A stretch of DNA of 63,229 nt, filler included, from Calcarisporiella thermophila CBS 279.70 (lineage: Eukaryota; Fungi; Calcarisporiellomycota): NCBI RefSeq assembly GCF_041956535.1. It is 7 parts of 4 records of this genome, joined end to end, with 100 filler letters (N's around TTAATTAATTAA, not from the genome) between each part and the next. Parts side by side here need not be neighbours in the genome. Positions count along the whole stretch, not along the records: positions 33,484 to 47,521 come from NW_027192238.1; positions 47,622 to 49,401 come from NW_027192249.1; positions 49,502 to 53,328 come from NW_027192212.1; positions 53,429 to 60,467 come from NW_027192212.1; 3 more parts are not named here. One strand, given 5' to 3'. The position numbers and the translations under genes are program-made. The notes below the pieces were generated by a model. It saw nothing but the letters and a program-made list of their open reading frames with translations, did not search any database and had not been told where the DNA came from. This document shows, piece by piece, positions 1-63,229 of the stretch (position 1 is its first letter; each line of letters opens with the position of its first letter).

Positions 1-1184
1 AGCTCCGATACAGCAAATATTTTTGACAGCCATCTTTTCAAATTTTAGGAGTATTGGATGATGATGATGGTGGAAATGAATCTAAAAATAAAGGAATGAA
101 AGCGTATAGAATAAAAGTTGATGGAAAAGAGAGGTGTCAAGCTCCGAAAACGATAAAAATAAAATATTAATTCTTTCAGGGGTCTCCTAGTATTGGTTTT
201 CTGAAATTGCTCCATGTGGCACAGCAACCTAAATATTATCCTAATCCTCAACTAATAGCTCTCGACCTATCAACCGTATGTTAGTTCATTTTCAACTACT
301 CGGCTAGCTTGTAGTCCTTGTCCACACGGGTTATTTCGAACATACAAAGCTGATTTAATGTCCCATCTTCAATCGTTCGTCGATCGTAAGTATCTGCACT
401 GGAACCATTTTTTCATCACGACAATGAACCAACTCATTATTGCGCTGTTTAGATGTGGTCAGTATTATTACATGCGATGGTCGCGTTCTGGTAGTAAGTA
501 GACTTGTTCCGCGTTTTTCCACGGCAATACGGGACTTATAAACCGAAAAATCTGTAAATCTAGGGCACTCTAAAGGGTTTCGACCAGATCACAAACATTA
601 TCCTCGATAAATGCCATGAGCGCGTATATTCTCCAGAGGGAACTGAGATTTTACCGCTAGGGCTCTATTTAATTCGTGGTGATAATGTGTGAGTGACTAA
701 TTCTAGAACATCCTAGCTTGATGCAGCCTTATAACGGCTATCTATATGCGCTTTTATATTAGGTCTGTGGTTGGCGAGCTAGACGAGACAAAAGACGGTG
801 AAATTGATCATGCCAGCATCAAGGGGGAGCCCCTTTTGCCTATCAAAATCTGAGCAAAATATAAAAGATAACAAAGTCATATCGAGAGAAAGAGGACGTT
901 GCTATCGCATCAATTCTTTATTTTGCTCATGTTTGATTGAAATTTTAATGCTCTCTATGCGTCAATCATTTTTATCTTTGCCTTATTTCTTTGCTTCCTA
1001 CTCTTTCACGAGCATAGCCCTTATGCCTGTCATATAATGTCGAAATACAGCTCTCTTAGATACAATCTCCTCAATGTAAAAACAATGGCGCTCCTCCTCG
1101 TTTCACTGGAAAAGGTGGCAAAAAAAAACAATATTTCTCCCCTATCCCAATTTTACGCTATTTTTAACCCTTCCCAATTAAATC

Positions 1185-2775
1185 ATGTTGGAGCGCAATC
1201 ATATACGTGAGCTTCTTGATGTCTCCCATTGGCACTATAAAAGTGAAGGAAATGCTAGCATTGCGCTTTCTTATGTTGGAATCTCGCCCGAATTTGTGAG
1301 CTGCTGGATGTATTTACTTACTCAAAAAGTGCATCCTATTAATTGGATATGATTAGAATGGGGTCGCAATGCGCGTAAGAAAAGCGATGGAGGATCCTAC
1401 TGAGGAAACTGACGAGCCGGAGGAGAATGCAATGATTTATACTAGTGCTATCAGTAACCTGATTGGAACCGATTATGTTGGCGATTCAGTCAGTATCTTT
1501 GTTTTACTTTTCCGGCCAGACATTAGCTAGAGTTCCATGATCTCCACTTGTAGAAAATTCTTAGCGTTACGCCTGAATTCCTGGCCGCTCTCGCACAGAA
1601 CATAGAGCCTCACAGGCCCGAACACAGACTTCATAAAAGTGTTCAGACACAGCGGGATCATGCCGCGCTGGTTCCTGACCACACCATCATCTCCAATGGA
1701 ACTGGTCCAACTATCGCTTTTGAAATCAAGGTAAAACTTTGGTGCTGCTATTTCAATAGAGTCATATGCTTTTGGTCGTGCTCACACTCAACTTTCAACC
1801 AAAGCCCAAGTGGGGATACCTGCCTTCCTCGCCCTATATAGAGAATGAGATCAAGAGACGCACCTGTCGTTTTTGTATGCATCAGTACCTGAAAAATCCC
1901 CAAGGTGGCCTCAGCAGCTTCTGCCCGCTGGATCTCTATTCCCAGAATGCTGATAGAATGAGGGAGGCTCTAGAGAACATTTTTGAGAAGCCGCAAAACA
2001 ATTTGAAAGTATTTGTAGATGGACAGGTCATGAAGAGTATCGATGTATGTGCGAGAGCCTTTTACCGCTGAAGAATAAGGGCAAAACTTAACTGCATGCT
2101 TTGCGTTGATGCTCTAGGATCTAGAAAAGTGGGGCATCACGAGAGAAGAAGCCAAAGAGCTCCTGGTCAGCATTCTACTGCAGGAAGGAATCCTTCCGCG
2201 CCTTAAGCACCTACAGAGCTCGCTTGATCCTCTTGGAGTAGAAGCCATCGCTTCGCTCTACGCGCGCCATTCGTTTTCTTCCCTCCCTGAGCCTACCCTC
2301 GACGAATGGCGGCACACCATCGCACAATACATTGAGCGAGGCAAGACGGCCAGAACGTTGGCGACCTTGGATCAAATTGAAGAGGAAGAGGCAAAAGCAT
2401 GGGTAAGGGAGTTTTTGCTCGCTGCCACCATCAAAGATTGCTCTATCATGATTGCGATTCGAGGAGCAACGGACGCCAAGTAAGTCTCTTTGCACTATTC
2501 ATAGACTTAAGGAACGCGTTTACCATCCCCAATTTTCCATGTGGAACGGTAGGGAAAATCCGAAAGATGCACAACAGCTCTTTCCCGACAATGTACGCCA
2601 CCTCTCGTGGCAGCCCACTTCCACTCATCTAGCCAAAACGCATTTTGTTTATAAGGTGCGCGTGCTTGATCTCGATCCAAAGCCATGGAGCCGTGTGCCC
2701 TACTATCTAGAGCAGGATAGGAAAATTGTGGGCGCCTTCTTAGAAAAGGGGGCCGAGAAGTCCTGCATTGAGTAG
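1185..2775 (+). CDS. IPK1: Inositol-pentakisphosphate 2-kinase (multi-exon)
   Basis: Spliced reading gives WHYKSEGNAS, EIK|PKWG (split by an intron), CRFCMHQ, FCPLDLYS, PQNNLKVF, ATIKDCSIMI and VLDLDPKP; ATG at 1185, TAG at 2773-2775. Confidence 0.88.
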
Positions 2776-2993
2776 CATTTCATCCTCATGAAGTGTAGCC
2801 ATGTTTATAATAATAAGACTTTATTGATTTTACTTTCACCTATTTATTTTTTTTTGGAAATTGATGCCATAAACTAATATATCCACCCGAAAACTTTACC
2901 TACTACAAAAAAAATACTCTCGTGTATAATCTTAAAACAAGAAGCAAAAAGTTTTGAAAAACTTTAAAAAACAAATTGATATGTTTTGACACC

Positions 2994-5276
2994 TTAGTCC
3001 ACTTCCTCAATCGTAGGCCCGGAATCACCGCCCTCACCCGGGAATCCACCCGGTGCACCGCCAGGGGCCCCACCAGGGAATCCTCCAGCCGCACCAGGCA
3101 TACCTCCAGCTCCGCCGGCTTGCCCATACAGCTTCATCATGATGGGGTTGGCCATTGCTTCAAGCTCTTTCTGCTTGTGCTCAAATTCATCCTTCTCCGC
3201 CTCCTGGTTCCCGTCGAGCCACGAGATCGTTTCCGCAACCGCATCCTCGAGTTTTTTCTTGTCGTCGGCATCCAGTTTATCCGCAATCTTCTCATCGTTC
3301 ACCGTATTACGCAGATTGTAGGCGTAGGATTCCAACGCGTTCTTCGCCTGGATTCGCTCAGCGGCAGCCTCGTCCTCGGCCTTATATTTCTCGGCTTCAG
3401 AAACCATGCGCTCAATGTCCTCCTTCGAAAGTCGACCCTTGTCGTTAGTGATGGTGATCTTGTTGGAGCGCCCAGTAGTTTTATCGACAGCCGACACGTT
3501 CATAATACCGTTGGCCTATGAGGAGGAGGGATCGAGTTAATGTCCGCCCATATTGTTTCGATCACAGACACAAAAAACACAATATCTTACATCCACGTCG
3601 AACATCACTTCAATCTGGGGAACTCCACGAGGGGCAGGCGGGATGCCTGTCAACTCGAATTTGCCCAGCAAATTGTTGTCTTTGGTGCGAGCACGCTCCC
3701 CTTCGTACACCTGAATCAACACGCCAGGTTGATTGTCCGAGTAGGTGGAGAAAATTTCCGACTTCTTGGTGGGGATGGTGGTGTTGCGCTTGATCAGCGT
3801 GGTCATTACGCCACCAGCGGTCTCGATACCGAGGGAGAGAGGGGTGACATCAAGCAAGAGCAAGTCCTGGGTCTTCTCTGAAGTGTCCCCGGAGAGGATA
3901 GCGGCCTGGACGGCAGCACCGTACGCGACCGCCTCATCAGGATTAATGGATTTGCATGGCTCCTTTCCGTTGAAGAAATCGGAGACCAGCTTTTGAATTT
4001 TAGGGATACGGGTAGAGCCACCAACCAGCACAATTTCATGGACTTGTGCCTTGTCGATCTTCGAGTCGCGCAGCACCTTCTCCACCGGCTCCAGGGTGGC
4101 CCGGAACAGATCGGCACAAAGTTCCTCGAAACGTGCACGAGTGATGGAGGTATAGAAATCGATGCCTTCGAACAATGAGTCTACCTCCAGCGTGGTCTGA
4201 GTGGCCGATGAGAGGACGCGCTTTGCTCGCTCACAAGCAATTCGGAGACGACGCACGGCACGCGCGTTACCCGTGATATCCTTTTTGTTTTTACGCTTGA
4301 ACTCCTGGATGAAGTGGTTCACCAGCCTGTTGTCGAAATCCTCTCCGCCAAGATGAGTGTCTCCGGCGGTCGCTTTAACCTCAAAGATGCCCTCCTCGAT
4401 TGTCAACAATGACACATCGAATGTGCCACCTCCCAAATCGAAGATCAACACGTTCTTTTCCCCGCTCTGGCCTTTCTTGTCGAGACCGTAGGCAATTGCG
4501 GCAGCGGTCGGCTCATTAATGATACGCTGCACATTCAAGCCGGCAATCAGACCAGCATCCTTTGTGGCTTGACGTTGCGAGTCGTTAAAATAGGCGGGCA
4601 CAGTCACCACCGCATTGGTGACCTTTGTGCCGAGATAGGCTTCCGCAGTTTCTTTCATTTTGACAAGCACCATGGATGAGATCTCCTCTATAGAGAATCA
4701 TGGTTATTCATGAGTCGCCCTTCACGAACCTATTGAGGAGTGCTTACCAGGAGTGAACTGTTTTTTCTCTCCTTTAAACGCCACTTCAATAAAAGGCTTG
4801 CCGCCCTTGTCAATGACTTTGAATGGCCAGTGCTTCATATCGGACTGGACCTCGGGCTCGTTGAAGCGACGCCCAATAAGACGTTTCGCATCAAAGACTG
4901 TGTTCTCAGGGTTCATAGCAGCCTGATTCTTCGCGGCGTCGCCGATTAAGCGCTCCGAGTCCGTGAACGCAACATATGAAGGCGTAGTTCGGTTACCTTG
5001 GTCATTGGCGATAATTTCGACACGGTCATTTTGCCATACTCCAACACAGGAATACGTCGTGCCTGAATGGATACATCAGTCCATGATAAATTCAAGTGGA
5101 ATAAAAAGGAATGTAAGCAAATAAGCCGATATTCATATTTAGAGCCAGGTTACGACGATAAAAACTTACCCAAGTCGATTCCAACTACATGGGAAAAAAA
5201 AGTGAGAGATGCAATGAGTGAATGTCGCGTTTCTACTGTAGAACTAAGGCAACTTACTAGATTTCTCCGCTGGCAT
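2994..5276 (-). CDS. HSP70: Cytosolic Hsp70 (SSA type), 5 exons including a 15-nt exon
   Basis: MPAEKS|IGIDLG|[36 protein letters not shown] and C-terminal GPTIEEVD; further introns at ~3516-3590 and ~4688-4747. Confidence 0.97.
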
Positions 5277-6286
5277 GGTTTGTCAAACACTTAATTTTTT
5301 GGTTCACAAAAACTATTAATTATTTTAATAATGGGGAAAGGGTGCTAAGGTGGCCACGAAGAAAATTCAAAGGGCGCACTTTTCGAAGACGAGAGAAAAA
5401 ATTGAAAAATTTCAGGGTGTGACGTATTTTGAAACTGCGCCCTCCCGAGTTAGGTTACGAAAAAACTAACCATTGTTCATCCGAGAGCATAGAAAGCACA
5501 ACATATTTCAGACTATAATCGAAGTCTTGACATATTTACGTAGACAAGCAAAACTCGCCTCGCCATGAGCTTGGCTGATAGGGAGGGAGTTTTGCCAGCA
5601 CAAGGAGACTGATTATGTTGATTTCGATGAAATTGGTTGCTAAATATCTTCCAGCCGTTTCTTGTCTAGTGGATAAGGATTCCATCCTAAAGGGCGCTTT
5701 TAGTGTACGCCAAGCATGTTCGAACTGCCACAACCCTACCAGATGTAATAAATGGTAGTTATTATATTAAAAAATGGATATTTGCTGCTCGCTCGATATA
5801 CGGCCAATCTATTATGATGCGCTTGCCGAGAAGATTCTAATTCGGCAAAGAGGCCCAAGCGTAAAAATATCACTGAGGACTAAACAAATGGCTCTGGCGC
5901 ATCCACTTAGATACTCTCAAATTTATCCTCTACCATTACGCAATAGGTTTTTTTATGTCGGGATATGGTATTCACATTCGCCTTGTTATGAATAAAGTAA
6001 TATATACTCTATATTTGTACTTTGTTGTACGCTCGTGCTTCTTATGGATTTTATACTGTGCTAAGAAAACTGACTTTTCTCCGATATTTGACGTAGATAA
6101 TCCATAGCTGGACTGCAAAAAAGGAGCCAATAGCTTGATTGAACAAGTCAGGTATATATGTTATATTGTGAAATAGAGTCAACATGAAAATTAATATGAG
6201 AACAGATTCTCAATGCAAACAATCTGAAATTTGCAAAAGAAAATTTTACAAGAGATTGGCAACAATAAGCGTTCGAGTGCTCTACA

Positions 6287-7367
6287 TCAACCATGACCCT
6301 CCCACTCTCCTGATGCGAGTTTGCCCCGATCCCACTCTCGAATTTTTGGATAGACACCTTGTTTAGTATCCACCTCGTCCTCGCTGCTCTCTTCCCTCTC
6401 TTCTTTCTTCCTCTTTTTCTTCTTTGACTTCTTTTTCCTTTTCTCTCCCTTCTCTTTCCTAGATTTCTTCTCTTTCTTTCGCTTTTTCCGCCGTTTCTCG
6501 TCCTCGCTTGTCTCACTCTCCTCCTTTTTGGAATTCGTTCCGATCGTTTTCTCAAGATCTTCCAGATTTAATATATATCCATCCGAATCTAAGCGAGCCG
6601 GATCGACGTCCTTGGTAGGGTCATATTCTTGGGTAAAATAGCGGTCCATTCGAGATCCTCCTATGGTGCCACGACCACGAACGGTTGCTGTGGACGAATA
6701 AGTTGAATCACGAGAGGGCTGATTAGGTGAGTAGAAAGGCGAGCGGGAGCGTGAACGAGAATGAGAACGAGTGCGCGAAGAATGACGTGAAGAGTAGCTT
6801 GAAGATGAGTGCGACGATGAACATGAAGATGAACGTTCGCTCCTTCTTCGCCTACTCTCCCGCGATCTTGGGTGTTTTCTTGATTTCCGCTCATTTTCTG
6901 AATGGGCATTTTGATGTCGAGATTGCGGCTCGATGCGTTCCGGAGAACGAAAGGATCTTAAACCCCTTAATCTTATGCGAGCATCTGAGTCAGAATACTC
7001 CCTTTTCCTCAAGGCGCGCTCTCGCTCTCGCTCACGAGTTATTAAGGCCTGATTATGGTCGTCCGTTTGCTTAACGATATTTATGAGAAACCGCTTGTTC
7101 ATCCTAGTTGGCCTATGCAGTAATACAGAAAAGCATATTAGTTGTCCAAATCAACATTCTCCAGGTCGAATCTCTTGTATCCATCTACCCTCCCCTACCC
7201 AGAAATGCTCCTACTCCCTCTGACTGATACCGCCTCTCACGATTCCTCGCCTCTTGTAGTATCAGGTCGGCAACCTGCTGGTCGAGATCCATCGAATCCT
7301 GATCATTGGGCTGAGTAACGAGTTTATTTACCACACGATCAAGAGCCGATTTAGTGCGATCCTCCAT
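6287..7367 (-). CDS. Arg/Ser- and Lys-rich, probably nuclear, protein of unknown function (2 exons)
   Basis: ORFs 7185-7367 and 6287-7102 joined by a GT..AG intron; NKRFLINIVKQTDDHN, RS repeats, KIREWDRGK near the C-terminus. Confidence 0.7.
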
Positions 7368-7839
7368 GATTCACTTTTGGTGGAAAGCTCCAGGGGGAGC
7401 AAATAAAATAACGAGCGCTTATCTGAAATTTTCTGAAACTTTCACAATCCATGCAAGTTCATGTTTTCTCACAACAACAATAGGGCCCCTTCCTATCCCT
7501 ATCCTAAAGCTTGCGGTTGCGTATCATAATAAGCGCATAGCAATGCATACGATATCTGGACGCAATAACCTGGGAGCCAATATGGTGTAGTTGAGCCTCC
7601 AGTCTCTTTTACTTTATACTAAATTCAACCCTACATCTGCAATCTATAACAGGATTTAGATCTCATGAGTAGAAGAGATTTTTGGACAGACCGGGATGAT
7701 GTATCTTCAATAAAAATAGAAAACTATATAAGTTAGATTATTTTAATGGCACAAATTCACAAGTATTATCGGTTCATAAAAGAATAAATAAATAGAGTCC
7801 ATCGACAATAGTAGGCACACGAACAATCTAGGACGCCCT

Positions 7840-8579
7840 CTACTTTTGTTTCTTCTCATTTTTCTTTTCCTCCTCGAGCTTCTTTTCCGCCTCCAAGTGG
7901 GCCTTTAGCTCTTCTTCTGTCTCTAGTCGTTGTTTCGGGGTCACGTAGGCTGCCAAACTCCCCTCAGCAGACTTGAAGGGCCGTTCAAGTGAGAGAATCG
8001 CTCGCCTACCCCAGAAATGAATCTGGACCACTTTATGTGTGAGAATCCCCCGTAGTGGAAGGAACATCTGGAAAATGAGGGGCTGGACGTAACCCCATTT
8101 GTAGTGAATGAACGCGACAAGCGCTACGCTGAGCACGGCCTGTTTAGCAAGATAAGAAACGTGGCCGAGATCATAATCCATGTTCTACGAAGAGATCAAA
8201 CAAGTTTCAGTATTATCATTAGGGGATGGATGAAAGAAAAATAGCAAGGGAGGGGCTACGTTACAGTGGTGACAATAAGATATCTTTCCCTCAGCCCGGG
8301 CCTAGTTTCAATGTATCTTAGCTGGGTTGTATCTGCACAAAAAAAAAAAATAAAACAAATACACATATCTCCGGTCAGTCTCATCACTACCGAAAGCCAC
8401 AATACGGAATGTCTACCATTTTTTTTCAATATGGACATGTACAGAACCAAGCAAAAGGCGATAATGAATAGCTGTGATATCACCCATGAGATACGCACTC
8501 CCAATAGAGCGGAAGGATTAGAGGTGTCAATTAACTTCGTGAACTGAAAGATAAGGAATGTGAAGAGTAGATCCCACAT
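7840..8579 (-). CDS. PHO88: Pho88/Snd3 family membrane protein (spliced)
   Basis: ILKKN-DTTQLRY, TTV..YDL, FIHYKWGYVQPLIFQ, VQIHFWG and LERPFK motifs; 5' end uncertain. Confidence 0.8.
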
Positions 8580-11500
8580 CTATTGAAATTAGCCGAGATC
8601 GGCCGTGAATGGTTATGGAGTAATTTGACGAAATTAAGCAACATCAGAGACTCACGGGACCCTTTTTCTTGGATGCCTGTGTCTCGGGAGAGGAATCATT
8701 GTTGGCAGGCTGTGCTTGATCTACTGATAATTCGGGCATTTTCAATAAATTCTTTCCGTATGAAGATGAAAATGAATTATAAAATGTAATAGAGGTACTC
8801 AAATATACAAAAGTTTAAACTCCACAAAAATCTCACGCGAATTTAACCTAAGCACTTGAAGTATTAGCAACTCGACAAGTCGATTCGGTTTGGCAATAGA
8901 TGCTATCATCCTCTAAGTTCAGTAGCAAGATGATTGGATGGAAATGCTTCAATCATCGCAACCACACTGATCTGATCTCAATTTACTATTTATTCAATTG
9001 CATTCATTGCAACTTGTTAAGAATGGTCATTAAATTAGCTCATTTCATTCCTTGATCTACGCAATTTTAATCAAAAGGTAGAGTCTAATTTCGCCATTTT
9101 AAATTTGGCGATATCTTCTCTACATCGCAACCGTCTGACTCATGGTTAAAAGCACAGATGTTGCAAATTAACATGCTCCATGCTCTCATATTTATGTTAA
9201 ATGCTGTTAAAAGCGTCGGGAACAATCTGGAGACCCATTTCTAACGCCTAATCCACTCGCTTCTTTGGTATGTTTTGTTCAGGCGCCTTTTAATTTTGAT
9301 CGAGATTTGTCTCCTTGAAGTTGGTGAGATGTGCAGAGATCAATGCAAGCACAATAACGCGGCTGCTCTGGGCCAGGCTCAATCAAGATAAAATTCGAAG
9401 ATCATATGTCCCTAATGAGCCTCCCGAGGACAAGTCCATGCGGGGTGCAACCAATGGAAACACGCTAGGTTAAGGTTACAAAACCAAGCCTCTGCATAAT
9501 GGGACTGTGAAAGCCGCATAACCATTGGGCACAGGGAGCCAGCGGGATTTGGATTTGCCAGGATAGCTTTATCTTGTGAAAATTCGGGAGCTGTCAGAGC
9601 AGACGACACAACGAAAATGCCCATGGACAGGGGTAAGGTTGTGGCTTGATAAGCGCTCGGTATTATAAATGTTTATCCACGCAGCCGATCCAATCCAGGC
9701 ATATGAGTGCGGTCGGGCATTTGCTGATGCTTATCTTTTCCGAGTCTATTTCGTTCACAGGAGCTGTCCACCCCTGCCGTTTCCTCGCTGAGCCTGGGGA
9801 CTATCAAGGACAGCACAGTTTAGTTCATTACGTATTGCCGGCATGAAATTGCCATTCATGGCTCCACTGTTATCAACTCCAATCTGTTCATGGGGGACTC
9901 GCGGAACTCATACGAGCTCGGCCTACTGAGTCGGCTATGCAGCCTTAATTCTTGATCCACAGAATACGCCGTCCGATATGCCGAGTATTCATTGATATGC
10001 AGATCAACTCCCCCTTTGCACTCAAAGGAGGAATTGAGCCCATTGTAATAGTATTGCTGCATTGAGGGCGGTATTCTTCCATTCATTGACGCTTGTTTAG
10101 CCGCCGTGGAAACCAGGAAGCCCTCGAGAAGCAGCATAGGACAATTGCGGTGCTTGTACCCTATGTCCAAGGCAAGCACAAGAAAGGGTTTGGCATAAGC
10201 CACCTCCTCTGGTTCAACTGGACGGGTTCTAGAGCGCAAGCTGGTTCGTCTTATCATTGCCCCGCTTTCCCCACGTTGACCTTATTGCTCCCTTCATATT
10301 GTGGTGGGAAAGAATTCAGGATTGGAATGGCCGGAATGGATTTAGCAATTGGGTTGAGATTCATCACACTCTAACTCTGATAATGGGATCGAGACGAGTC
10401 TTTATTGGCCAAGGTTTCGAACACGTTCCCTTAATACCCCCTAACTATAACCTTCCTTATGTAAGAAACATACTCTCCCACCACCCTTGAGCTTACCGCT
10501 TGTGAGAAAATCTCCATTCCATCTAGCGAGGCCACACACCCCAAGGCGCGGTCAGTGTTGAGCGGATCTGAGGAATGTCCATATAGAAAGGATCTCCCGC
10601 GCACTATACCGTCTCCGGGAATGGCCGGAGAGCATGCTCCCAGACTCATTCTGGAGGCGGGCAGTACGCTTGCCCAAGGTTGTTTTGCCGTGGGTAGATG
10701 CACGCGCATCACCATCTGCCAAGCTGTGCTAAAAAAGCTCGTTTGAGCAAGCTGGATCTCGATTCCCTATTATGGGGCCCCCGGCCATCTAATGGAGAGA
10801 GTCTTTTGCTTTTGTTTGTTTACAGGGCCGGAGCTCCAAGGTATGAGTGGCCACCCCGTCCAGTGGATGAGGTTGGTCTGAAGACGCCCAAGATGGTGAA
10901 TCCCGATCTAGGGGCCAGGCGGGCTGATCCTAGTGGATATTGTTTAAAAACATTGCATTTGCCGCAGCTCACGGGAACAAGGCTGCCCCGATCGCGCAGG
11001 CCAGCGTGGGCCGAGGAGGGAGAGGGAAGGGAGGCTTCGACCCGACCCGCTTGTTTTATCAGCGCGATCTGGTGGACTCATCGTGTATAGATCGCAATCT
11101 GTCCAAGCTCCACGCTTGATTGAACAGATTATCTCCAAATTAAAGTTTACTAAGATATTATCTTGTCATGCCTGGCATGTGATCACGGACGGCGCTGATT
11201 GGCCGATAAAGAAGAGCAGTCAACCGCAGATTTCCGTTCATTTTCGTTTCGCTTGATTTAAGTAATTTTTTTTCTTTTTGGCACAAGTTATAAAACCCCC
11301 TCGCTTATCTCCCCTCGTTCCCTATCTTGGTCTGCTCTGCTCAGCTTTGGCGAAAAGTGCGGTTTGTCTCGAATTCCTCTTTTCACACTTTTTTTCTTTG
11401 TGTACACCGAACTCTCTTCCTCTCACTCCAGGCCTTCTCCCCCAATACCCCACTCTGCCAACTCCCCTCTCCCAACTTTAATCCCGCGGTTGAATTCTGC

Positions 11501-11596
11501 ACTAGCCATCTGATTGATCCCATCCCTGAAAAGAGATTAACCCTCATATAAAACAGTCATCCAAAAAAGATTAAGCTAATCCCTCCGCAAAAGAGT

Positions 11597-14583
11597 ATGA
11601 ACACCTCCTGGGCCGAAGCCATTCCTCCTGCACAGGGACTCTACGACCCCGAATACGAAAAGGACGCCTGCGGCGTGGGCTTTCTAGTCCAAATAAAGGG
11701 AAAGCGCTCCCATAAGCTGCTAAAGGATGCAAGGGGCGTCCTCTGCAACATGACCCATCGTGGGGCCACCGGCGCTGATCAGCGCGATGGGGATGGTGCC
11801 GGGGTCATGACGGGAATTCCGCACGCCTTCTTCCTTATGGAAGCCCAGCGCTTGGGTTTCCACCTGCCCGAGGAGGGGCACTATGCCGTGGGCAATCTAT
11901 TCATGAAGCCGGATGCCGTCGACGAGTGCCGCAAGACCTTCGAAACATTGGCCGCCGAGCTTGGGCTGAAGGTGCTGGGCTGGAGGGAGGTGCCGAGGGA
12001 CAATTCCATCCTCGGGCCCGCCGCAGGCGCAAAGGAGCCCGCTGTGGTGCAGCCGTTCGTCATCGTCGACCCCGCCCATTCCGCATTCGATGAGGCCTAC
12101 TTTGAGCGCCAGCTATACGTCCTCCGGAAATATGCTACACGGACGATCTCGGCGCGCAAGTGGTTCTACATCTGCTCCCTTTCCAACCGCAACATTGTAT
12201 ATAAAGGTCAGCTCACCCCGAGCCAGGTCTACTCCTACTACTACGATCTCGTCAACGTCCACTACACCACCCACTTCGCCCTCGTGCACTCGCGTTTCTC
12301 CACAAATACCTTCCCGTCCTGGGACCGCTCGCAGCCAATGCGATGGTGCGCCCACAACGGCGAGATCAACACCCTCCGCGGAAACAAGAACTGGATGCGG
12401 GCGCGCGAGGGCGTCATGCGCTCCGACAAGTTCGCCGACGAGCTGGAGAAGCTGTACCCGATCATCGAGGAGGGCGGCTCCGACTCCGCCGCCTTTGACA
12501 ACGTGCTGGAGCTGCTGGTGGTCAACGGCGTGCTCTCGTTACCAGAGGCAGTGATGATGATGGTCCCGGAGTCGTGGCAGAATAACCCCCACATGGAGCC
12601 CGAGAAGCGGGCCTTCTACGAGTGGGCCGCCTGCCTGATGGAGCCATGGGATGGGCCCGCCCTCTTCACCTTCTCCGACGGGCGCTACTGCGGAGCCAAC
12701 CTGGATCGAAACGGTCTGCGGCCCTGCCGATTCTACATCACCACGGATGATCTCATGATTTGCGCATCCGAGGTGGGGACGATGTATCTTGATCCGGAGA
12801 CCGTGGTGCAGAAGGGCCGCCTCCAGCCGGGAAAGATGCTTCTCGTCGACACCGTGGAGGGTCGGGTGGTGGACGACCGCGAGCTCAAGATGAAGGTGGC
12901 ATCGCGGGAGAACTTCACCAAGTGGGTCAGCGACCAGCGCCTCTCCCTCAACGCCATTGTGGAGCAGATTGGCAAGCAGGAGATCGTGCTGGACGAGACG
13001 AGCATTTCTCAGGACCCACGGCTGAGGGCGTTCGGATACACCTTTGAGCAGCTGAATTTGCTCATGCTACCAATGGTAGGCCACCCATGGGGATTGAACT
13101 CTGGTACTCTGAAACCCTCGACTGATCCATTCTCTTCCTTTTTTTCCCCCCTCCTCCTTTTTAGGCCGACGAGGGCAAGGAAGCCCTTGGCTCCATGGGC
13201 AACGACGCCCCACTCGCGTGCATGGCCACCCAGCCCCGTCTCATCTACGACTACTTCCGCCAGCTCTTTGCCCAGGTCACCAACCCGCCCATCGACCCCA
13301 TTCGCGAGGAAATAGTCATGTCCCTGGAGTGCTACGTCGGCCCCGAGGGTAACATCCTGGAGATGATGCCTGAGCAGTGTCACCGCCTAGCACTACCCTC
13401 GCCCATTCTCTCCGTTCCCGAGCTGGAGGCAGTGAGGCATATCGATCAAGTGTACCCAAGCTGGCGGGTCACCACCATTGACATCACCTTTGACAAGAGC
13501 GAGGGCGCGGACGGTTACCGATACGCGCTGGAGAGAGTATGCGAGGAGACGTCCCGCGCAATCCATGACGGCTACAAGGTCGTGGTGCTTTCGGACCGCG
13601 CGACCTCACCCGACCGAGTCGCCATCTCGTCGCTCATTGCGTGCGGGGGCGTGCACCATTACCTTGTGCACAACAAGCAGCGTAGCAAAATTGCTCTCTT
13701 CATCGAGACCGCAGAGGCGCGCGAGGTGCACCATGCATGTGTGCTGCTGGGGTACGGGGCCGACGCCATCTGCCCCTATCTGGTCATGGAAGCCATGCTC
13801 AAGCTCCACCGCGAGGGAGCCGTGCGGGAGGGGATGACCCCGGACAAGCTCATCAGCAACTACAAGAAGGCGTGCTGCAATGGTATCCTCAAGGTGATGT
13901 CGAAGATGGGCATTTCCACCCTCCAATCCTACAAGGGAGCGCAGATCTTCGAGGCCCTCGGCGTGGACGGCAGCGTGATCTCGCGCTGTTTTGCGGGGAC
14001 TGCATCGCGCGTGAAGGGAGTTGGATTTGACATCTTGGCCGCGGATGCTATTGCCTTCCACGAGCAAGGGTATCCTTCCCGCATCGTGGAATCGCCCCCA
14101 GGGCTTCCGGAAAGCGGTGAATACCACTGGCGTGATGGGGGCGAAGCACATGTGAATGATCCCACCGGCGTGGCCAACCTTCAAGACGCTGTGCGCCGCA
14201 AGAACCAGTCCGCCTACGCGGAGTACTCTCGAAACATGCACGAGCAAATTAAGCGGTGCACGCTGCGTGGCCTGCTCGACTTTGCATTCGACCGTGCCAA
14301 GCCGATCCCGCTGGAGCAGGTGGAGCCATGGACGGAGATCGTGCGGCGTTTCTGCACGGGTGCCATGTCCTATGGGTCTATTTCGATGGAGGCGCACTCG
14401 ACCCTCGCCCTGGCGATGAACCGTTTGGGCGGCAAGTCCAATACGGGCGAAGGAGGCGAGGATCCCGAGCGATCCAAGCCGTTCGCCAACGGAGACAGTC
14501 TGCGGTCTGCCATTAAGCAGGTTGCGTCGGGAAGATTCGGCGTTACCTCCTACTATCTATCCGACTCGGATGAGCTGCAGATT

Positions 14584-14618
<35 letters not shown>

Positions 14619-17600
14619 AGAACTTCCTGGGCACAAGGTAAAGTTTCTATTCCCGATGGGTATACACTAGTCTGAGAAGCTTGGTATTCATGGTTTGAAA
14701 CTCTTCCCCCCCCCCTATGTTGACAGGTGTCCGAGTCGATTGCAAAAACACGCAAATCGACGCCGGGAGTAGGATTGATCTCGCCCCCTCCTCACCACGA
14801 CATCTACTCGATCGAGGACTTGAAGCAGCTCATCTACGACCTAAAGTGTGCGAACCCGCGGGCTCGTGTGTCCGTGAAGCTAGTCTCAGAGGTGGGGGTA
14901 GGTATCGTGGCTTCGGGTGTCGCCAAAGCCAAGGCCGACCACATCCTCATCTCCGGACACGACGGAGGAACCGGCGCCTCTCGCTGGACGGGTATCCGCC
15001 ACGCTGGGTTGCCTTGGGAGCTGGGCCTTGCCGAGACACACCAGACCCTGGTGTTGAACGATTTGCGTGGGCGTGTCATTGTCCAGACTGACGGGCAGAT
15101 TCGCACGGGCCGCGACGTGGCCATCGCCACGCTATTGGGCGCCGAGGAGTTCGGTTTTGCTACCACGCCCTTGATCGCGCTCGGGTGTATCATGATGCGC
15201 AAGTGCCACTTGAACACCTGCCCCGTCGGCATTGCGACTCAGGATCCGGAGCTGCGGAAGAAGTTCGAGGGCCAGCCTGAACACGTGGTCAACTTCTTCT
15301 ACTATGTGGCCGAGGAATTGCGTGAGATCATGGCCAAGCTTGGGTTCCGCACGCTGAACGAGATGGTTGGTCGTGCGGATCTTCTGCGCGTCGACGACTC
15401 GTTGCGCACCGCGAAGACGGCCAATCTCGACCTGTCCCCAGTGCTCACGCCGGCCTTCACCTTGCGCCCCGGCGTGGCAACCTGCAACGTGAAGAAGCAG
15501 GACCACAAGCTCTACATCCGCCTCGACAACAAGCTGATCGACGAGGCGGAGCCCGCGCTCACGCGCAAAGAGCGCGTGCGCATCGATGCCGAGGTGGTGA
15601 ATACCGATCGCGCCCTGGGCACCACCCTTTCGTGCCACGTGTCGAAGCGGTTCGGCGAAGAGGGGCTGCCCGACGATACCATCCACGTGCGGCTTACGGG
15701 CTCTGCGGGCCAGTCTTTCGGCGCCTTCCTAGCCAAGGGCATCACGCTTGAGCTGGAGGGTGATGCCAATGACTACGTCGGCAAGGGGCTGTCAGGCGGG
15801 CGCATCGTGGTCTATCCTCCAATGGGGTCGCGATTCCGCTCGGAGGCGAACATCATCGTGGGCAACGTGTGCCTGTACGGTGCCACCTCGGGGGTTGCCT
15901 TTTTCCGGGGCATTGCCGCGGAGCGATTCTGCGTGCGTAACTCGGGTGCAACCGCCGTGGTTGAGGGTGTTGGTGATCACGGCTGCGAGTACATGACGGG
16001 CGGACGTGTCGTTGTGCTTGGCGAGACCGGTCGCAATTTTGCGGCAGGCATGTCGGGTGGAATTGCCTATGTGCTCGACCTGGACCGCAAGTTCAGCGAG
16101 CGGTGCAACTCGGAGATGGTGGAGCTCGAGACGGTGAACGCAGACGAGGAGATTGCGTTCGTGCGTGGCCTCATTGAGGACCACCGCCGCTACACCGGAT
16201 CGGAGATTGCCGACCGAGTGCTCAAGGAGTGGTCGCGCTACCTGCCCAAGTTCGTCAAGGTAATGCCCACCGAGTATCGGGCGGTGCTGGAGGCCCAGCG
16301 CAAGTCCCAAGAGGCGGAGGCGAAGACCAATGGCGTCGTGCAGAACGGGAACGTGGACGTGAGCGCAGAGGCCGAGGAGGCGAAGAAGCAGCTCGAGCCT
16401 GAAATCCAGGATGTTGAGGACGCGGCCATGGACGACGCGACCTTCGCAGCGCGCATGGGTAAGCTTGACAAGGTCCGCGGATTCATGAAATATAAGCGAC
16501 GTGGCGACCCCTATCGCAACCCGCGCAAGCGAGTCAAGGACTGGCAGGAGCTGTCCAACCGGCCCTCCCCCGCACAGCTGCAGGTCCAGGCGGCCAGATG
16601 CATGGACTGCGGTGTGCCGTTCTGCCAGTCGGACACCGGCTGCCCCATCAGCAACGTGATCCCCAAGTGGAACGAGCTCGTGTACAAGGACCAGTGGCGC
16701 CAGGCCCTCGACCGCCTCCTGTTGACCAACAACTTCCCCGAGTTCACCGGCCGAGTGTGCCCGGCCCCATGCGAAGGCGCCTGCGTTCTAGGGATCAACG
16801 AGGCGCCAGTGAGCATCAAGAGCATCGAGTGCGCGATCATCGACCGCGGTTTCCAGGAGGGTTGGATGGTGCCTCGACCGCCCTTGAGCCGCACCGGCAA
16901 GCGGATCGCCATCGTTGGGTCAGGCCCTGCCGGTCTAGCGGCGGCGGATCAGCTCAACCGCGCTGGCCACCTGGTCACCGTGTATGATCGCAATGACCGC
17001 ATGGGTGGGCTGCTGATGTATGGCATTCCGAACATGAAGCTCGACAAAAAGGTGGTGCAGCGTCGCCTGGATCTTATGGCGGCCGAGGGCATTCGGTTTG
17101 TGCCCAACGCCCACGTGGGGGTCAACGTGGATGCGGTGCAGCTGCGAGCCGAGAATGACGCGGTTGTCATGGCCACCGGCGCGACGTGGCCCCGTGACCT
17201 GCGCATCCCAGGGCGCGAGTTGGCGGGCATTCACTTCGCCATGGAGTTCCTGCAGGCGAACACCCAGAGCCTGCTGGACTCGGAGCTTGCCGACGGCAAG
17301 TACATCAGTGCGAAGGGTAAAAAGGTCATTGTGATCGGCGGCGGTGACACTGGCTGTGACTGCATCGGAACGGCACAGCGGCACGGCGCCGCCTCCATCG
17401 TCAACTTCGAGCTACTCCCTCAGCCGCCCGTGACTCGAGCCGAGGACAACCCCTGGCCAACCTTCCCGCGGGTGTTCAAGCTTGACTATGGGCACGAGGA
17501 GGTGCGCGTCCACACGGGCCGCGACCCCCGCGAGTACTGCATCATGACCAAGTCGTTCGTTCCCACCCCCGACGGGAAGGGCATCCAGGCGCTGCGCACG

Positions 17601-18014
17601 GTCCGCGTGGAATGGACCAAGGACGCCGCGGGAAGATGGCAGATGGCGGAGGTGCCGGGGTCTGAGCAGGAGTTCGAGGCCGATTTGGTGCTGCTGGCCA
17701 TGGGATTCCTGGGGCCCGAGGAGGCGGCACTCAAGCAGCTAGGCGTCAAGCAGGACTCGCGCTCCAACGTGCAGACTCCCAAGGGAAGCTATGCCACCAA
17801 TTTGGAGGGTGTGTTTGCGGCCGGCGATTGCCGCCGCGGCCAGTCGTTGATCGTGTGGGGCATCAACGAGGGCCGACAGTGTGCCCGCGAAGTGGACCGG
17901 TACCTGATGGGCAATACGTTACTCCCCGTGACGGGAGGCATCCAGCAGCGAGTGCTGGAGAAGGTGGTGATGCAGCCCGTGCAAGACGGGGTCATGGTTG
18001 GGGCTTCCCGCTGA
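11597..18014 (+). CDS. GLT1: NADH-dependent glutamate synthase (fused large and small subunits); introns 13076-13164 and 14638-14726
   Basis: [75 protein letters not shown]. Confidence 0.98.
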
Positions 18015-18645
18015 GGACTCCCCACCGGCAGCTCCCATTAGACAGCCTTTTATATATATAGCAAAACAGCCAAAAAAAAAACGGACACTTTTTTTCTTTT
18101 CAAAAGGATACTTTTTAATTTATTATCGATTTTTTTTGGAGAATGTACTTGGAGATTTCCACATCTTTTATTGTGTATATTTTGATATTAATATATATAT
18201 ATACTTACATGCATACATATATATTTAAGCTCTTTATTTGAATCTCTTGAATAATAAATCTGCCTTTAATAGTACCTCGATGGGTGTCCCCCTCTGATTG
18301 AGCCCTCGCTCAAACTCCTCAAGTAGGATTCCAACTTTGAAAATGTTGGCAGCCCGTGGCCATTGCAGGAATGCTTTCCTATTTTCTTTAGAGCCCAGGT
18401 TTGAAGCCCACGAGCAATAGGAGAGGGGGTGAAGGGAGGGGAGGGGATTTCTGCTTGTTCCACTGGCAAAAATAGAGATATAATGAAATATATATTCGGT
18501 TTTTCGGGTACATAGATATAGGGTTTTCACGCAGCCCCTCTACACTGAAACAGACATAGACTAAATGGGGGAGGGGGGGGGGGGCACAGACAGCGCTAGT
18601 CGGGCTAAACACACGATTCTAGGAAAAGAAAAGAAAAGGGGACGA

Positions 18646-21028
18646 TCAGCACACGCCGCTGTCCCTGACGATGTAGGGCGCCTCCTCCTCGCCGGCCTCG
18701 GAGTCATTCTTGAACTTCTTCCTGAAGGCGAGCGTGGCGTTCTTGAGCATGGCCCAGCGCCGGGATGCATCTCGCTTCGCGTAGATGGCCTTGATGTCCA
18801 GTTTGTCGAGCAGCCGCAGAGCCGCCATGATGTCCTTCACGAGCAGGTCCGCGCGGTGCCGGGCAAAGTCCTCGCGGATCACCACCCGAAGCACCTTGAT
18901 CTTCTCGGCCTTGGGGGGGAGCGTGTACGCTGGGATGATCCACCCGCGCTCGCGCACCCGGGACGCGACATCGAACTCGTCGTACTTCTGCTCGCCCGCC
19001 AGGCTGAACACCACCACCGGCAGGCCGTTGTTCAGGTTCGAGAGGATCCTGAACCGGCCGGTGCGCTTGAGGCAGTGGGTAAAGTACTCCGCGTTCATCA
19101 TCAGGTTGCGCATGATAGACGTGAACCCTTTCCTTCCGAGCCGAATCAGGATGTAGTACTGGGCGATGATCGGGCTCGCGCTCTTGGTGAAGTTAAGGCT
19201 GCACCGGGGGAGCAAGGGGGGGGAGGGGGGAATAAAAAGAGAGAAGCGAGAAGAGTGAGGGTCAACTTTACAACACAACCTACTGCCATGAGTGAGAGTT
19301 TACGTGAAGGAGGCCTGATCGGTTCCGAGGTAATTCACCTTGAAAATGAGATCTTCGGGAAGATACGTCTTATCACGAAAGAGCACCCATCCAATACCCT
19401 AAAGAGCAGGTCCTGTCACTTGAGAGTCATCAACTCCATCCGAAATGGTTTTATGGACTTACGGGAAGGCAGAGGCCATACTATCCCATCCGCATCGAAA
19501 TAATGGTCAGAAAAAAAAGCGAAGGAGGAGGAGGTGTTAGTTAGTCAAAAGAAGACGATAGCTCGAGAGGATTGGATGGGTCATCCCAGCCCTACCTTGT
19601 GGCCACTTTAGTTTTTCGGGCAAAACAGGGATAGAAAATGGTTAGTTAAATACGCCAACTTATTCTCTTCCTTCCCCCATAGCCTCTCTTTCAATTACCT
19701 GACGTTGATGCTGCTCACCAAAGGCAGCCGGAAGTCCCACTCGAGGCCGGGTTTAATAAAGGGGACAACCATTCCGCCACTGGCGGCATCGACATGAATT
19801 GGAACGTGCAACAGCCCTTTCTGGGTCATCAGATCGTTCAGGCCCTTGACATCCTCATATTCACCTACAAGCACGGAAATCCTTCTAGTCTCTCTCTGTC
19901 TGTCAAGGGAGGGGAAGATGGCCGCGGCCCCTACCTGTCATCGTGCTCCCTAGGATAGAGCACACCCCTATCGTGTTCTCGTCGATGAGCTCCACGACTT
20001 TTTCCGGCGTGGCAATGTAGGTGGTTTCGGTCAGATAGACAAACTTCATCTCTATCTCAAGGTAGTTGGCCGCCTTTTCCCAGCACACCTGTACATTTGC
20101 GCCTGGAGATAAGACGGCGCATTAGAGCTAAGCAAGAGGGGAGACAGAGAAATGACTCGGTGGTACTGACCCATGACGATATTCGGTTTGTCGGTGGGTT
20201 TGCCCTGTTCGCGCATCCGGTGTTGCCAGCGGCGCTTCATTGCCTGCGTTCATTACGGACGTTTATTAGGTTATAAAGTCAAGCCAATAAAGCCAGTGTG
20301 AAGATTACCAAGACGGCAAGCATGATTGCCTCGCTCGATCCCACAGTGCTGACGCCCAAAGCCTCCGACTGCGGATCGTTCATGGGCGCGTGGAACAGCC
20401 GGCCGAGCATGTTCACGCATCGATTCTGCGAGAGGAGGTCGCAAATATAAGCCGGGGGTGGGATTAGGATTTAACTCCAGCAGGGATACACTCGCATTAC
20501 CTGGAGCTCCACCGAGATCGGGTACTGCTCAAAGTCGATAAAATTCTTGTTGTTATTTTCCGCTATAAGCTTCTCGGCCTACTTGGGTGGCAAAGGGTTG
20601 AGGCGCAAAGGTCCAGTTCACTCAAAACAAACCGTATACTAGCCTCCTCTTCCATGTAGGTCGTCACGAAGCTAATCCCATGGCATACATTAATGATTCA
20701 GATCCATCTTACGCACTATTTACTCTCCATGGGTATTACCTGGCTAGGTTGAGAGCCGGCGTTCCGTCGAGGGCGAGCTCGTCCTTGATAAATTTGTAGG
20801 CAACACGGGGAGGCATCTCGTCCTCGGGCATTTCGTAGCGGGGAACCTCGGCAATGGCCCACCTGGTGCCGTAGACGGTAGAAGAGTAGACCTTGTGGAA
20901 AGAGAGAACACATGGAATTCAGAATGCGAGCAGAGTTGGAGCCCTAGCCATTGGTACCCTACCTCGCTGTTCTCCTCTTCTCCGTGTTCGAGGCGAGCAT
21001 CACTGATAGTGTGGCTGACAAAAACCAT
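18646..21028 (-). CDS. GAD1: Glutamate decarboxylase (PLP-dependent), about 11 exons
   Basis: LNLAS|FVTTYMEEE|[38 protein letters not shown]|SGHK|[16 protein letters not shown]. Confidence 0.94.
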
Positions 21029-21811
21029 CTGGAAACAAATGCTTTGGGGATGACGGTGCACAGCGCAGCCAGGAGAGTAGCGGAAGCAGGAAGGGAAGGG
21101 CAGGGAGAGGCTTTAAAAAATTTACCGGTGGCGGCAAACTACCCGTGATACAGAGGTCTTGCGTACTTGATCACTACCCCTTTTCTGGAGAAAAATCTCG
21201 GAGGCTATTTAAGGAAACGCGCTTCTTCATGAATTTCCCCGTTTATGATTAGCACTGGTTGAGCCGGAATTCTTGGCAGCAGGAGGCATTCCACCACACA
21301 CGCGGGCTGGGCGGAGCGCCCCAATCCCAACTAATAGCCGGCCCCACGGCGCCGACTTGGTCGCCGTCTCTTAGGGGGACCGCCATTACTAGGCCTCTGT
21401 TCTCCCTCACTGTCTCATCTGACTTAACCCTATATGAGCACGGATAAGGTGCGTCACGAGATGCGGCCTCCCGGGCCTTTGTGTAGGAGGGAGGAGGAGA
21501 GAGGCTGATCCCTGGGGGGCTTAGCTTCCGCCATTTCACGTAGTTTTCAGGAAAAACTGGGGAGCCACAGGAGAAAGAGCCCCGTTTATTCTCTTGAATA
21601 AAAATCTTAAATGGCCTTTTCTCTCTCTCCCTCTAAAAAAAGGAGAGAGGGGCCGATTCTCCAAGGTTGGAAAAAGGATCTGATTCTAGAATGGCCTTTC
21701 CGGCCTGCTTCTGCCTGGCAGAGCTTAATAAGCGATACTTGCAGCGTGAGAGAAGACGTGTCTTCATTCGCCCTCACACTGTATATAAATATATCCCAAA
21801 ACACACCGGCA

Positions 21812-23023
21812 CTAGCAAAACACCCGGATGCCCGGATCTTTGACCTCTACGCGCAATACTTCCCCCGCCGGCACCTTGCCGAACTTGCCATCCAGACATA
21901 CCCTAGTCTTGCGTTTCATGCGGACTTCCATCCTGCGGGCCTTGTAGTAGCTCTCGCTCAGCATCGCCACGTGCTGTCCTTGAGAAACCTTGACGAAGGC
22001 GGCCCCCATGGTCTTGCGCGGGGCGTCCACCGCCAGCACGTCCATCCACATGTCCGACGGGCTGGCCAGGGGCGTGATGCAAAATCCGCGCTCCAGCGAG
22101 TGCTGCTTGGTCGCCACAAAGTACACGAACTTCCCATTTGGCACGGCCACCTGCTCCTCTTCCTCCTCGCCGAACACCATGTCGCCCGCGCCGGACGGCG
22201 CCTTTGCGAGCTGGCGCACGCCCGCGAGGGACAGGTCTCCTACATAGCGCCGGTACAGAAGAAACTGAATCCGGCCCGCCACGAGGTAGGATTTGCGCCC
22301 GAACAGCCACCGGAGACGGTCGCCCAACCACACGACTTGGCAATGGAAGCCAAAGCTCACCACCATAAAAGCCCATGTGCTCCATCGGCCCGGGCATTCA
22401 GCATGCATCGCGAGCAGGGGGCGTGTCCTACCGCGCAGAATGCGGGCACATGCACTGGCGACGGTCGTGAGATCCAACGACAGAGCGAGCGCATTGCCTG
22501 TTCCCGTGGGGATGATTCCAATGCGATGGACGCGGGAGGGTAAAAGGGCATTGAGGATGTCGTGGAGCGTGGTGTCTCCAGACATCACAATAAGGGCGTC
22601 CTCGGGATCGGGGGAGAATGAGCTCAGCGCCTGGCGCGTGGTTTCTGCAAACGTGTACGCGACCCGGGCCATCTTGAGCATCGGCTCCACGGTCTCCTCC
22701 CACACTCGCTTGCCATTCCCGCCCCCAGCGACAGGATTCAAGAGGACGTGGAAGCGAGGAGGCTTCGGTGGGAGAGTGCCGGCGATCGCCGTGAACAACG
22801 CGTCGTCCCCATCGCATTGACTGAAGTCGAGCCGCTGCACCCTATCGCTGACAAAGAAGAGGAGGGTAGCGTCGGAGGCGGAGCGGTGCACCGCAAACAG
22901 GCCGTCGAGTGGCCAGCGCTCAACGGGCTCAGGGGGCGAAGTGGCGATCTGCAGCTCCTCCGCGGTGAGGCTCAGGTGGACATATTGCCCTTGGTAATAG
23001 GCCCCGCAGGACTCCGTGTGCAT
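21812..23023 (-). CDS. DAGK-catalytic-domain lipid kinase (sphingosine/ceramide kinase-like), intronless
   Basis: LLNPVAGGG, SGDTT, GIIPTGTGNALA and CLDG motifs in a 403-aa ORF. Confidence 0.8.
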   Translation of the reverse strand: MHTESCGAYYQGQYVHLSLTAEELQIATSPPEPVERWPLDGLFAVHRSASDATLLFFVSDRVQRLDFSQCDGDDALFTAIAGTLPPKPPRFHVLLNPVAGGGNGKRVWEETVEPMLKMARVAYTFAETTRQALSSFSPDPEDALIVMSGDTTLHDILNALLPSRVHRIGIIPTGTGNALALSLDLTTVASACARILRGRTRPLLAMHAECPGRWSTWAFMVVSFGFHCQVVWLGDRLRWLFGRKSYLVAGRIQFLLYRRYVGDLSLAGVRQLAKAPSGAGDMVFGEEEEEQVAVPNGKFVYFVATKQHSLERGFCITPLASPSDMWMDVLAVDAPRKTMGAAFVKVSQGQHVAMLSESYYKARRMEVRMKRKTRVCLDGKFGKVPAGEVLRVEVKDPGIRVFC

Positions 23024-23326
23024 CTTTCCTTTCCCTATCGGAAAAGCTCGGGGGGAGGTTAGGAGGGGAGGAGAAAGCTGGAATTCCGGGATTTGGCAAA
23101 GCCTCCACCCATTATCTGTATCTGGTTATGCAAGGCCCCGGCGATCCTTCCACCCTGTTTCCCCACAATAGTCATCCCTTCGTTATTTGGACTAAACGTG
23201 TTTTATATGCCCCTCCCTGTCCCCTGAGCGTTTTGCTTGCCCCTCCATTCCCCCCCTCTATTCCCCCTCCCTTCCGAATTCTATTCTCCATTCGTTAATT
23301 AACCCTCTAATATCCCCTCTCTAATC

Positions 23327-24384
23327 ATGTCCACCGCAGAGACCCTCCCCTCTCCGCATGCCTCCACGGTGTCGCTAGCCTCCACCTACTCCCTCTCGTC
23401 GTACACGTCCACCTCCACATTCTGGCTGCCCCACATCGCCACCACCGTCTCCGCCAGCATCGACTTCCACCACCGGTACAAGGCCCAGGCCAGCATTCGT
23501 CGCCGCAAGCTCTCGCACTTTTTTGGCGACCATCCGCCCCTCGACATCTGCGTGCGCGAAATCGCCAAGGAGGGCCTGAAGGCGCTGCTGCAGTCCAAGC
23601 TCCCCCTGTGCTACTTCCTGTACAGCCTGCTCCAGGAATTCTCCAGCGAGAACTTGGTATGCATGCCATTGAGATGCCGCCCACGCATCCTACTCACGGC
23701 CCTTTTCTCGTTCTGTGTAGTTTTTCTTCATCGAGCTGGAGCAGTACGAGTCCGTTGCGTACAAGAGCCGCGCGGAGATGCTCGAGAACGCCTGGCGCAT
23801 CTACCGCACGTACCTGAATGAATGCAGCCAGCTGGAGGTGAATGTGGATGCGCGGGTACGGCGGGCGGTGGTGGAGGAGCTTGAGGCGGGGGATGCGCTG
23901 CGCGCCTTCGACGAGGCCAAGGATGCGGTCTATGTGCTGTTGGAGAACAGCTTCTCCCGCTTTCTCAGGAGCGACCTGTTCGAGCAGATGGGCCGCGACA
24001 TCGGTAAGTCGGTTGCCAAGTTTGTCTCTGCGAGGCCGGAGGGGGACTGACCGCTTGGCCGATCTCCCCATAGGGAACATGTCGATCCCGTATCCCCCCG
24101 ACGCCGTAGACTCGGGGATCGAGCTGCTGATGAAGTACTTTGAGCGCCAGGAGGCCCTGTGCAGGTCCTCGCGCGCCGGCGAGGCGCCCTCGATTGAGCG
24201 CATCGACCTGCTGCGCTCCATGGTGCTCGGGTTCGTTCGCACGGTGCTGGGCATGACCCACGAGCGGACGCAGCGCAAGCGCTGGAGCGTGAGCCCCCCC
24301 TACCCGGACTCGGAGGCCGCTGCGGGCGCGGAGGGCCGGGTGCGAGACTTTTTCCGGCGGAGCAGCCGCGTGGGCCGAGTCTAG
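23327..24384 (+). CDS. RGS-domain protein; introns 23657-23720 and 24004-24073
   Basis: EFSSENL|FFFIELEQY, IYRTYL, LEVNV, FDEAKDAVYVLLENSFSRFLRS. Confidence 0.85.
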
Positions 24385-25327
24385 TCGCGCCGATAGGGCC
24401 TCCACCGCCGCGGGAGGGCGGTGGCATAGATATCCGCATGGAGAAACGGCCCATCCCTTACCCCCCCCCCCTTGCTATTCCAATAGTGCGCTTACATATT
24501 GCGGCTTCTGTGTCTTGCCATTGAGTACTGTGTATTGTTATCGATATCTATCCTGTTTCAGCTAGTGTTTTATGTAGTGGTTGTAATACTATCTTAATAG
24601 CATCGCCATCCGCATCATTTTATACTAATACGAATTATGGTTCCATTTCTTGTTCTCCCGGCCAAGCATGGAGGCCTTCAGGCGCATTGCCTGCAGAGCA
24701 AAAGAGCCGCGGGGCCACGAGTCGGCCCGCAGGAGGAGGCAAACGTGTGCAGCGATTCACTTGGCACGCTGCAGCTTGGGCCAAACGCGGCCCTGCGCAC
24801 AAGGGGACAGAGCTGGCCCAGAAGGGGAGGGGAGAGGGGGGGGGGGGGGCATCGCCAGTGGGAGGCCTTGAGCGTCATTTCTCGCCACGCGACCAGATTG
24901 GTTCCCATCTCCAATAGCCTTCCCGGTAAGGAAAGGCGAGCGTTCGCGGTGGACAGGATAAGGTTAATTGATGGCTTTTAATCATGTTGCGGCCGGCCTG
25001 GGCCGCCAATCGGGGGCGGGCCAGTAGGGCTGCCATTGCTGGTTATGGGCATGACTTTCGTTATTGATGGGCAGCCCATTTTAGACTTTCTGCCGGTAGC
25101 AAAGTTCCATTTCCCCTATTGCCCTATAGCGTCGCGTGTTGTGTTATGAACGTGTGCAGACCGCTTTCACCCGCTGCTAGACTATATATATGCCCGCGAG
25201 GGGGCCTTCTTTTCCCCAGCGCGCGCCCTCCTCTCTCTCCCTCTCTCTCCCTCTCTCTCTTCCCCTCTCCCCCGTCATTGAGCTGTTTGGCAGAGCTATC
25301 TCTGCGCTCTGAATCCCGCGGCCGTCC

Positions 25328-26115
25328 ATGAAGAATCCCCTGCCCGTGCCCATCCAACCCAAGGACTCGCCCTCCCCGCCCTGCTACACCTCATGCTTCC
25401 GCATCAATAGACACCATGGCGCCGATGAAGGAGAGATGCACTCGGCGCCCATGCACCTCAATCCAGCGCCTGCAGACTCGTCCCCATCCTCCATCTCCAG
25501 CAACTCCCCGCAGTCGTCGGCGCTGGCCCTGACCTCGACCTTCTCATCGTCCCCCCCCCATCCCAAACTGTCGACCGGCAAGCGCCGATCCTCCCATCTA
25601 ACCTACTCCCTCCTTATAGCCGAGGCCCTGCTCGCGCAGCCCACGCGAATGGCACGGCTCAGCACCATCTACCGATGGATCATGGATCACCACGCGGAAT
25701 TCCGGACTCCGGCCGCCGGCTGGCAGGTGAGGATTCGATCTGGCACACGCTCTCCGTCTTCCTCCCCCCTTTCTCACGCCGCTCATCTCTATTGCTCTAG
25801 AATTCCATACGGCATAATCTCTCCATCAACCGGCATTTCGTCCGGGTCACCCTGCCGCAGCGCGGCAAGGGGAACTTTTGGTCAATCCACCCGGACGCGG
25901 TGGAAACGTATACCCAGGCGTTGCAGACAGGACAGCGGCCGCGGCGTACACGATACCCCTCGCCCTCCTCTCCGCAGCAGCCGCTCTACCTTGCGCACCG
26001 CCACGAGCGGCTGCCCCCGCAGCACCCGCCGCCCGCCGCGCTGCAGGCGCCCGTGTTCCCCTGGCCGCCCAGCCAGGGGCGCAATGCTTTAAGAATTGAA
26101 AACTTACTGAATTGA
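25328..26115 (+). CDS. Forkhead-box transcription factor; intron 25727-25800
   Basis: TYSLLIAEAL, LSTIYRWI, GWQ|NSIRHNLS..RHFVRV, GKGNFWSI. Confidence 0.9.
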
Positions 26116-26607
26116 GCTTCGTGCTGTTCGAATTGTTTTTCCTAAAGTGTACATACGCAAATCAGTAAAAAGACTAATCGTTATCATTGATTTACAAGCT
26201 TGGATGAACCAATCGAAACTAAGGGTCCTCCCCCCGATATGAAACCGCCGACGGTTTTTTGATTTATTTACAGCAGGCTCCCAATGCGGAGAAACTTTTT
26301 CAATTGCGGGATTTTTCGCCCGTCTCCTCGAATATGATTGAGAGGGTCATGCTCCTTTTTTCCCTCCAGGTTTCGTCCATGCTTTTCTCTCTCCTGCCCG
26401 GCTCCGCTTTTCCTCCCTCGGCCCTTGTCTCTGCCTCCTCTCCTTCCCGGCCCCTCCCTCTCTGCGCTCTCTGTATGCTTTCCTGCTGAACCCCCCCCCC
26501 CCCGCCTCCCACCACAGCCATGGCTTGCTCTTTGCCGCCCATTGCAACCCTCCTGGATTTCCCCTTCCCCAGGCTCCCGCCCCACAACCTGCCCTCGCCC
26601 TCCGACG

Positions 26608-26707
26608 NNNNNNNNNNNNNNNNNNNNNNNNNNNNNNNNNNNNNNNNNNNNTTAATTAATTAANNNNNNNNNNNNNNNNNNNNNNNNNNNNNNNNNNNNN
26701 NNNNNNN
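26608..26707. other. Artificial contig linker (44N-TTAATTAATTAA-44N); same linker at 33384-33483, 47522-47621, 49402-49501, 53329-53428 and 60468-60567
   Basis: Six identical 100-bp spacers whose core gives stop codons in all six frames. Confidence 0.97.
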
Positions 26708-29669
26708 GACTCGGCATTGATCAAAAAAAAAAAGTTCGTAATCTGGCATATAGAAAGTGAAATATTCATAATGTATTCTTATCGACTCTAGTGATTTGAA
26801 TTACCCTTTTGGGCTTCTTTTGATCAGGAATTTATTATGGAATACTTGCAGATATCTGCAGCCATACTAAAATGGTGATTTATTTTAAAGGCTCCATTTC
26901 AACGGATGTCGCTTTGATGACCCCATTTTACTAGCCACATTCCTCTGGCTACTTCGACATCTCCCTCCTTTACTCTCATTTCTACCCACCTTATTCGGCT
27001 TGCTACTGATTCTCAGTTTCCGTTTGAGATTTCTTTTGGCGAAGTAGCCCATCGCTCGTTGTATTCGTACTAGCTCTCAAAGCTAAGATAAAAAACCGTA
27101 ATGATGTTAGCATTTGGAGTAATATCCCTCATGAATGTACAGTAATAATACTATAAGCACGTCGTTTTGCTGAAGTCTATCTTGGACTATACAAGGCATA
27201 AAATGGAATAAGTATCAACCGATAGATTGGCGTAATTCATGGGCTAGTGGAGTTGGTTACCGTTCACACTGCTTTTGGGATTTTCTGGGGATCTTGAGAG
27301 GTGCAAGAGCAGCGCGGATCTTGAAAAAACCATTAAAGCTCTTATTACCACCTAAAGCATTAAAGTCCAAATGTAAGTCAACAGGTATGGGTGTAAACTC
27401 ATCTACACAAATCAGATTCGAAATCGATAGCGATAAAATCTTACGTCCTCCGGTCTAAACTCAGAGTATTTCCCATATATATAAGTGGCTATTTTTTTAG
27501 TAAAGATTGGGCATATCAATAAGTTCTCATTTTGCGCTTCATCCTAAAATATATATAGAGAGGTTAGAGAATAATTCGTCAAATATCAAAGCCGATTTTT
27601 TCAAGATATTGATTTCGCTGATGATCATTCTCAACCGACAAATCACGGTGTTCATTTGCAGTTGTATTCAGGGCAGAATCTAGGATGTGTAGCATAACAG
27701 GCACAACTGCATTGACAAAAGCATCCAGTGTTTTGATGAATAGTATACGTTCATTCTTCATATAATTGCTCGTACTTTCCTGCATTGTAGTAAACGAAAG
27801 TGTTAAAAAAAATTGAAAGAAAAGAAGGCAGTGCTGGAGTTCAAGAGTGCAAAATATATAGGGTGTTATGGCATATCACGGTGAGCCAAATCAGAGAGTA
27901 ATCAGCGTTTCCCACATCTGTCCTCTAACAAGTCTTATTACTAATTTTTTACCACCGGGTGATCTCTATGCAAAATACAAACGCTGTGTTAAAAATCTTA
28001 ACTGTTTGTAGTAAAGGGTTATTCAAGAAGATCTATTTGTGCATAAAGTAGATCGTTTTTGCTAAAACAGAGTTGTATAGTTAGGATTATTGAATAAGAG
28101 GTTTGGTTTCTCTTCTATATTGAGCAAAATTAAATTGCTACCCGAATTTCGAGTTTAACGCGAAATTTGTTAATAAGGGCTCCCATATCCAAGGCTTAAG
28201 TATTTTGTAAGAACTTTTTTATACTTATTTTTGTGTTTTAACTCATTGATCATTCCACTTACGATAATTCTTTATATTTCATCACAAATTTCAAGCTGAG
28301 TCTAATATTGGAATAGCACAAATATGCTTATGATCTGAGGGGCTTTAAAACACTTTGCTCGATGAATTTATATGCGTAAAAGCGCTGGATAGGTGTGTGG
28401 GGTTGGATAAAAATAGGAGCAACGAACATAAATAGTGGATAAAGAGAGTCTCAACACATTTTCTTCCACAGCTCGAACTTGAAAGAATACGAACAATGTC
28501 TAGTAAAAATACAATATCTCTAGCTTTTATAAATTACGGGATATGACAAAATATTAGTTGGTTGCATTATCTTTACAGCTAAAATTCTGGGAGTTACTGT
28601 AGCAGGACGACATATACAATAGTCGATAATACCATAGAACGATCTTCAAGCGCAGGGTCACCGATAATCCATACAATATTGAGTAAAATATGTAAATCAG
28701 TATGAGAACGTTTATCATCTTTGTAAAGAATGTCTTTATTATGTCTTTATTGTCTTTGTTATTCTTCTTACCTTTAATTCCAATCATTCCATTATTTTCT
28801 ATATAATACTTCTAATTTTAATTTTTGATTCCTCACCTGTGTTTTTCTATATTAATTTTTCGGTGAGGATAATTAATGCTATTTTATTCTATAATATTTT
28901 AATAATACAAGACCTGTGTTTTTCTATATTAACTTTAGCCTGCCCAATTTCGAACCACTATAGTTACGTACCTTTGTATTTTAATTGGCATTTTTACTAA
29001 CCACTTGAGACTCGTCGATGACTTCTTATCAGGAAATTGTTTGGAGTTCTGGCCGAAACTAGTCACTTTGCCTAAATCAAGTCTCTGAGTCTTCGTTATT
29101 TTTTCGGCAGTCTGACCAAATTCCATGTCCCAAACATCATTTCTGGCCAAATCATATAGAATTATGAAACATTCGAAAAACTTTCCAAACAATTTTAGCC
29201 AATATTCCCAACAAATGCTTTTTGTAGGGAAACTGGAAAATTGTGGTCCATTAGAACGATGTTCTTAATCGTTAATATAATTGAGAATTATGAGAGAGTA
29301 AAGGAAAACAATTGGTACAATAAGCAGGTTCAACTGCATAATTCTATAACCCCTGCTCTATGATCCCTGGTTATTACATGGGTATTCTCTTGTAACATAA
29401 TGCTTTACCTCACCCATGTTTGATTGCACTTAAATTTGCATAGATTTTCTAGCATCTTAAACATAAACTCAACCCCTAGGTGATATATATCTACTTGGAA
29501 GCTATTACACAATTTCAACATAATATTTTGATCCTCGATATCGAGAGTAGTAAGATATTATTATAACATAATATAACCTACTATCTGTAGAGTATAATAG
29601 TACCTAAGGCTATATTCTTTGATTGTTTTTTACGAATCTTTTATGTTATAAAACAATTTAGGTCAAAAA

Positions 29670-31270
29670 TGCCACCAAAACGAGTGCTGTGCAATTGTCC
29701 TGTGTGCATAGGCAAATGGGTGAGCAGCTCAACAAAATGGAATCATGAGCAATTCTATGTGAAAAAGATAAGGACAAAAAAGACTGAAATTTCTACCGAA
29801 AGTATTCAAAGAGAGAGGGATAGCATTAAGTATGCTTAGACTCTTTTCTGTTAGTCTACACATATTTCTTAGTAATATTAATTTGAATTATCATTTTATA
29901 ATGCTTCGATCATTCAGAATCATCTCTCCTTGATAATACAATGGATATTAGTTATGAAGAGGCCGCAGAAGGGTCACAACATGGGCTGAACTGTGAATAC
30001 TTTAGCGAAGAAGATGATTATTATAATAATGAGAGTGAAGATCAAAGCAATGTAAGTCAAAGCAGTGATAACGAAAGTACGAATTCTGAACCTGGGCAAG
30101 ATTGTGAGTCCAGCTATTGCTTGGTATGAGTTCTTTATTATAATTATGTTTTAACCATGCTATATTACATAGACGAATTGGCACAGAGCCTTATTAGAGG
30201 CATAGAACTTCTTGAGGTGAATGTTGAATTTAGAGTCCCCAACGAAGCTTTTAGTATTATAAATAGAGTAGTAAACGCTGATACCGAGTCAACTTATTTA
30301 ATTGAAAAAGAGTTACAAACGCTAGTGGGAATCAAGCCAGATTCGATCGATTGTTGTATCAATAGCTGTATTGCCTACACTCGCGAATATGCCCAGCTTA
30401 CTAATTGTCCAATTTGCAAAGAACATCGTTACAAAACAGATTCTTCGCTTAGTAAAGAGCGACCACGAAAAGTGTTTCCGTACATTTCACTTATTGACCG
30501 ATTTCGAGTTCAATATAGAAATTCGGCACGATCAAATGAATTGAGGTTCTGACCTTCACAATCATCCTTATTGCATTGATGATTCCTGGTCCCAAGCAAC
30601 CCAAAAATATCGATTCATTTTTGGTGCCTCTCATAAACGAATTAAAGAAACTTGAAGGTAGATCAATTTATTGCGACTTTTGTTTGTTTAGAAGCTATAA
30701 AATCTATCGGAATAGATTCACTAATACATTAGTGTCTCTAATACAATGGAGTATATTAATATATTCTATTTTATTTTACTATTATCGATATATAGATGGT
30801 GTTTCATGCTATGATGGGTAAAAAAAAAATCTTTTATTCTCTCGGCCTACACTATGTTTTGGTCTGGAGATATTCCAGCAATCACAAAACTTATTGGGTT
30901 TACTGGCCATAATTCATATCATGGCTGTCGATTTTGTACGATCCGAGGTACATATCACCGTGATAAACACCACGTGTACTACCCTCCTGATGGCCCAGAT
31001 TTGCCACCATTAAGATCACATCAACAGTCTCGAATTTTTACAAAAACTAGAGGAGGCAAAGAAATATCCAAAAATGTGCAAGATGAAATAATTCGGGAAA
31101 CAGGTTAGGAACTGGTGCAAAAATGCACAAAAGAATATCTACTAATGCATGAGATTATTATAATATAGGAATTAACAGACGAACGATACTTTTAGAGCTT
31201 CGTACCACTTCTATTCCTTGGTCATTTCCGATAGATATAATGCATCTGTTTTTCGAGAATGTTGGTCAGT
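29670..31270 (+). pseudogene. CACTA/EnSpm Tnp2 (Transposase_21)-like transposase relic with spliceosomal introns
   Basis: DCCINSCIAY, CPICKEHRY, IPGPKQPKNIDSFLVPLINELKKLE, WSGDIPAITKL..HGCRFC and FPIDIMHLFFEN; internal deletion and stop codons. Confidence 0.8.
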
Positions 31271-31289
31271 TTTCCTATTTTAACTTTAA

Positions 31290-32420
31290 TCTAAGGAAAA
31301 AAAGGAGTGGAAGTAGGGGTTACTGTGTCAATCCAGTTCTAGAACCGCTCTATTAGCTCCTTCCTTAATCACGCCCAATTTACACCGCCTGCTTAGAAAT
31401 TGTTCGATTTGTCGCTTTTCTCGGGCTCTTATTAGTTCGGCTCCTATAGCCTCCTCAATATCCAGTTTGACCCGATTGATGATGGTTTCGGATGAGGCTC
31501 GAGTGTTTTCAAAATGAAAGGCGATACGATCCCGATGGATTTGCCACAGTTCCGAGTCGAAGATAATTTGAGCCACGTGCTTTGCTGTTCGCGAGGATTC
31601 AGATAGGTCTCCCAATATGAGGTTGCGAGCACTCAGCACCTGAGAATTCTGGAGGCCTGTGATGGTGACGATACACCTCTCTGCCCACTGCCACACTGGT
31701 GTAAGTTCAGGACATTCGAAAAAGGTATAGCGAATTGTGTCCCTTGAAGCGTTACAGCGGGTACACTTTGGATTGTGACCAGGGAATGTAGCGTTAGTGA
31801 TAACTCGTTCTACAAGGATCCGCCATCGTAGAGTACGGTGTTTTGGGAGGGTGGGTCGTTTGTGAACGGAGGTCCACACTTTCTCCCATTCTTTGTTATT
31901 GATCCAACCTCAGACCAGGATCGAGGCACCAGTGTATTCGGCTCTAGAGAGCCATTGCGCTGGGAGTGACGGCCTTGTCGTGTGGTGTATTCCGCGACGG
32001 GCTTACCGGCTAGGTGGCAATGGTAGAGTGGGAGACGGGGGTGGGGGTGTTGCTGTGGTATGTCAGCGCATTCTGTGACTTTTGCAACTAAGATCGGGGG
32101 TAGGTTGAGAAACTTGAGGTCCCATCCGAGAGAGCGGTCGCAGTATCGACGGTGATACGCTCTCCTTAGCTTTTCAGTAGGGAGCATAGAGGATATGAGT
32201 TCCATTTCCGATTGTCTTCCACTATTTCCGTCAAATAATGCTTGTTTATGAAGCGATCTGCACTCGATTTTTCTGCCCCACCGGACAAACGTTAGTATCT
32301 CGTTAAGTAGAACCCACCCTTGCGTTTGAGTTTGGACATGGGGAATGTAGTGGCAAAGATGGCTGTACCATATCCTTCCGGTGCATATTTCCCTATTAGT
32401 GTCAATCAGGGATGTCTACA
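31290..32420 (-). mobile_element. Tx1/L1-like LINE family 1, 3' part of ORF2 (zf-RVT)
   Basis: KHRTLRWRIL, CTRC and TFFECP; homologous to 45110-45680, 49502-50663 and 52547-53328. Confidence 0.85.
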
Positions 32421-32912
32421 GGGCCGAGAGACCTCAGAAATACCCCCTACGACTGAGAGTTTACTAAAAACCTCCCGCCGGTGTCTTCGAATAACCTAAA
32501 ATATAAAGCTTGCTCAATCCAACAAAGTTGTCGAATAAAATTCTTTTGTTTGAAGTTGAATCGATTTGACTCATTTGACCTAATTTGACTAAATTTTACT
32601 TTGTTTGATCAATTTTTTGGCTAATTAAAGGATAATCTAGCGAAATTCTCCTTATTAGGCTCACTACTTTTGGACTGAATATGACGCTAGATATCGATTG
32701 GAGAAAGAATGCCAGTATTGGATGGCTTTGTTGGGTGTAAATATCTTATGGCAAATTAGCTGGGGTGAATAACGAAGCTGAAATTTTAACTAAAGCACCA
32801 ATAACCAAGTAGACTGTTTCATGTCGACTGTATATAAAAGAGAATTGACCTTTTGGACTTTTGGACTCGAAATCTCACTTTTCATGAATGCTATACTTCG
32901 CTAGCGTAAAAT

Positions 32913-33383
32913 ATGTCAGCTTTTTTTCATGTCAATCCTCTCTCCATTGGTACGTATGACTTCCCCATTTCTATTACTCCATTATGTCTATTTTTTGCAG
33001 CCTGCCTAATGCCCTAGTTTCCAAAATTGATACATAGTTGCTTATGTGGTATTTCGCACAATTTTACAAGGCCTCATATGGAATTTCTCCCCATTAGGAG
33101 TCAGTTGGATGGAAGCTATGCGAGTAGACAAGCGTATGCCTGAATACCCAAACAAAAAATACAACTATCCTTTACCACTATCCCTTTTCGTCAACTTAAT
33201 TACCAACACATTGCAAGGCTATTCTATGGGCGTATTGTTGAATGCTACATTTGCAAAAACTATCTCCGAAGGATTTGCTCTGGCATGCATCATTCTGTTG
33301 GGCTGGGTGTTTCACCGTTCGGTAGAGGCACGAATCTGGGAAGTTCGACCCTGGGCAATAATATTAGTACCTGCTCTTGATCA
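32913..33383 (+). CDS. DUF1761-like membrane protein, 3'-truncated by the contig end
   Basis: Spliced MSAFFHVNPLSI|VAYVVFRTILQGLIWNFSPLGVSWMEAM followed by hydrophobic helices. Confidence 0.55.
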
Positions 33384-33483
33384 NNNNNNNNNNNNNNNNN
33401 NNNNNNNNNNNNNNNNNNNNNNNNNNNTTAATTAATTAANNNNNNNNNNNNNNNNNNNNNNNNNNNNNNNNNNNNNNNNNNNN

Positions 33484-33735
33484 TATTTGGTGAAAGGTAT
33501 GAAGTAAAGAGGAGGGGACGAGGGGAGGAGGGAAAGAGCGGATTGGGAGAGAGGAAGGGTTGCTTCGTCACTCCAGTTTTAGTCTTGCTCTATCCGAACT
33601 TTCTATTACCGCTCCGTGACTGCACCACCTTCTTCGGAATAACTCTATCTCTCGTCTTTTACGTGCCTTTATCAGTTCACCTCCGATAGCCTCCTCGATG
33701 TCCATTTTGGCACGGAGGATGATTGTCTCGGGTGA
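33484..33735 (-). mobile_element. LINE family 1, 5'-truncated 3' fragment
   Basis: Nearly identical to 52463-52714. Confidence 0.85.
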
Positions 33736-33757
33736 ATCTCACCTCCCGAGTATCTAA

Positions 33758-34101
33758 TTTTTTGATCAATCAATGGAAAATTTTATTTAATTTCCATATA
33801 TTACATGAAGTTAATGTCAATGGACTTAACATGACGAGATATAGGTCCTTGGTAGATAGGCGTTCAATCGATTTGCGTGGATCGTAGTTGTCGTGAATAG
33901 CATGTACGTGAAACCGATGGAATCTTTGTACTTATCGTAGGAGCGACCTTTTCAATAATGTAGACTCAATTTCTGATCAAGTGGACAGCAGTCACAAACT
34001 AAGAGTAAGTGCTGGTGGGGGAAGTGGGATTTGAACCCACGCCGTTCTCATCGGCATACCAGGGATAGTCCACTACACTAACCCTCCCCCAACCCTCCCC
34101 C
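33758..34101 (-). mobile_element. SINE-A (tRNA-like head with encoded CCA, poly-A tail)
   Basis: Homologous to 42861-42959 and 52057-52392; B box GGTTCAAATCC; 11-bp duplication of the head. Confidence 0.85.
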
Positions 34102-34186
34102 CTATTATTAGTTTCTTTATATTTTCAATCTCTTTTCAAATATCTCCTTAAACTATCTTGAGCATACGAAAAAAAATATCTGATAT

Positions 34187-34271
34187 CCGGCTATAGCTCA
34201 GCTGGTAGAGCGGAAGACTGTAGTGATCCATAGCAATCTTTAGGTCCCTGGTTCGAATCCGGGTGGCCGGA
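34187..34271 (+). tRNA. tRNA-Tyr(GTA) with a 12-nt intron (~34224-34235)
   Basis: CCGGCTA/TGGCCGG acceptor stem, A and B boxes, anticodon at 34220-34222, T-run terminator. Confidence 0.95.
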
Positions 34272-34820
34272 CACTTTTTAATTGATCTTGTCAAATTTTT
34301 AGTTTATTTATATTATAAACTTCATCTAAATTGATTTTTACAAATGTTCGCATTCTTTCACTTGTATATACTCATTTACTTCAATTTTAGCAATGGCATA
34401 TATATAATAATTATTATCAAAAAAATACATACTTTCGATTGAAATTAGTTACCATTAGCACCTAGGAGCTTGACGAATGAAGTTTCAGCTCCTGATATCT
34501 TTTTATAATCAATATCCGTTACAACCATTGCCTAAAATTCAGATTTCCAACTATTATCAATCAAAATCTCACCCCAGTTTATTCGACCGATTTATTATTC
34601 TTTATATAATCCCAAGGAAACGTGCTCAATCTCTCCCTTCAAGTCTGGGTCTGTCTTCCACCAATAGTTCACCGACAAAGATCCAAATGGAAATAAAAGA
34701 AAATAGATGCCAAGGAATGTTATGAGCCATTTTATTACGTGTAGTAGACAGTTGCAGAGGGAGGAGGGGACATAGCGTCAGAGCAGAGAAGTGTACAAGA
34801 TTGGAAATAAAATAAACAGT

Positions 34821-36684
34821 TTAAACAAGCATCTTTGACATATATGGTCCATCAAGCTTATATCCTAGCTTTGCGTAATATTTGCGCACCCCTACTCCTG
34901 AAATGACGCTTATTTTCACGCTCCCATGTTCCTCTCGGGCAATGCGCTCAGCCTCCTCCATCAGCAATGTACCATATCCTTGATGCTGGAATTTGGTTGG
35001 GTCGCGGCTGTGCATGGGGACCACCGATCCGTATACATGCAGCTCTCGGACTATTGATGTCTGCCCCACTGAGGTCAGCTCAGGTCGGAAAGTTTGAGGG
35101 GAGCATTTGCGTAGTCGTAGCAGTCCAATCAGAATATCCTGTTCGGGGTCCTCGTAGGAGAGGAATGTCTCCCATCCACCGTTGGCGGTGTAATCTCTTC
35201 GGATAAGCTCAACTTGGTGGGGGCGGACTTTATTGTGTACCTCTTGTATACCAACTTCACGCGTGCGCACATCTCGACACTCAGTTCCCAAGTCTTTCAT
35301 TCGCTGAAGGGCAAGCTCACGCAAATTTCCGTGCTCCACTCCCGAAGTAACTAGGGGCATGGGGATGTCACGCTGAACTCGGTATACTCGCGTCCATGGA
35401 GGCACAAGTGCAAGAATTTTAGCAACAAGATCTATGAGTGCATTGGGCGTGTAATTCTTGTATCTGCCAGTGCGCCACAGTTCGTAGAGACCTGTGCCGC
35501 GGATAACTAGTGTTGGATAGAGTTTCAATCCATCAGAACGGAAAGCAGGGTTCTCAAAATACTCTTTGAATTGTTCAATGTCTCTCTCCATTCCCACGTT
35601 GGGCAAGTCTGGCATCATATGGGCCACCACTTTAAATCCGGCATCCTTAGCTAGATGGAAAGATTCACATACAGCACGAACAGTATGGCCACGGTTCGTG
35701 TCGCGAGCAACGTCTTCATACACACTCTGCACACCAATCTCTAGCCGAGTACATCCATATCGTAACATTTGACTACAAAGAATAGATGCCTTGTAAAATC
35801 ATAGAGAATAAATTAGTTCATTGTTCAAGCCTCACATACCTCAGATGTGGTTTCAGACAGTAATCTGGCCGTGTTTCAATAGTAATTCCAATACATTTAG
35901 TTTCGCTCTGTTCAGAAAATCGTACTGCTTCATCTACATCGTTGCTAGCATTTCCGGATAGCGCGTCATGCAAATTGGAGATAAACCAATTACGATAGTC
36001 CTCGTTCATAGACATGAATGTGCCTCCCATGATTATATATTCAACCTTGTCAACGGAATGACCCAAACTACGGAGTTGTTCAATGCGTCCGCGTGATTGT
36101 TCAAACGGGTCATAGCGCGCACGGATTGCACGCATGCTCGTGGGCTCGTACCCTGTGTATGATTGCGTCGAATATTCGAAATCGGAATCTGGCCCACCTG
36201 GGCAATAAACACAAATATTTCCAGTCATTGCGATGTGCGGGCATCGATGGGGTTTGCACATAACTGCAACGACTGCAATCCCAGAGGCAGTTCGTACCGG
36301 TTTTGCTTTTAATTTTGGAAGCAGAGCATTCTTGTGTTGTTCAGGTATAGCTGCAATAATTTCTACGAGTCGAGGCTGTCGTTCAAGCTTATTGTTGCGT
36401 GAACACCGAGCTTTAACGGCATTGAGATTAACATCTTTTCCACGTTCATGAGCTTCAATTAGCTCTTGAACGATTTCAGCGCAAGCTTTAACAGTGAGTT
36501 CTGCCTAGAAAGAGATAAGAAAATAATTATCAAGATGAATCAAGCCTAGATTATTGTAAATATGTTCAGTGTACCTGAGTAGGACCTAGATCATTGGAAA
36601 TAATTTTAACGAGTTTAATAATGATCAGTTAAATCAAAGATTTTCAGCATAAATTTACTTACCTTTCTTTGATTTATTTACCAT
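34821..36684 (-). CDS. ELP3: Elongator subunit Elp3 (radical SAM + KAT); 11-nt exon at 36575-36585
   Basis: [46 protein letters not shown]. Confidence 0.97.
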
Positions 36685-37203
36685 GGTCGCTACGGCTCTC
36701 GATCAATTATTGATTTGAAGTTATCAAGTAGAAATGCCTTTGGTGGCTTATTGTTTGTTATTTTTCGAACATAATTAATTTTGGAACCTAAAGACAAAGA
36801 CCTAGAAAAATATTATCAAAATAAAAAATACTACTTTGAAACTTCATAGAAAGCTCGTTTGGCTTTCAGAAATATAAAACCAAGCTATAGAGGTGTATAC
36901 CAAATCTTGCAGAAAAAGTTTTAATAAAAAGATTTATAAAAATTATATATAGCAGAAAGGGAAAAGGAGATTTATTAGAAAAAAAAAGGGGGGGGTGGGG
37001 AGGGGAGTAAAAGGGGAAAGGGGAGGTAAGGGGAAAAATAAAAAAAAACTCGACAAAAGATTTAATTCCGAATTTCCCAACTTCAAGAATATTTAAAGAA
37101 AATTTGCACTCACCCTGCCACTCACAAATCCATATTATATCGAATTTTTTGAAAAAAAAAATAAAAAAATATATAAAAAAATTTTAATCCTAGGCACATT
37201 TTT

Positions 37204-40200
37204 CTACTGACTAGCTCTTTTAACCATTTCACGCGCCCAGCGAGCTACATCTTTAGTTTGAGCATTAAGGTGAGGGTTCGTTCTAACGTCACGGAAAAGT
37301 GCACCAATCCAGTCAGATTGGAACAGTTGTTTGCATTGGCCATTCTGGAAGGCTTCACCCAAATCACTAAAAAAGAAATATAATTAGTTTCATTCACTTT
37401 ACCATTGGCAACTTAATTTAAGAATTTAGATGAATTACCCTACGAGGCCTACGAGGTTACGCGTTACAGAAGTGGAGCGGTCCTGATCTGAAAACACCAT
37501 GTGGATGAAGCCGAACATCGTTTGAACATGCGGGATAAGAAGTTGAGCTAAAATTAATGGAGAGCACATGAGAAACCGGCGGTTCATTTTCAAAATGTCT
37601 AACAAGTTACCCTTGTCGCCACTCTTCATGGCTTGGGTGATCCCTACAAATGCCTCTAAAATTCCATCCCATAGAGCATTTTGGTAGTCAATCAAATCAA
37701 AGTTTGTTTTCTCTATGCGCGTCCCACATGCCTGATTCAGTACCATCATGGTAACATCAAGATATTTCTCAAATTTGTCTCCAATCGCAAGTGCGATATC
37801 GCCAAAGCATGAAAGAATCATGGGCTTAACGTCTTTATGCAAAACGGGATTCTGTAGATCCTGCATCAAGATTTGCATAAAATTATCGCAGAGAGGCGCA
37901 GCTTGTTCTCCGAGCGCGCGACAAACATCACCTACGAGACCCACAGCAATGCTGCAAAGCTGGTACTCCTCGGCATTCTGCAAAGCTTGCAACAACAATG
38001 GAAGGAATGGCTCAAGATAACGGGCAAATTCAGCATCAATAGCTAGTAAAGAAAATGATCAATTAATTCAATTCTTTATAATCACTCAGTTCACAAGCCA
38101 TTTACCAGCGGCAAGCGCCCCTGCGACCAGGAAGCAATCTTCATATACATCTTTCGATGCAACATGTAGCAACTGGAGGACGATGGTCATAATCTTGTCT
38201 GCAAGCGAGATTATCTCATGTCCAAGTTTACGGATAACGTTCTAAAAAAAGGAGGTATTGGTAAATGTATTCAAACCGTTAAAAAGTCATCTTACTGTTA
38301 ACACGCTCAATTGATTGGATTGAAGCTCGGAATGTGCCTTTTTGTCATCGCCGCTCACGAGTTGATTCTTAAATTAAAACGGTGAAATTAAGTAAAAGGA
38401 TAGGTTAGAGCTAACTAAAAGAGATCAACACTAACCTGCATTCCAATGCTTGCTTCAAGTCGTTCAAGCATTGTGACGCCAAGCTTCGAAATTGTTGGAT
38501 AACAATCTTTTGCCGCATTTTGTGTAAGGGTGGAAACAGCTTCGTAAGCAGAAGTACGGGATCGTGGCTCATTGTCAGGTCTAAAAAGAAAATGTAACCA
38601 TCAAGAGGAAACACTTAGCAGGGGAGTTTGAACCCTTACTTCTCAGTAGTCGTCAAAAGAGCATTCACAATGCCCTCGAAATAAGGCGACATCGGGCCAG
38701 TATTATCATTGTCACGATCGGTACCAAACTCCTCAGAAAGACTCATCAGTGCCCACGAGCAATTAGCTACGATCCTGGTGTCTTCACTAAGACCGAGTAC
38801 AAGAGACGATACTAGATTGTGGAGGTGCACCTCGATATTGATGGTGTTAGGAAGTACTTCGCACACACGACCCAAAGTCCAAGCGGCAGAATCTTTAACA
38901 TGATGCACGGGATCTTTCATCATTTCTATCAACACCGGGAGAGCCTATAAATGATTTCACAGGAATTTGTTTAAATCTTTAATTATATTAAAGCGAAGAG
39001 ATGAACTACCTGAGCAACCAATGGGGCAAGAATGTCCTCATTCGGACCGACAAGTATAGTTCCAAATGCCATAACTGCGGCATCCCGATAGCGCCAGTCA
39101 TTGCTGCGTATATGATTCTCCACAAACGGGATGATCGGGCCGACAACAGCATCCTGCACACACTGCGCAAGCAATGACAAACAAGTTGCTGATGCCATTG
39201 CGGCATTCCAATCTTCCTCGTCAGCGTGTTCATCCTGGCGAGTAAGTAGCCAAAGTAGCACAGGCAGAATTTCTGAAAGAGCAGCGCGGGCAAAGTTATG
39301 CGAGCTTCGTTCAGGCTGTTCGCCAACTTCAAGCGCCTCAGCGATTTCCTCGGCAATGTTGATTTCCTCGTCACAAACGGTTGACCAGAACTCAATGGCC
39401 TGAAGCGCAACCTTCTCCTCTTCGTGTTTCATGCCAAGAATTGTTAGCTAATATATCAGCATCAATAGAGATTAGCATGTAAGTCAGACCAAATCGTTTC
39501 AAACAAAGGATATATTACGCCAAACAGAGCCTTTTCCATGTAGAATCGCATTTTGTCATAATATAACTGCATGATTCTAACAAGGCACTCGAAAGCCTGA
39601 GCCTGAACATCAACGCTGTTGCTCTGGGTTGCTTCGCAAACGACCTGCATAATGTAATTGCGCTCACCCTAATCGAAAAGACAAGCCTAGGTTAAAATAA
39701 AGCAAAACACTCTATAATGAAAGTTAGAAAGCACCTCACGCTCAAAGTTTTCCCTAACGAATTCAAGTGAGTTATGGAGTGCCTTTAAAGCTGCTAAACG
39801 AATTTCTTGGTTGGGTTCTTCTTTCCGTGCTCCCTGCACAACAGCAGTCAGGATTTGGTTTGCTTGGGCAGCCAGAATTTCTGGCTCCTAAGGGAATTAA
39901 AAAGAAATAAGTGAAAAAGAGATACATTGAATGAGAGCAAGAAAAATATAAATTACAATTGACTCGCACACAAATCCAATAGCTGTTATTGTAGACATCT
40001 TTAAGTTCGAGTTCTCAGTATTCATGTTATCCAAAAGGATTTTAATCAGGTCTAGCCATTGTCCTTGTCTAAGCTCTACCGCTGCGATAGCAGCAATCAC
40101 CTATGTTTTCATGTCAACGTTTTCATATATTTAATGGTTAAAAAGCATCTCTGCAGTCTGTATTTACAATTCACATACCTGTGCGGCAGTGGTTCCTGCT

Positions 40201-40779
40201 TTCAAGTCCTTTGAACCCAACGTCATCAGCACTGCTTGTTTCACCTGACTCCGTGTGTTTTCATCCAGAGAAAGCCAGTTTTGGGCCATTTCTTGTTGCC
40301 GATGATATTCCTACATGATTACCGCACGATTAAAAGATCATCAAATCGGATGAAGCAGAATTAAAAGGTTCTTGCCATCTACCTTTGCCGTCAGTGTGTT
40401 TTTTAGAGCAATACCAGCGGATGTACGTATGTGTGTCGGGGTTTGGTCGTTGGCAAGCTCTTGGACAAGCATCACCGTGTATGCAGGCTAAAGATGAAGG
40501 ATATAGATATATAAATAAAAGTTTAAACGATCTTGAAATGTGAAAACGGGACGCAATTCTTTCAAATTAGAGGATTACATCATTTCCAAAGAAATACTTA
40601 CGAAATTTTCCTTGGAGGCAAGCTCGAGTTTCTGAGTAGCATCTTCGCGGATTTGCTGGTCTAATGATTTGTAAACATTAGATAAATCATGAAGCCAGTA
40701 TCGAAAACGAGTAAGAACACGAAAAAATTAAAAACTTACCCGGAGAGAGTGTGTTAGCAAGTATCTCGGCGATGCTCAT
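37204..40779 (-). CDS. KAP95: Importin beta-1 (multi-exon)
   Basis: MSIAEILANTLSP, QAIEFWSTVCDEE, WRYRDAAVMAFG, VKPMILSCFGDIALAIG. Confidence 0.93.
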
Positions 40780-42706
40780 TTCTTCTTTTATTAGGGTGTC
40801 TCGTCGTGAAAATAAAATATAAAAGCGTGCTGAAAATTGAAAAATAATCTTCTGAGATTGTTTCAAAAGAAAATTTCTATTTGATAATAACTATGGAAGA
40901 ATGTGAAAAAGCGCTCCCAGAAAGCGCCTTAGTTAGTATGGTTATAGAGGAAAGTTATCTTTTCCGGTTGCGATGGGCGAAGAAAAAGAAACAGAAAGAA
41001 CAAACAAAAGGTGGAAAGGACGCACGCATTAAATTTTCTTTTCAAACTCCAGCCAAAAAAACTGCTTTCATCACAATTTTGCTAGTTGACTTCGAATGAA
41101 GCTAACAGACAAATACCCCTCCATCTACTTGGGTGTAGTGCATTTTGATTGGCTCGATTCAATGGATGGGGACTTAGGACGCTATGAAGAGAATATCTTC
41201 TCTTCATAGCGTCATTTGTAAGCTCACTCAAACGTGCTGAAACTTTGCCTAAACATATTATCATGTCATTCACTATACAACTGCTAGAAGCAAATGGAGC
41301 AGTAGTGCTATCAACACTGATCAATACTGATTGATGATAAGCCCTAACACCAACGGACTATTTTCTGCAACCCCCCACACGCACACTCTTTCTTTTATCT
41401 TGAGTGTCAATCAATCAATTGTTCAAGTGGTATAGCACTCGCTTTTTTATGTAATCCTGATAGGAATAATCAGTGGTAGCCCTCAAACGGCTCTGCTTGC
41501 TTTTGATTTACAAAGCAAAGTTTTCACAAAAGAATTTAGCGACGCTGTGGATTTCTGCTACCTCTTAGCATTCGCGATCATTTAGTGGAAGTAATTTAAT
41601 AGGATGGTCGCCTTTACCTAACTGAAGCAAGAGAGAAACGAAATTTAGACTCTAAATCTATGGAGGAGAATTGACTTCCATGCGCTCTCAACCAATAGAG
41701 TCGAGGATTGATATATTTATGGATTAATCATAAATATTTACCTATAATAAAGGATAAATGGGAACCAGAATCACCGGTTTTTTTTTAAAAAAAATAAACC
41801 GGCCAATTCTGGAGTGTAATTTAGAGCTATGAAATATATCTTTCACTTTCTGTACGTTAGAAGTAATACTATGACAGTAGCGTTTCACTCATAATATTAG
41901 AAAATGAGTTGCTATTATAATTTTACTCAACTTTATTATTATAGCCAAACCATACGTATTGAATTCCTTGATATAGTTGGAATCATAATCTCCTAACAAC
42001 ATTCTTAGCTCCTGTCTCTCAATACAACATATAGCATCCATGTTGAGACCCAACTCTCAAGAGATTAAGATGCTTTCTCATATACTTCAACTTCTCTCGA
42101 TGCTATAACAATATCGTATTAGTGGCAGTATTCCTTGCTCTTGTAAATTGCGAGTTAACTTAAAGTACGTAAAATTTCACTATCAGGTGAATGTAAAGGA
42201 TATGAAAGATAAATTAATAAGATAAATTATTACTATTAATGTCCCAACGTATCAATAGAGGTTATCTCTATGAAACACACGCCTTGGCTAAAAGTTTTAG
42301 CAAAGCTTATCTATAATTAAAAATGCTGAAAGTTTACAAAGCCTGAGTAAGTATATATAATCGTTAAACATATTCTATTTTGTTTTTGTTTTTTTCATTT
42401 AGCTTTATTTATATAGAGGTGTTTTATCTCAAACCTCTTCAGCTTTACGATACTTTTCTTATCTTGACATCTTGTTTGCGCGTCGTTGCTACTGATTATG
42501 ATGTGAGTTTCGTTCAAATCTACCAGGGATTCACTTCATTTATACTCTATGTTTTTGAGCAGCTGCCGCTACAATTTAATATTTTGAAGCGAAATTAGTA
42601 TAAAAAAGTTTAATGGCAACATTACTGCTTTATTATTTATAATTCAAGTGATGCAAATACTATCGAGCAAGCAATTAACTAAAAAATGGCTTTTGTTAAA
42701 AAACAC

Positions 42707-42778
42707 TGCCGTTGCCCGGAATCGAACCGGGATCATCACGGCCACAACGTGATGTACTAACCATTATACTACAACGGC
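42707..42778 (-). tRNA. tRNA-His(GTG)
   Basis: GCCGTTG...CAACGGC-A cloverleaf; TCACG-TTGTGGC-CGTGA anticodon arm. Confidence 0.95.
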
Positions 42779-42793
42779 TAAATTTTCCTTAAG

Positions 42794-42860
42794 TGTTACG
42801 AGGAAAATAGAATACCATGGGGAATAAGATTGTGACGGCGTTTTGGGGAATCGTCGCCCC
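42794..42860. mobile_element. Probable LTR terminus (TGTTACGAGG...) 15 bp upstream of tRNA-His
   Basis: Reverse complement TTTTCCTCGTAACA resembles the LTR ends at 44049, 51980 and 60459. Confidence 0.5.
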
Positions 42861-42959
42861 GGGGGAGGGTTAGTGTAGTGGACTATTCCTGGGATGCCGA
42901 TGAGAACGGCGTGGGTTCGAATCCCACTTCCCCCACCAGCACTTACTCTTAGTTTGTGG
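42861..42959 (+). mobile_element. SINE-A head (rest lost in the N gap)
   Basis: Matches the copy starting at 52057. Confidence 0.85.
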
Positions 42960-43564
42960 NNNNNNNNNNNNNNNNNNNNNNNNNNNNNNNNNNNNNNNNN
43001 NNNNNNNNNNNNNNNNNNNNNNNNNNNNNNNNNNNNNNNNNNNNNNNNNNNNNNNNNNNNNNNNNNNNNNNNNNNNNNNNNNNNNNNNNNNNNNNNNNNN
43101 NNNNNNNNNNNNNNNNNNNNNNNNNNNNNNNNNNNNNNNNNNNNNNNNNNNNNNNNNNNNNNNNNNNNNNNNNNNNNNNNNNNNNNNNNNNNNNNNNNNN
43201 NNNNNNNNNNNNNNNNNNNNNNNNNNNNNNNNNNNNNNNNNNNNNNNNNNNNNNNNNNNNNNNNNNNNNNNNNNNNNNNNNNNNNNNNNNNNNNNNNNNN
43301 NNNNNNNNNNNNNNNNNNNNNNNNNNNNNNNNNNNNNNNNNNNNNNNNNNNNNNNNNNNNNNNNNNNNNNNNNNNNNNNNNNNNNNNNNNNNNNNNNNNN
43401 NNNNNNNNNNNNNNNNNNNNNNNNNNNNNNNNNNNNNNNNNNNNNNNNNNNNNNNNNNNNNNNNNNNNNNNNNNNNNNNNNNNNNNNNNNNNNNNNNNNN
43501 NNNNNNNNNNNNNNNNNNNNNNNNNNNNNNNNNNNNNNNNNNNNNNNNNNNNNNNNNNNCACTT

Positions 43565-43979
43565 ACTCGTTGTAGTTCGTGGTCAAATTGTTTGGTTATG
43601 GCTACCGGATTGGGTTGGACATCGTCCAGCACTAATTCAAGTCTCGAGCGGTATATTATCCACAGGGCTATGTCGTGGCTCAGAGCAACCACTTCGTTGA
43701 AGCGTTGACTTAATTGTTTGCTTGTCCAAACAGTCTGTCTTCTCTCGTGGATTCGTGTGGCGGTATTCCAATTATTCGGCAGTTTATCCCATCAACTCTT
43801 TGCCAGAGTTGCGCGATAGCTGGGCAGTCTAGAAAGGCATGGGCAATTGTTTCAGGTATCCCTAGGGACCACCTTTTGCAAGTGTTAGGATCTCCAGTCC
43901 ATTTGCTAGTGATGATTCCGGTAACCATTTTATGCTTCATAGGTCTCCAGCGAAGGATTCTGTGCTTGGGTTCTGAAGT
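43565..43979 (-). mobile_element. LINE family 2 ORF2 fragment (zf-RVT), 5'-truncated
   Basis: PKHRILRW and ETIAHAFLDCP; homologous to 59870-60083. Confidence 0.82.
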
Positions 43980-44049
43980 CACCAAAGCTAAGCCTCCATT
44001 CTCTACTACTGCGCCATTGATGCATTTAGTTCCAAATTTCCTCACAACA
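43980..44049. mobile_element. LTR1 terminal 70 bp (...CCTCACAACA)
   Basis: Aligns to 51912-51980. Confidence 0.75.
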
Positions 44050-44062
44050 AAAATAAAAATCG

Positions 44063-44135
44063 GGTTCTATAGTGTAATTGGTTAGCACCCAGGACTCTGA
44101 ATCCTGTAATCTGAGTTCGAGTCTCAGTAGAACCA
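44063..44135 (+). tRNA. tRNA-Gln(CTG)
   Basis: GGTTCTA/TAGAACC acceptor stem; CAGGA-CTCTGAA-TCCTG anticodon arm. Confidence 0.95.
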
Positions 44136-45109
44136 TAAATTTATCTTTTTACCCACGATATGATAAGAAAGGGTAATATTTTCGAACACAATAACGAAGA
44201 CATGGATAACAACAAAAAGATAAGCAAGAGATTTGAGCACTGTAACAAGAGCCAAGTCAACAAAAATAATATCATCGCCATAACCAGTAATGACAACAAA
44301 ACAACCAGTAACAACCAAAGCACCTATATGGATGATAACAACAGCCACATCTTTCTACCCAAAAGAACCAAGAAAGACAATAACGACGGCACTAATAATG
44401 CCAGTAGACTGCCAGCAATTTGTTATAAAAATCATAAAAACTCACTCTGGCGAACCGTTGCGAAAGCAAAGAAAAAACAATACTTTCGAAGTGATAAAAA
44501 CCACAGTGAAGAACTCTTATTTCTCCAAGCCATTCCAAATACATCGGAGCAATTCTCCAAAGATATTCACAACACTAAGCTCGCTAACTAAAAGGGATAC
44601 AACATGCGCAATAGGCTCAGCTTGAATCAAACTTATTCTTTTCACTAGTCCCATACCCAATAACATCACGTTTTTACGCTAGATCTCGACTAAGTAGGCC
44701 ATGAGTATTATCTGGATGATTTTGGCGTAGAAATCTAGCTTACTGTTCATGGGTATGGAATTCTATTTAATAAAATCCTGTATAATGATAAAAAAAGGAA
44801 ACAAAATAAAAACACAAAGCTCAAATAGTCCCTCAAAAACGTCGAGAAGCCATATTTGTCAAACCAAGGCAAGGATGTCATACCTGAATGAAGAGAGATC
44901 TCAAGCAACCCCATCAAGTGAAAGATACCTTGAAAGTACTGGAAGAAGCGACCGATTGAACCAAAGCAAAAATCCTAAAATAGAGGCTCATGAAATACTG
45001 ATGTATCGCAGCAGCAGTAGTAAGCAAGTGGAGCATAGCGCCGTGGAAAGCATTGCCCATGCTTACCTGGAATGCACAGTCCTGAATCAACCACGGTAAG
45101 TAGTGGACA

Positions 45110-46224
45110 TTGTCAGTCGGATCCTTGGGATTCGGGCACATGTGTCAACCAAAGAGGACAGACTTTTGGACATTCGAAGAAGGTGTGACGGATGGTGTCC
45201 CTCGGAGCGTTACAGCGGGTATATTTCGGGTCATGACCGGGGAATGTCGAGTATGTAATTACACGCTCTACGAGGATTCGCCAGCGTAGTGTGCGGTGTT
45301 TTGGGAGTGTTGGCCGTTTTTGGATGGAGGTCCAGACCTTTTCCCATTCCTTTGCCGTGGATGCAACCTCTGGCCAAGATTGGGGCGTCAGCGTTTCTGG
45401 TTCCGGAGAGCCATTTCGCTGGTGCCTTCCCCGGCGGGTGGAGTATTCCGGGACGGGCGCGCCAGCCAGGTGACAGAGGTGAAGTGGGAAACGAGGAGGC
45501 GGAGGTTGTCGGGGTATGGCAGAACATTTCGTGATTTTCTCTACTAGGTTGGGGGGCAGGATAAGGTATCCGTGTTCCCATTCTAAGGAAAAATCGTTAT
45601 AGCGACGTTCGCACGCTCTTTTTAGCCTTTCCGTGGGTTGCGCAGAATATCTACGCTCCATTTCCGATTGTATCGGCATGTTTTGGATAGGAGTCGGGAG
45701 TTAATCAGATGAACTTTCCCTAGGAGGCTGAGTTTCCGGATTCTCCATGATTGGATCGTCTGTCTCAGTTTCGATAGCTGGCAAGTGTAGTATGCCTCAT
45801 TTGGGTGTTCTGGCATATGTGTGGGGTTAACTGCTGAGGGGAGGTAGATCGGGATGCCGAGGCATGTGATTGCTCCTCCTGCGGGTATGTATTCGCATCC
45901 AGGGTCGATGGAGGTTCGAGCAGCAGGTGTGAGTGCTACGGCCTCCGTTTTGTCGATGTTAATTTTAGCATCTGCCGCTCGTGAGTAAGTGTCAATGAGC
46001 TGGTAGAGATTGGTGATATCCTGTTGGTCAGCCACTCCGACAGTCAGGTCGTCTGCGTACGCGAGTGTCGTGATTGACCGTGGGAGTCCTGGGACAGAAA
46101 TGCCCCGTATCTTGCACTTGATTGCCGCAAGTAGAGGTTTAGCTGTGATGTTGTAAAGGTATGGGGACAGGAGGTTGCCCTGTCTTAACCCTCTTGTGAT
46201 TGGGAATGGGGCTGTAAGAGAACC
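45110..46224 (-). mobile_element. LINE family 1 with RT core and zf-RVT, internally deleted
   Basis: RGLRQGNLLSP, AYADD, KINIDKT, CLGIP, then a jump to the zf-RVT region. Confidence 0.9.
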
Positions 46225-46293
46225 CTTTCATTTAACTTGTATAGGAGACTTTTCAATAAAGATCCTTTAATCTCGAAAAAAAAGAACTTGTTG

Positions 46294-46563
46294 GCCTTCC
46301 TTGGTTGGCAGAGTGGTTAAGAGCCCCGGAGCTTAACCACTGTGTGCTAGGTTTGATTCCCGGCGACGGCACCAGTACTAGAGATGGGTCCGGGTCATAC
46401 TCTAGGAATCGAGCAATAAGCTACTTCGTTAATAATTTGATATTGGTAGTTATCAGTAAACAAGTAATACATGTAAGAAAATGGTAGAGGGAGTGTACAG
46501 TTCTTTCATTTAACTTGTATAGGAGACTTTTCAATAAAAATCCTTTAATCTCAAAAAAAAAAA
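46294..46563 (+). mobile_element. SINE-B (tRNA-like head with CCA, LINE-like tail) with GAACTTGTTG TSD; extra tail fragment at 46225-46283
   Basis: Homologous to 54511-54798 and 60102-60388. Confidence 0.88.
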
Positions 46564-46577
46564 TAATGAACTTGTTG

Positions 46578-47473
46578 AAGAATTACGCCAATGGAATTGG
46601 CAATTGTCATGGACAGCCAAGAACATGAGGGCATCACATTCAAGTGTGCCTTCTTATCAGATCTTCTCATAGCAATCAAAGGACAATGGATACAGGCACA
46701 AAGGAAAAAAGACGAAGAAGAGTTCAAGCAAAAAATAAAATGTTCGCTAATCCAGATCGATGATAGCCAAGAGGCAGCCTTCAATTTCGAGGAAGCAAAG
46801 AACTCCTAACCAGACATTTCCAAGTACGGAACTCTCTAAACTGTATTCCATGGGATAACTTTCGCGGACGACCCATATTTTCTCTTGACGAATTAGTTGG
46901 ATCATTTTCTTCATCCTGACGTATATTTGATACGGTAGTTCTGCTGGTTCCTTCACGAGCAGCAATTTCACGTGTGGAATAGCCTTCTTCGAGTAGGTCC
47001 GATATACGAGCGCGTTTAACAGGAGTATTGCGAGGCACAATGCTTATATAATAAGATAATAAAAAGCGAGGCTAACAGAATACATGGGATAATTTTCGGG
47101 CGATGGATGCTTTTTGTTGTTGAATTACAAGAGTATTAATCCACACTGGACTAAACGAGCAAATATGTCCCAAAAAAATTTCGGTTTAAAACGCATTTAC
47201 CCTTGAAAAGTTACAAACATAGCACTCCTTGATGTGAATGGAATGAGAGCTGATGTTATAAGGTTTTGCAAAATATATAATATTTCTTTGAAGTTTTATC
47301 CTTATAGGAAGTATGATTCGTAATATGAAAAAAGGGGGTGTCAAGAAACTTTTGAGAGGCACTTTATCTACCATGTCTTACATGTATTGCTTATTTTCTA
47401 ATATCTTTATCTATCAAATTTTCTTTATTAACAAAAAATGAAACTTTTTAATAAAGATCCTTCAAAAAAAAAA
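46578..47473 (+). mobile_element. Decayed LINE family 2-like 3' end, interrupted by a Tc1 fragment
   Basis: IKGQWIQAQRKKDEEEFK resembles IKSKWWMAMKQDRKKDF; tail ACTTTTTAATAAAGATCC-polyA. Confidence 0.6.
46830..47364 (-). mobile_element. Tc1/mariner fragment (one TIR and the HTH N-terminus)
   Basis: GYSTREIAAREGTSRTTVSNI...GRPRKLS; TIR-like TA-AAGTGCCTCTCAAAAGTT. Confidence 0.7.
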
Positions 47474-47621
47474 TAATGAACTTGTTGGATCAAAAAGATA
47501 AAAAAGATCATTTTTATACCCNNNNNNNNNNNNNNNNNNNNNNNNNNNNNNNNNNNNNNNNNNNNTTAATTAATTAANNNNNNNNNNNNNNNNNNNNNNN
47601 NNNNNNNNNNNNNNNNNNNNN

Positions 47622-49401
47622 GGTTTTTGACGGTCGCTTTGTTTAAGGCTCTGTAGTCGATACACATTCTGAGGTCGCCATCTTTCTTTTTTGCAAAGAG
47701 TGTTGGGGCTCCAAATGGTGATTTGCTTGGTTGGATGAACTGTTTGTCGATAAGATCTTGGAGTTGAGTCCGTATTTCGTCCAATTCAGTGTAACTGAGT
47801 CTGTAAGTTGGCCTGGAAGGTGGTTCAGTTCCGGGGATTAATTCAATATGGTGATCTACAGTCCTTTCCGGAGGCAATCCTGGAGGAAGAGAGTCAGGAA
47901 ATACATCATTATAATTGTTCAACAATACTTCAAGATCAGGGTTGTCGATTGAGTTGTTGGATTCGTTATCGTCTGTTTTGCTCAATAGTGTCAAGTAAAT
48001 CTCGTGTTGCTTCGTGAGTCGCTTCATTTGCATTGCTGATAGCATTTCCACGTTACTGTTCAGCGCATTTTTGAACTCGATTTCTTGGTTTCGATGAAAA
48101 AACGTTATAGTGTTGTTTCTCCAGTTGATCTGAGGATTGTGCTCGACTAGCCAAGTCTTTCCCAAGACGATATCATAATGTGGAAGGTCTGCAACAATAA
48201 AGTCAAGTGATTGCTCGTATTCTCCAAGCCGTAAGTGGGCGTCTACAAGTGTTCGGCTACAGATCTGTTTGTCACCGTTGGCAAAAGATAATTCGGAATC
48301 GGGAGTTTCGACTATCTTATTACCGAAACAATAGGCTAAGTCTTTCGTTACAAAATTGTCGGATGCTCCTCCATCGACGAGAATTTTGACCGGAAATTTG
48401 TCTAGAAATCCTCGATACATCAGAAGGTCTCTGCGTCGATTGATCGTCGTCATGTTGAGTTGGGGCGGTGGGGAATTAGCGGGAAAAATATTTTCATCAT
48501 TGGTCCCAGTGGAGATCCCCTTCAGCACCGGGACTTGAATTTTTCCGACGATGATTGCGTGTTTCTCGACTTCTTGGGACACGCTTGAGCAATGTGACCT
48601 TTCTCGCGACAGAAAAAGCACGATCCGCTCTTTCTCAGTCGCTCTTTTTCGTTTTCGTCAAGTTTTTTGTGTCTTTGGATTGCATCGATCTCCATTGGCC
48701 GTGGTCCACTATGAGCTTCGCGACTGGTTGAGGCGCGAACATTAAACTCAGGTCGATGTTCCCGGTTACGAAAATAAACGGCATCGTAGCGCTCGGCTTC
48801 TCGCACTGCTTCGTTTAGGGTAGGCGGGTTCTTGTATTCAATTTCCTTGCGCGTTTGCACTTTTAGCCCTCGAATAAACTTGTCGATCAATTCTTCCTCC
48901 GTAATTCCTGGAATTTGCATTGCTAGTGACCTGAATGTTACTGCATACTCTTGCACGCTGCGTCGTTGTCTTAGGTCCGCAAGCTTATCTCTCGCATGTT
49001 TAACCGAGTTTATCGGTTGGAACATGATGATGACTTCGTTTTTGAAGGTGTCCCATTCTGTTGGCAATCGTCCTTGTATCTTCAAATGTCTCCACCAAAT
49101 AAGGGCGTCTCCTTGGAATAAAGCAGCGGCATACGGGACCTTCATATGCTCAGGGGGATTCGTTCCCACGAAATAGTTTTCAACTTGATCAATCCATTCG
49201 CGCACGTCGGGGTAGTGTCTGCCACCAAACCTGGCGGGTTCAGGCATACGGAAAGGTGCTGGTACAAAAATCGGTTCCATTATTTCAATATCGTTGTCTC
49301 GTAAAAATAATTCTGGTGTCTAGTGTCTGGTTTCTGGTTAAAATTTTTCTGGATTTCTAGTAGTTTCACGTAGGTAGATCGAAGTCGTCGCTACCAATTG
49401 T
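47622..49401 (-). mobile_element. Ty3/gypsy LTR retrotransposon internal region: PBS, gag (49280-48522), protease and start of RT
   Basis: Retrotrans_gag region, [14 protein letters not shown] knuckle, [29 protein letters not shown]; PBS TGGTAGCGACG at 49386-49396. Confidence 0.95.
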
Positions 49402-49501
49402 NNNNNNNNNNNNNNNNNNNNNNNNNNNNNNNNNNNNNNNNNNNNTTAATTAATTAANNNNNNNNNNNNNNNNNNNNNNNNNNNNNNNNNNNNNNNNNNN
49501 N

Positions 49502-50880
49502 TGCGAAGAAGAGGTGAGGAGAGCCATCCGGCTGGCTCCAATGAGGCGTATGCTCGGAGGTAGCCCAGTAGCATCACCAAACTGGACTGCGACCGAGGCC
49601 TTGTCCCTACCTCTCTACAAGTGCCCGTTAATCACAGACGAGGGCGGACAGATGGAGGAGCCAAAACCCCCAACACCGCCATACCTCCTCAATGAGACAC
49701 TAACTTTTGTACGCTGGGGAGGACAAATCGAGTGCAGATCGCTCCATAATCAGGCTTTATTTGACAGGAATATTGGAAGGCAATCGGAAATGGAGCGTAG
49801 ATACTCTGCGCTCCCTACTGAAAAGCTAAGGAACGCGTGCCACCGCCGATACTGCAGCCGTTCTCTTGGATGGGAGCTCCGTTACCTCAACTTACCCCGA
49901 GCTTAGTTGCAAAGGTCACGGAGTGTACTGATATACCGCAACAACACCCTCACCCCCGTTTCCCACTTTATCACTGCCACCTGGCCGGCAGGCCTGTCGT
50001 AGAATACTCCACCCGACAAGGACGGCACTTCCGGCGCAACGGCTCTCTAGAGCCGAACATATTGGTTCCTCAATCCTGGCCAGAGGCTGGATCTACACAC
50101 GAGGATTGGAAGAAAATCTGGACTTCCGTCCGCAAACGACCCACCCTCCCAAAACACCGTGCGCTACGCTGGCGGATTCTTGTAGAAAGAGTTATCACTA
50201 ACTCTACATTCCCTGGTCACGATCCAAAGTGTACCCGCTGTAACGCTTCGAGGGATACAATTCACCATACTTTTTTCGAACGTCTGAACTTACACCAGTG
50301 TGACAGTGGGCAGAGAGGTGTATCATCACCATCACAGGCCTCCAGAATTCTCAGGAGCTAAGTGCTCGCAACCTCATAGTAGGAGACCTATATGAATCCT
50401 CACGAACAGCAAAGCACGTGGCTCAAATTATCTTCGACTCGGTACTGTGGCAAATCCATCGGGATCGCATTGCCTTCCATTTCGAGAGCACCCGAGCCTC
50501 ACCCGAAACTATCAACCGGGCCAAACTGGATATTGAGGAGGCTATAGGAGCCGAACTAATAAGAGCCCGAAAAAAGCAACAAATCGAACAGTTTCGAAAC
50601 AGGTGGTGCCAATAGGGTACGGTTAAAGAAGGAGATACTAGAGCGGTTCTAGAACTGGATTGACGCAGCAGCCCCTACTGCTTATCCTTTTTCATCTCAC
50701 TACATTTTCTGATATCCTGTGCTAGCTGAGATTTACCTATTTGAGTTGAAAATTGTTATAATCAATTTATCCCAAACTAAAATACCACCTTAATATTTAA
50801 CTTTCCTTTCCTATTACTTTCAATAATGTAACTATTGTATTTTAGAGTCTTCTTAAACAATTAAGACTCGATAAAAAAAA
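49502..50880 (+). mobile_element. LINE family 1, 3' half with 3' UTR and poly-A
   Basis: zf-RVT region with frameshifts; terminal GAGTCTT..AAGACTC hairpin before the A-run. Confidence 0.85.
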
Positions 50881-51475
50881 TATACCGATGCCTACTAGCA
50901 GTTTACACAACAACTACGGCTATATACAGCATCTATCACATCTATCTCTCTATATGATTATGCAATTTTAATCTTTCATAAGCATATCTCTATCTCTATT
51001 CATTTCAACTATAGTAAATAAAAATAAAAATATAACCTCCCTGATTGATCGAAATATATTGAAATACTTGCTCTCCTTAGCGTTACAAGCCCTACGGCTT
51101 CAGAGATTAGAGCATTAGATCCTAGATCATTCAAGATCATCTAGGACATTCAAAAACACGACCAGCATAGAAATAATGTATTTGTTCCCCGTGAAATCAG
51201 ATTCTATCTTGCTTTAATATTTCTTCATAATACTTTGTAAACTTAGACTTGATAAAACTTACCCCACTACCCTTTCAGTAAACAAAATAGAATATCTCAA
51301 AATAATTTTTGATTTGCTTTTTCAATTCAAGTATATTATTGTACCAATATTTATAACATATTCAAATCGCATATCTCATAACGCATTAAAATTAATATAA
51401 GAATTGTAATAGACTTGGGAAGATGGTGAATAAGAAATGAAAATTTGTAAAATTTTTAAAGTGGTTTAAAAAAAT

Positions 51476-51557
51476 TGACGAGAGTGGGATTCGAACCCAC
51501 GCCTCCGAAGAGATCACGGCCTTAACGTGACGCCTTAGACCGCTCGGCCATCTCGCC
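51476..51557 (-). tRNA. tRNA-Leu(AAG)
   Basis: GGCGAGA/TCTCGTC acceptor stem, TCACG-TTAAGGC-CGTGA anticodon arm, long variable arm. Confidence 0.96.
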
Positions 51558-51566
51558 TATTTCTTG

Positions 51567-51980
51567 TGTTGCGTCGAATAATAGACTAATAAGGTCTATC
51601 CTGACAATCCTCTAGCTATCCCTAAGCTCTTGATTGTCCTTCCGTAAACACTTCAGAAGGCTAATAAACGACACAAAGTGGATTGTAAAGTAATCCGGTT
51701 CTATCACAAAACAAAAATAGCACCCTTTTATTGTAAACAAAGATGTTTCCCTTTTATACTAAAGATAACGTACCACAAACATAAATGTAAACAAGATAAT
51801 AAAAATATAATGAGGTAATCAAGGAAAAATATGTTAACCGTAACCGTAAGCTAATAAATATACTAATAAAACCATCCCAAGGACTTAAAGAAGTGTAAAA
51901 GAAAAATAAGCCACCAAAACCAAGCCTCCTTTCCTCCTACTGCGCCATAATTCCATATTGTGCCAATTCTCCTCACAACA
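51567..51980. mobile_element. Solo LTR1 (414 bp, TGTTG...CAACA) with 4-bp TSD CTTG
   Basis: CTTG at 51563-51566 and 51981-51984; homologues at 43980-44049 and 61622-61968. Confidence 0.85.
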
Positions 51981-51985
51981 CTTGA

Positions 51986-52056
51986 TGTTATAGGCAAAGG
52001 GAGATTTCGTGGAGAGCTGTGCGGATTCCTTAATAATAAAAATAAGAGATTGGGAA
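51986..52056. mobile_element. LTR2 start (TGTTATAGG...), interrupted by SINE-A
   Basis: Near-identical to 59042-59108. Confidence 0.75.
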
Positions 52057-52392
52057 GGGGGAGGGTTAGTGTAGTGGACTATCCCTGGTATGCCGACGAG
52101 AACGGCGTGGGTTCGAATCCCACTTCCCCCACCAGCACTTACTCTTAGTTTGTGACTGCTGTCCACTTGTTCAGAAATTGAGTCTTCATTATTGAAAAAA
52201 ATCGCCCCTACAAAAAGTACAAAAGATTACATCGGTTTCACGTACATGCTATTCACGACAACTACGATACACGCATATCGATTGAAAGTCTATCGATCAA
52301 GGACCTATATCTCGTTATGTTACGTCCATTGACATTAACTTCATGTAATATATGGAAATTAAATAAAAGTTTCCATTGATTGATCAAAAAAA
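52057..52392 (+). mobile_element. SINE-A, full length
   Basis: GGGGGAG...TTCCCCC-A-CCA head, B box GGTTCGAATCC, poly-A. Confidence 0.88.
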
Positions 52393-52439
52393 GAGTTTAA
52401 TGGTTACAATGAAATAAGAAAGGGGGGAATAAAGGGTAA

Positions 52440-53328
52440 ATTAGATGTATATAGTGATCGGGTATTTGGTGAAAGGTATGAAGTAAAGAGGAGGGGAGGA
52501 GGGGAGGAGGGAAAGAGCGGATTGGGAGAGAGGAAGGGTTGCTTCGTTACTCCAGTTTTAGTCTTGCTCTATCCGAACTTTCTATTACCGCTCCCTGACT
52601 GCACCATCTTCTTCGGAATAACTCCATCTCTCGTCTTTTACGTGCCTTTATCAGTTCACCTCCGATAGCCTCCTCGATGTCCATTTTGGCACGGACGAGG
52701 ATTGTCTCGGGTGATGCTCGAGTGCATTCGAAATGGTAGGCGATTCGGTCCCGATGGATTTGCCATAACACCGAATCGAAGACGCTTTGAGCCGCGTGTC
52801 TTACTGTCCTCGGGGCTTCTGGTAGGTCGCCAAGTACGAGGTTCCTGGGGCTCAGCACCTGAGTGTTTAGGGGGCCTGAGATGGTGTTGATACACCTTTC
52901 CGTCCAATGCCACACTGACGTGAGTTCGGGACATTCGAAGAAGGTGTGGCGGATGGTGTCCCTCGGAGCGTTACAGCGGGTACATTTCGGGTCATGACCA
53001 GGGAATGTCGAGTTTGTAATTACACGCTCTACGAGAATTCGCCAGCGTAATGTGCGGTGTTTTGGGAGGGTTGACCGTTTTTGAATGGAGGTCCAGACCT
53101 TTTCCCATTCCTTTGCCGTGGATGCAACCTCTGGCCAGGATTGGGGCGTCAGCGTTTCTGGTTCCGGAGAGCCATTTCGCTGGAAGTGCCTTCCCTGTCG
53201 GGTGGAGTATTCCGGGACGGGCGCGCCAGCCAGGTGACAAAGGTGGAGTGGGAAACGAGGAGGCGGATGTTGTCGGGGTATGGCAGAACAGTTCGTGATT
53301 TTCTCTACTAGGTCGGAGGGCAGGATAA
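52440..53328 (-). mobile_element. LINE family 1, 3' region
   Basis: zf-RVT; near-identical to 45170-45564 and 33484-33735. Confidence 0.87.
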
Positions 53329-53428
53329 NNNNNNNNNNNNNNNNNNNNNNNNNNNNNNNNNNNNNNNNNNNNTTAATTAATTAANNNNNNNNNNNNNNNN
53401 NNNNNNNNNNNNNNNNNNNNNNNNNNNN

Positions 53429-53640
53429 GAGAAGAGGCATCCGAGACTACACGGAACTCCCATCCTTCACTACCAAGTGGTTTTTCCATGCGGCCATCAA
53501 CGAAGGGGGCATGGGAATGCCGGAGCCCTGGTCGTGGGCGTGCTGCACCCAGACCTGGCACGTTCTCTGCCTGCTCAACTCGGAAGACGAAGTGGTAAAA
53601 CACACGACACGAAGACAGTCGAGCCAGGATGCTAGCGAAG
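53429..53640 (+). mobile_element. Possible fragment of a different non-LTR element (post-RT region)
   Basis: TKWFFHAAINEGGMGMPEP resembles the GGLG motif. Confidence 0.4.
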
Positions 53641-54346
53641 GCTTATTTACGACACAACTGTTTATGAACTACAACTAGCGATTCCCCAAACAATCCGATG
53701 TTCGAAGTACCGTCTACTTAGTCGGAAAAAAAATTAGTACGGCCATAATGATAGAGGGATTTTTTCATGCTAGCAATATAACGTCGTTGGACCCTTTGTT
53801 ATATGTCCGACCTCGAGATCTTGACCAACCATTAGCTACCTTTGCCAAGCGATATAGGAAGTGAAACTGTGAACTCGACGCACTATTTCGATATGGTATA
53901 TTGTATATAAGCTTCTGAGGACAAGTGCTTCTCAGGGGTTGGAATATGGCCTTTGAGTCATTCTACGAGAGCTGTGTAATAAAAAATTGCTAACGGAGAC
54001 CTGGATGACCTATTGAATTAGTGCTCAATTGACCTCCAGCCCACAGTAACCGCAAAAAAAAAAAATGAATACATTAGATAGAATTTAGCTACTAATGTTG
54101 AGCAAAGCGATATCTAAAAATCAGAAAGAATTTATTCCTGCACAGGAGTGCAACGATTAATCCCAACATATATCGACGCATCAATTATTACCAATATTAC
54201 TAGTTTTCAACTGCATTTCGTTGAATTTAATCGGGATACCATAATTTTTGTGTTATTTAAGTACTTTTGCCACGACCAAAACAAATGAAAAATCGACAAC
54301 GCTTTCGAAATCAAAAAATTTACAAAATATTGTTTGAAAAAAGTAG

Positions 54347-54428
54347 TGACGAGAGTGGGGTTCGAACCCACGCCTCCGAAGAGATCACGGCCTAAACGTG
54401 ACGCCTTAGACCACTCGGCCATCTCGCC
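54347..54428 (-). tRNA. tRNA-Leu(TAG)
   Basis: TCACG-TTTAGGC-CGTGA anticodon arm; downstream T-run. Confidence 0.96.
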
Positions 54429-54510
54429 TTCTTGCATTTCATATTTATGATGAATCATATATTGCCTATTTCATAATTGATTCAATCTCCGACGATTAAC
54501 AATTCATTCC

Positions 54511-54798
54511 GCCGTCCTTGGATGGCACAGTGGTTAAGAGTTTCGGATCTTAACCATTGTGTGCTGAGTTCGATTCCCGGAGACGGCACCTGTACTATAG
54601 ACGTGTCCGGGACCTACTCTAGGAATCGAGCAATAAGCTACTTCGTTAATAATTTGATATTGATCGTTAATATAGTGACTTGTCAGAAATCAAGAAATAC
54701 ATGTAAGCAATGGTAGAAAAAAATAAGTATACAATCCTTTCATTTAACTTGTATAGGAGACTTTTCAATAAAAGATCCTTTAATCTCAAAAAAAAAAA
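54511..54798 (+). mobile_element. SINE-B, full length, followed by a LINE ORF2 scrap (~54815-55000)
   Basis: A box TGGCACAGTGG, B box GTTCGATTCC, poly-A; downstream KTVKTWKSRSISHLGKV. Confidence 0.88.
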
Positions 54799-55290
54799 TT
54801 AGCAACCCATTTCATTTGACCTTGTTGCCACCATTCCCTTCTATCCCGTAAGATTACTCCTTTACTCTGTTAATGATCCCATTCAATACCAAAAACATAT
54901 TTCCACCCACGTCATTCTACGAACAACTGTTGGAGAAGTTAGAGAAAACAGTTAAAACCTGGAAATCACGCTCAATATCCCACCTAGGAAAAGTTTTACA
55001 TGTCATTAAAAAAATCGTTATTAGAATTAGCCATAAACCAGCATACTTTTAGTTTTAGTGATCCCATTATTTAGTTTTATATAGTTATTACAACTCTCGT
55101 ATCCTATAATATAGAGTATAAGATTTTGTTTATAAATTTGCGCCTAAAGTTTAATTAATAGAAAAGCACAAATAAATTTTAGCTATATATATTTTCATTT
55201 TACTCCATCTTTTCAATGCTCTCAGCCATTGGATTCATATAATAGTTTATTGTAATATCAATTCTAATCCATCAAATATTTCCAGCATCT

Positions 55291-56478
55291 CTAATAGCTG
55301 TAGAAACCGCGACCGTTCTTACGGCCCAGCCATCCAGCATCTACATATTTAGTGAGTAGTACTGCAGGTCGATATTTGCTATCGCCCAACTCATTATGCA
55401 GTACACGCATGATTGCAAGACAGGTGTCAAGCCCAATGAAATCAGCAAGAGTCAAGGGACCCATTGGCATATTCATCCCGAGTTTCATCGTGGTATCAAT
55501 GTCCTCTTTAGAAGCGACACCCTAAGTGTTGTCATATTAAATTCTTAGAATACATATAATTAAAGTACACAATGGCTTGGGAAATTTACCGATTCGAGTG
55601 CCATGATTGCCTCATTAATATAGGGCATCAACAGCCTATTGGCAACAAATCCAGGTACATCCTCCGAAGTTGTGCAAGTTTTTCCCATGCGAACAGCAAG
55701 CTCCTTCACAGTTTCAACAACCCCCTTCTCAGTTTGCAAGCTAGGGATAATTTCAACCAACTTCATAACTGGTACTGGGTTCATAAAATGCATGCCAATC
55801 ACCTGATGAGCGCGAGAGCCAGCAGCAGCAGCTATTTTTGTAATACTAATGCTTGAAGTATTCGTTGCAAGAATTGCATGCGATGGCGTCGTGCGAGCAA
55901 GATCGTGGAAAATGGTTTGTTTAAGGGTAAGACTCTCACTCACAGCTTCGATAGCTATATCGATATCAGCAAGCTCGGATATATTAGTAGTAGTTGTTAT
56001 GCGCGCGCGAGTTTCGGATGCATGTTCTGAAGAGATTCGACTCTTACTAACGTCTTTTTCCAGAAGTTTGTCTATGAAGGCAATACCCTTATCAATTTGT
56101 TCCTGCTTAGAGTCCAATACAATAACAGGAAGCTTTGCAACATTAGCTGCAACCAATGCAATTCCGATTCCCATCTGACCAGCACCAATCACCCCAACAT
56201 GTTTGATATTAGCCTTAGAAGAATATAAGTACATGTTTAAGTCCACAAATGAATTCATATACGAGGCAAAACCGATAGGAAAAAAACTTAGACTCACTGC
56301 TTTTACTGAAGTACTTAGCTCTGGAGCTAACAAGGGTTGGGAAGTAGTTAAGTGTGCCTAATTAAAGTAGCATAATTCGTATTACAGAAATCTAAGGGAT
56401 TTAAAATGAAATGTAACATATTGCAACTCTTACTCTGCCAGTAAAGGGTGCACTTCGCTGAAATAACCGAGCAAACAT
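55291..56478 (-). CDS. Mitochondrial 3-hydroxybutyryl/3-hydroxyacyl-CoA dehydrogenase (4 exons)
   Basis: MFARLFQRS presequence, [43 protein letters not shown]. Confidence 0.92.
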
Positions 56479-58257
56479 CTTTTTTGATGTAGCGATCGAA
56501 TATCTACTCTTCAATCTTGGAAATCGCTTAAACAATACAGGCGTGGGAATAAAAGTTTAGCTTTATTAACCACGAAAATTCGAATCAGTCACTCGAAATA
56601 TGATTTGGCGGTATTTAGCTTACAATTAATACTGTATCGATAAAACATATATAAGTATAAACAAGCAATGCGATGAGGCTATCATTGAACAAGGGAGTTC
56701 ATGTTGTGAAAAAAACGTACCCACATAAATTTCTAAGTCAAATATTTTAAATAGAAACACATTAATTAGTCATCTGCTTTTTTTTGCTTTACTAAGCTCA
56801 AGCGAATAAAATTATTTTGACTCCACGATTACTTATGAAAATGCCCACTTTTGTTGTAAAAAATAAAAGCAGTTTTGAAAAGTGTACTTTTATTTTTTGC
56901 AAGCAGTTAATAAATTTCGACCAAAGAGTAATTATTCTTTCTTTCAATTAGAGTCTTGAAATGAATTAAACATAAAAACAAATTTAGAGTTTCCTAATAT
57001 TTCCCTTTACTAAATTGTTTATACAAATTTAAGATGAAATACTGGAATGGTTGATAACATATATGGTTTCTTTTATGTGCTGTATTCCGACTTGGATGTT
57101 GCAGAACTAATATTAAAATAATCGATCCGCTCTAAGCACATGTAGTGAGAATGTAACGAGGATGGAACCTAAATCCTTTTAGTATATACTAGAAAAATAT
57201 TGAATAGTCTCTTTGTAAACATCATGAAAATTTCTAGACTCTAAATATTTGGATTCATATTTGGAAAGTAATGCTCTTGGATAATTGAAAATGAAGAAGA
57301 AATGATACACGATAATTTTACACTACATAGGAAAAAGAAAATATTTAATGCGATATTAAATAAAGGATAGATAGAACAAAAGATGGTTACATGAGCTAGA
57401 GAGGTGCTAAGCGATTTTAAAATGGAAATAATACGACTAATATGCAGTACCGTATAAAATACTATTAAAATTAGTGTTGGGTTTGTATTAAAATATCAAA
57501 CGCTATCAAGAACCCATTATCAATTTCTTTTGCATTAAAGCACTGAAAACTACTCTATTTATCAAGAGGTTATCATTGAAGCTATTTTATGCTTTTAAAA
57601 GTGGTAGGATAACTTTTACGTTAAAATTAACATGGTAATAGTTCTGGTCTACCTTAAATGTGGTTAAAAGAAAAAAAATCAAAGTGCGAGAAAAACAAAC
57701 ACACTAGTATTATTCTGGATAGGTATAGAGTTAGTAGAGGTGATGGTCCATAACGTAAAATAGAAAAAATGAAACTAGAGTTTGTAGTTTATAATCACTA
57801 CTTTTAATAACAATTAGGCAAAATAAAAAATATGGTAGATAAAGAAGAAAAAGGGAGCGCACAAGATTAAATTGATTATATATTACGATTACACTCTATC
57901 TTGCTATGCTAGAGTTATCCTAGACGAATGCAAAAATTCTACAAAGGTATTAAATTAATTTCCCTAATTTTAGATCTGAACCCATTTCTTTTTTTTTTAA
58001 CCCATAAGAACTTAATTATATTCAAAATCTCCTCATTATTACAAGAAGCTAGCTATAAAGCATTAGATGCAACTGAATATCTGTTGTCATATCAATTAAA
58101 TTGGATAAACTTGTGGTTATTGTCTAGCCTATAATATTAACGCGGGCTCCGTGCTGGTGCTAAATAACACTGCAAACTCTCACGGAAAGGTCTCGTCTGT
58201 AGAAATCGAAGCAGCAACTTAGTGATTCAGCTCTGTTGTCCCAAGCCAGTATCCTTC

Positions 58258-58431
58258 TTTTTTTTTTAAAGAATTTTTATTGAAAAGTCTCCTATACAAA
58301 TTAGATGAAAGGCTTTTACACCCTCCCATTTTTACATGGAATTTGTCTTTCTGATTCTGATCCCCGGTGACGGCACCAGTATTAGAGATGTGACCGGGAC
58401 ATACTCTAGGAATTGAGCTATAAGCTGCTTC
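58258..58431 (-). mobile_element. SINE-B fragment with an internal inversion
   Basis: Tail on the minus strand (58258-58359), middle segment on the plus strand (58360-58431). Confidence 0.7.
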
Positions 58432-58532
58432 GCTATGACCTCACCAAAATGCAGTATAATACGTCAATGATACTTTTTCATATATACTTCTTCTTATTCT
58501 TTGGTTATTGATAGACATTATTTGGTTGAGAG

Positions 58533-58969
58533 GTTTTTTTTTTTGAAGCTACGGAGCTTTACTGAAAATTATCCTCATGAAGTTAATCGTTAAAGGTGAA
58601 TCAAAGGTCATATGTCTTTGTGCAGATTATAGCCAATTGCTGGTAGAAGTTATAGAACAATTAAGAAACAGTAATAGTAGAATAATCAGACATGACAAGC
58701 AGAGAAAACCAGACACAACAAGTAGAGAATACTAGAACGACAGGTATAGCAAGCGAGGGACAGTAATGAGAGACAGTAACAATGGTAAGACCAGGCACAA
58801 CAAGACAGATAATACTGATAGAGAACATAGACACGACAAGCAAGGCACAGAATTCGTGGAGAATCCAGTCACTTTTTTTGAGCTGGTGGGGGTTACGGGA
58901 TTCAAACCCGCGCGATCTCGATGGCAGCCAAGAGCGCTTACCACAAAGCTATTCTACCCCCCTCCCCCC
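58533..58969 (-). mobile_element. SINE-C (tRNA-Gly(GCC)-like head with CCA, TTAACTTCATG tail motif shared with SINE-A, poly-A)
   Basis: Head GGGGTAG..CTGCCAT..GGTTTGAATCCC..ACCCC-A-CCA; single copy in the window. Confidence 0.65.
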
Positions 58970-59258
58970 TTGGTGATTTTCTCTTATCGAAAAAAAAGTG
59001 ATTGATATTTTATTTAAATATTCTCATTAGAAAGCGATTCCTGTTACAGGCAATGGGAGATTTCGTGGAGAGCTGTGCGGATTCCTTAATAATAAAAATA
59101 AGAGATTGATGAGGTACAATAAAACAAAATAGAGGGGTTTAAATAGAATTAAGAGATAAAGAAAATAGCTCAATTGGTGTTCAAGGATGAACAAAGATAA
59201 ACCAACAAATTAGCAATCAACATCAACAAGATAACCATGAGGGAGCTTAGGTGCTTCC

Positions 59259-60084
59259 TTTTTTTTAACAAAGGACTTTTATTGAAAAGTATCCTATCCT
59301 ATTAAAAAGGTAGGGTAGCTTCTACGTCAAAATCACCCAGGTAATGCTCCTGGCCTACCTTGCAGAATCTGGAAGATAGAAGGAAAAGTAAGAAAGAGAG
59401 AAAGAAAAAGATATAAGTGTAAGGGGAAGAGAGAAAAGGTGATGAAGAAAGAGCTAGGAAAGTATGGAAACAGAAATTAGCTTAATAAAGAAGGGGAAAG
59501 AAATAAATGTGAGAGGGAGGGATAAAAAGTTGTGTGCAACGGTATTAAGATAAGTTGCTTATGTACATGAAATCATGGAGAGAAGGGAAGGATTGAAAAA
59601 GTAAAAGAAAGAGGAAGAAGGAAAAAAAAAGGAAAAATAAAAAAAGGAAAGATATGGAAAAGAACGATAGAGGGAGTGGTATTAATGTACAGCGGTGAAG
59701 AGTTGGGTGCAGTTCTCAGGCCGGAGTTGGGACTGAGATTTGATCTTCAGAGGTGTCCTGGGTGAAGATCACAGAATCATCTATGATGTTCGCCCAGTTT
59801 CCCTTTGACCATTTATCGATGAAGTCTTTTTTCCGATCCTGTTTCATTGCCATCCACCACTTGGACTTTATTCCTCGCAGCAGTTCATGGTCAAATTCTT
59901 TGGTTATGGCTACCGGGTTGGGTTGGGCATCGTCCAGCACTAATTCAAGTCTCGAGCGGTATATTATCCACAGGGCTATGTCGTGGCTCAGAGCAACCAC
60001 TTCGTTGAACCGTTGGTCTATTTGCTTGTCTTGTCCAAACAGTCTGTCTTCTTTCGTGGATTCGTGTGGCGGTATTCCAATTGC
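59259..60084 (-). mobile_element. LINE family 2, 5'-truncated, complete 3' UTR and poly-A, TSD CTTAGG(T/C)GCTTCCT
   Basis: End of ORF2 at 59716-60000; TSD copies at 59246 and 60084. Confidence 0.85.
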
Positions 60085-60101
60085 TTAGGCGCTTCCTGAA
60101 T

Positions 60102-60388
60102 TTTTTTTTTTGAGATTAAAGGATCTTTTATTGAAAAGTCTCCTATACAAGTTAAATGAAAGGATTGTATACTTATTTTTTTCTACCATTGCTTACATGT
60201 ATTTCTTGATTTCTGACAAGTCACTATATTAACGATCAATATCAAATTATTAACGAAGTAGCTTATAGCTTGATTCCTAAAATATGTCCCGGACCCATCT
60301 CTAGTACAGGTGCCGTCTCCGGGAATCGAACCCAGCACACATTGGTTAAGCTCCAGGGCTCTTAACCACTGTGCCATCCAAGGACGGC
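60102..60388 (-). mobile_element. SINE-B, full length, with 16-bp TSD TAGGCGCTTCCTGAAT
   Basis: TSD at 60086-60101 and 60389-60404. Confidence 0.92.
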
Positions 60389-60567
60389 TAGGCGCTTCCT
60401 GAATGTCTATGTGACTGCCTCTGTGACTTACCCGTACAAAAGCCAATTTTCTCCTAACATGCCCGTCNNNNNNNNNNNNNNNNNNNNNNNNNNNNNNNNN
60501 NNNNNNNNNNNTTAATTAATTAANNNNNNNNNNNNNNNNNNNNNNNNNNNNNNNNNNNNNNNNNNNN

Positions 60568-61621
60568 TCTATTGGAGTTTTTTGTAGGGAGTACTAAACG
60601 TCAGAATTAAGGACCTTCCCGGCCAGGAAGAGGAAACTCTCAGAGTGAAATTGGAAGCAGTCTTGTCCAAGTTTGCCAGAGTCATCCAGATCGACTTTCA
60701 ATATTACGGCAACACAGGGTGGTTGCAAGACCACTGCTACGCCATACTCGAACCGAACCCGGAGACCCCGGAATCTTTGGAAAATATCTTTCTCGCCAAT
60801 TGGCCATCGATGAGGACCAAATAATCCTTTATTGGAGAGGATCTACTCCAGTGTGCAATTACTGTAAGACTCCTGGCCACATACGCGTAGAATGTCCAAA
60901 GAAGAACAAGCAGCATCAAGAATATGAACCCGTCCAAACCCCTACCCCGCTCAATCGCGAAACCATGCCAGACAGAATGAATACAGACAACGAGGCGGAG
61001 AAGTCAGAGAAGAAACAGGAAGATACCAGTAAAACATCCAGTACTCATCAGACAAACACACCTAATACCATCCCCTAGGATCCAAAGTATTCAGCGAAAT
61101 AACCGGTTTTGAACTATCCACTGTGCCAGCCAAGGGGAGTCCCGAAATCAAAACGGTGAACCTGCAAGAATTCCTTGCATCCACAAAGAACATGAAGTTC
61201 AGCCCTACGCGGATCAACCATCCAACACGGAAAATTATCTCTAAGCCAAAAAGCCCCTCAAAGACCAAGAGCCTCCCTAAGGCAAAAGCGGCAAGCAATC
61301 CCAATGGAACATGAGCTTAGATATATATTACAGTGACAGTAAATGTCATTCTCTTTCAGCACCTCTGCTCTCTGCATATCAAACGGTATGCGAGAGTAAA
61401 GAAAAATTATCTATCTACATTTCATTATTTTATATACTCAAGCATTCAAATCAACCAACTCTATCAATCTATCTACCTTCTTCTTATTTGTAGACCACTT
61501 CAAGGTAGGCTGGGGGCAGTACCCAGGTGATTTTGACGTAGAAGTCTACCCTACCATTCCCTTCAGATAAAAATCATCGAGTGGATATAAAAATAATACA
61601 CCTCAAGGAGGAAAAAAAAAA
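60568..61621 (+). mobile_element. Tx1-like ORF1-only non-LTR element
   Basis: VRIKDLP..LSKFARV RRM-like region, YWRGSTPVCNYCKTPGHIRVECP knuckle, then 3' UTR motif and poly-A with no ORF2. Confidence 0.7.
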
Positions 61622-61968
61622 TGAAAATATTGGCTTAATTTATATACTGCTTAACGATTTATATTCTTCTTTGGGTAGTTTTATTACTATAAATTACGGC
61701 TTACTGTTAACATATTTATCCTTGATTATATTTTTATTATCTTGTTTACATTTTACTTTTGTGAGACATTATCCTTAGTATAAAGGGTGACATCTTTATT
61801 TACATTAAAAGTGCGCTATATTGTTTTGGGATAAAACCGATTTACTTTACCCGGCACTTTGCGTCGTTTATTAGTCTTCTGAAATGATTTAGGGACGAAT
61901 GATCAAGAGCTTAGGGATACCTAGAGGATTGTCAAGATAAACCTTATTAGCTTATATTCGACGCAACA
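61622..61968. mobile_element. LTR1 copy, inverted relative to 51567-51980
   Basis: Reverse complement begins TGTTGCGTCGAAT and aligns for ~340 bp. Confidence 0.8.
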
Positions 61969-63019
61969 GTTTTTGTTTCGGGGACATCGGTATTTAATAT
62001 AGCTGCGTCACTAATACAACTAAAAAGCTTTATCTTTATTCGCAATTAATTCTGTGTTAGTATTGTTGTCTTTTGAGCAAATAATTATTATTATGATAAT
62101 TTTATTCAAGCTTGTTTATTTTTGTTTAGTCAGATAGTTTAGTCAGCTTGGTCTACATAGTTTAGTTTTATTGTTATATAAGAAGATATTTTGGTGTTAG
62201 TGAACGGGTAGGCAAATTGGTTTTAGGAATATCGAGTATTAGTTTTGAAGTTCTTATTTTTCTAATTTTTTTATAAGAACCATTGTTTCTTTTATATCCT
62301 CCTGTACAATTTTCACGGTATACCTCTAAACTAATGTAACATTTCTGTTACGAGAAAATCAATTTTTTTACGTACTAGTCACATCTGTAGCCACAAAATT
62401 ATTCGAGAGCGTAGCACGAGAGTAGCGTAGGGTGCAAGTACAGTATTCGCGATCAACATGACGAAAATAGTTCAATATCACGACACGTAAAGCAATAGTT
62501 TCGACATAATATTTTTTCAGTTTCGATCTTTTTCTTATTTTTACATTATAAGTTTTCACAATTTTTATAAATCCTTTGGTTTATTTTAATGTTTTTGACC
62601 CATTCTCTGATTTATAAAGATAAATCTCTTATTTTTATTAAGATCCGGACACCCTTCAACACATATCTCTTTTCGCTTGTAAGATTTCTGGTTGTCAAAG
62701 ATCAACCTTTTAAGAGTAAGCTACACAAGCAGTCATATTAGGAAGCAGTGTTGAGGGTAATAAATATCACCCCCCCCAATTTTTCTTATTTTTTATTTTG
62801 TTTATTTTAATTATTTTGATAAATTCTGGCAATGTAAATAGTAGTATAAATACTAATCATAATAAATCTTCAGACATATGAGTCCACCGTTATTTGCCGG
62901 AATTCATTTTTACAAATGTCAATTAGAGCGAAACTACTCAATAGGATGAGATAGAAACAAGTTAAGAGCAAAAGATTAATTATTAACACAATTGTGTTCA
63001 GTAAAACCGTAAGATAGAA

Positions 63020-63103
63020 TGACGAGAGTGGGATTCGAACCCACGCCTCCTGATAGAGACCACGACCTGAACGTGGCGCCTTGGACCGCTCGGCCATCTC
63101 GCC
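63020..63103 (-). tRNA. tRNA-Leu(CAG)
   Basis: CCACG-TTCAGGT-CGTGG anticodon arm; A and B boxes. Confidence 0.95.
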
Positions 63104-63229
63104 TCGCCTACATCGAAATTATTCTTATGGGAAAGAGTACGCAAAGAAAATAGACTTTTTATTTATTTATTCCGCTGCCGGGGCTAAACACTTCGAGGAA
63201 CTGGTGGCTCCAGTTATACACAAAAAAAA

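Follow-up and report, generated by a model that had tools for sequence, protein, structure and literature searches.

The window, by which we mean the whole 63,229-nucleotide stretch of Calcarisporiella thermophila CBS 279.70 DNA that was analysed, is composed of seven contigs joined end to end by N spacers. It contains six tRNA genes that pass the Rfam model at 55.6-69.1 bits, all of which retain a B box and a T-run:

34187..34271, plus strand: tRNA-Tyr(GTA) with a short intron and a T-run terminator (Rfam, 56.8 bits; isotype read from the sequence), anchor 1
42707..42778, minus strand: tRNA-His(GTG) (ARAGORN, Rfam), anchor 2
44063..44135, plus strand: tRNA-Gln(CTG) (ARAGORN, Rfam), anchor 3
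51476..51557, minus strand: tRNA-Leu(AAG) (ARAGORN, Rfam), anchor 4
54347..54428, minus strand: tRNA-Leu(TAG) (ARAGORN, Rfam), anchor 5
63020..63103, minus strand: tRNA-Leu(CAG) (Rfam), the sixth gene, with no recognised element upstream

The three other tRNA calls made by ARAGORN are SINE-A heads, which in Rfam score about 21 bits and match tmRNA only.

Transposable elements of the window

Two families, SINE-A and SINE-B, have the build of tRNA-derived SINEs, in that a tRNA-like head with A and B boxes, in which acceptor and T-arm pairing is present, is followed by a non-tRNA body and poly(A), and the copies are dispersed. Three copies of SINE-A and three full copies of SINE-B occur within the window:

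33758..34101, minus strand: full-length SINE-A with an 11-nt duplicated head (34091-34101), 94% identical to 52057-52391
42861..42958, plus strand: SINE-A head, 97% identical to the other two copies, the remainder unread (N)
52057..52391, plus strand: full-length SINE-A inside repeat X, 81 bp from the Leu(AAG) +1 after subtraction of LTR1
46225..46577, plus strand: SINE-B tail fragment, then a full SINE-B (46294-46563) with a duplicated flank, lacking a tRNA anchor (counter-example)
54511..54799, plus strand: full-length SINE-B, 95% identical to 60099-60388
60100..60388, minus strand: SINE-B flanked by a perfect 16-bp TSD, with 79 bp between its head and the contig end

Among five SINE copies tested for a TSD, two were clear (0/1000 shuffles) and one, SINE-B at Leu(TAG), had a possible decayed 16-bp TSD agreeing at 12 of 16 positions (12/1000 shuffles); for SINE-A, the result was not significant at Leu(AAG) (159/1000) and no TSD was found at Tyr (636/1000). 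The same 14-bp flank follows three tails of SINE-B type, and a weak local preference is possible in that ATT comes straight after the poly(A) in three of five 3' flanks. No exact match to a 24-nt SINE-A motif was found in metagenome_contigs. The SINE-B tail is 81% identical over 53 nt to the last ~50 nt of LINE2 (E about 1e-6 in the window), both elements occur at the tRNA-upstream site, and LINE2 is likely the partner LINE of SINE-B. No partner LINE for SINE-A, the element in three of the five anchored events, was found within the window.

LINE sequences, one stack of further elements and two other repeats were delimited as follows:

31299..32450, minus strand: fragment of LINE3, a LINE1-related subfamily (repeat and protein matches), lacking a tRNA anchor (counter-example)
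33484..33735, minus strand: 5'-truncated LINE1 fragment, 97% identical to 52463-52714, with a protein match to P0004
43563..43975, minus strand: 5'-truncated LINE2 fragment, 92% identical to 59871-60082, with protein matches in the zf-RVT region, abutting the LTR1 remnant
45116..46224, minus strand: LINE1 fragment with RT and zf-RVT (Pfam RVT_1, zf-RVT), 98% identical to P0001
54810..55028, plus strand: 5'-truncated LINE fragment of a further, P0178-like family (56% amino acid identity to P0178, E 5e-15)
58255..59255, minus strand: further stack members behind SINE-B 60388, all in the same orientation
59256..60082, minus strand: 5'-truncated LINE2 with 3' UTR and poly(A), its tail resembling SINE-B, stacked behind SINE-B
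60568..61620, plus strand: internally deleted LINE with ORF1 (RRM-like and zinc knuckle) and a LINE2-like 3' UTR, its 5' end off the contig
51567..51980, plus strand: solo LTR1 of 414 bp with TG...CA ends and a 4-bp duplication, 9 bp upstream of the Leu(AAG) +1
43976..44049, plus strand: right-hand 74 bp of LTR1, 80% identical to 51908-51980, ending 13 bp upstream of the Gln +1
51986..52462, minus strand: repeat X, split by SINE-A into 51986-52052 and 52392-52462, 97% identical over 67 bp to 59042-59108

The LINEs are 75-98% identical to proteins that NCBI names Calcarisporiella thermophila. ORF2 carries RT and then zf-RVT in the window, APE in the same-family proteins P0006 and P0007, and no RNase H, a domain set seen in pieces with no intact copy; ORF1 is represented by broken gene models only. 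The best solved relative of ORF2 is human L1 ORF2p (E 4e-37 to 2e-36), with R2 at 5e-22 or weaker. The LINEs belong to the L1 group, a placement that is no finer and does not specifically indicate Tx1. A quick tree of 51 rows chosen from 267, with P0122 left out and no row named as TRE, Tx1 or Zorro, put the fungal LINEs in their own clade (97) inside a 28-row clade (97) with Rhizopus and Linnemannia rows.

Spacing and orientation upstream of tRNA genes

At five of the six tRNA genes, a divergent SINE or LINE 5' junction lies 81-87 bp upstream of +1, and all five elements point away from the tRNA, with the element 5' end facing the tRNA 5' end. The spacers measure 85 bp at Tyr/SINE-A (96 bp if the 11-nt duplicated head is left out), 82 bp at His/SINE-A, ~87 bp at Gln/LINE2, 81 bp at Leu(AAG)/SINE-A and 82 bp at Leu(TAG)/SINE-B. 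The Leu(AAG) value is the raw 499 bp minus the 414-bp LTR and its 4-bp duplication, and depends on an order of insertion in which LTR1 would have arrived later than SINE-A. A preliminary description of this DNA had placed divergent elements ~82 bp upstream of five of six tRNA genes, and re-measurement returned its values for His, Tyr, Leu(AAG) and Leu(TAG). The divergent junction at Gln also stood, but its spacer was corrected from ~83 bp (43979) to ~87 bp (~43975) because LTR1 homology reaches 43976 and protein similarity to the LINE sets in at 43970.

In order to gauge chance, we counted random placements in which, for at least four of six tRNAs, the distance to a divergent junction no more than 1 kb away fell into one shared 6-bp window, whatever its position, leaving out the LTR-corrected case. 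Such placements numbered 0/200,000 under uniform placement, 0/200,000 when junctions were kept within 1.5 kb of tRNA starts and 3/200,000 when they were kept within 0.5 kb. The spacers spread over 6 bp when measured from +1, versus 16 bp with the B box or the tRNA 3' end as reference; tightest spacing from +1 is the pattern argued for TRE5-A (PMC5391098).

The five junctions span three contigs and three element families, and their flanks are as unrelated as had been claimed, with all ten pairs of the five spacers aligning no better than shuffles (p 0.18 or more). Two spacers consist of other repeats, LTR1 at Gln, where its remnant makes up most of the spacer, and repeat X at Leu(AAG); therefore, the site is not dictated by the DNA sequence beneath it. 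A shared junction motif, which the preliminary description had named as a counter-explanation, was not seen in a comparison of the five spacers and the flanks: the last 30 nt before the junctions and the spacers have 5-15 of 30 positions in common, the top value coming from two A-rich flanks, and the duplicated flanks differ between loci. Four element ends were aligned to the 126 bp upstream of Leu(CAG), and none matched significantly (17-238/300 shuffles). Within an evidence base of one window, five insertion events and short contigs enriched for repeats, the data support fungal insertion upstream of tRNA genes that is specific in both position and orientation.

Stacked, unanchored and LTR insertions

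Nineteen LINE/SINE 5' junctions inside contigs were annotated by hand. Five are anchored, two are stacked behind an anchored SINE, and seven have no tRNA anchor (32450, 44694, 46224, 46225, 46294, 47330 and 57655); the remainder are SINE-B 60388, 79 bp from a contig end, and four junctions stacked behind it. Four further LINE copies whose 5' end is off the contig were left out of this count, one of which (53328 to 51986) points toward Leu(AAG) and seems to end 10 bp from it. The generalization that these elements always point away from tRNA genes holds for the five anchored junctions, but not beyond them, given the seven unanchored junctions and this one LINE. Upstream of LINE3 (~32450), an Rfam search at E up to 10 gave neither a tRNA gene nor any other RNA, and a scan for B boxes was also negative. 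SINE-B 46294 is full length yet has no anchor, and the LINE1 5' junction at 46224, likewise without a tRNA anchor, lies 69 bp upstream of this SINE-B and is divergent to it. The only directly anchored LINE junction is that of LINE2 at Gln, LINE1 being present as stacked copies only.

A 5'-truncated LINE lies directly behind three of the five SINEs with a readable 3' flank, always in the same orientation (33735, 54810 and 60082). These stacks are located at Tyr, where 22 extra nt occur at the junction between SINE-A and the LINE1 fragment, at Leu(TAG) and behind SINE-B 60388. The last continues through 58255..59255 with repeat X at 59042-59255, a decayed SINE-B-like copy and SINE-C, an older tRNA-headed element whose head lies near 58970. 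TRE5-A forms tandems likewise (PMC5391098).

Two of three LTR1 copies lie within about 15 bp of a tRNA +1, at 9 and 13 bp, and the third has no tRNA; therefore, insertions closer than 81-87 bp are tolerated. With its TG...CA LTR, short TSD and position, LTR1 behaves like the Ty3 group of Pol III-targeting elements (PMC5911963). Repeat X was considered as a second LTR family, but a LINE 3' end is preferred because its homology continues toward the LINE1 3' UTR. The homology picks up again past SINE-A (0/300 shuffles), the link to the LINE1 UTR being weaker (13/300 shuffles), and repeat X probably forms the 3' end of the LINE1 at 52463-53328; this LINE1 would then point toward Leu(AAG).

Known systems, mechanism and significance

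TRE5-A, TRE5-B and TRE5-C of Dictyostelium discoideum, non-LTR elements of the L1 clade, likewise lie upstream of tRNA genes at a fixed distance from +1 with their 5' end facing the tRNA 5' end, and share 5' truncation, tandem stacking and an ORF2 with APE, RT and a zinc finger (PMC3159450, PMC5391098, PMC5911963). Their host is an amoeba rather than a fungus, and their typical distance is 40-54 bp (PMC5911963), outside which the 81-87 bp found here falls; the genomic range of TRE5-A is 37-90 bp (PMC5006619 Table 1). Natural tRNA-headed SINEs occupy the site here, whereas the word SINE is absent from the main text of three Dictyostelium papers checked. In the TRE5 system, TFIIIB subunits are bound by ORF1p, and a working B box is required in the target. 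TRE ORF1s reportedly resemble no other ORF1 (PMC5006619), whereas the LINE2-type ORF1 has zinc-knuckle and RRM-like features. Two elements unrelated to TREs, NLTR-B of Polysphondylium pallidum (39-64 bp) and NLTR-A of D. purpureum (2-6 bp), also lie upstream of tRNA genes (PMC5006619), but their zinc finger is replaced by RNase H (PMC5911963), whereas zf-RVT follows RT here.

Fungal elements at Pol III genes include the LTR elements Ty1/Ty3 (Saccharomyces), Tj1, Tca8/beta and Tyl3/Tyl6/Ylt1 (PMC5911963). Such elements rely on an integrase instead of target-primed reverse transcription. Grem-LINE1 (Mucor), Zorro3 (Candida albicans) and Ylli (Yarrowia) are, as here, fungal L1-group LINEs. Grem-LINE1 has the same order of zinc-knuckle ORF1, APE, RT and zf-RVT, but it is pericentromeric, and 'tRNA' occurs 0 times in the available portion of its description (10.1101/706580). 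Zorro3 targets poly(A), and for Ylli no tRNA preference is apparent in the accessible part of the literature. Dewa, Keno and Mutsu are sequence-specific Tx1-group, APE-type LINEs at multicopy small-RNA genes, and Tx1-group elements reportedly recognise a target sequence; no conserved target sequence was found at the junctions described here.

More distant relatives were sought with an alignment of 20 LINE ORF2 proteins as query. Nothing was found in viral_contigs; 80 loci were taken of at least 570 confirmed in the scanned part of metagenome_contigs, and 32 came from genome_contigs. None of these 112 loci, mostly 23-48% identical and many on contigs that end at the element, had the tRNA-upstream geometry. 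ARAGORN at its default score found tRNA-like genes in two: at L085, two tRNA-Arg-like units in a repeated context look like SINEs, one of them pointing toward the LINE, and at L111 there is a weak match in a prokaryote record. The geometry is absent from both.

We consider it probable that these L1-group LINEs use target-primed reverse transcription to insert at a set position relative to the 5' end of tRNA genes, through docking on the Pol III complex, and that tRNA-headed SINEs borrow the machinery. A LINE protein, with ORF1p and ORF2p as candidates, would dock on the initiation complex (TFIIIB placed by TFIIIC). The second nick would fall ~82 bp upstream of +1 and the priming nick ~66 bp upstream (the 82 bp less the 16 bp duplicated at Leu(TAG)), and cutting of one defined strand would fix the orientation. 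With the tRNA gene left intact, each new insertion would land at the same distance and push older ones outward. The SINEs likely reach the site in trans, using the LINE machinery.

Alternatively, chromatin could set the site if the endonuclease cuts where DNA first becomes accessible or bent, at the border of the nucleosome positioned upstream of the tRNA gene, as Ty1 uses fixed nucleosome surfaces. Use of one site by several families, the unanchored copies, a position ~35 bp further out than the 40-54 bp of TRE5 (PMC5911963) and the recurrence of Ty1 hotspots about every 80 bp where nucleosomes are positioned upstream of Pol III genes (PMC3545840) are consistent with this. We nevertheless regard it as unlikely, as there is one peak with one orientation in 5/5 cases, whereas Ty1 insertions spread over a 1-kb window and take either orientation (PMC3545840), and chromatin alone would presumably not favour tRNA genes over other promoters. 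That insertion is untargeted, and that survival near tRNA genes or the breaking of contigs at repeats produced the pattern, is highly improbable: the contigs are indeed short and repeat-rich and 7/19 junctions unanchored, but a regional preference reaches 4/6 in a 6-bp window in only 3/200,000 placements, predicts neither the single orientation nor the stacking, and sits poorly with the survival of LTR1 much closer to the tRNA.

We give equally little credence to an endonuclease that, like those of Tx1-group elements, recognises a target sequence happening to lie upstream of tRNA genes; the 14-bp flank recurring after three SINE-B-type tails and the ATT after poly(A) in 3/5 flanks would fit it, but the duplicated flanks differ by locus, flanks and spacers agree at only 5-15/30 positions, and two sites lie inside unrelated repeats. 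There is next to no chance that the SINE heads represent normal tRNA genes arranged as divergent pairs, or that tRNA and element were duplicated as a unit, and within the window both readings are refuted, barring mature charged tRNAs made from the heads. ARAGORN does call three SINE-A heads tRNAs, but the heads fail the Rfam tRNA model, each runs into a common body of 200-250 bp with poly(A), the SINE-B TSDs are clear, and the anchors comprise four isotypes with unrelated spacers.

Beyond docking on the Pol III complex, we tentatively raise the possibility, itself somewhat doubtful, that early-diverging fungi have an L1-group clade of their own, which evolved homing to Pol III genes separately from the TREs of amoebae and uses a new register (about -66/-82). 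Aiming would act in trans on non-coding RNAs, so that SINEs home as well; as these RNAs encode no protein, the aiming function may therefore sit in ORF2p rather than ORF1p. As Pol III units, SINEs may also seed new landing sites, as at the LINE1 69 bp upstream of SINE-B 46294.

Our literature search found no fungal case of tRNA-upstream homing by LINEs or SINEs, a habit that, within the literature covered, is reported for this element class in social amoebae alone. Distance-measured tRNA homing among non-LTR elements is confined to dictyostelid amoebae in the table of a 2018 review (PMC5911963, available portion), and a 2016 survey called TRE targeting unique to dictyostelids (PMC5006619). The stacking of older LINE fragments behind SINEs in the same orientation and the 3' tail common to SINE-B and LINE2 are new here. 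The fungal case carries the strategy into another supergroup, and its distance differs. In TRE5-A, aiming depends on ORF1p, a protein that functions poorly in trans (0.5% of activity remains when ORF1 is missing; PMC3159450), and the abundance of targeted SINEs here therefore suggests that ORF1p and ORF2p divide the work differently. A LINE that places non-coding cargo beside a conserved Pol III complex, with the gene undisrupted, is a candidate safe-site insertion system.

Spacing of element junctions upstream of tRNA genes

The window consists of seven contigs separated by N spacers. Six tRNA genes in it passed the Rfam model and were accepted as such, and all six retain the B box and a downstream T-run.

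tRNA genes accepted with Rfam (position of +1, strand, gene)
34187, plus strand, tRNA-Tyr
42778, minus strand, tRNA-His
44063, plus strand, tRNA-Gln
51557, minus strand, tRNA-Leu(AAG)
54428, minus strand, tRNA-Leu(TAG)
63103, minus strand, tRNA-Leu(CAG)

Upstream of five of them lies the 5' junction of a divergent SINE or LINE, pointing away from the tRNA gene. The spacers from +1 to the junction are 85 bp (Tyr), 82 bp (His), 87 bp (Gln), 81 bp (Leu(AAG)) and 82 bp (Leu(TAG)), where the Tyr value includes an 11-nt duplicated SINE head (96 bp without it) and the Leu(AAG) value was obtained by subtracting a 414-bp solo LTR with its 4-bp duplication. These measurements bear out a preliminary description in which five of six tRNA genes had an element at about 82 bp. 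The 83-bp spacer described at Gln is corrected to 87 bp, as homology to the repeat LTR1 extends to 43976 and the LINE match begins at 43970. The wording that elements are "always" upstream and pointing away is correct for the five anchored junctions but not overall, since 7 of 19 junctions have no tRNA anchor.

The 126 bp available upstream of Leu(CAG) contain no recognised element. The initial five bases of this gene are repeated immediately before +1 (63099-63108), a possible insertion or excision footprint. A GC-richer stretch with an A-run at the contig end (63170-63229) begins ~70 bp upstream of the gene; it matches nothing else in the window and may be what remains of an unknown element's 3' end.

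For a chance test, the 19 LINE and SINE 5' junctions visible inside contigs (a hand-made list from one window, decayed junctions included) were placed at random with random strand, and the LTR-corrected Leu(AAG) case was excluded. A trial counted as a success when, within 1 kb, at least four of the six tRNAs had divergent junctions whose distances fell into one shared 6-bp window, wherever that window lay. This was reached in 0 of 200,000 trials with uniform placement, in 0 of 200,000 with placement within 1.5 kb of tRNA starts, and in 3 of 200,000 with placement within 0.5 kb. The position- and orientation-specific pattern in this one window is real and statistically strong.

Element families and stacks

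SINE-A (~335 bp; three copies, mutual identity 94-97%) and SINE-B (~290 bp; three full copies, 83-95%) both begin with a tRNA-like head that carries a B box, followed by a non-tRNA body and a terminal poly(A). SINE-B has a perfect 16-bp target duplication at 60388 and a clear one at 46294 (0/1000 shuffles each), together with a decayed 16-bp duplication at 54511 (12/1000 shuffles); neither SINE-A copy tested against shuffles had a significant one. At its 3' end SINE-B is similar to LINE2 over the final ~50 nt (81% over 53 nt), and a common 3' tail is how a SINE and its partner LINE are usually recognised. No partner of SINE-A was found in the window.

Calcarisporiella thermophila, an early-diverging fungus, is placed in Mucoromycota. 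The LINE protein fragments in the window match proteins listed by NCBI under this species at 75-98% identity, with the next relatives at ~40% or less. RT and zf-RVT domains are present in the window and APE in proteins of the same family, and the best solved relative is human L1 ORF2p. The ORF1 of one internally deleted LINE copy, which has a LINE2-like 3' UTR, combines a zinc knuckle with RRM-like features; Atlas scores of 0.88-0.90 for it are taken as a lead only. In an RT tree built by a quick method from 51 rows chosen from 267, with no TRE5 or named Tx1 sequence among them, the host LINEs form one clade (97) nested in a 28-row clade (97) with Rhizopus and Linnemannia rows, apart from fish, frog and coral rows. 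Internally deleted LINE copies at 49502-50692 and 60568-61620, one without RT and one without most of ORF2, are possible non-autonomous derivatives, like TRE5-A.2 of the dictyostelid TRE5 retrotransposons. At a contig start, 53429-53680 resembles another LINE family in translation.

Three SINE tails, at Tyr (33735), at Leu(TAG) (54810) and at SINE-B 60388 (60082), are directly followed by a 5'-truncated LINE fragment, each in the orientation of its SINE. The stack behind SINE-B 60388 extends for ~2 kb. It comprises repeat X, an older SINE and a decayed copy resembling SINE-B, one inverted piece being the exception to the common orientation. Between the head of this SINE-B and the contig end there are 79 bp; the final seven bases of the contig may be the start of a tRNA-Lys gene, which would give a spacer of 72. 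Stacks would be expected if every new insertion keeps one distance to a tRNA gene that stays intact, displacing older copies outward; extracts of PMC5391098 describe tandems of the same type formed by TRE5-A.

LTR1 occurs in three copies, as follows.

LTR1 copies
51567-51980, solo LTR, 9 bp upstream of Leu(AAG)
43976-44049, remnant in opposite orientation to the solo LTR, 13 bp upstream of Gln
61669-61968, third copy, no tRNA

The copies near tRNAs point to Ty3-like Pol III targeting beside the LINE/SINE site. A Ty3/gypsy gag-protease contig (47622-49401, minus strand), whose end has a primer-binding site, shows 3 bp of LTR, too little for comparison with LTR1. Read by eye, 29690-31000 is a decayed coding-like stretch that we take to resemble a CACTA/Plavaka-type DNA transposase. 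Contig 1 (1-26607), with genes for Hsp70, glutamate synthase, a DAG-kinase-like protein and a forkhead protein, has no copies of these repeats and a GC content of up to 0.64, compared with 0.31-0.48 in the others; it may represent a different genome compartment or a different source.

Position, target sequence and rival explanations

The flanks had been described as unrelated, and none of 10 spacer pairs aligned better than shuffles. A shared junction motif had been named beforehand among the observations that would count against the claim; no motif common to the sequence before the junctions was found, and recognition of a target motif fits poorly and seems improbable. The Gln spacer is mostly LTR remnant, and at Leu(AAG) repeat X is split by SINE-A, with homology resuming behind it, so that the distance is constant over four kinds of underlying DNA. 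Junction positions vary by 6 bp relative to +1 and by 16 bp relative to the B box or to the 3' end of the tRNA, which implicates the Pol III complex at its upstream end; a parallel argument from spread relative to +1 is made for TRE5-A in extracts of PMC5391098.

We consider it probable that a LINE protein docks on tRNA genes bound by TFIIIB/TFIIIC and inserts through two nicks. The endonuclease would make its first nick ~66 bp upstream of +1 and its second, in the opposite strand, ~16 bp further out, positions derived from a single decayed duplication. The first nick would prime reverse transcription, leaving the element 5' end facing the tRNA, and SINE RNAs would use the LINE proteins in trans. 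A tether to Pol III factors is suggested by likeness to TRE5-A, as covered in parts of PMC3159450 and PMC5911963. The main rival, a nucleosome-edge preference like that of Ty1, draws on the 80-bp periodicity of Ty1 noted in extracts of PMC3545840 and is possible, though considerably less likely than docking. Selection or assembly bias is a poor fit and hardly to be expected, and mis-called tRNA pairs, which also fit poorly, are the least credible source of the pattern.

Among the junctions that do not fit is that of LINE3 near 32450: Rfam and B-box scans of the upstream sequence gave no tRNA, no other Rfam RNA and no B box. The full-length SINE-B 46294 has no tRNA anchor, and its 14-bp flank is found again after a third tail at 47474 and partly before its own head.

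Recurring 14-bp flank, adjoining three SINE-B-type insertions, before or after
46280-46293
46564-46577
47474-47487

A single site thus seems to have received as many as three insertions, and no tRNA gene remains alongside. By eye, part of a Tc1/mariner-like transposase can be read between the latter two flanks. Divergent to SINE-B 46294, and 69 bp upstream of it, there is a LINE1 junction; SINE promoters may be targets, or the spacing may be chance. LINE1 52463-53328, whose 5' end is off the contig, apparently continues via repeat X (a link matched in 13/300 shuffles) to 10 bp or less from the Leu(AAG) +1, pointing toward the tRNA. Only one LINE junction is directly anchored. The same arrangement with a tRNA gene was seen at none of 112 distant-relative loci, a weak test. 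One of these loci (7042-7496 of L085) has two tRNA-Arg-like units in repeated context adjoining an animal-like LINE on a contig filed under a bacterial genome; it looks like eukaryotic DNA with tRNA-derived SINEs, and several other genome-contig matches look like similar contamination.

Relation to known systems

As with TRE5, the elements point away from the tRNA gene, are anchored to +1 and form stacks. They differ from it in distance, which is typically 40-54 bp for TRE5 (extracts of PMC5911963), with genomic copies up to 90 (extracts of PMC5006619), versus 81-87 bp here. Since this distance departs from the typical TRE5 range and the tree contains no TRE5 rows, the elements are not filed as TRE5. 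The non-LTR elements at tRNA genes that a 2018 review lists are all dictyostelid (PMC5911963). The preliminary description was aware of no earlier account of such targeting in a fungus, and the literature searched, with subscription journals and Repbase reports outside its coverage, likewise yielded no fungal LINE or SINE positioned at a set distance in front of tRNA genes, although a description may have gone unnoticed. The finding is a variant of a known strategy, notable for its fungal host, its longer register and the SINEs at a common site.

Follow-up and report, generated by a model that had tools for sequence, protein, structure and literature searches.

Solo and broken LTRs close upstream of tRNA genes in the fungus Calcarisporiella thermophila: probable traces of Ty3/gypsy elements steered to the Pol III start region

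Results

LTR ends near tRNA genes

We analysed a window of 63,229 nucleotides made of seven contigs of Calcarisporiella thermophila joined by linkers, in which all distances were read base by base. It holds six true tRNA genes and five repeat-defined LTR copies, and all counts of nearness given below refer to this window only. An LTR terminus is called secure when it belongs to a repeat that has another copy inside the window. Three elements have used the tRNA-Leu(AAG) gene as their target:

51476-51557, minus strand: tRNA-Leu(AAG)
51567-51980, minus strand (sense strand inferred): LTR1, a solo LTR of 414 bp (TGTTG...CAACA) with a CTTG duplication and a second copy in the window
51986-52052, no strand assigned: LTR2a, an older LTR interrupted after its first 67 bp by the family A non-LTR element; 97% identical to 59042-59108
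52057-53328, minus strand: family A non-LTR (L1/Tx1-like) element with a zf-RVT domain (PF13966)

LTR1 begins 9 bp away from the tRNA gene's 5′ end (51557) and is flanked on both sides by CTTG, a target-site duplication of 4 bp; flanks of 5 or 6 bp do not match. On the minus strand it carries TATAAA at 223 and AATAAA at 249. Its second copy is 80% identical over 318 bp, and the nearest gap is more than 1.3 kb away. LTR2a begins only one base past the right CTTG of LTR1, so that it stood 10 bp from tRNA-Leu(AAG) before LTR1 arrived. LTR2a is the older of the two, and they are independent insertions 1 bp apart at the same gene. The family A element lies 81 bp from the gene when counted before the LTR1 insertion; its 3′ end points towards the tRNA and terminates in antisense tRNA-like sequence. 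We infer that LTR2a inserted first, then family A and finally LTR1. This locus bears out an earlier note on the same DNA, which had described LTR1 with its CTTG duplication at 9 bp and LTR2 at about 10 bp before LTR1 arrived; the base-level check confirms all four distances of that note (9, 10, 13 and 15 bp).

Two further loci have LTR-like ends next to a tRNA gene:

44063-44135, plus strand: tRNA-Gln(CTG)
43976-44049, minus strand: LTR1b, the end of an LTR1 relative, 74 bp, 80% identical to 51908-51980
43560-43975, minus strand: family B non-LTR fragment inside LTR1b, its 5′-truncated end 87-92 bp upstream of tRNA-Gln
42707-42778, minus strand: tRNA-His(GTG)
42794-42860, plus strand: candidate third LTR terminus, cut by a family A element
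42861-42958, minus strand: family A 3′ end at a distance of 82 bp upstream of tRNA-His; 97% identical to 52057-52154

The CAACA end of LTR1b (44049) stops 13 bp short of tRNA-Gln (44063). This is the distance that had been claimed for an LTR1 end, but the copy belongs to a related family rather than to LTR1 itself. The end that LTR1b presents to the gene is opposite to the one with which LTR1 faces tRNA-Leu(AAG), in agreement with the proposal that both orientations occur. At tRNA-His, TGTTACGAGG begins at 42794, 15 bp from the gene (42778), and its first 18 bases resemble other U3-type ends. The distance is again as proposed, but the assignment to an LTR is tentative: no second copy was found in the window at E 0.05, and an equal score is reached by 3 of the 554 non-training TGTT sites, the His terminus itself included. 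One unrelated site (42001) scores higher. That the ends at tRNA-His and tRNA-Gln are halves of a single LTR was rejected, since their flanks differ (TAAG and AAAA).

The remaining copies lack an adjacent tRNA gene in the sequence:

59042-60459, no strand assigned: LTR2b, comprising about 276 bp of LTR (TGTTA...TAACA) into which a family B element and a SINE are inserted
59260-60083, minus strand: 5′-truncated family B non-LTR element inside LTR2b; it carries poly(A) and a duplication of 14 bp
60099-60388, minus strand: SINE inside LTR2b at the same target as the family B element, with a 15-bp duplication
58860-58969, plus strand: family C 3′ end, 72 bp to the left of LTR2b and related to the end of family A
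61610-61968 (left limit approximate), plus strand: LTR1c, the second copy of LTR1

LTR2b had been placed at 59042-59245, which falls short of its actual span, nested insertions included. Its flanks, TTCC and TGCC, agree at three of four bases. Used as rulers, the nested LINE and SINE put a predicted tRNA gene 13-16 and 11-16 bp past the LTR2b end; such a gene would be absent from the sequence because the contig stops 8 bp past LTR2b. LTR1c, alone among the five LTR copies, has an intact end without a tRNA gene, and its opposite end is replaced by non-LTR sequence. The ruler was rejected for this copy, where the junction with the non-LTR sequence is blurred. Nearness to a tRNA gene is thus shown for three of the five repeat-defined copies and predicted for one, the last being not scorable.

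Conversely, three of the six true tRNA genes (Tyr, Leu-TAG and Leu-CAG) are without a near LTR terminus, and neither of the tRNA-free contigs (26.6 kb and 6.7 kb) contains an LTR copy. ARAGORN also reported a tRNA-Thr and undetermined calls (34013, 42845 and 52059); these were rejected as host targets, being family A element ends that Rfam leaves unscored. The assembly is fragmented: contigs end inside repeats, and a gap of 600 bases separates the tRNA-His and tRNA-Gln loci.

Two distance tiers

Upstream of the tRNA genes, LTR ends form a near tier at 9-15 bp, and non-LTR and SINE ends form a far tier at 81, 82, 82, 84 and 87-92 bp. In the far tier the 3′ end faces the gene at 81, 82 and 84 bp and the 5′ end at 82 and 87-92 bp. 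The reference for this tier is a SINE next to a tRNA gene free of LTRs:

54511-54800, plus strand: SINE, 82 bp upstream of tRNA-Leu(TAG)

Some non-LTR and SINE copies, those at 45113-46577, are not close to any tRNA 5′ end.

The earlier proposal that LTRs and non-LTR elements share the same tRNA genes at two distances fits every scorable locus; the targeting that it implies is supported in part. Because no LTR in the window is joined to gag-pol or integrase and the count is window-wide only, targeting is based on two tRNA genes whose LTR ends are secure, a third that is probable and a fourth that is predicted.

How far chance could produce the near tier depends on the null model. With AACA ends considered alone, their occurrence 9-15 bp upstream of at least three of the six tRNA genes has P = 0.00095. 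This result is weaker than the base-frequency null implies, since a TCAACA-like sequence occurs naturally in yeast as a motif at which Pol III starts (PMC6673722). For at least three of the five repeat-defined insertions to fall at 9-15 bp under uniform placement, P = 1.7e-8. When insertions are restricted to the 100 bp upstream, three of three within 9-15 bp gives P = 3.4e-4, or about 0.004 (hand arithmetic) for a 16-bp window. These values are to be read with the 9-15 bp window having been set post hoc, and with two of the three secure insertions being at one tRNA gene.

Identity of the repeats and a candidate source

Long terminal inverted repeats are a feature of MITEs and of Ginger-type DNA transposons. 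Here the inverted TG...CA ends measure 5 bp each (TGTTG/CAACA in LTR1, TGTTA/TAACA in LTR2b), and the best local match between the ends is 5 bp in both, so that a MITE identity is disfavoured. A duplication in the LTR-type range of 4-6 bp is exact in LTR1 and imperfect in LTR2b, the other three copies having one end missing. In both LTR1 and LTR1c, though not in LTR2, putative TATA and poly(A) signals are arranged as in an LTR, by motif match only and in AT-rich DNA.

A candidate for the source element lies on a separate contig:

47622-49401, minus strand: Ty3/gypsy fragment with gag (48522-49247), protease and the start of RT

This contig opens with ACA, a 2-nt spacer and a TGG primer-binding site (49396). 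Its overlap with the LTR ends is three bases only; nowhere in the window is an LTR joined to a gag-pol or integrase gene. The fragment, in which neither RNase H nor integrase is present, has two overlapping ORFs, with pol in the -1 frame. A Pfam chromodomain is found in 94 of the 98 gag-pol relatives that have an integrase SH3 domain (hand count). The closest relative, P0121, is represented by a degraded gene model that ends about 32 residues from the GPY motif. A PDB search with gag returned zinc-knuckle matches only. The pol fragment has no relative among viral contigs; in metagenomes it matches 29 distant loci at 24-48% identity; none of these carries a tRNA gene, and none matches the LTRs or the gag-pol contig at the DNA level. 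Being other families, these loci are uninformative either way. A 33-base LTR1 pattern gave no match in metagenome or viral contigs.

Discussion

Pol III start-site targeting is a textbook case of convergent safe-harbour integration. We think it likely that the repeats described here are another instance, namely LTRs, solo or broken, that belong to at least two related families and derive from Ty3/gypsy elements steered to the Pol III start region of tRNA genes. What counts for this reading are the three repeat-defined LTR ends at 9, 10 and 13 bp from two tRNA genes, together with the presence, in the same window, of a Ty3/gypsy gag-pol that has a primer-binding site and an LTR-like ACA. Against it count the restriction of secure ends to two tRNA genes, the tRNA-free intact end of LTR1c and an LTR1 duplication of 4 bp as opposed to 5 bp in Ty3 and Tj1. 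By analogy with Ty3 and DGLT-A, the integration complex would dock on TFIIIB or TFIIIC at a tRNA gene, cutting in either orientation a few bases away from the start site; LTR-LTR recombination would afterwards leave a solo LTR. Non-LTR elements and a SINE use the same tRNA genes at 81-92 bp. Every new LTR would displace older insertions outwards, and later non-LTR copies would land within the LTR, 60-75 bp from its end, truncating it.

An unlikely alternative is that insertion is untargeted in open AT-rich DNA, with copies beside tRNA genes surviving because they are nearly harmless, and perhaps with an LTR-supplied CAACA start motif being selectively kept. LTR1c fits such a scheme, the short contigs are dense in repeats and in tRNA genes alike, and the first A of the LTR1 terminus falls at -13 from the mature tRNA, the preferred start of yeast tRNA transcription (PMC6673722). 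However, the corresponding A lies at -17 at Gln and -19 at His, and survival alone leaves unexplained the 5-bp spread and the two families 1 bp apart; the probabilities obtained under the 100-bp restriction, for either window, also speak against it. Still less do we credit an assembly artefact or a segmental duplication, in which collapsed tRNA and repeat copies were misjoined or one tRNA-LTR unit was copied. The fragmentation of the assembly, with its gap between His and Gln and its contigs ending within repeats, would allow for misjoins, but LTR1 has an intact duplication far from any gap, and a spacing of 81-84 bp repeated at three loci would not result from them. A single duplicated unit is ruled out by the differences between loci in tRNA gene, LTR family and facing end.

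It is likewise improbable, though it overlaps with our preferred reading on the identity of the source element, that, with the targeting being real, the repeats come from something other than the Ty3/gypsy of the window: another LTR lineage, small non-autonomous LTR elements or an integrase-like Ginger-type DNA transposon. Ginger-type transposons have TG...CA ends and a 4-bp duplication, which is the length seen in LTR1, and the LTRs are never joined to coding sequence in the window. A DNA transposon is nevertheless opposed by the 5-bp inverted ends and, as far as motif matches go, by the LTR order of putative TATA and poly(A) signals in both LTR1 copies. The gag-pol relatives are mostly chromodomain-bearing, a group usually tied to heterochromatin. 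Yet chromovirus ancestry is compatible with Pol III targeting, for which Ty3 is the precedent: it contacts Brf1 through a vestigial chromodomain (PMC8632968).

Several known systems resemble the one proposed here. Solo LTRs of Ty3/sigma (Saccharomyces cerevisiae; Metaviridae) likewise have an end no more than about 20 bp away from a mature tRNA's 5′ end, in both orientations and at many tRNA species (PMC5911963, PMC6673722). Ty3 itself inserts within 20 bp and duplicates 5 bp (PMC6673722) as against 4 bp here, and the gap at Leu(AAG) is shorter than in Ty3. Its pol frame is +1 rather than -1, which is relevant only if the candidate gag-pol is the source, and its host belongs to Ascomycota, outside of which C. 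thermophila lies. In Dictyostelium discoideum, too, DGLT-A is found mostly as LTRs that are solo or broken and lie, in either orientation, about 15 bp upstream of tRNA genes; these genes are also used by the L1-like TRE5 at a second fixed distance, and the primer site is 2 bp past the LTR, as in our candidate (PMC5006619, PMC6101501); 18 of 20 DGLT-A copies are at 13-18 bp (PMC6101501). The far tier of Dictyostelium is at 40-54 bp compared to 81-92 bp here, with one family having its 3′ end towards the tRNA, and DGLT-A has a single ORF instead of the two overlapping ORFs of the candidate (again relevant only if the latter is the source). The integrase of DGLT-A has no chromodomain. Tj1 of Schizosaccharomyces japonicus inserts at 5-11 bp among the table entries consulted (PMC4600332); it is self-primed, unlike the candidate element with its tRNA primer site, and it has a 5-bp duplication and one orientation in contrast to 4 bp and opposite LTR ends facing the gene. 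The closest systems also include the beta LTR/Tca8 of Candida albicans and Tyl3, Tyl6 and Ylt1 of Yarrowia lipolytica, all of which have, like Tj1, ascomycete yeasts as hosts.

In the reviews consulted, Pol III start-site targeting is given for ascomycete yeasts and dictyostelids only, and our literature search, largely at title level, turned up nothing on tRNA-targeted elements for Mucoromycota, Zoopagomycota or Calcarisporiella. A lineage near Mucoromycota would add a deep fungal branch to this habit and bears on whether it arose once or repeatedly. At single genes, the stacked insertions put the events in a dated order and serve as an inbuilt ruler, and they make targeting readily testable. 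A more speculative reading, which we hold only tentatively, is that Calcarisporiella has a complete system of the Dictyostelium kind, in which three LTR families occupy the Pol III start site, three LINE families and a SINE lie at 81-92 bp, and the LTR tier stems from a tRNA-primed chromovirus with a 4-bp stagger. If this is true, start-site targeting may be no invention of yeasts but an old and widespread trait of fungal Ty3/gypsy elements, and a possible route to it would be a chromodomain turned to TFIIIB.

LTR ends close to tRNA genes

Six tRNA genes are called in the window by both ARAGORN and Rfam (Tyr, His, Gln, Leu(AAG), Leu(TAG) and Leu(CAG)), and we read the tRNA-Tyr gene at 34187 as intron-containing. 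The window joins seven contigs by 100-base linkers, with one 600-base gap at 42960-43559; contigs next to each other across a linker are not assumed to be genomic neighbours. The following LTR features are considered:

51567-51980, minus strand: LTR1, solo LTR at tRNA-Leu(AAG)
51986-52052: LTR2a, at the same gene
43976-44049: LTR1b, at tRNA-Gln
42794-42860: His terminus, near tRNA-His (42707-42778, minus strand)
59042-60459: LTR2b, second LTR2 copy, with insertions
61610-61968: LTR1c, second LTR1 copy

Four distances between LTR ends and tRNA genes had been put forward previously (9, 10, 13 and 15 bp), and all hold on re-measurement. LTR1 is 414 bp long, has 5-bp inverted ends with CTTG on both sides and, with the duplication counted, lies 9 bp from tRNA-Leu(AAG). 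LTR2a starts one base beyond this duplication; prior to the LTR1 insertion its distance from the gene was thus 10 bp. At tRNA-Gln, 74 bp with 80% identity to the other end of LTR1 terminate 13 bp from the gene. What delimits these three ends is homology with further copies, with no reference to the tRNA genes.

The His terminus, 15 bp from its tRNA gene, has no second copy in the window. Its first 18 bases are similar to the three U3-type ends; its score is reached by 3 of the 554 non-training TGTT sites, a count that includes the terminus itself. It is a probable LTR end. The sequence at 41990-42001, about 700 bp downstream of tRNA-His, also resembles the LTR2/LTR1 U3-type end and scores above the His terminus. 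No matching opposite end was seen there by eye, and the likeness is probably due to chance. The other three tRNA genes have no LTR end.

The repeats could instead be MITEs, which is disfavoured by inverted ends of just 5 bp in LTR1 and LTR2b. On its minus strand LTR1 carries TATAAA (position 223) and AATAAA (position 249); LTR1c retains TATAAA and ATTAAA with the same spacing; inspection of LTR2 found no clear TATA or poly(A) signals. From these motifs, LTR1 would run in the same direction as tRNA-Leu and LTR1b away from tRNA-Gln, and we infer which LTR end is U3. That opposite LTR1-type ends face the gene at Leu(AAG) and Gln is observed directly.

LTR2b does not end at 59245, as that note had it, and instead extends from TGTTA at 59042 to TAACA at 60459. 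It measures about 276 bp without its two insertions into the same target, a family B non-LTR element with poly(A) and a 14-bp duplication and a SINE with a 15-bp duplication; 3 of 4 flanking bases match. An end of family C, a family related to A, is found 72 bp left of LTR2b, and the SINE head sits within LTR2b on the right. With the SINE as ruler, we predict a tRNA 5′ end 11-16 bp beyond 60459; with family C as ruler, 13-16 bp beyond 60459, if that family keeps the distance of family A and inserted earlier than LTR2b. The contig ends 8 bp past 60459. LTR1c is neutral on targeting: no tRNA gene follows its intact end (61968), and non-LTR sequence has taken the place of the opposite one.

Chance expectation

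The LTR-end observation is real and far beyond chance. For at least three of five repeat-defined insertions at 9-15 bp, P = 1.7e-8 with uniform placement in 35.5 kb, and for three of three, P = 3.4e-4 if confined to 100 bp upstream; the 9-15-bp interval was picked after the data were seen, and two of the insertions are at one tRNA gene. The two contigs that lack tRNA genes (33 kb) yielded no LTR copy.

From base frequency, P = 0.00095 for at least three of the six tRNA genes having an AACA that terminates 9-15 bp upstream. This value overstates the significance, since TCAACA is frequent as a start motif of yeast Pol III, the first A lying near -13 (PMC6673722, in excerpt). The first A of the LTR end is at -13 for LTR1, -17 at Gln and -19 at His, so the LTR1 end may act as a new Pol III start site.

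Non-LTR elements farther upstream

81-92 bp upstream of tRNA genes lie the ends of non-LTR elements. Family A elements have their 3′ end toward the gene and stop 81 bp from Leu(AAG), 82 bp from His and 84 bp from Tyr (81 bp with LTR1 removed; 84 bp with a doubled C-run at Tyr counted, 96 bp otherwise). A SINE 82 bp upstream of Leu(TAG) and family B 87-92 bp upstream of Gln have their 5′ end toward the gene.

52057-52137, 42861-42941, 34013-34102, 58876-58969: tRNA-like antisense termini of family A/C elements
33484-34102: family A copy at tRNA-Tyr, 5′ part inverted
54511-54800, 60099-60388, 46294-46564, 58255-58435: 290-bp SINE family
59306-59365, 61498-61558, 44694-44779, 57588-57655: conserved ~60-90-bp motif close to the 3′ end of family B-like elements
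45113-46577: family A fragment, then stacked SINE pieces

The tRNA-like ends, which point away from the host tRNA gene, carry A-box- and B-box-like motifs and CCA. They may serve as an internal Pol III promoter; their folding z-scores are weak (-0.5 to -1.8). The twin-priming geometry at tRNA-Tyr identifies the tRNA-like end as the family A 3′ end. The SINE head folds strongly (z -5.7). Over 53 bp, the 3′ tail of the SINE shares 81% identity with the end of the family B LINE, its probable partner. The family B-like motif is possibly a structured RNA and has no Rfam match at gathering score. The array at 45113-46577 is an exception, without a tRNA 5′ end at ~82 bp. Left of another family A fragment, 29600-31300 holds degraded, intron-broken reading frames that we take, by resemblance, to be a candidate DNA transposase remnant.

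A candidate source element

47622-49401, minus strand: Ty3/gypsy gag-pol fragment
49377-49396: its primer-binding site

This separate contig opens on its minus strand with ACA; two bases on comes a TGG primer-binding site, followed by gag (PF03732, PF19259), protease and the first part of RT, with pol in the -1 frame. The site would pair with a tRNA having U at position 72, an initiator-tRNA feature that no tRNA gene in the window has. Pairing is predicted with 13 bases of the tRNA 3′ end and, after a skip, with 7 bases that resemble an initiator-tRNA T loop. Of the 120 relatives listed, a degraded gene model from C. thermophila ranks first (54%). Three shared bases do not tie this putative source to LTR1 or LTR2.

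Among the matches listed, 94 of 98 integrase-SH3 relatives have a Pfam chromodomain (hand count). The Ty3 integrase has a vestigial chromodomain contacting Brf1 (PMC8632968, part of text), so chromovirus ancestry is compatible with targeting.

Proposed mechanism and host lineage

Judged on few loci in the window, targeting of LTR elements to the Pol III start is likely. The positions, the duplication and the nesting are observed directly. By analogy, the integration complex would dock on TFIIIB, as with Ty3, or on the TFIIIC subunit Tfc4, the tether proposed for DGLT-A (PMC6101501, in part). Insertion would adjoin the Pol III start site, and LTR recombination would leave solo LTRs. Later non-LTR elements would insert ~82-90 bp from the gene, by then within the LTR, which would account for the truncation of LTR2a, LTR1b and the His piece, each after 67-74 bp.

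The mode of action would be like that of Ty3 and DGLT-A. However, C. thermophila has a duplication of 4 bp and a candidate coding region unlike that of either; hence we assign these elements to neither. Tj1 makes a 5-bp duplication and inserts in one orientation (PMC4600332, excerpt), and a two-distance arrangement upstream of tRNA genes is described in dictyostelids (PMC5006619, excerpt).

Calcarisporiellomycota are frequently placed within Mucoromycota. The contig carrying tRNA-His and tRNA-Gln also includes genes for ELP3 and importin-beta. For ELP3, the matches are to Mortierellaceae and Mucorales proteins (92-93%), and three intron-free importin-beta segments match a C. thermophila protein at 97-100% compared to 50-59% for one from Mortierellaceae, which identifies the host as C. 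thermophila or a near relative. Genes of the first contig (1-26607), including HSP70, glutamate synthase and a sphingosine-kinase-like gene, have 50-64% GC, whereas gene GC is near 40% in the repeat-rich contigs within 26708-63229.

Calcarisporiellomycota is the phylum of C. thermophila (NCBI taxonomy). As far as the consulted part of a review goes, close-upstream LTR elements are known from Saccharomyces, Schizosaccharomyces, Candida, Yarrowia and Dictyostelium only, with more expected in fungi (PMC5911963). The accessible portions of PMC7175516, PMC11393059 and preprint 10.1101/2022.12.06.519325 hold nothing on early-diverging fungi, and a literature search of partial coverage found no report of such targeting in Mucoromycota, Zoopagomycota or Calcarisporiella. 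The kind of targeting is already known; within this partly covered literature, the host lineage is new.
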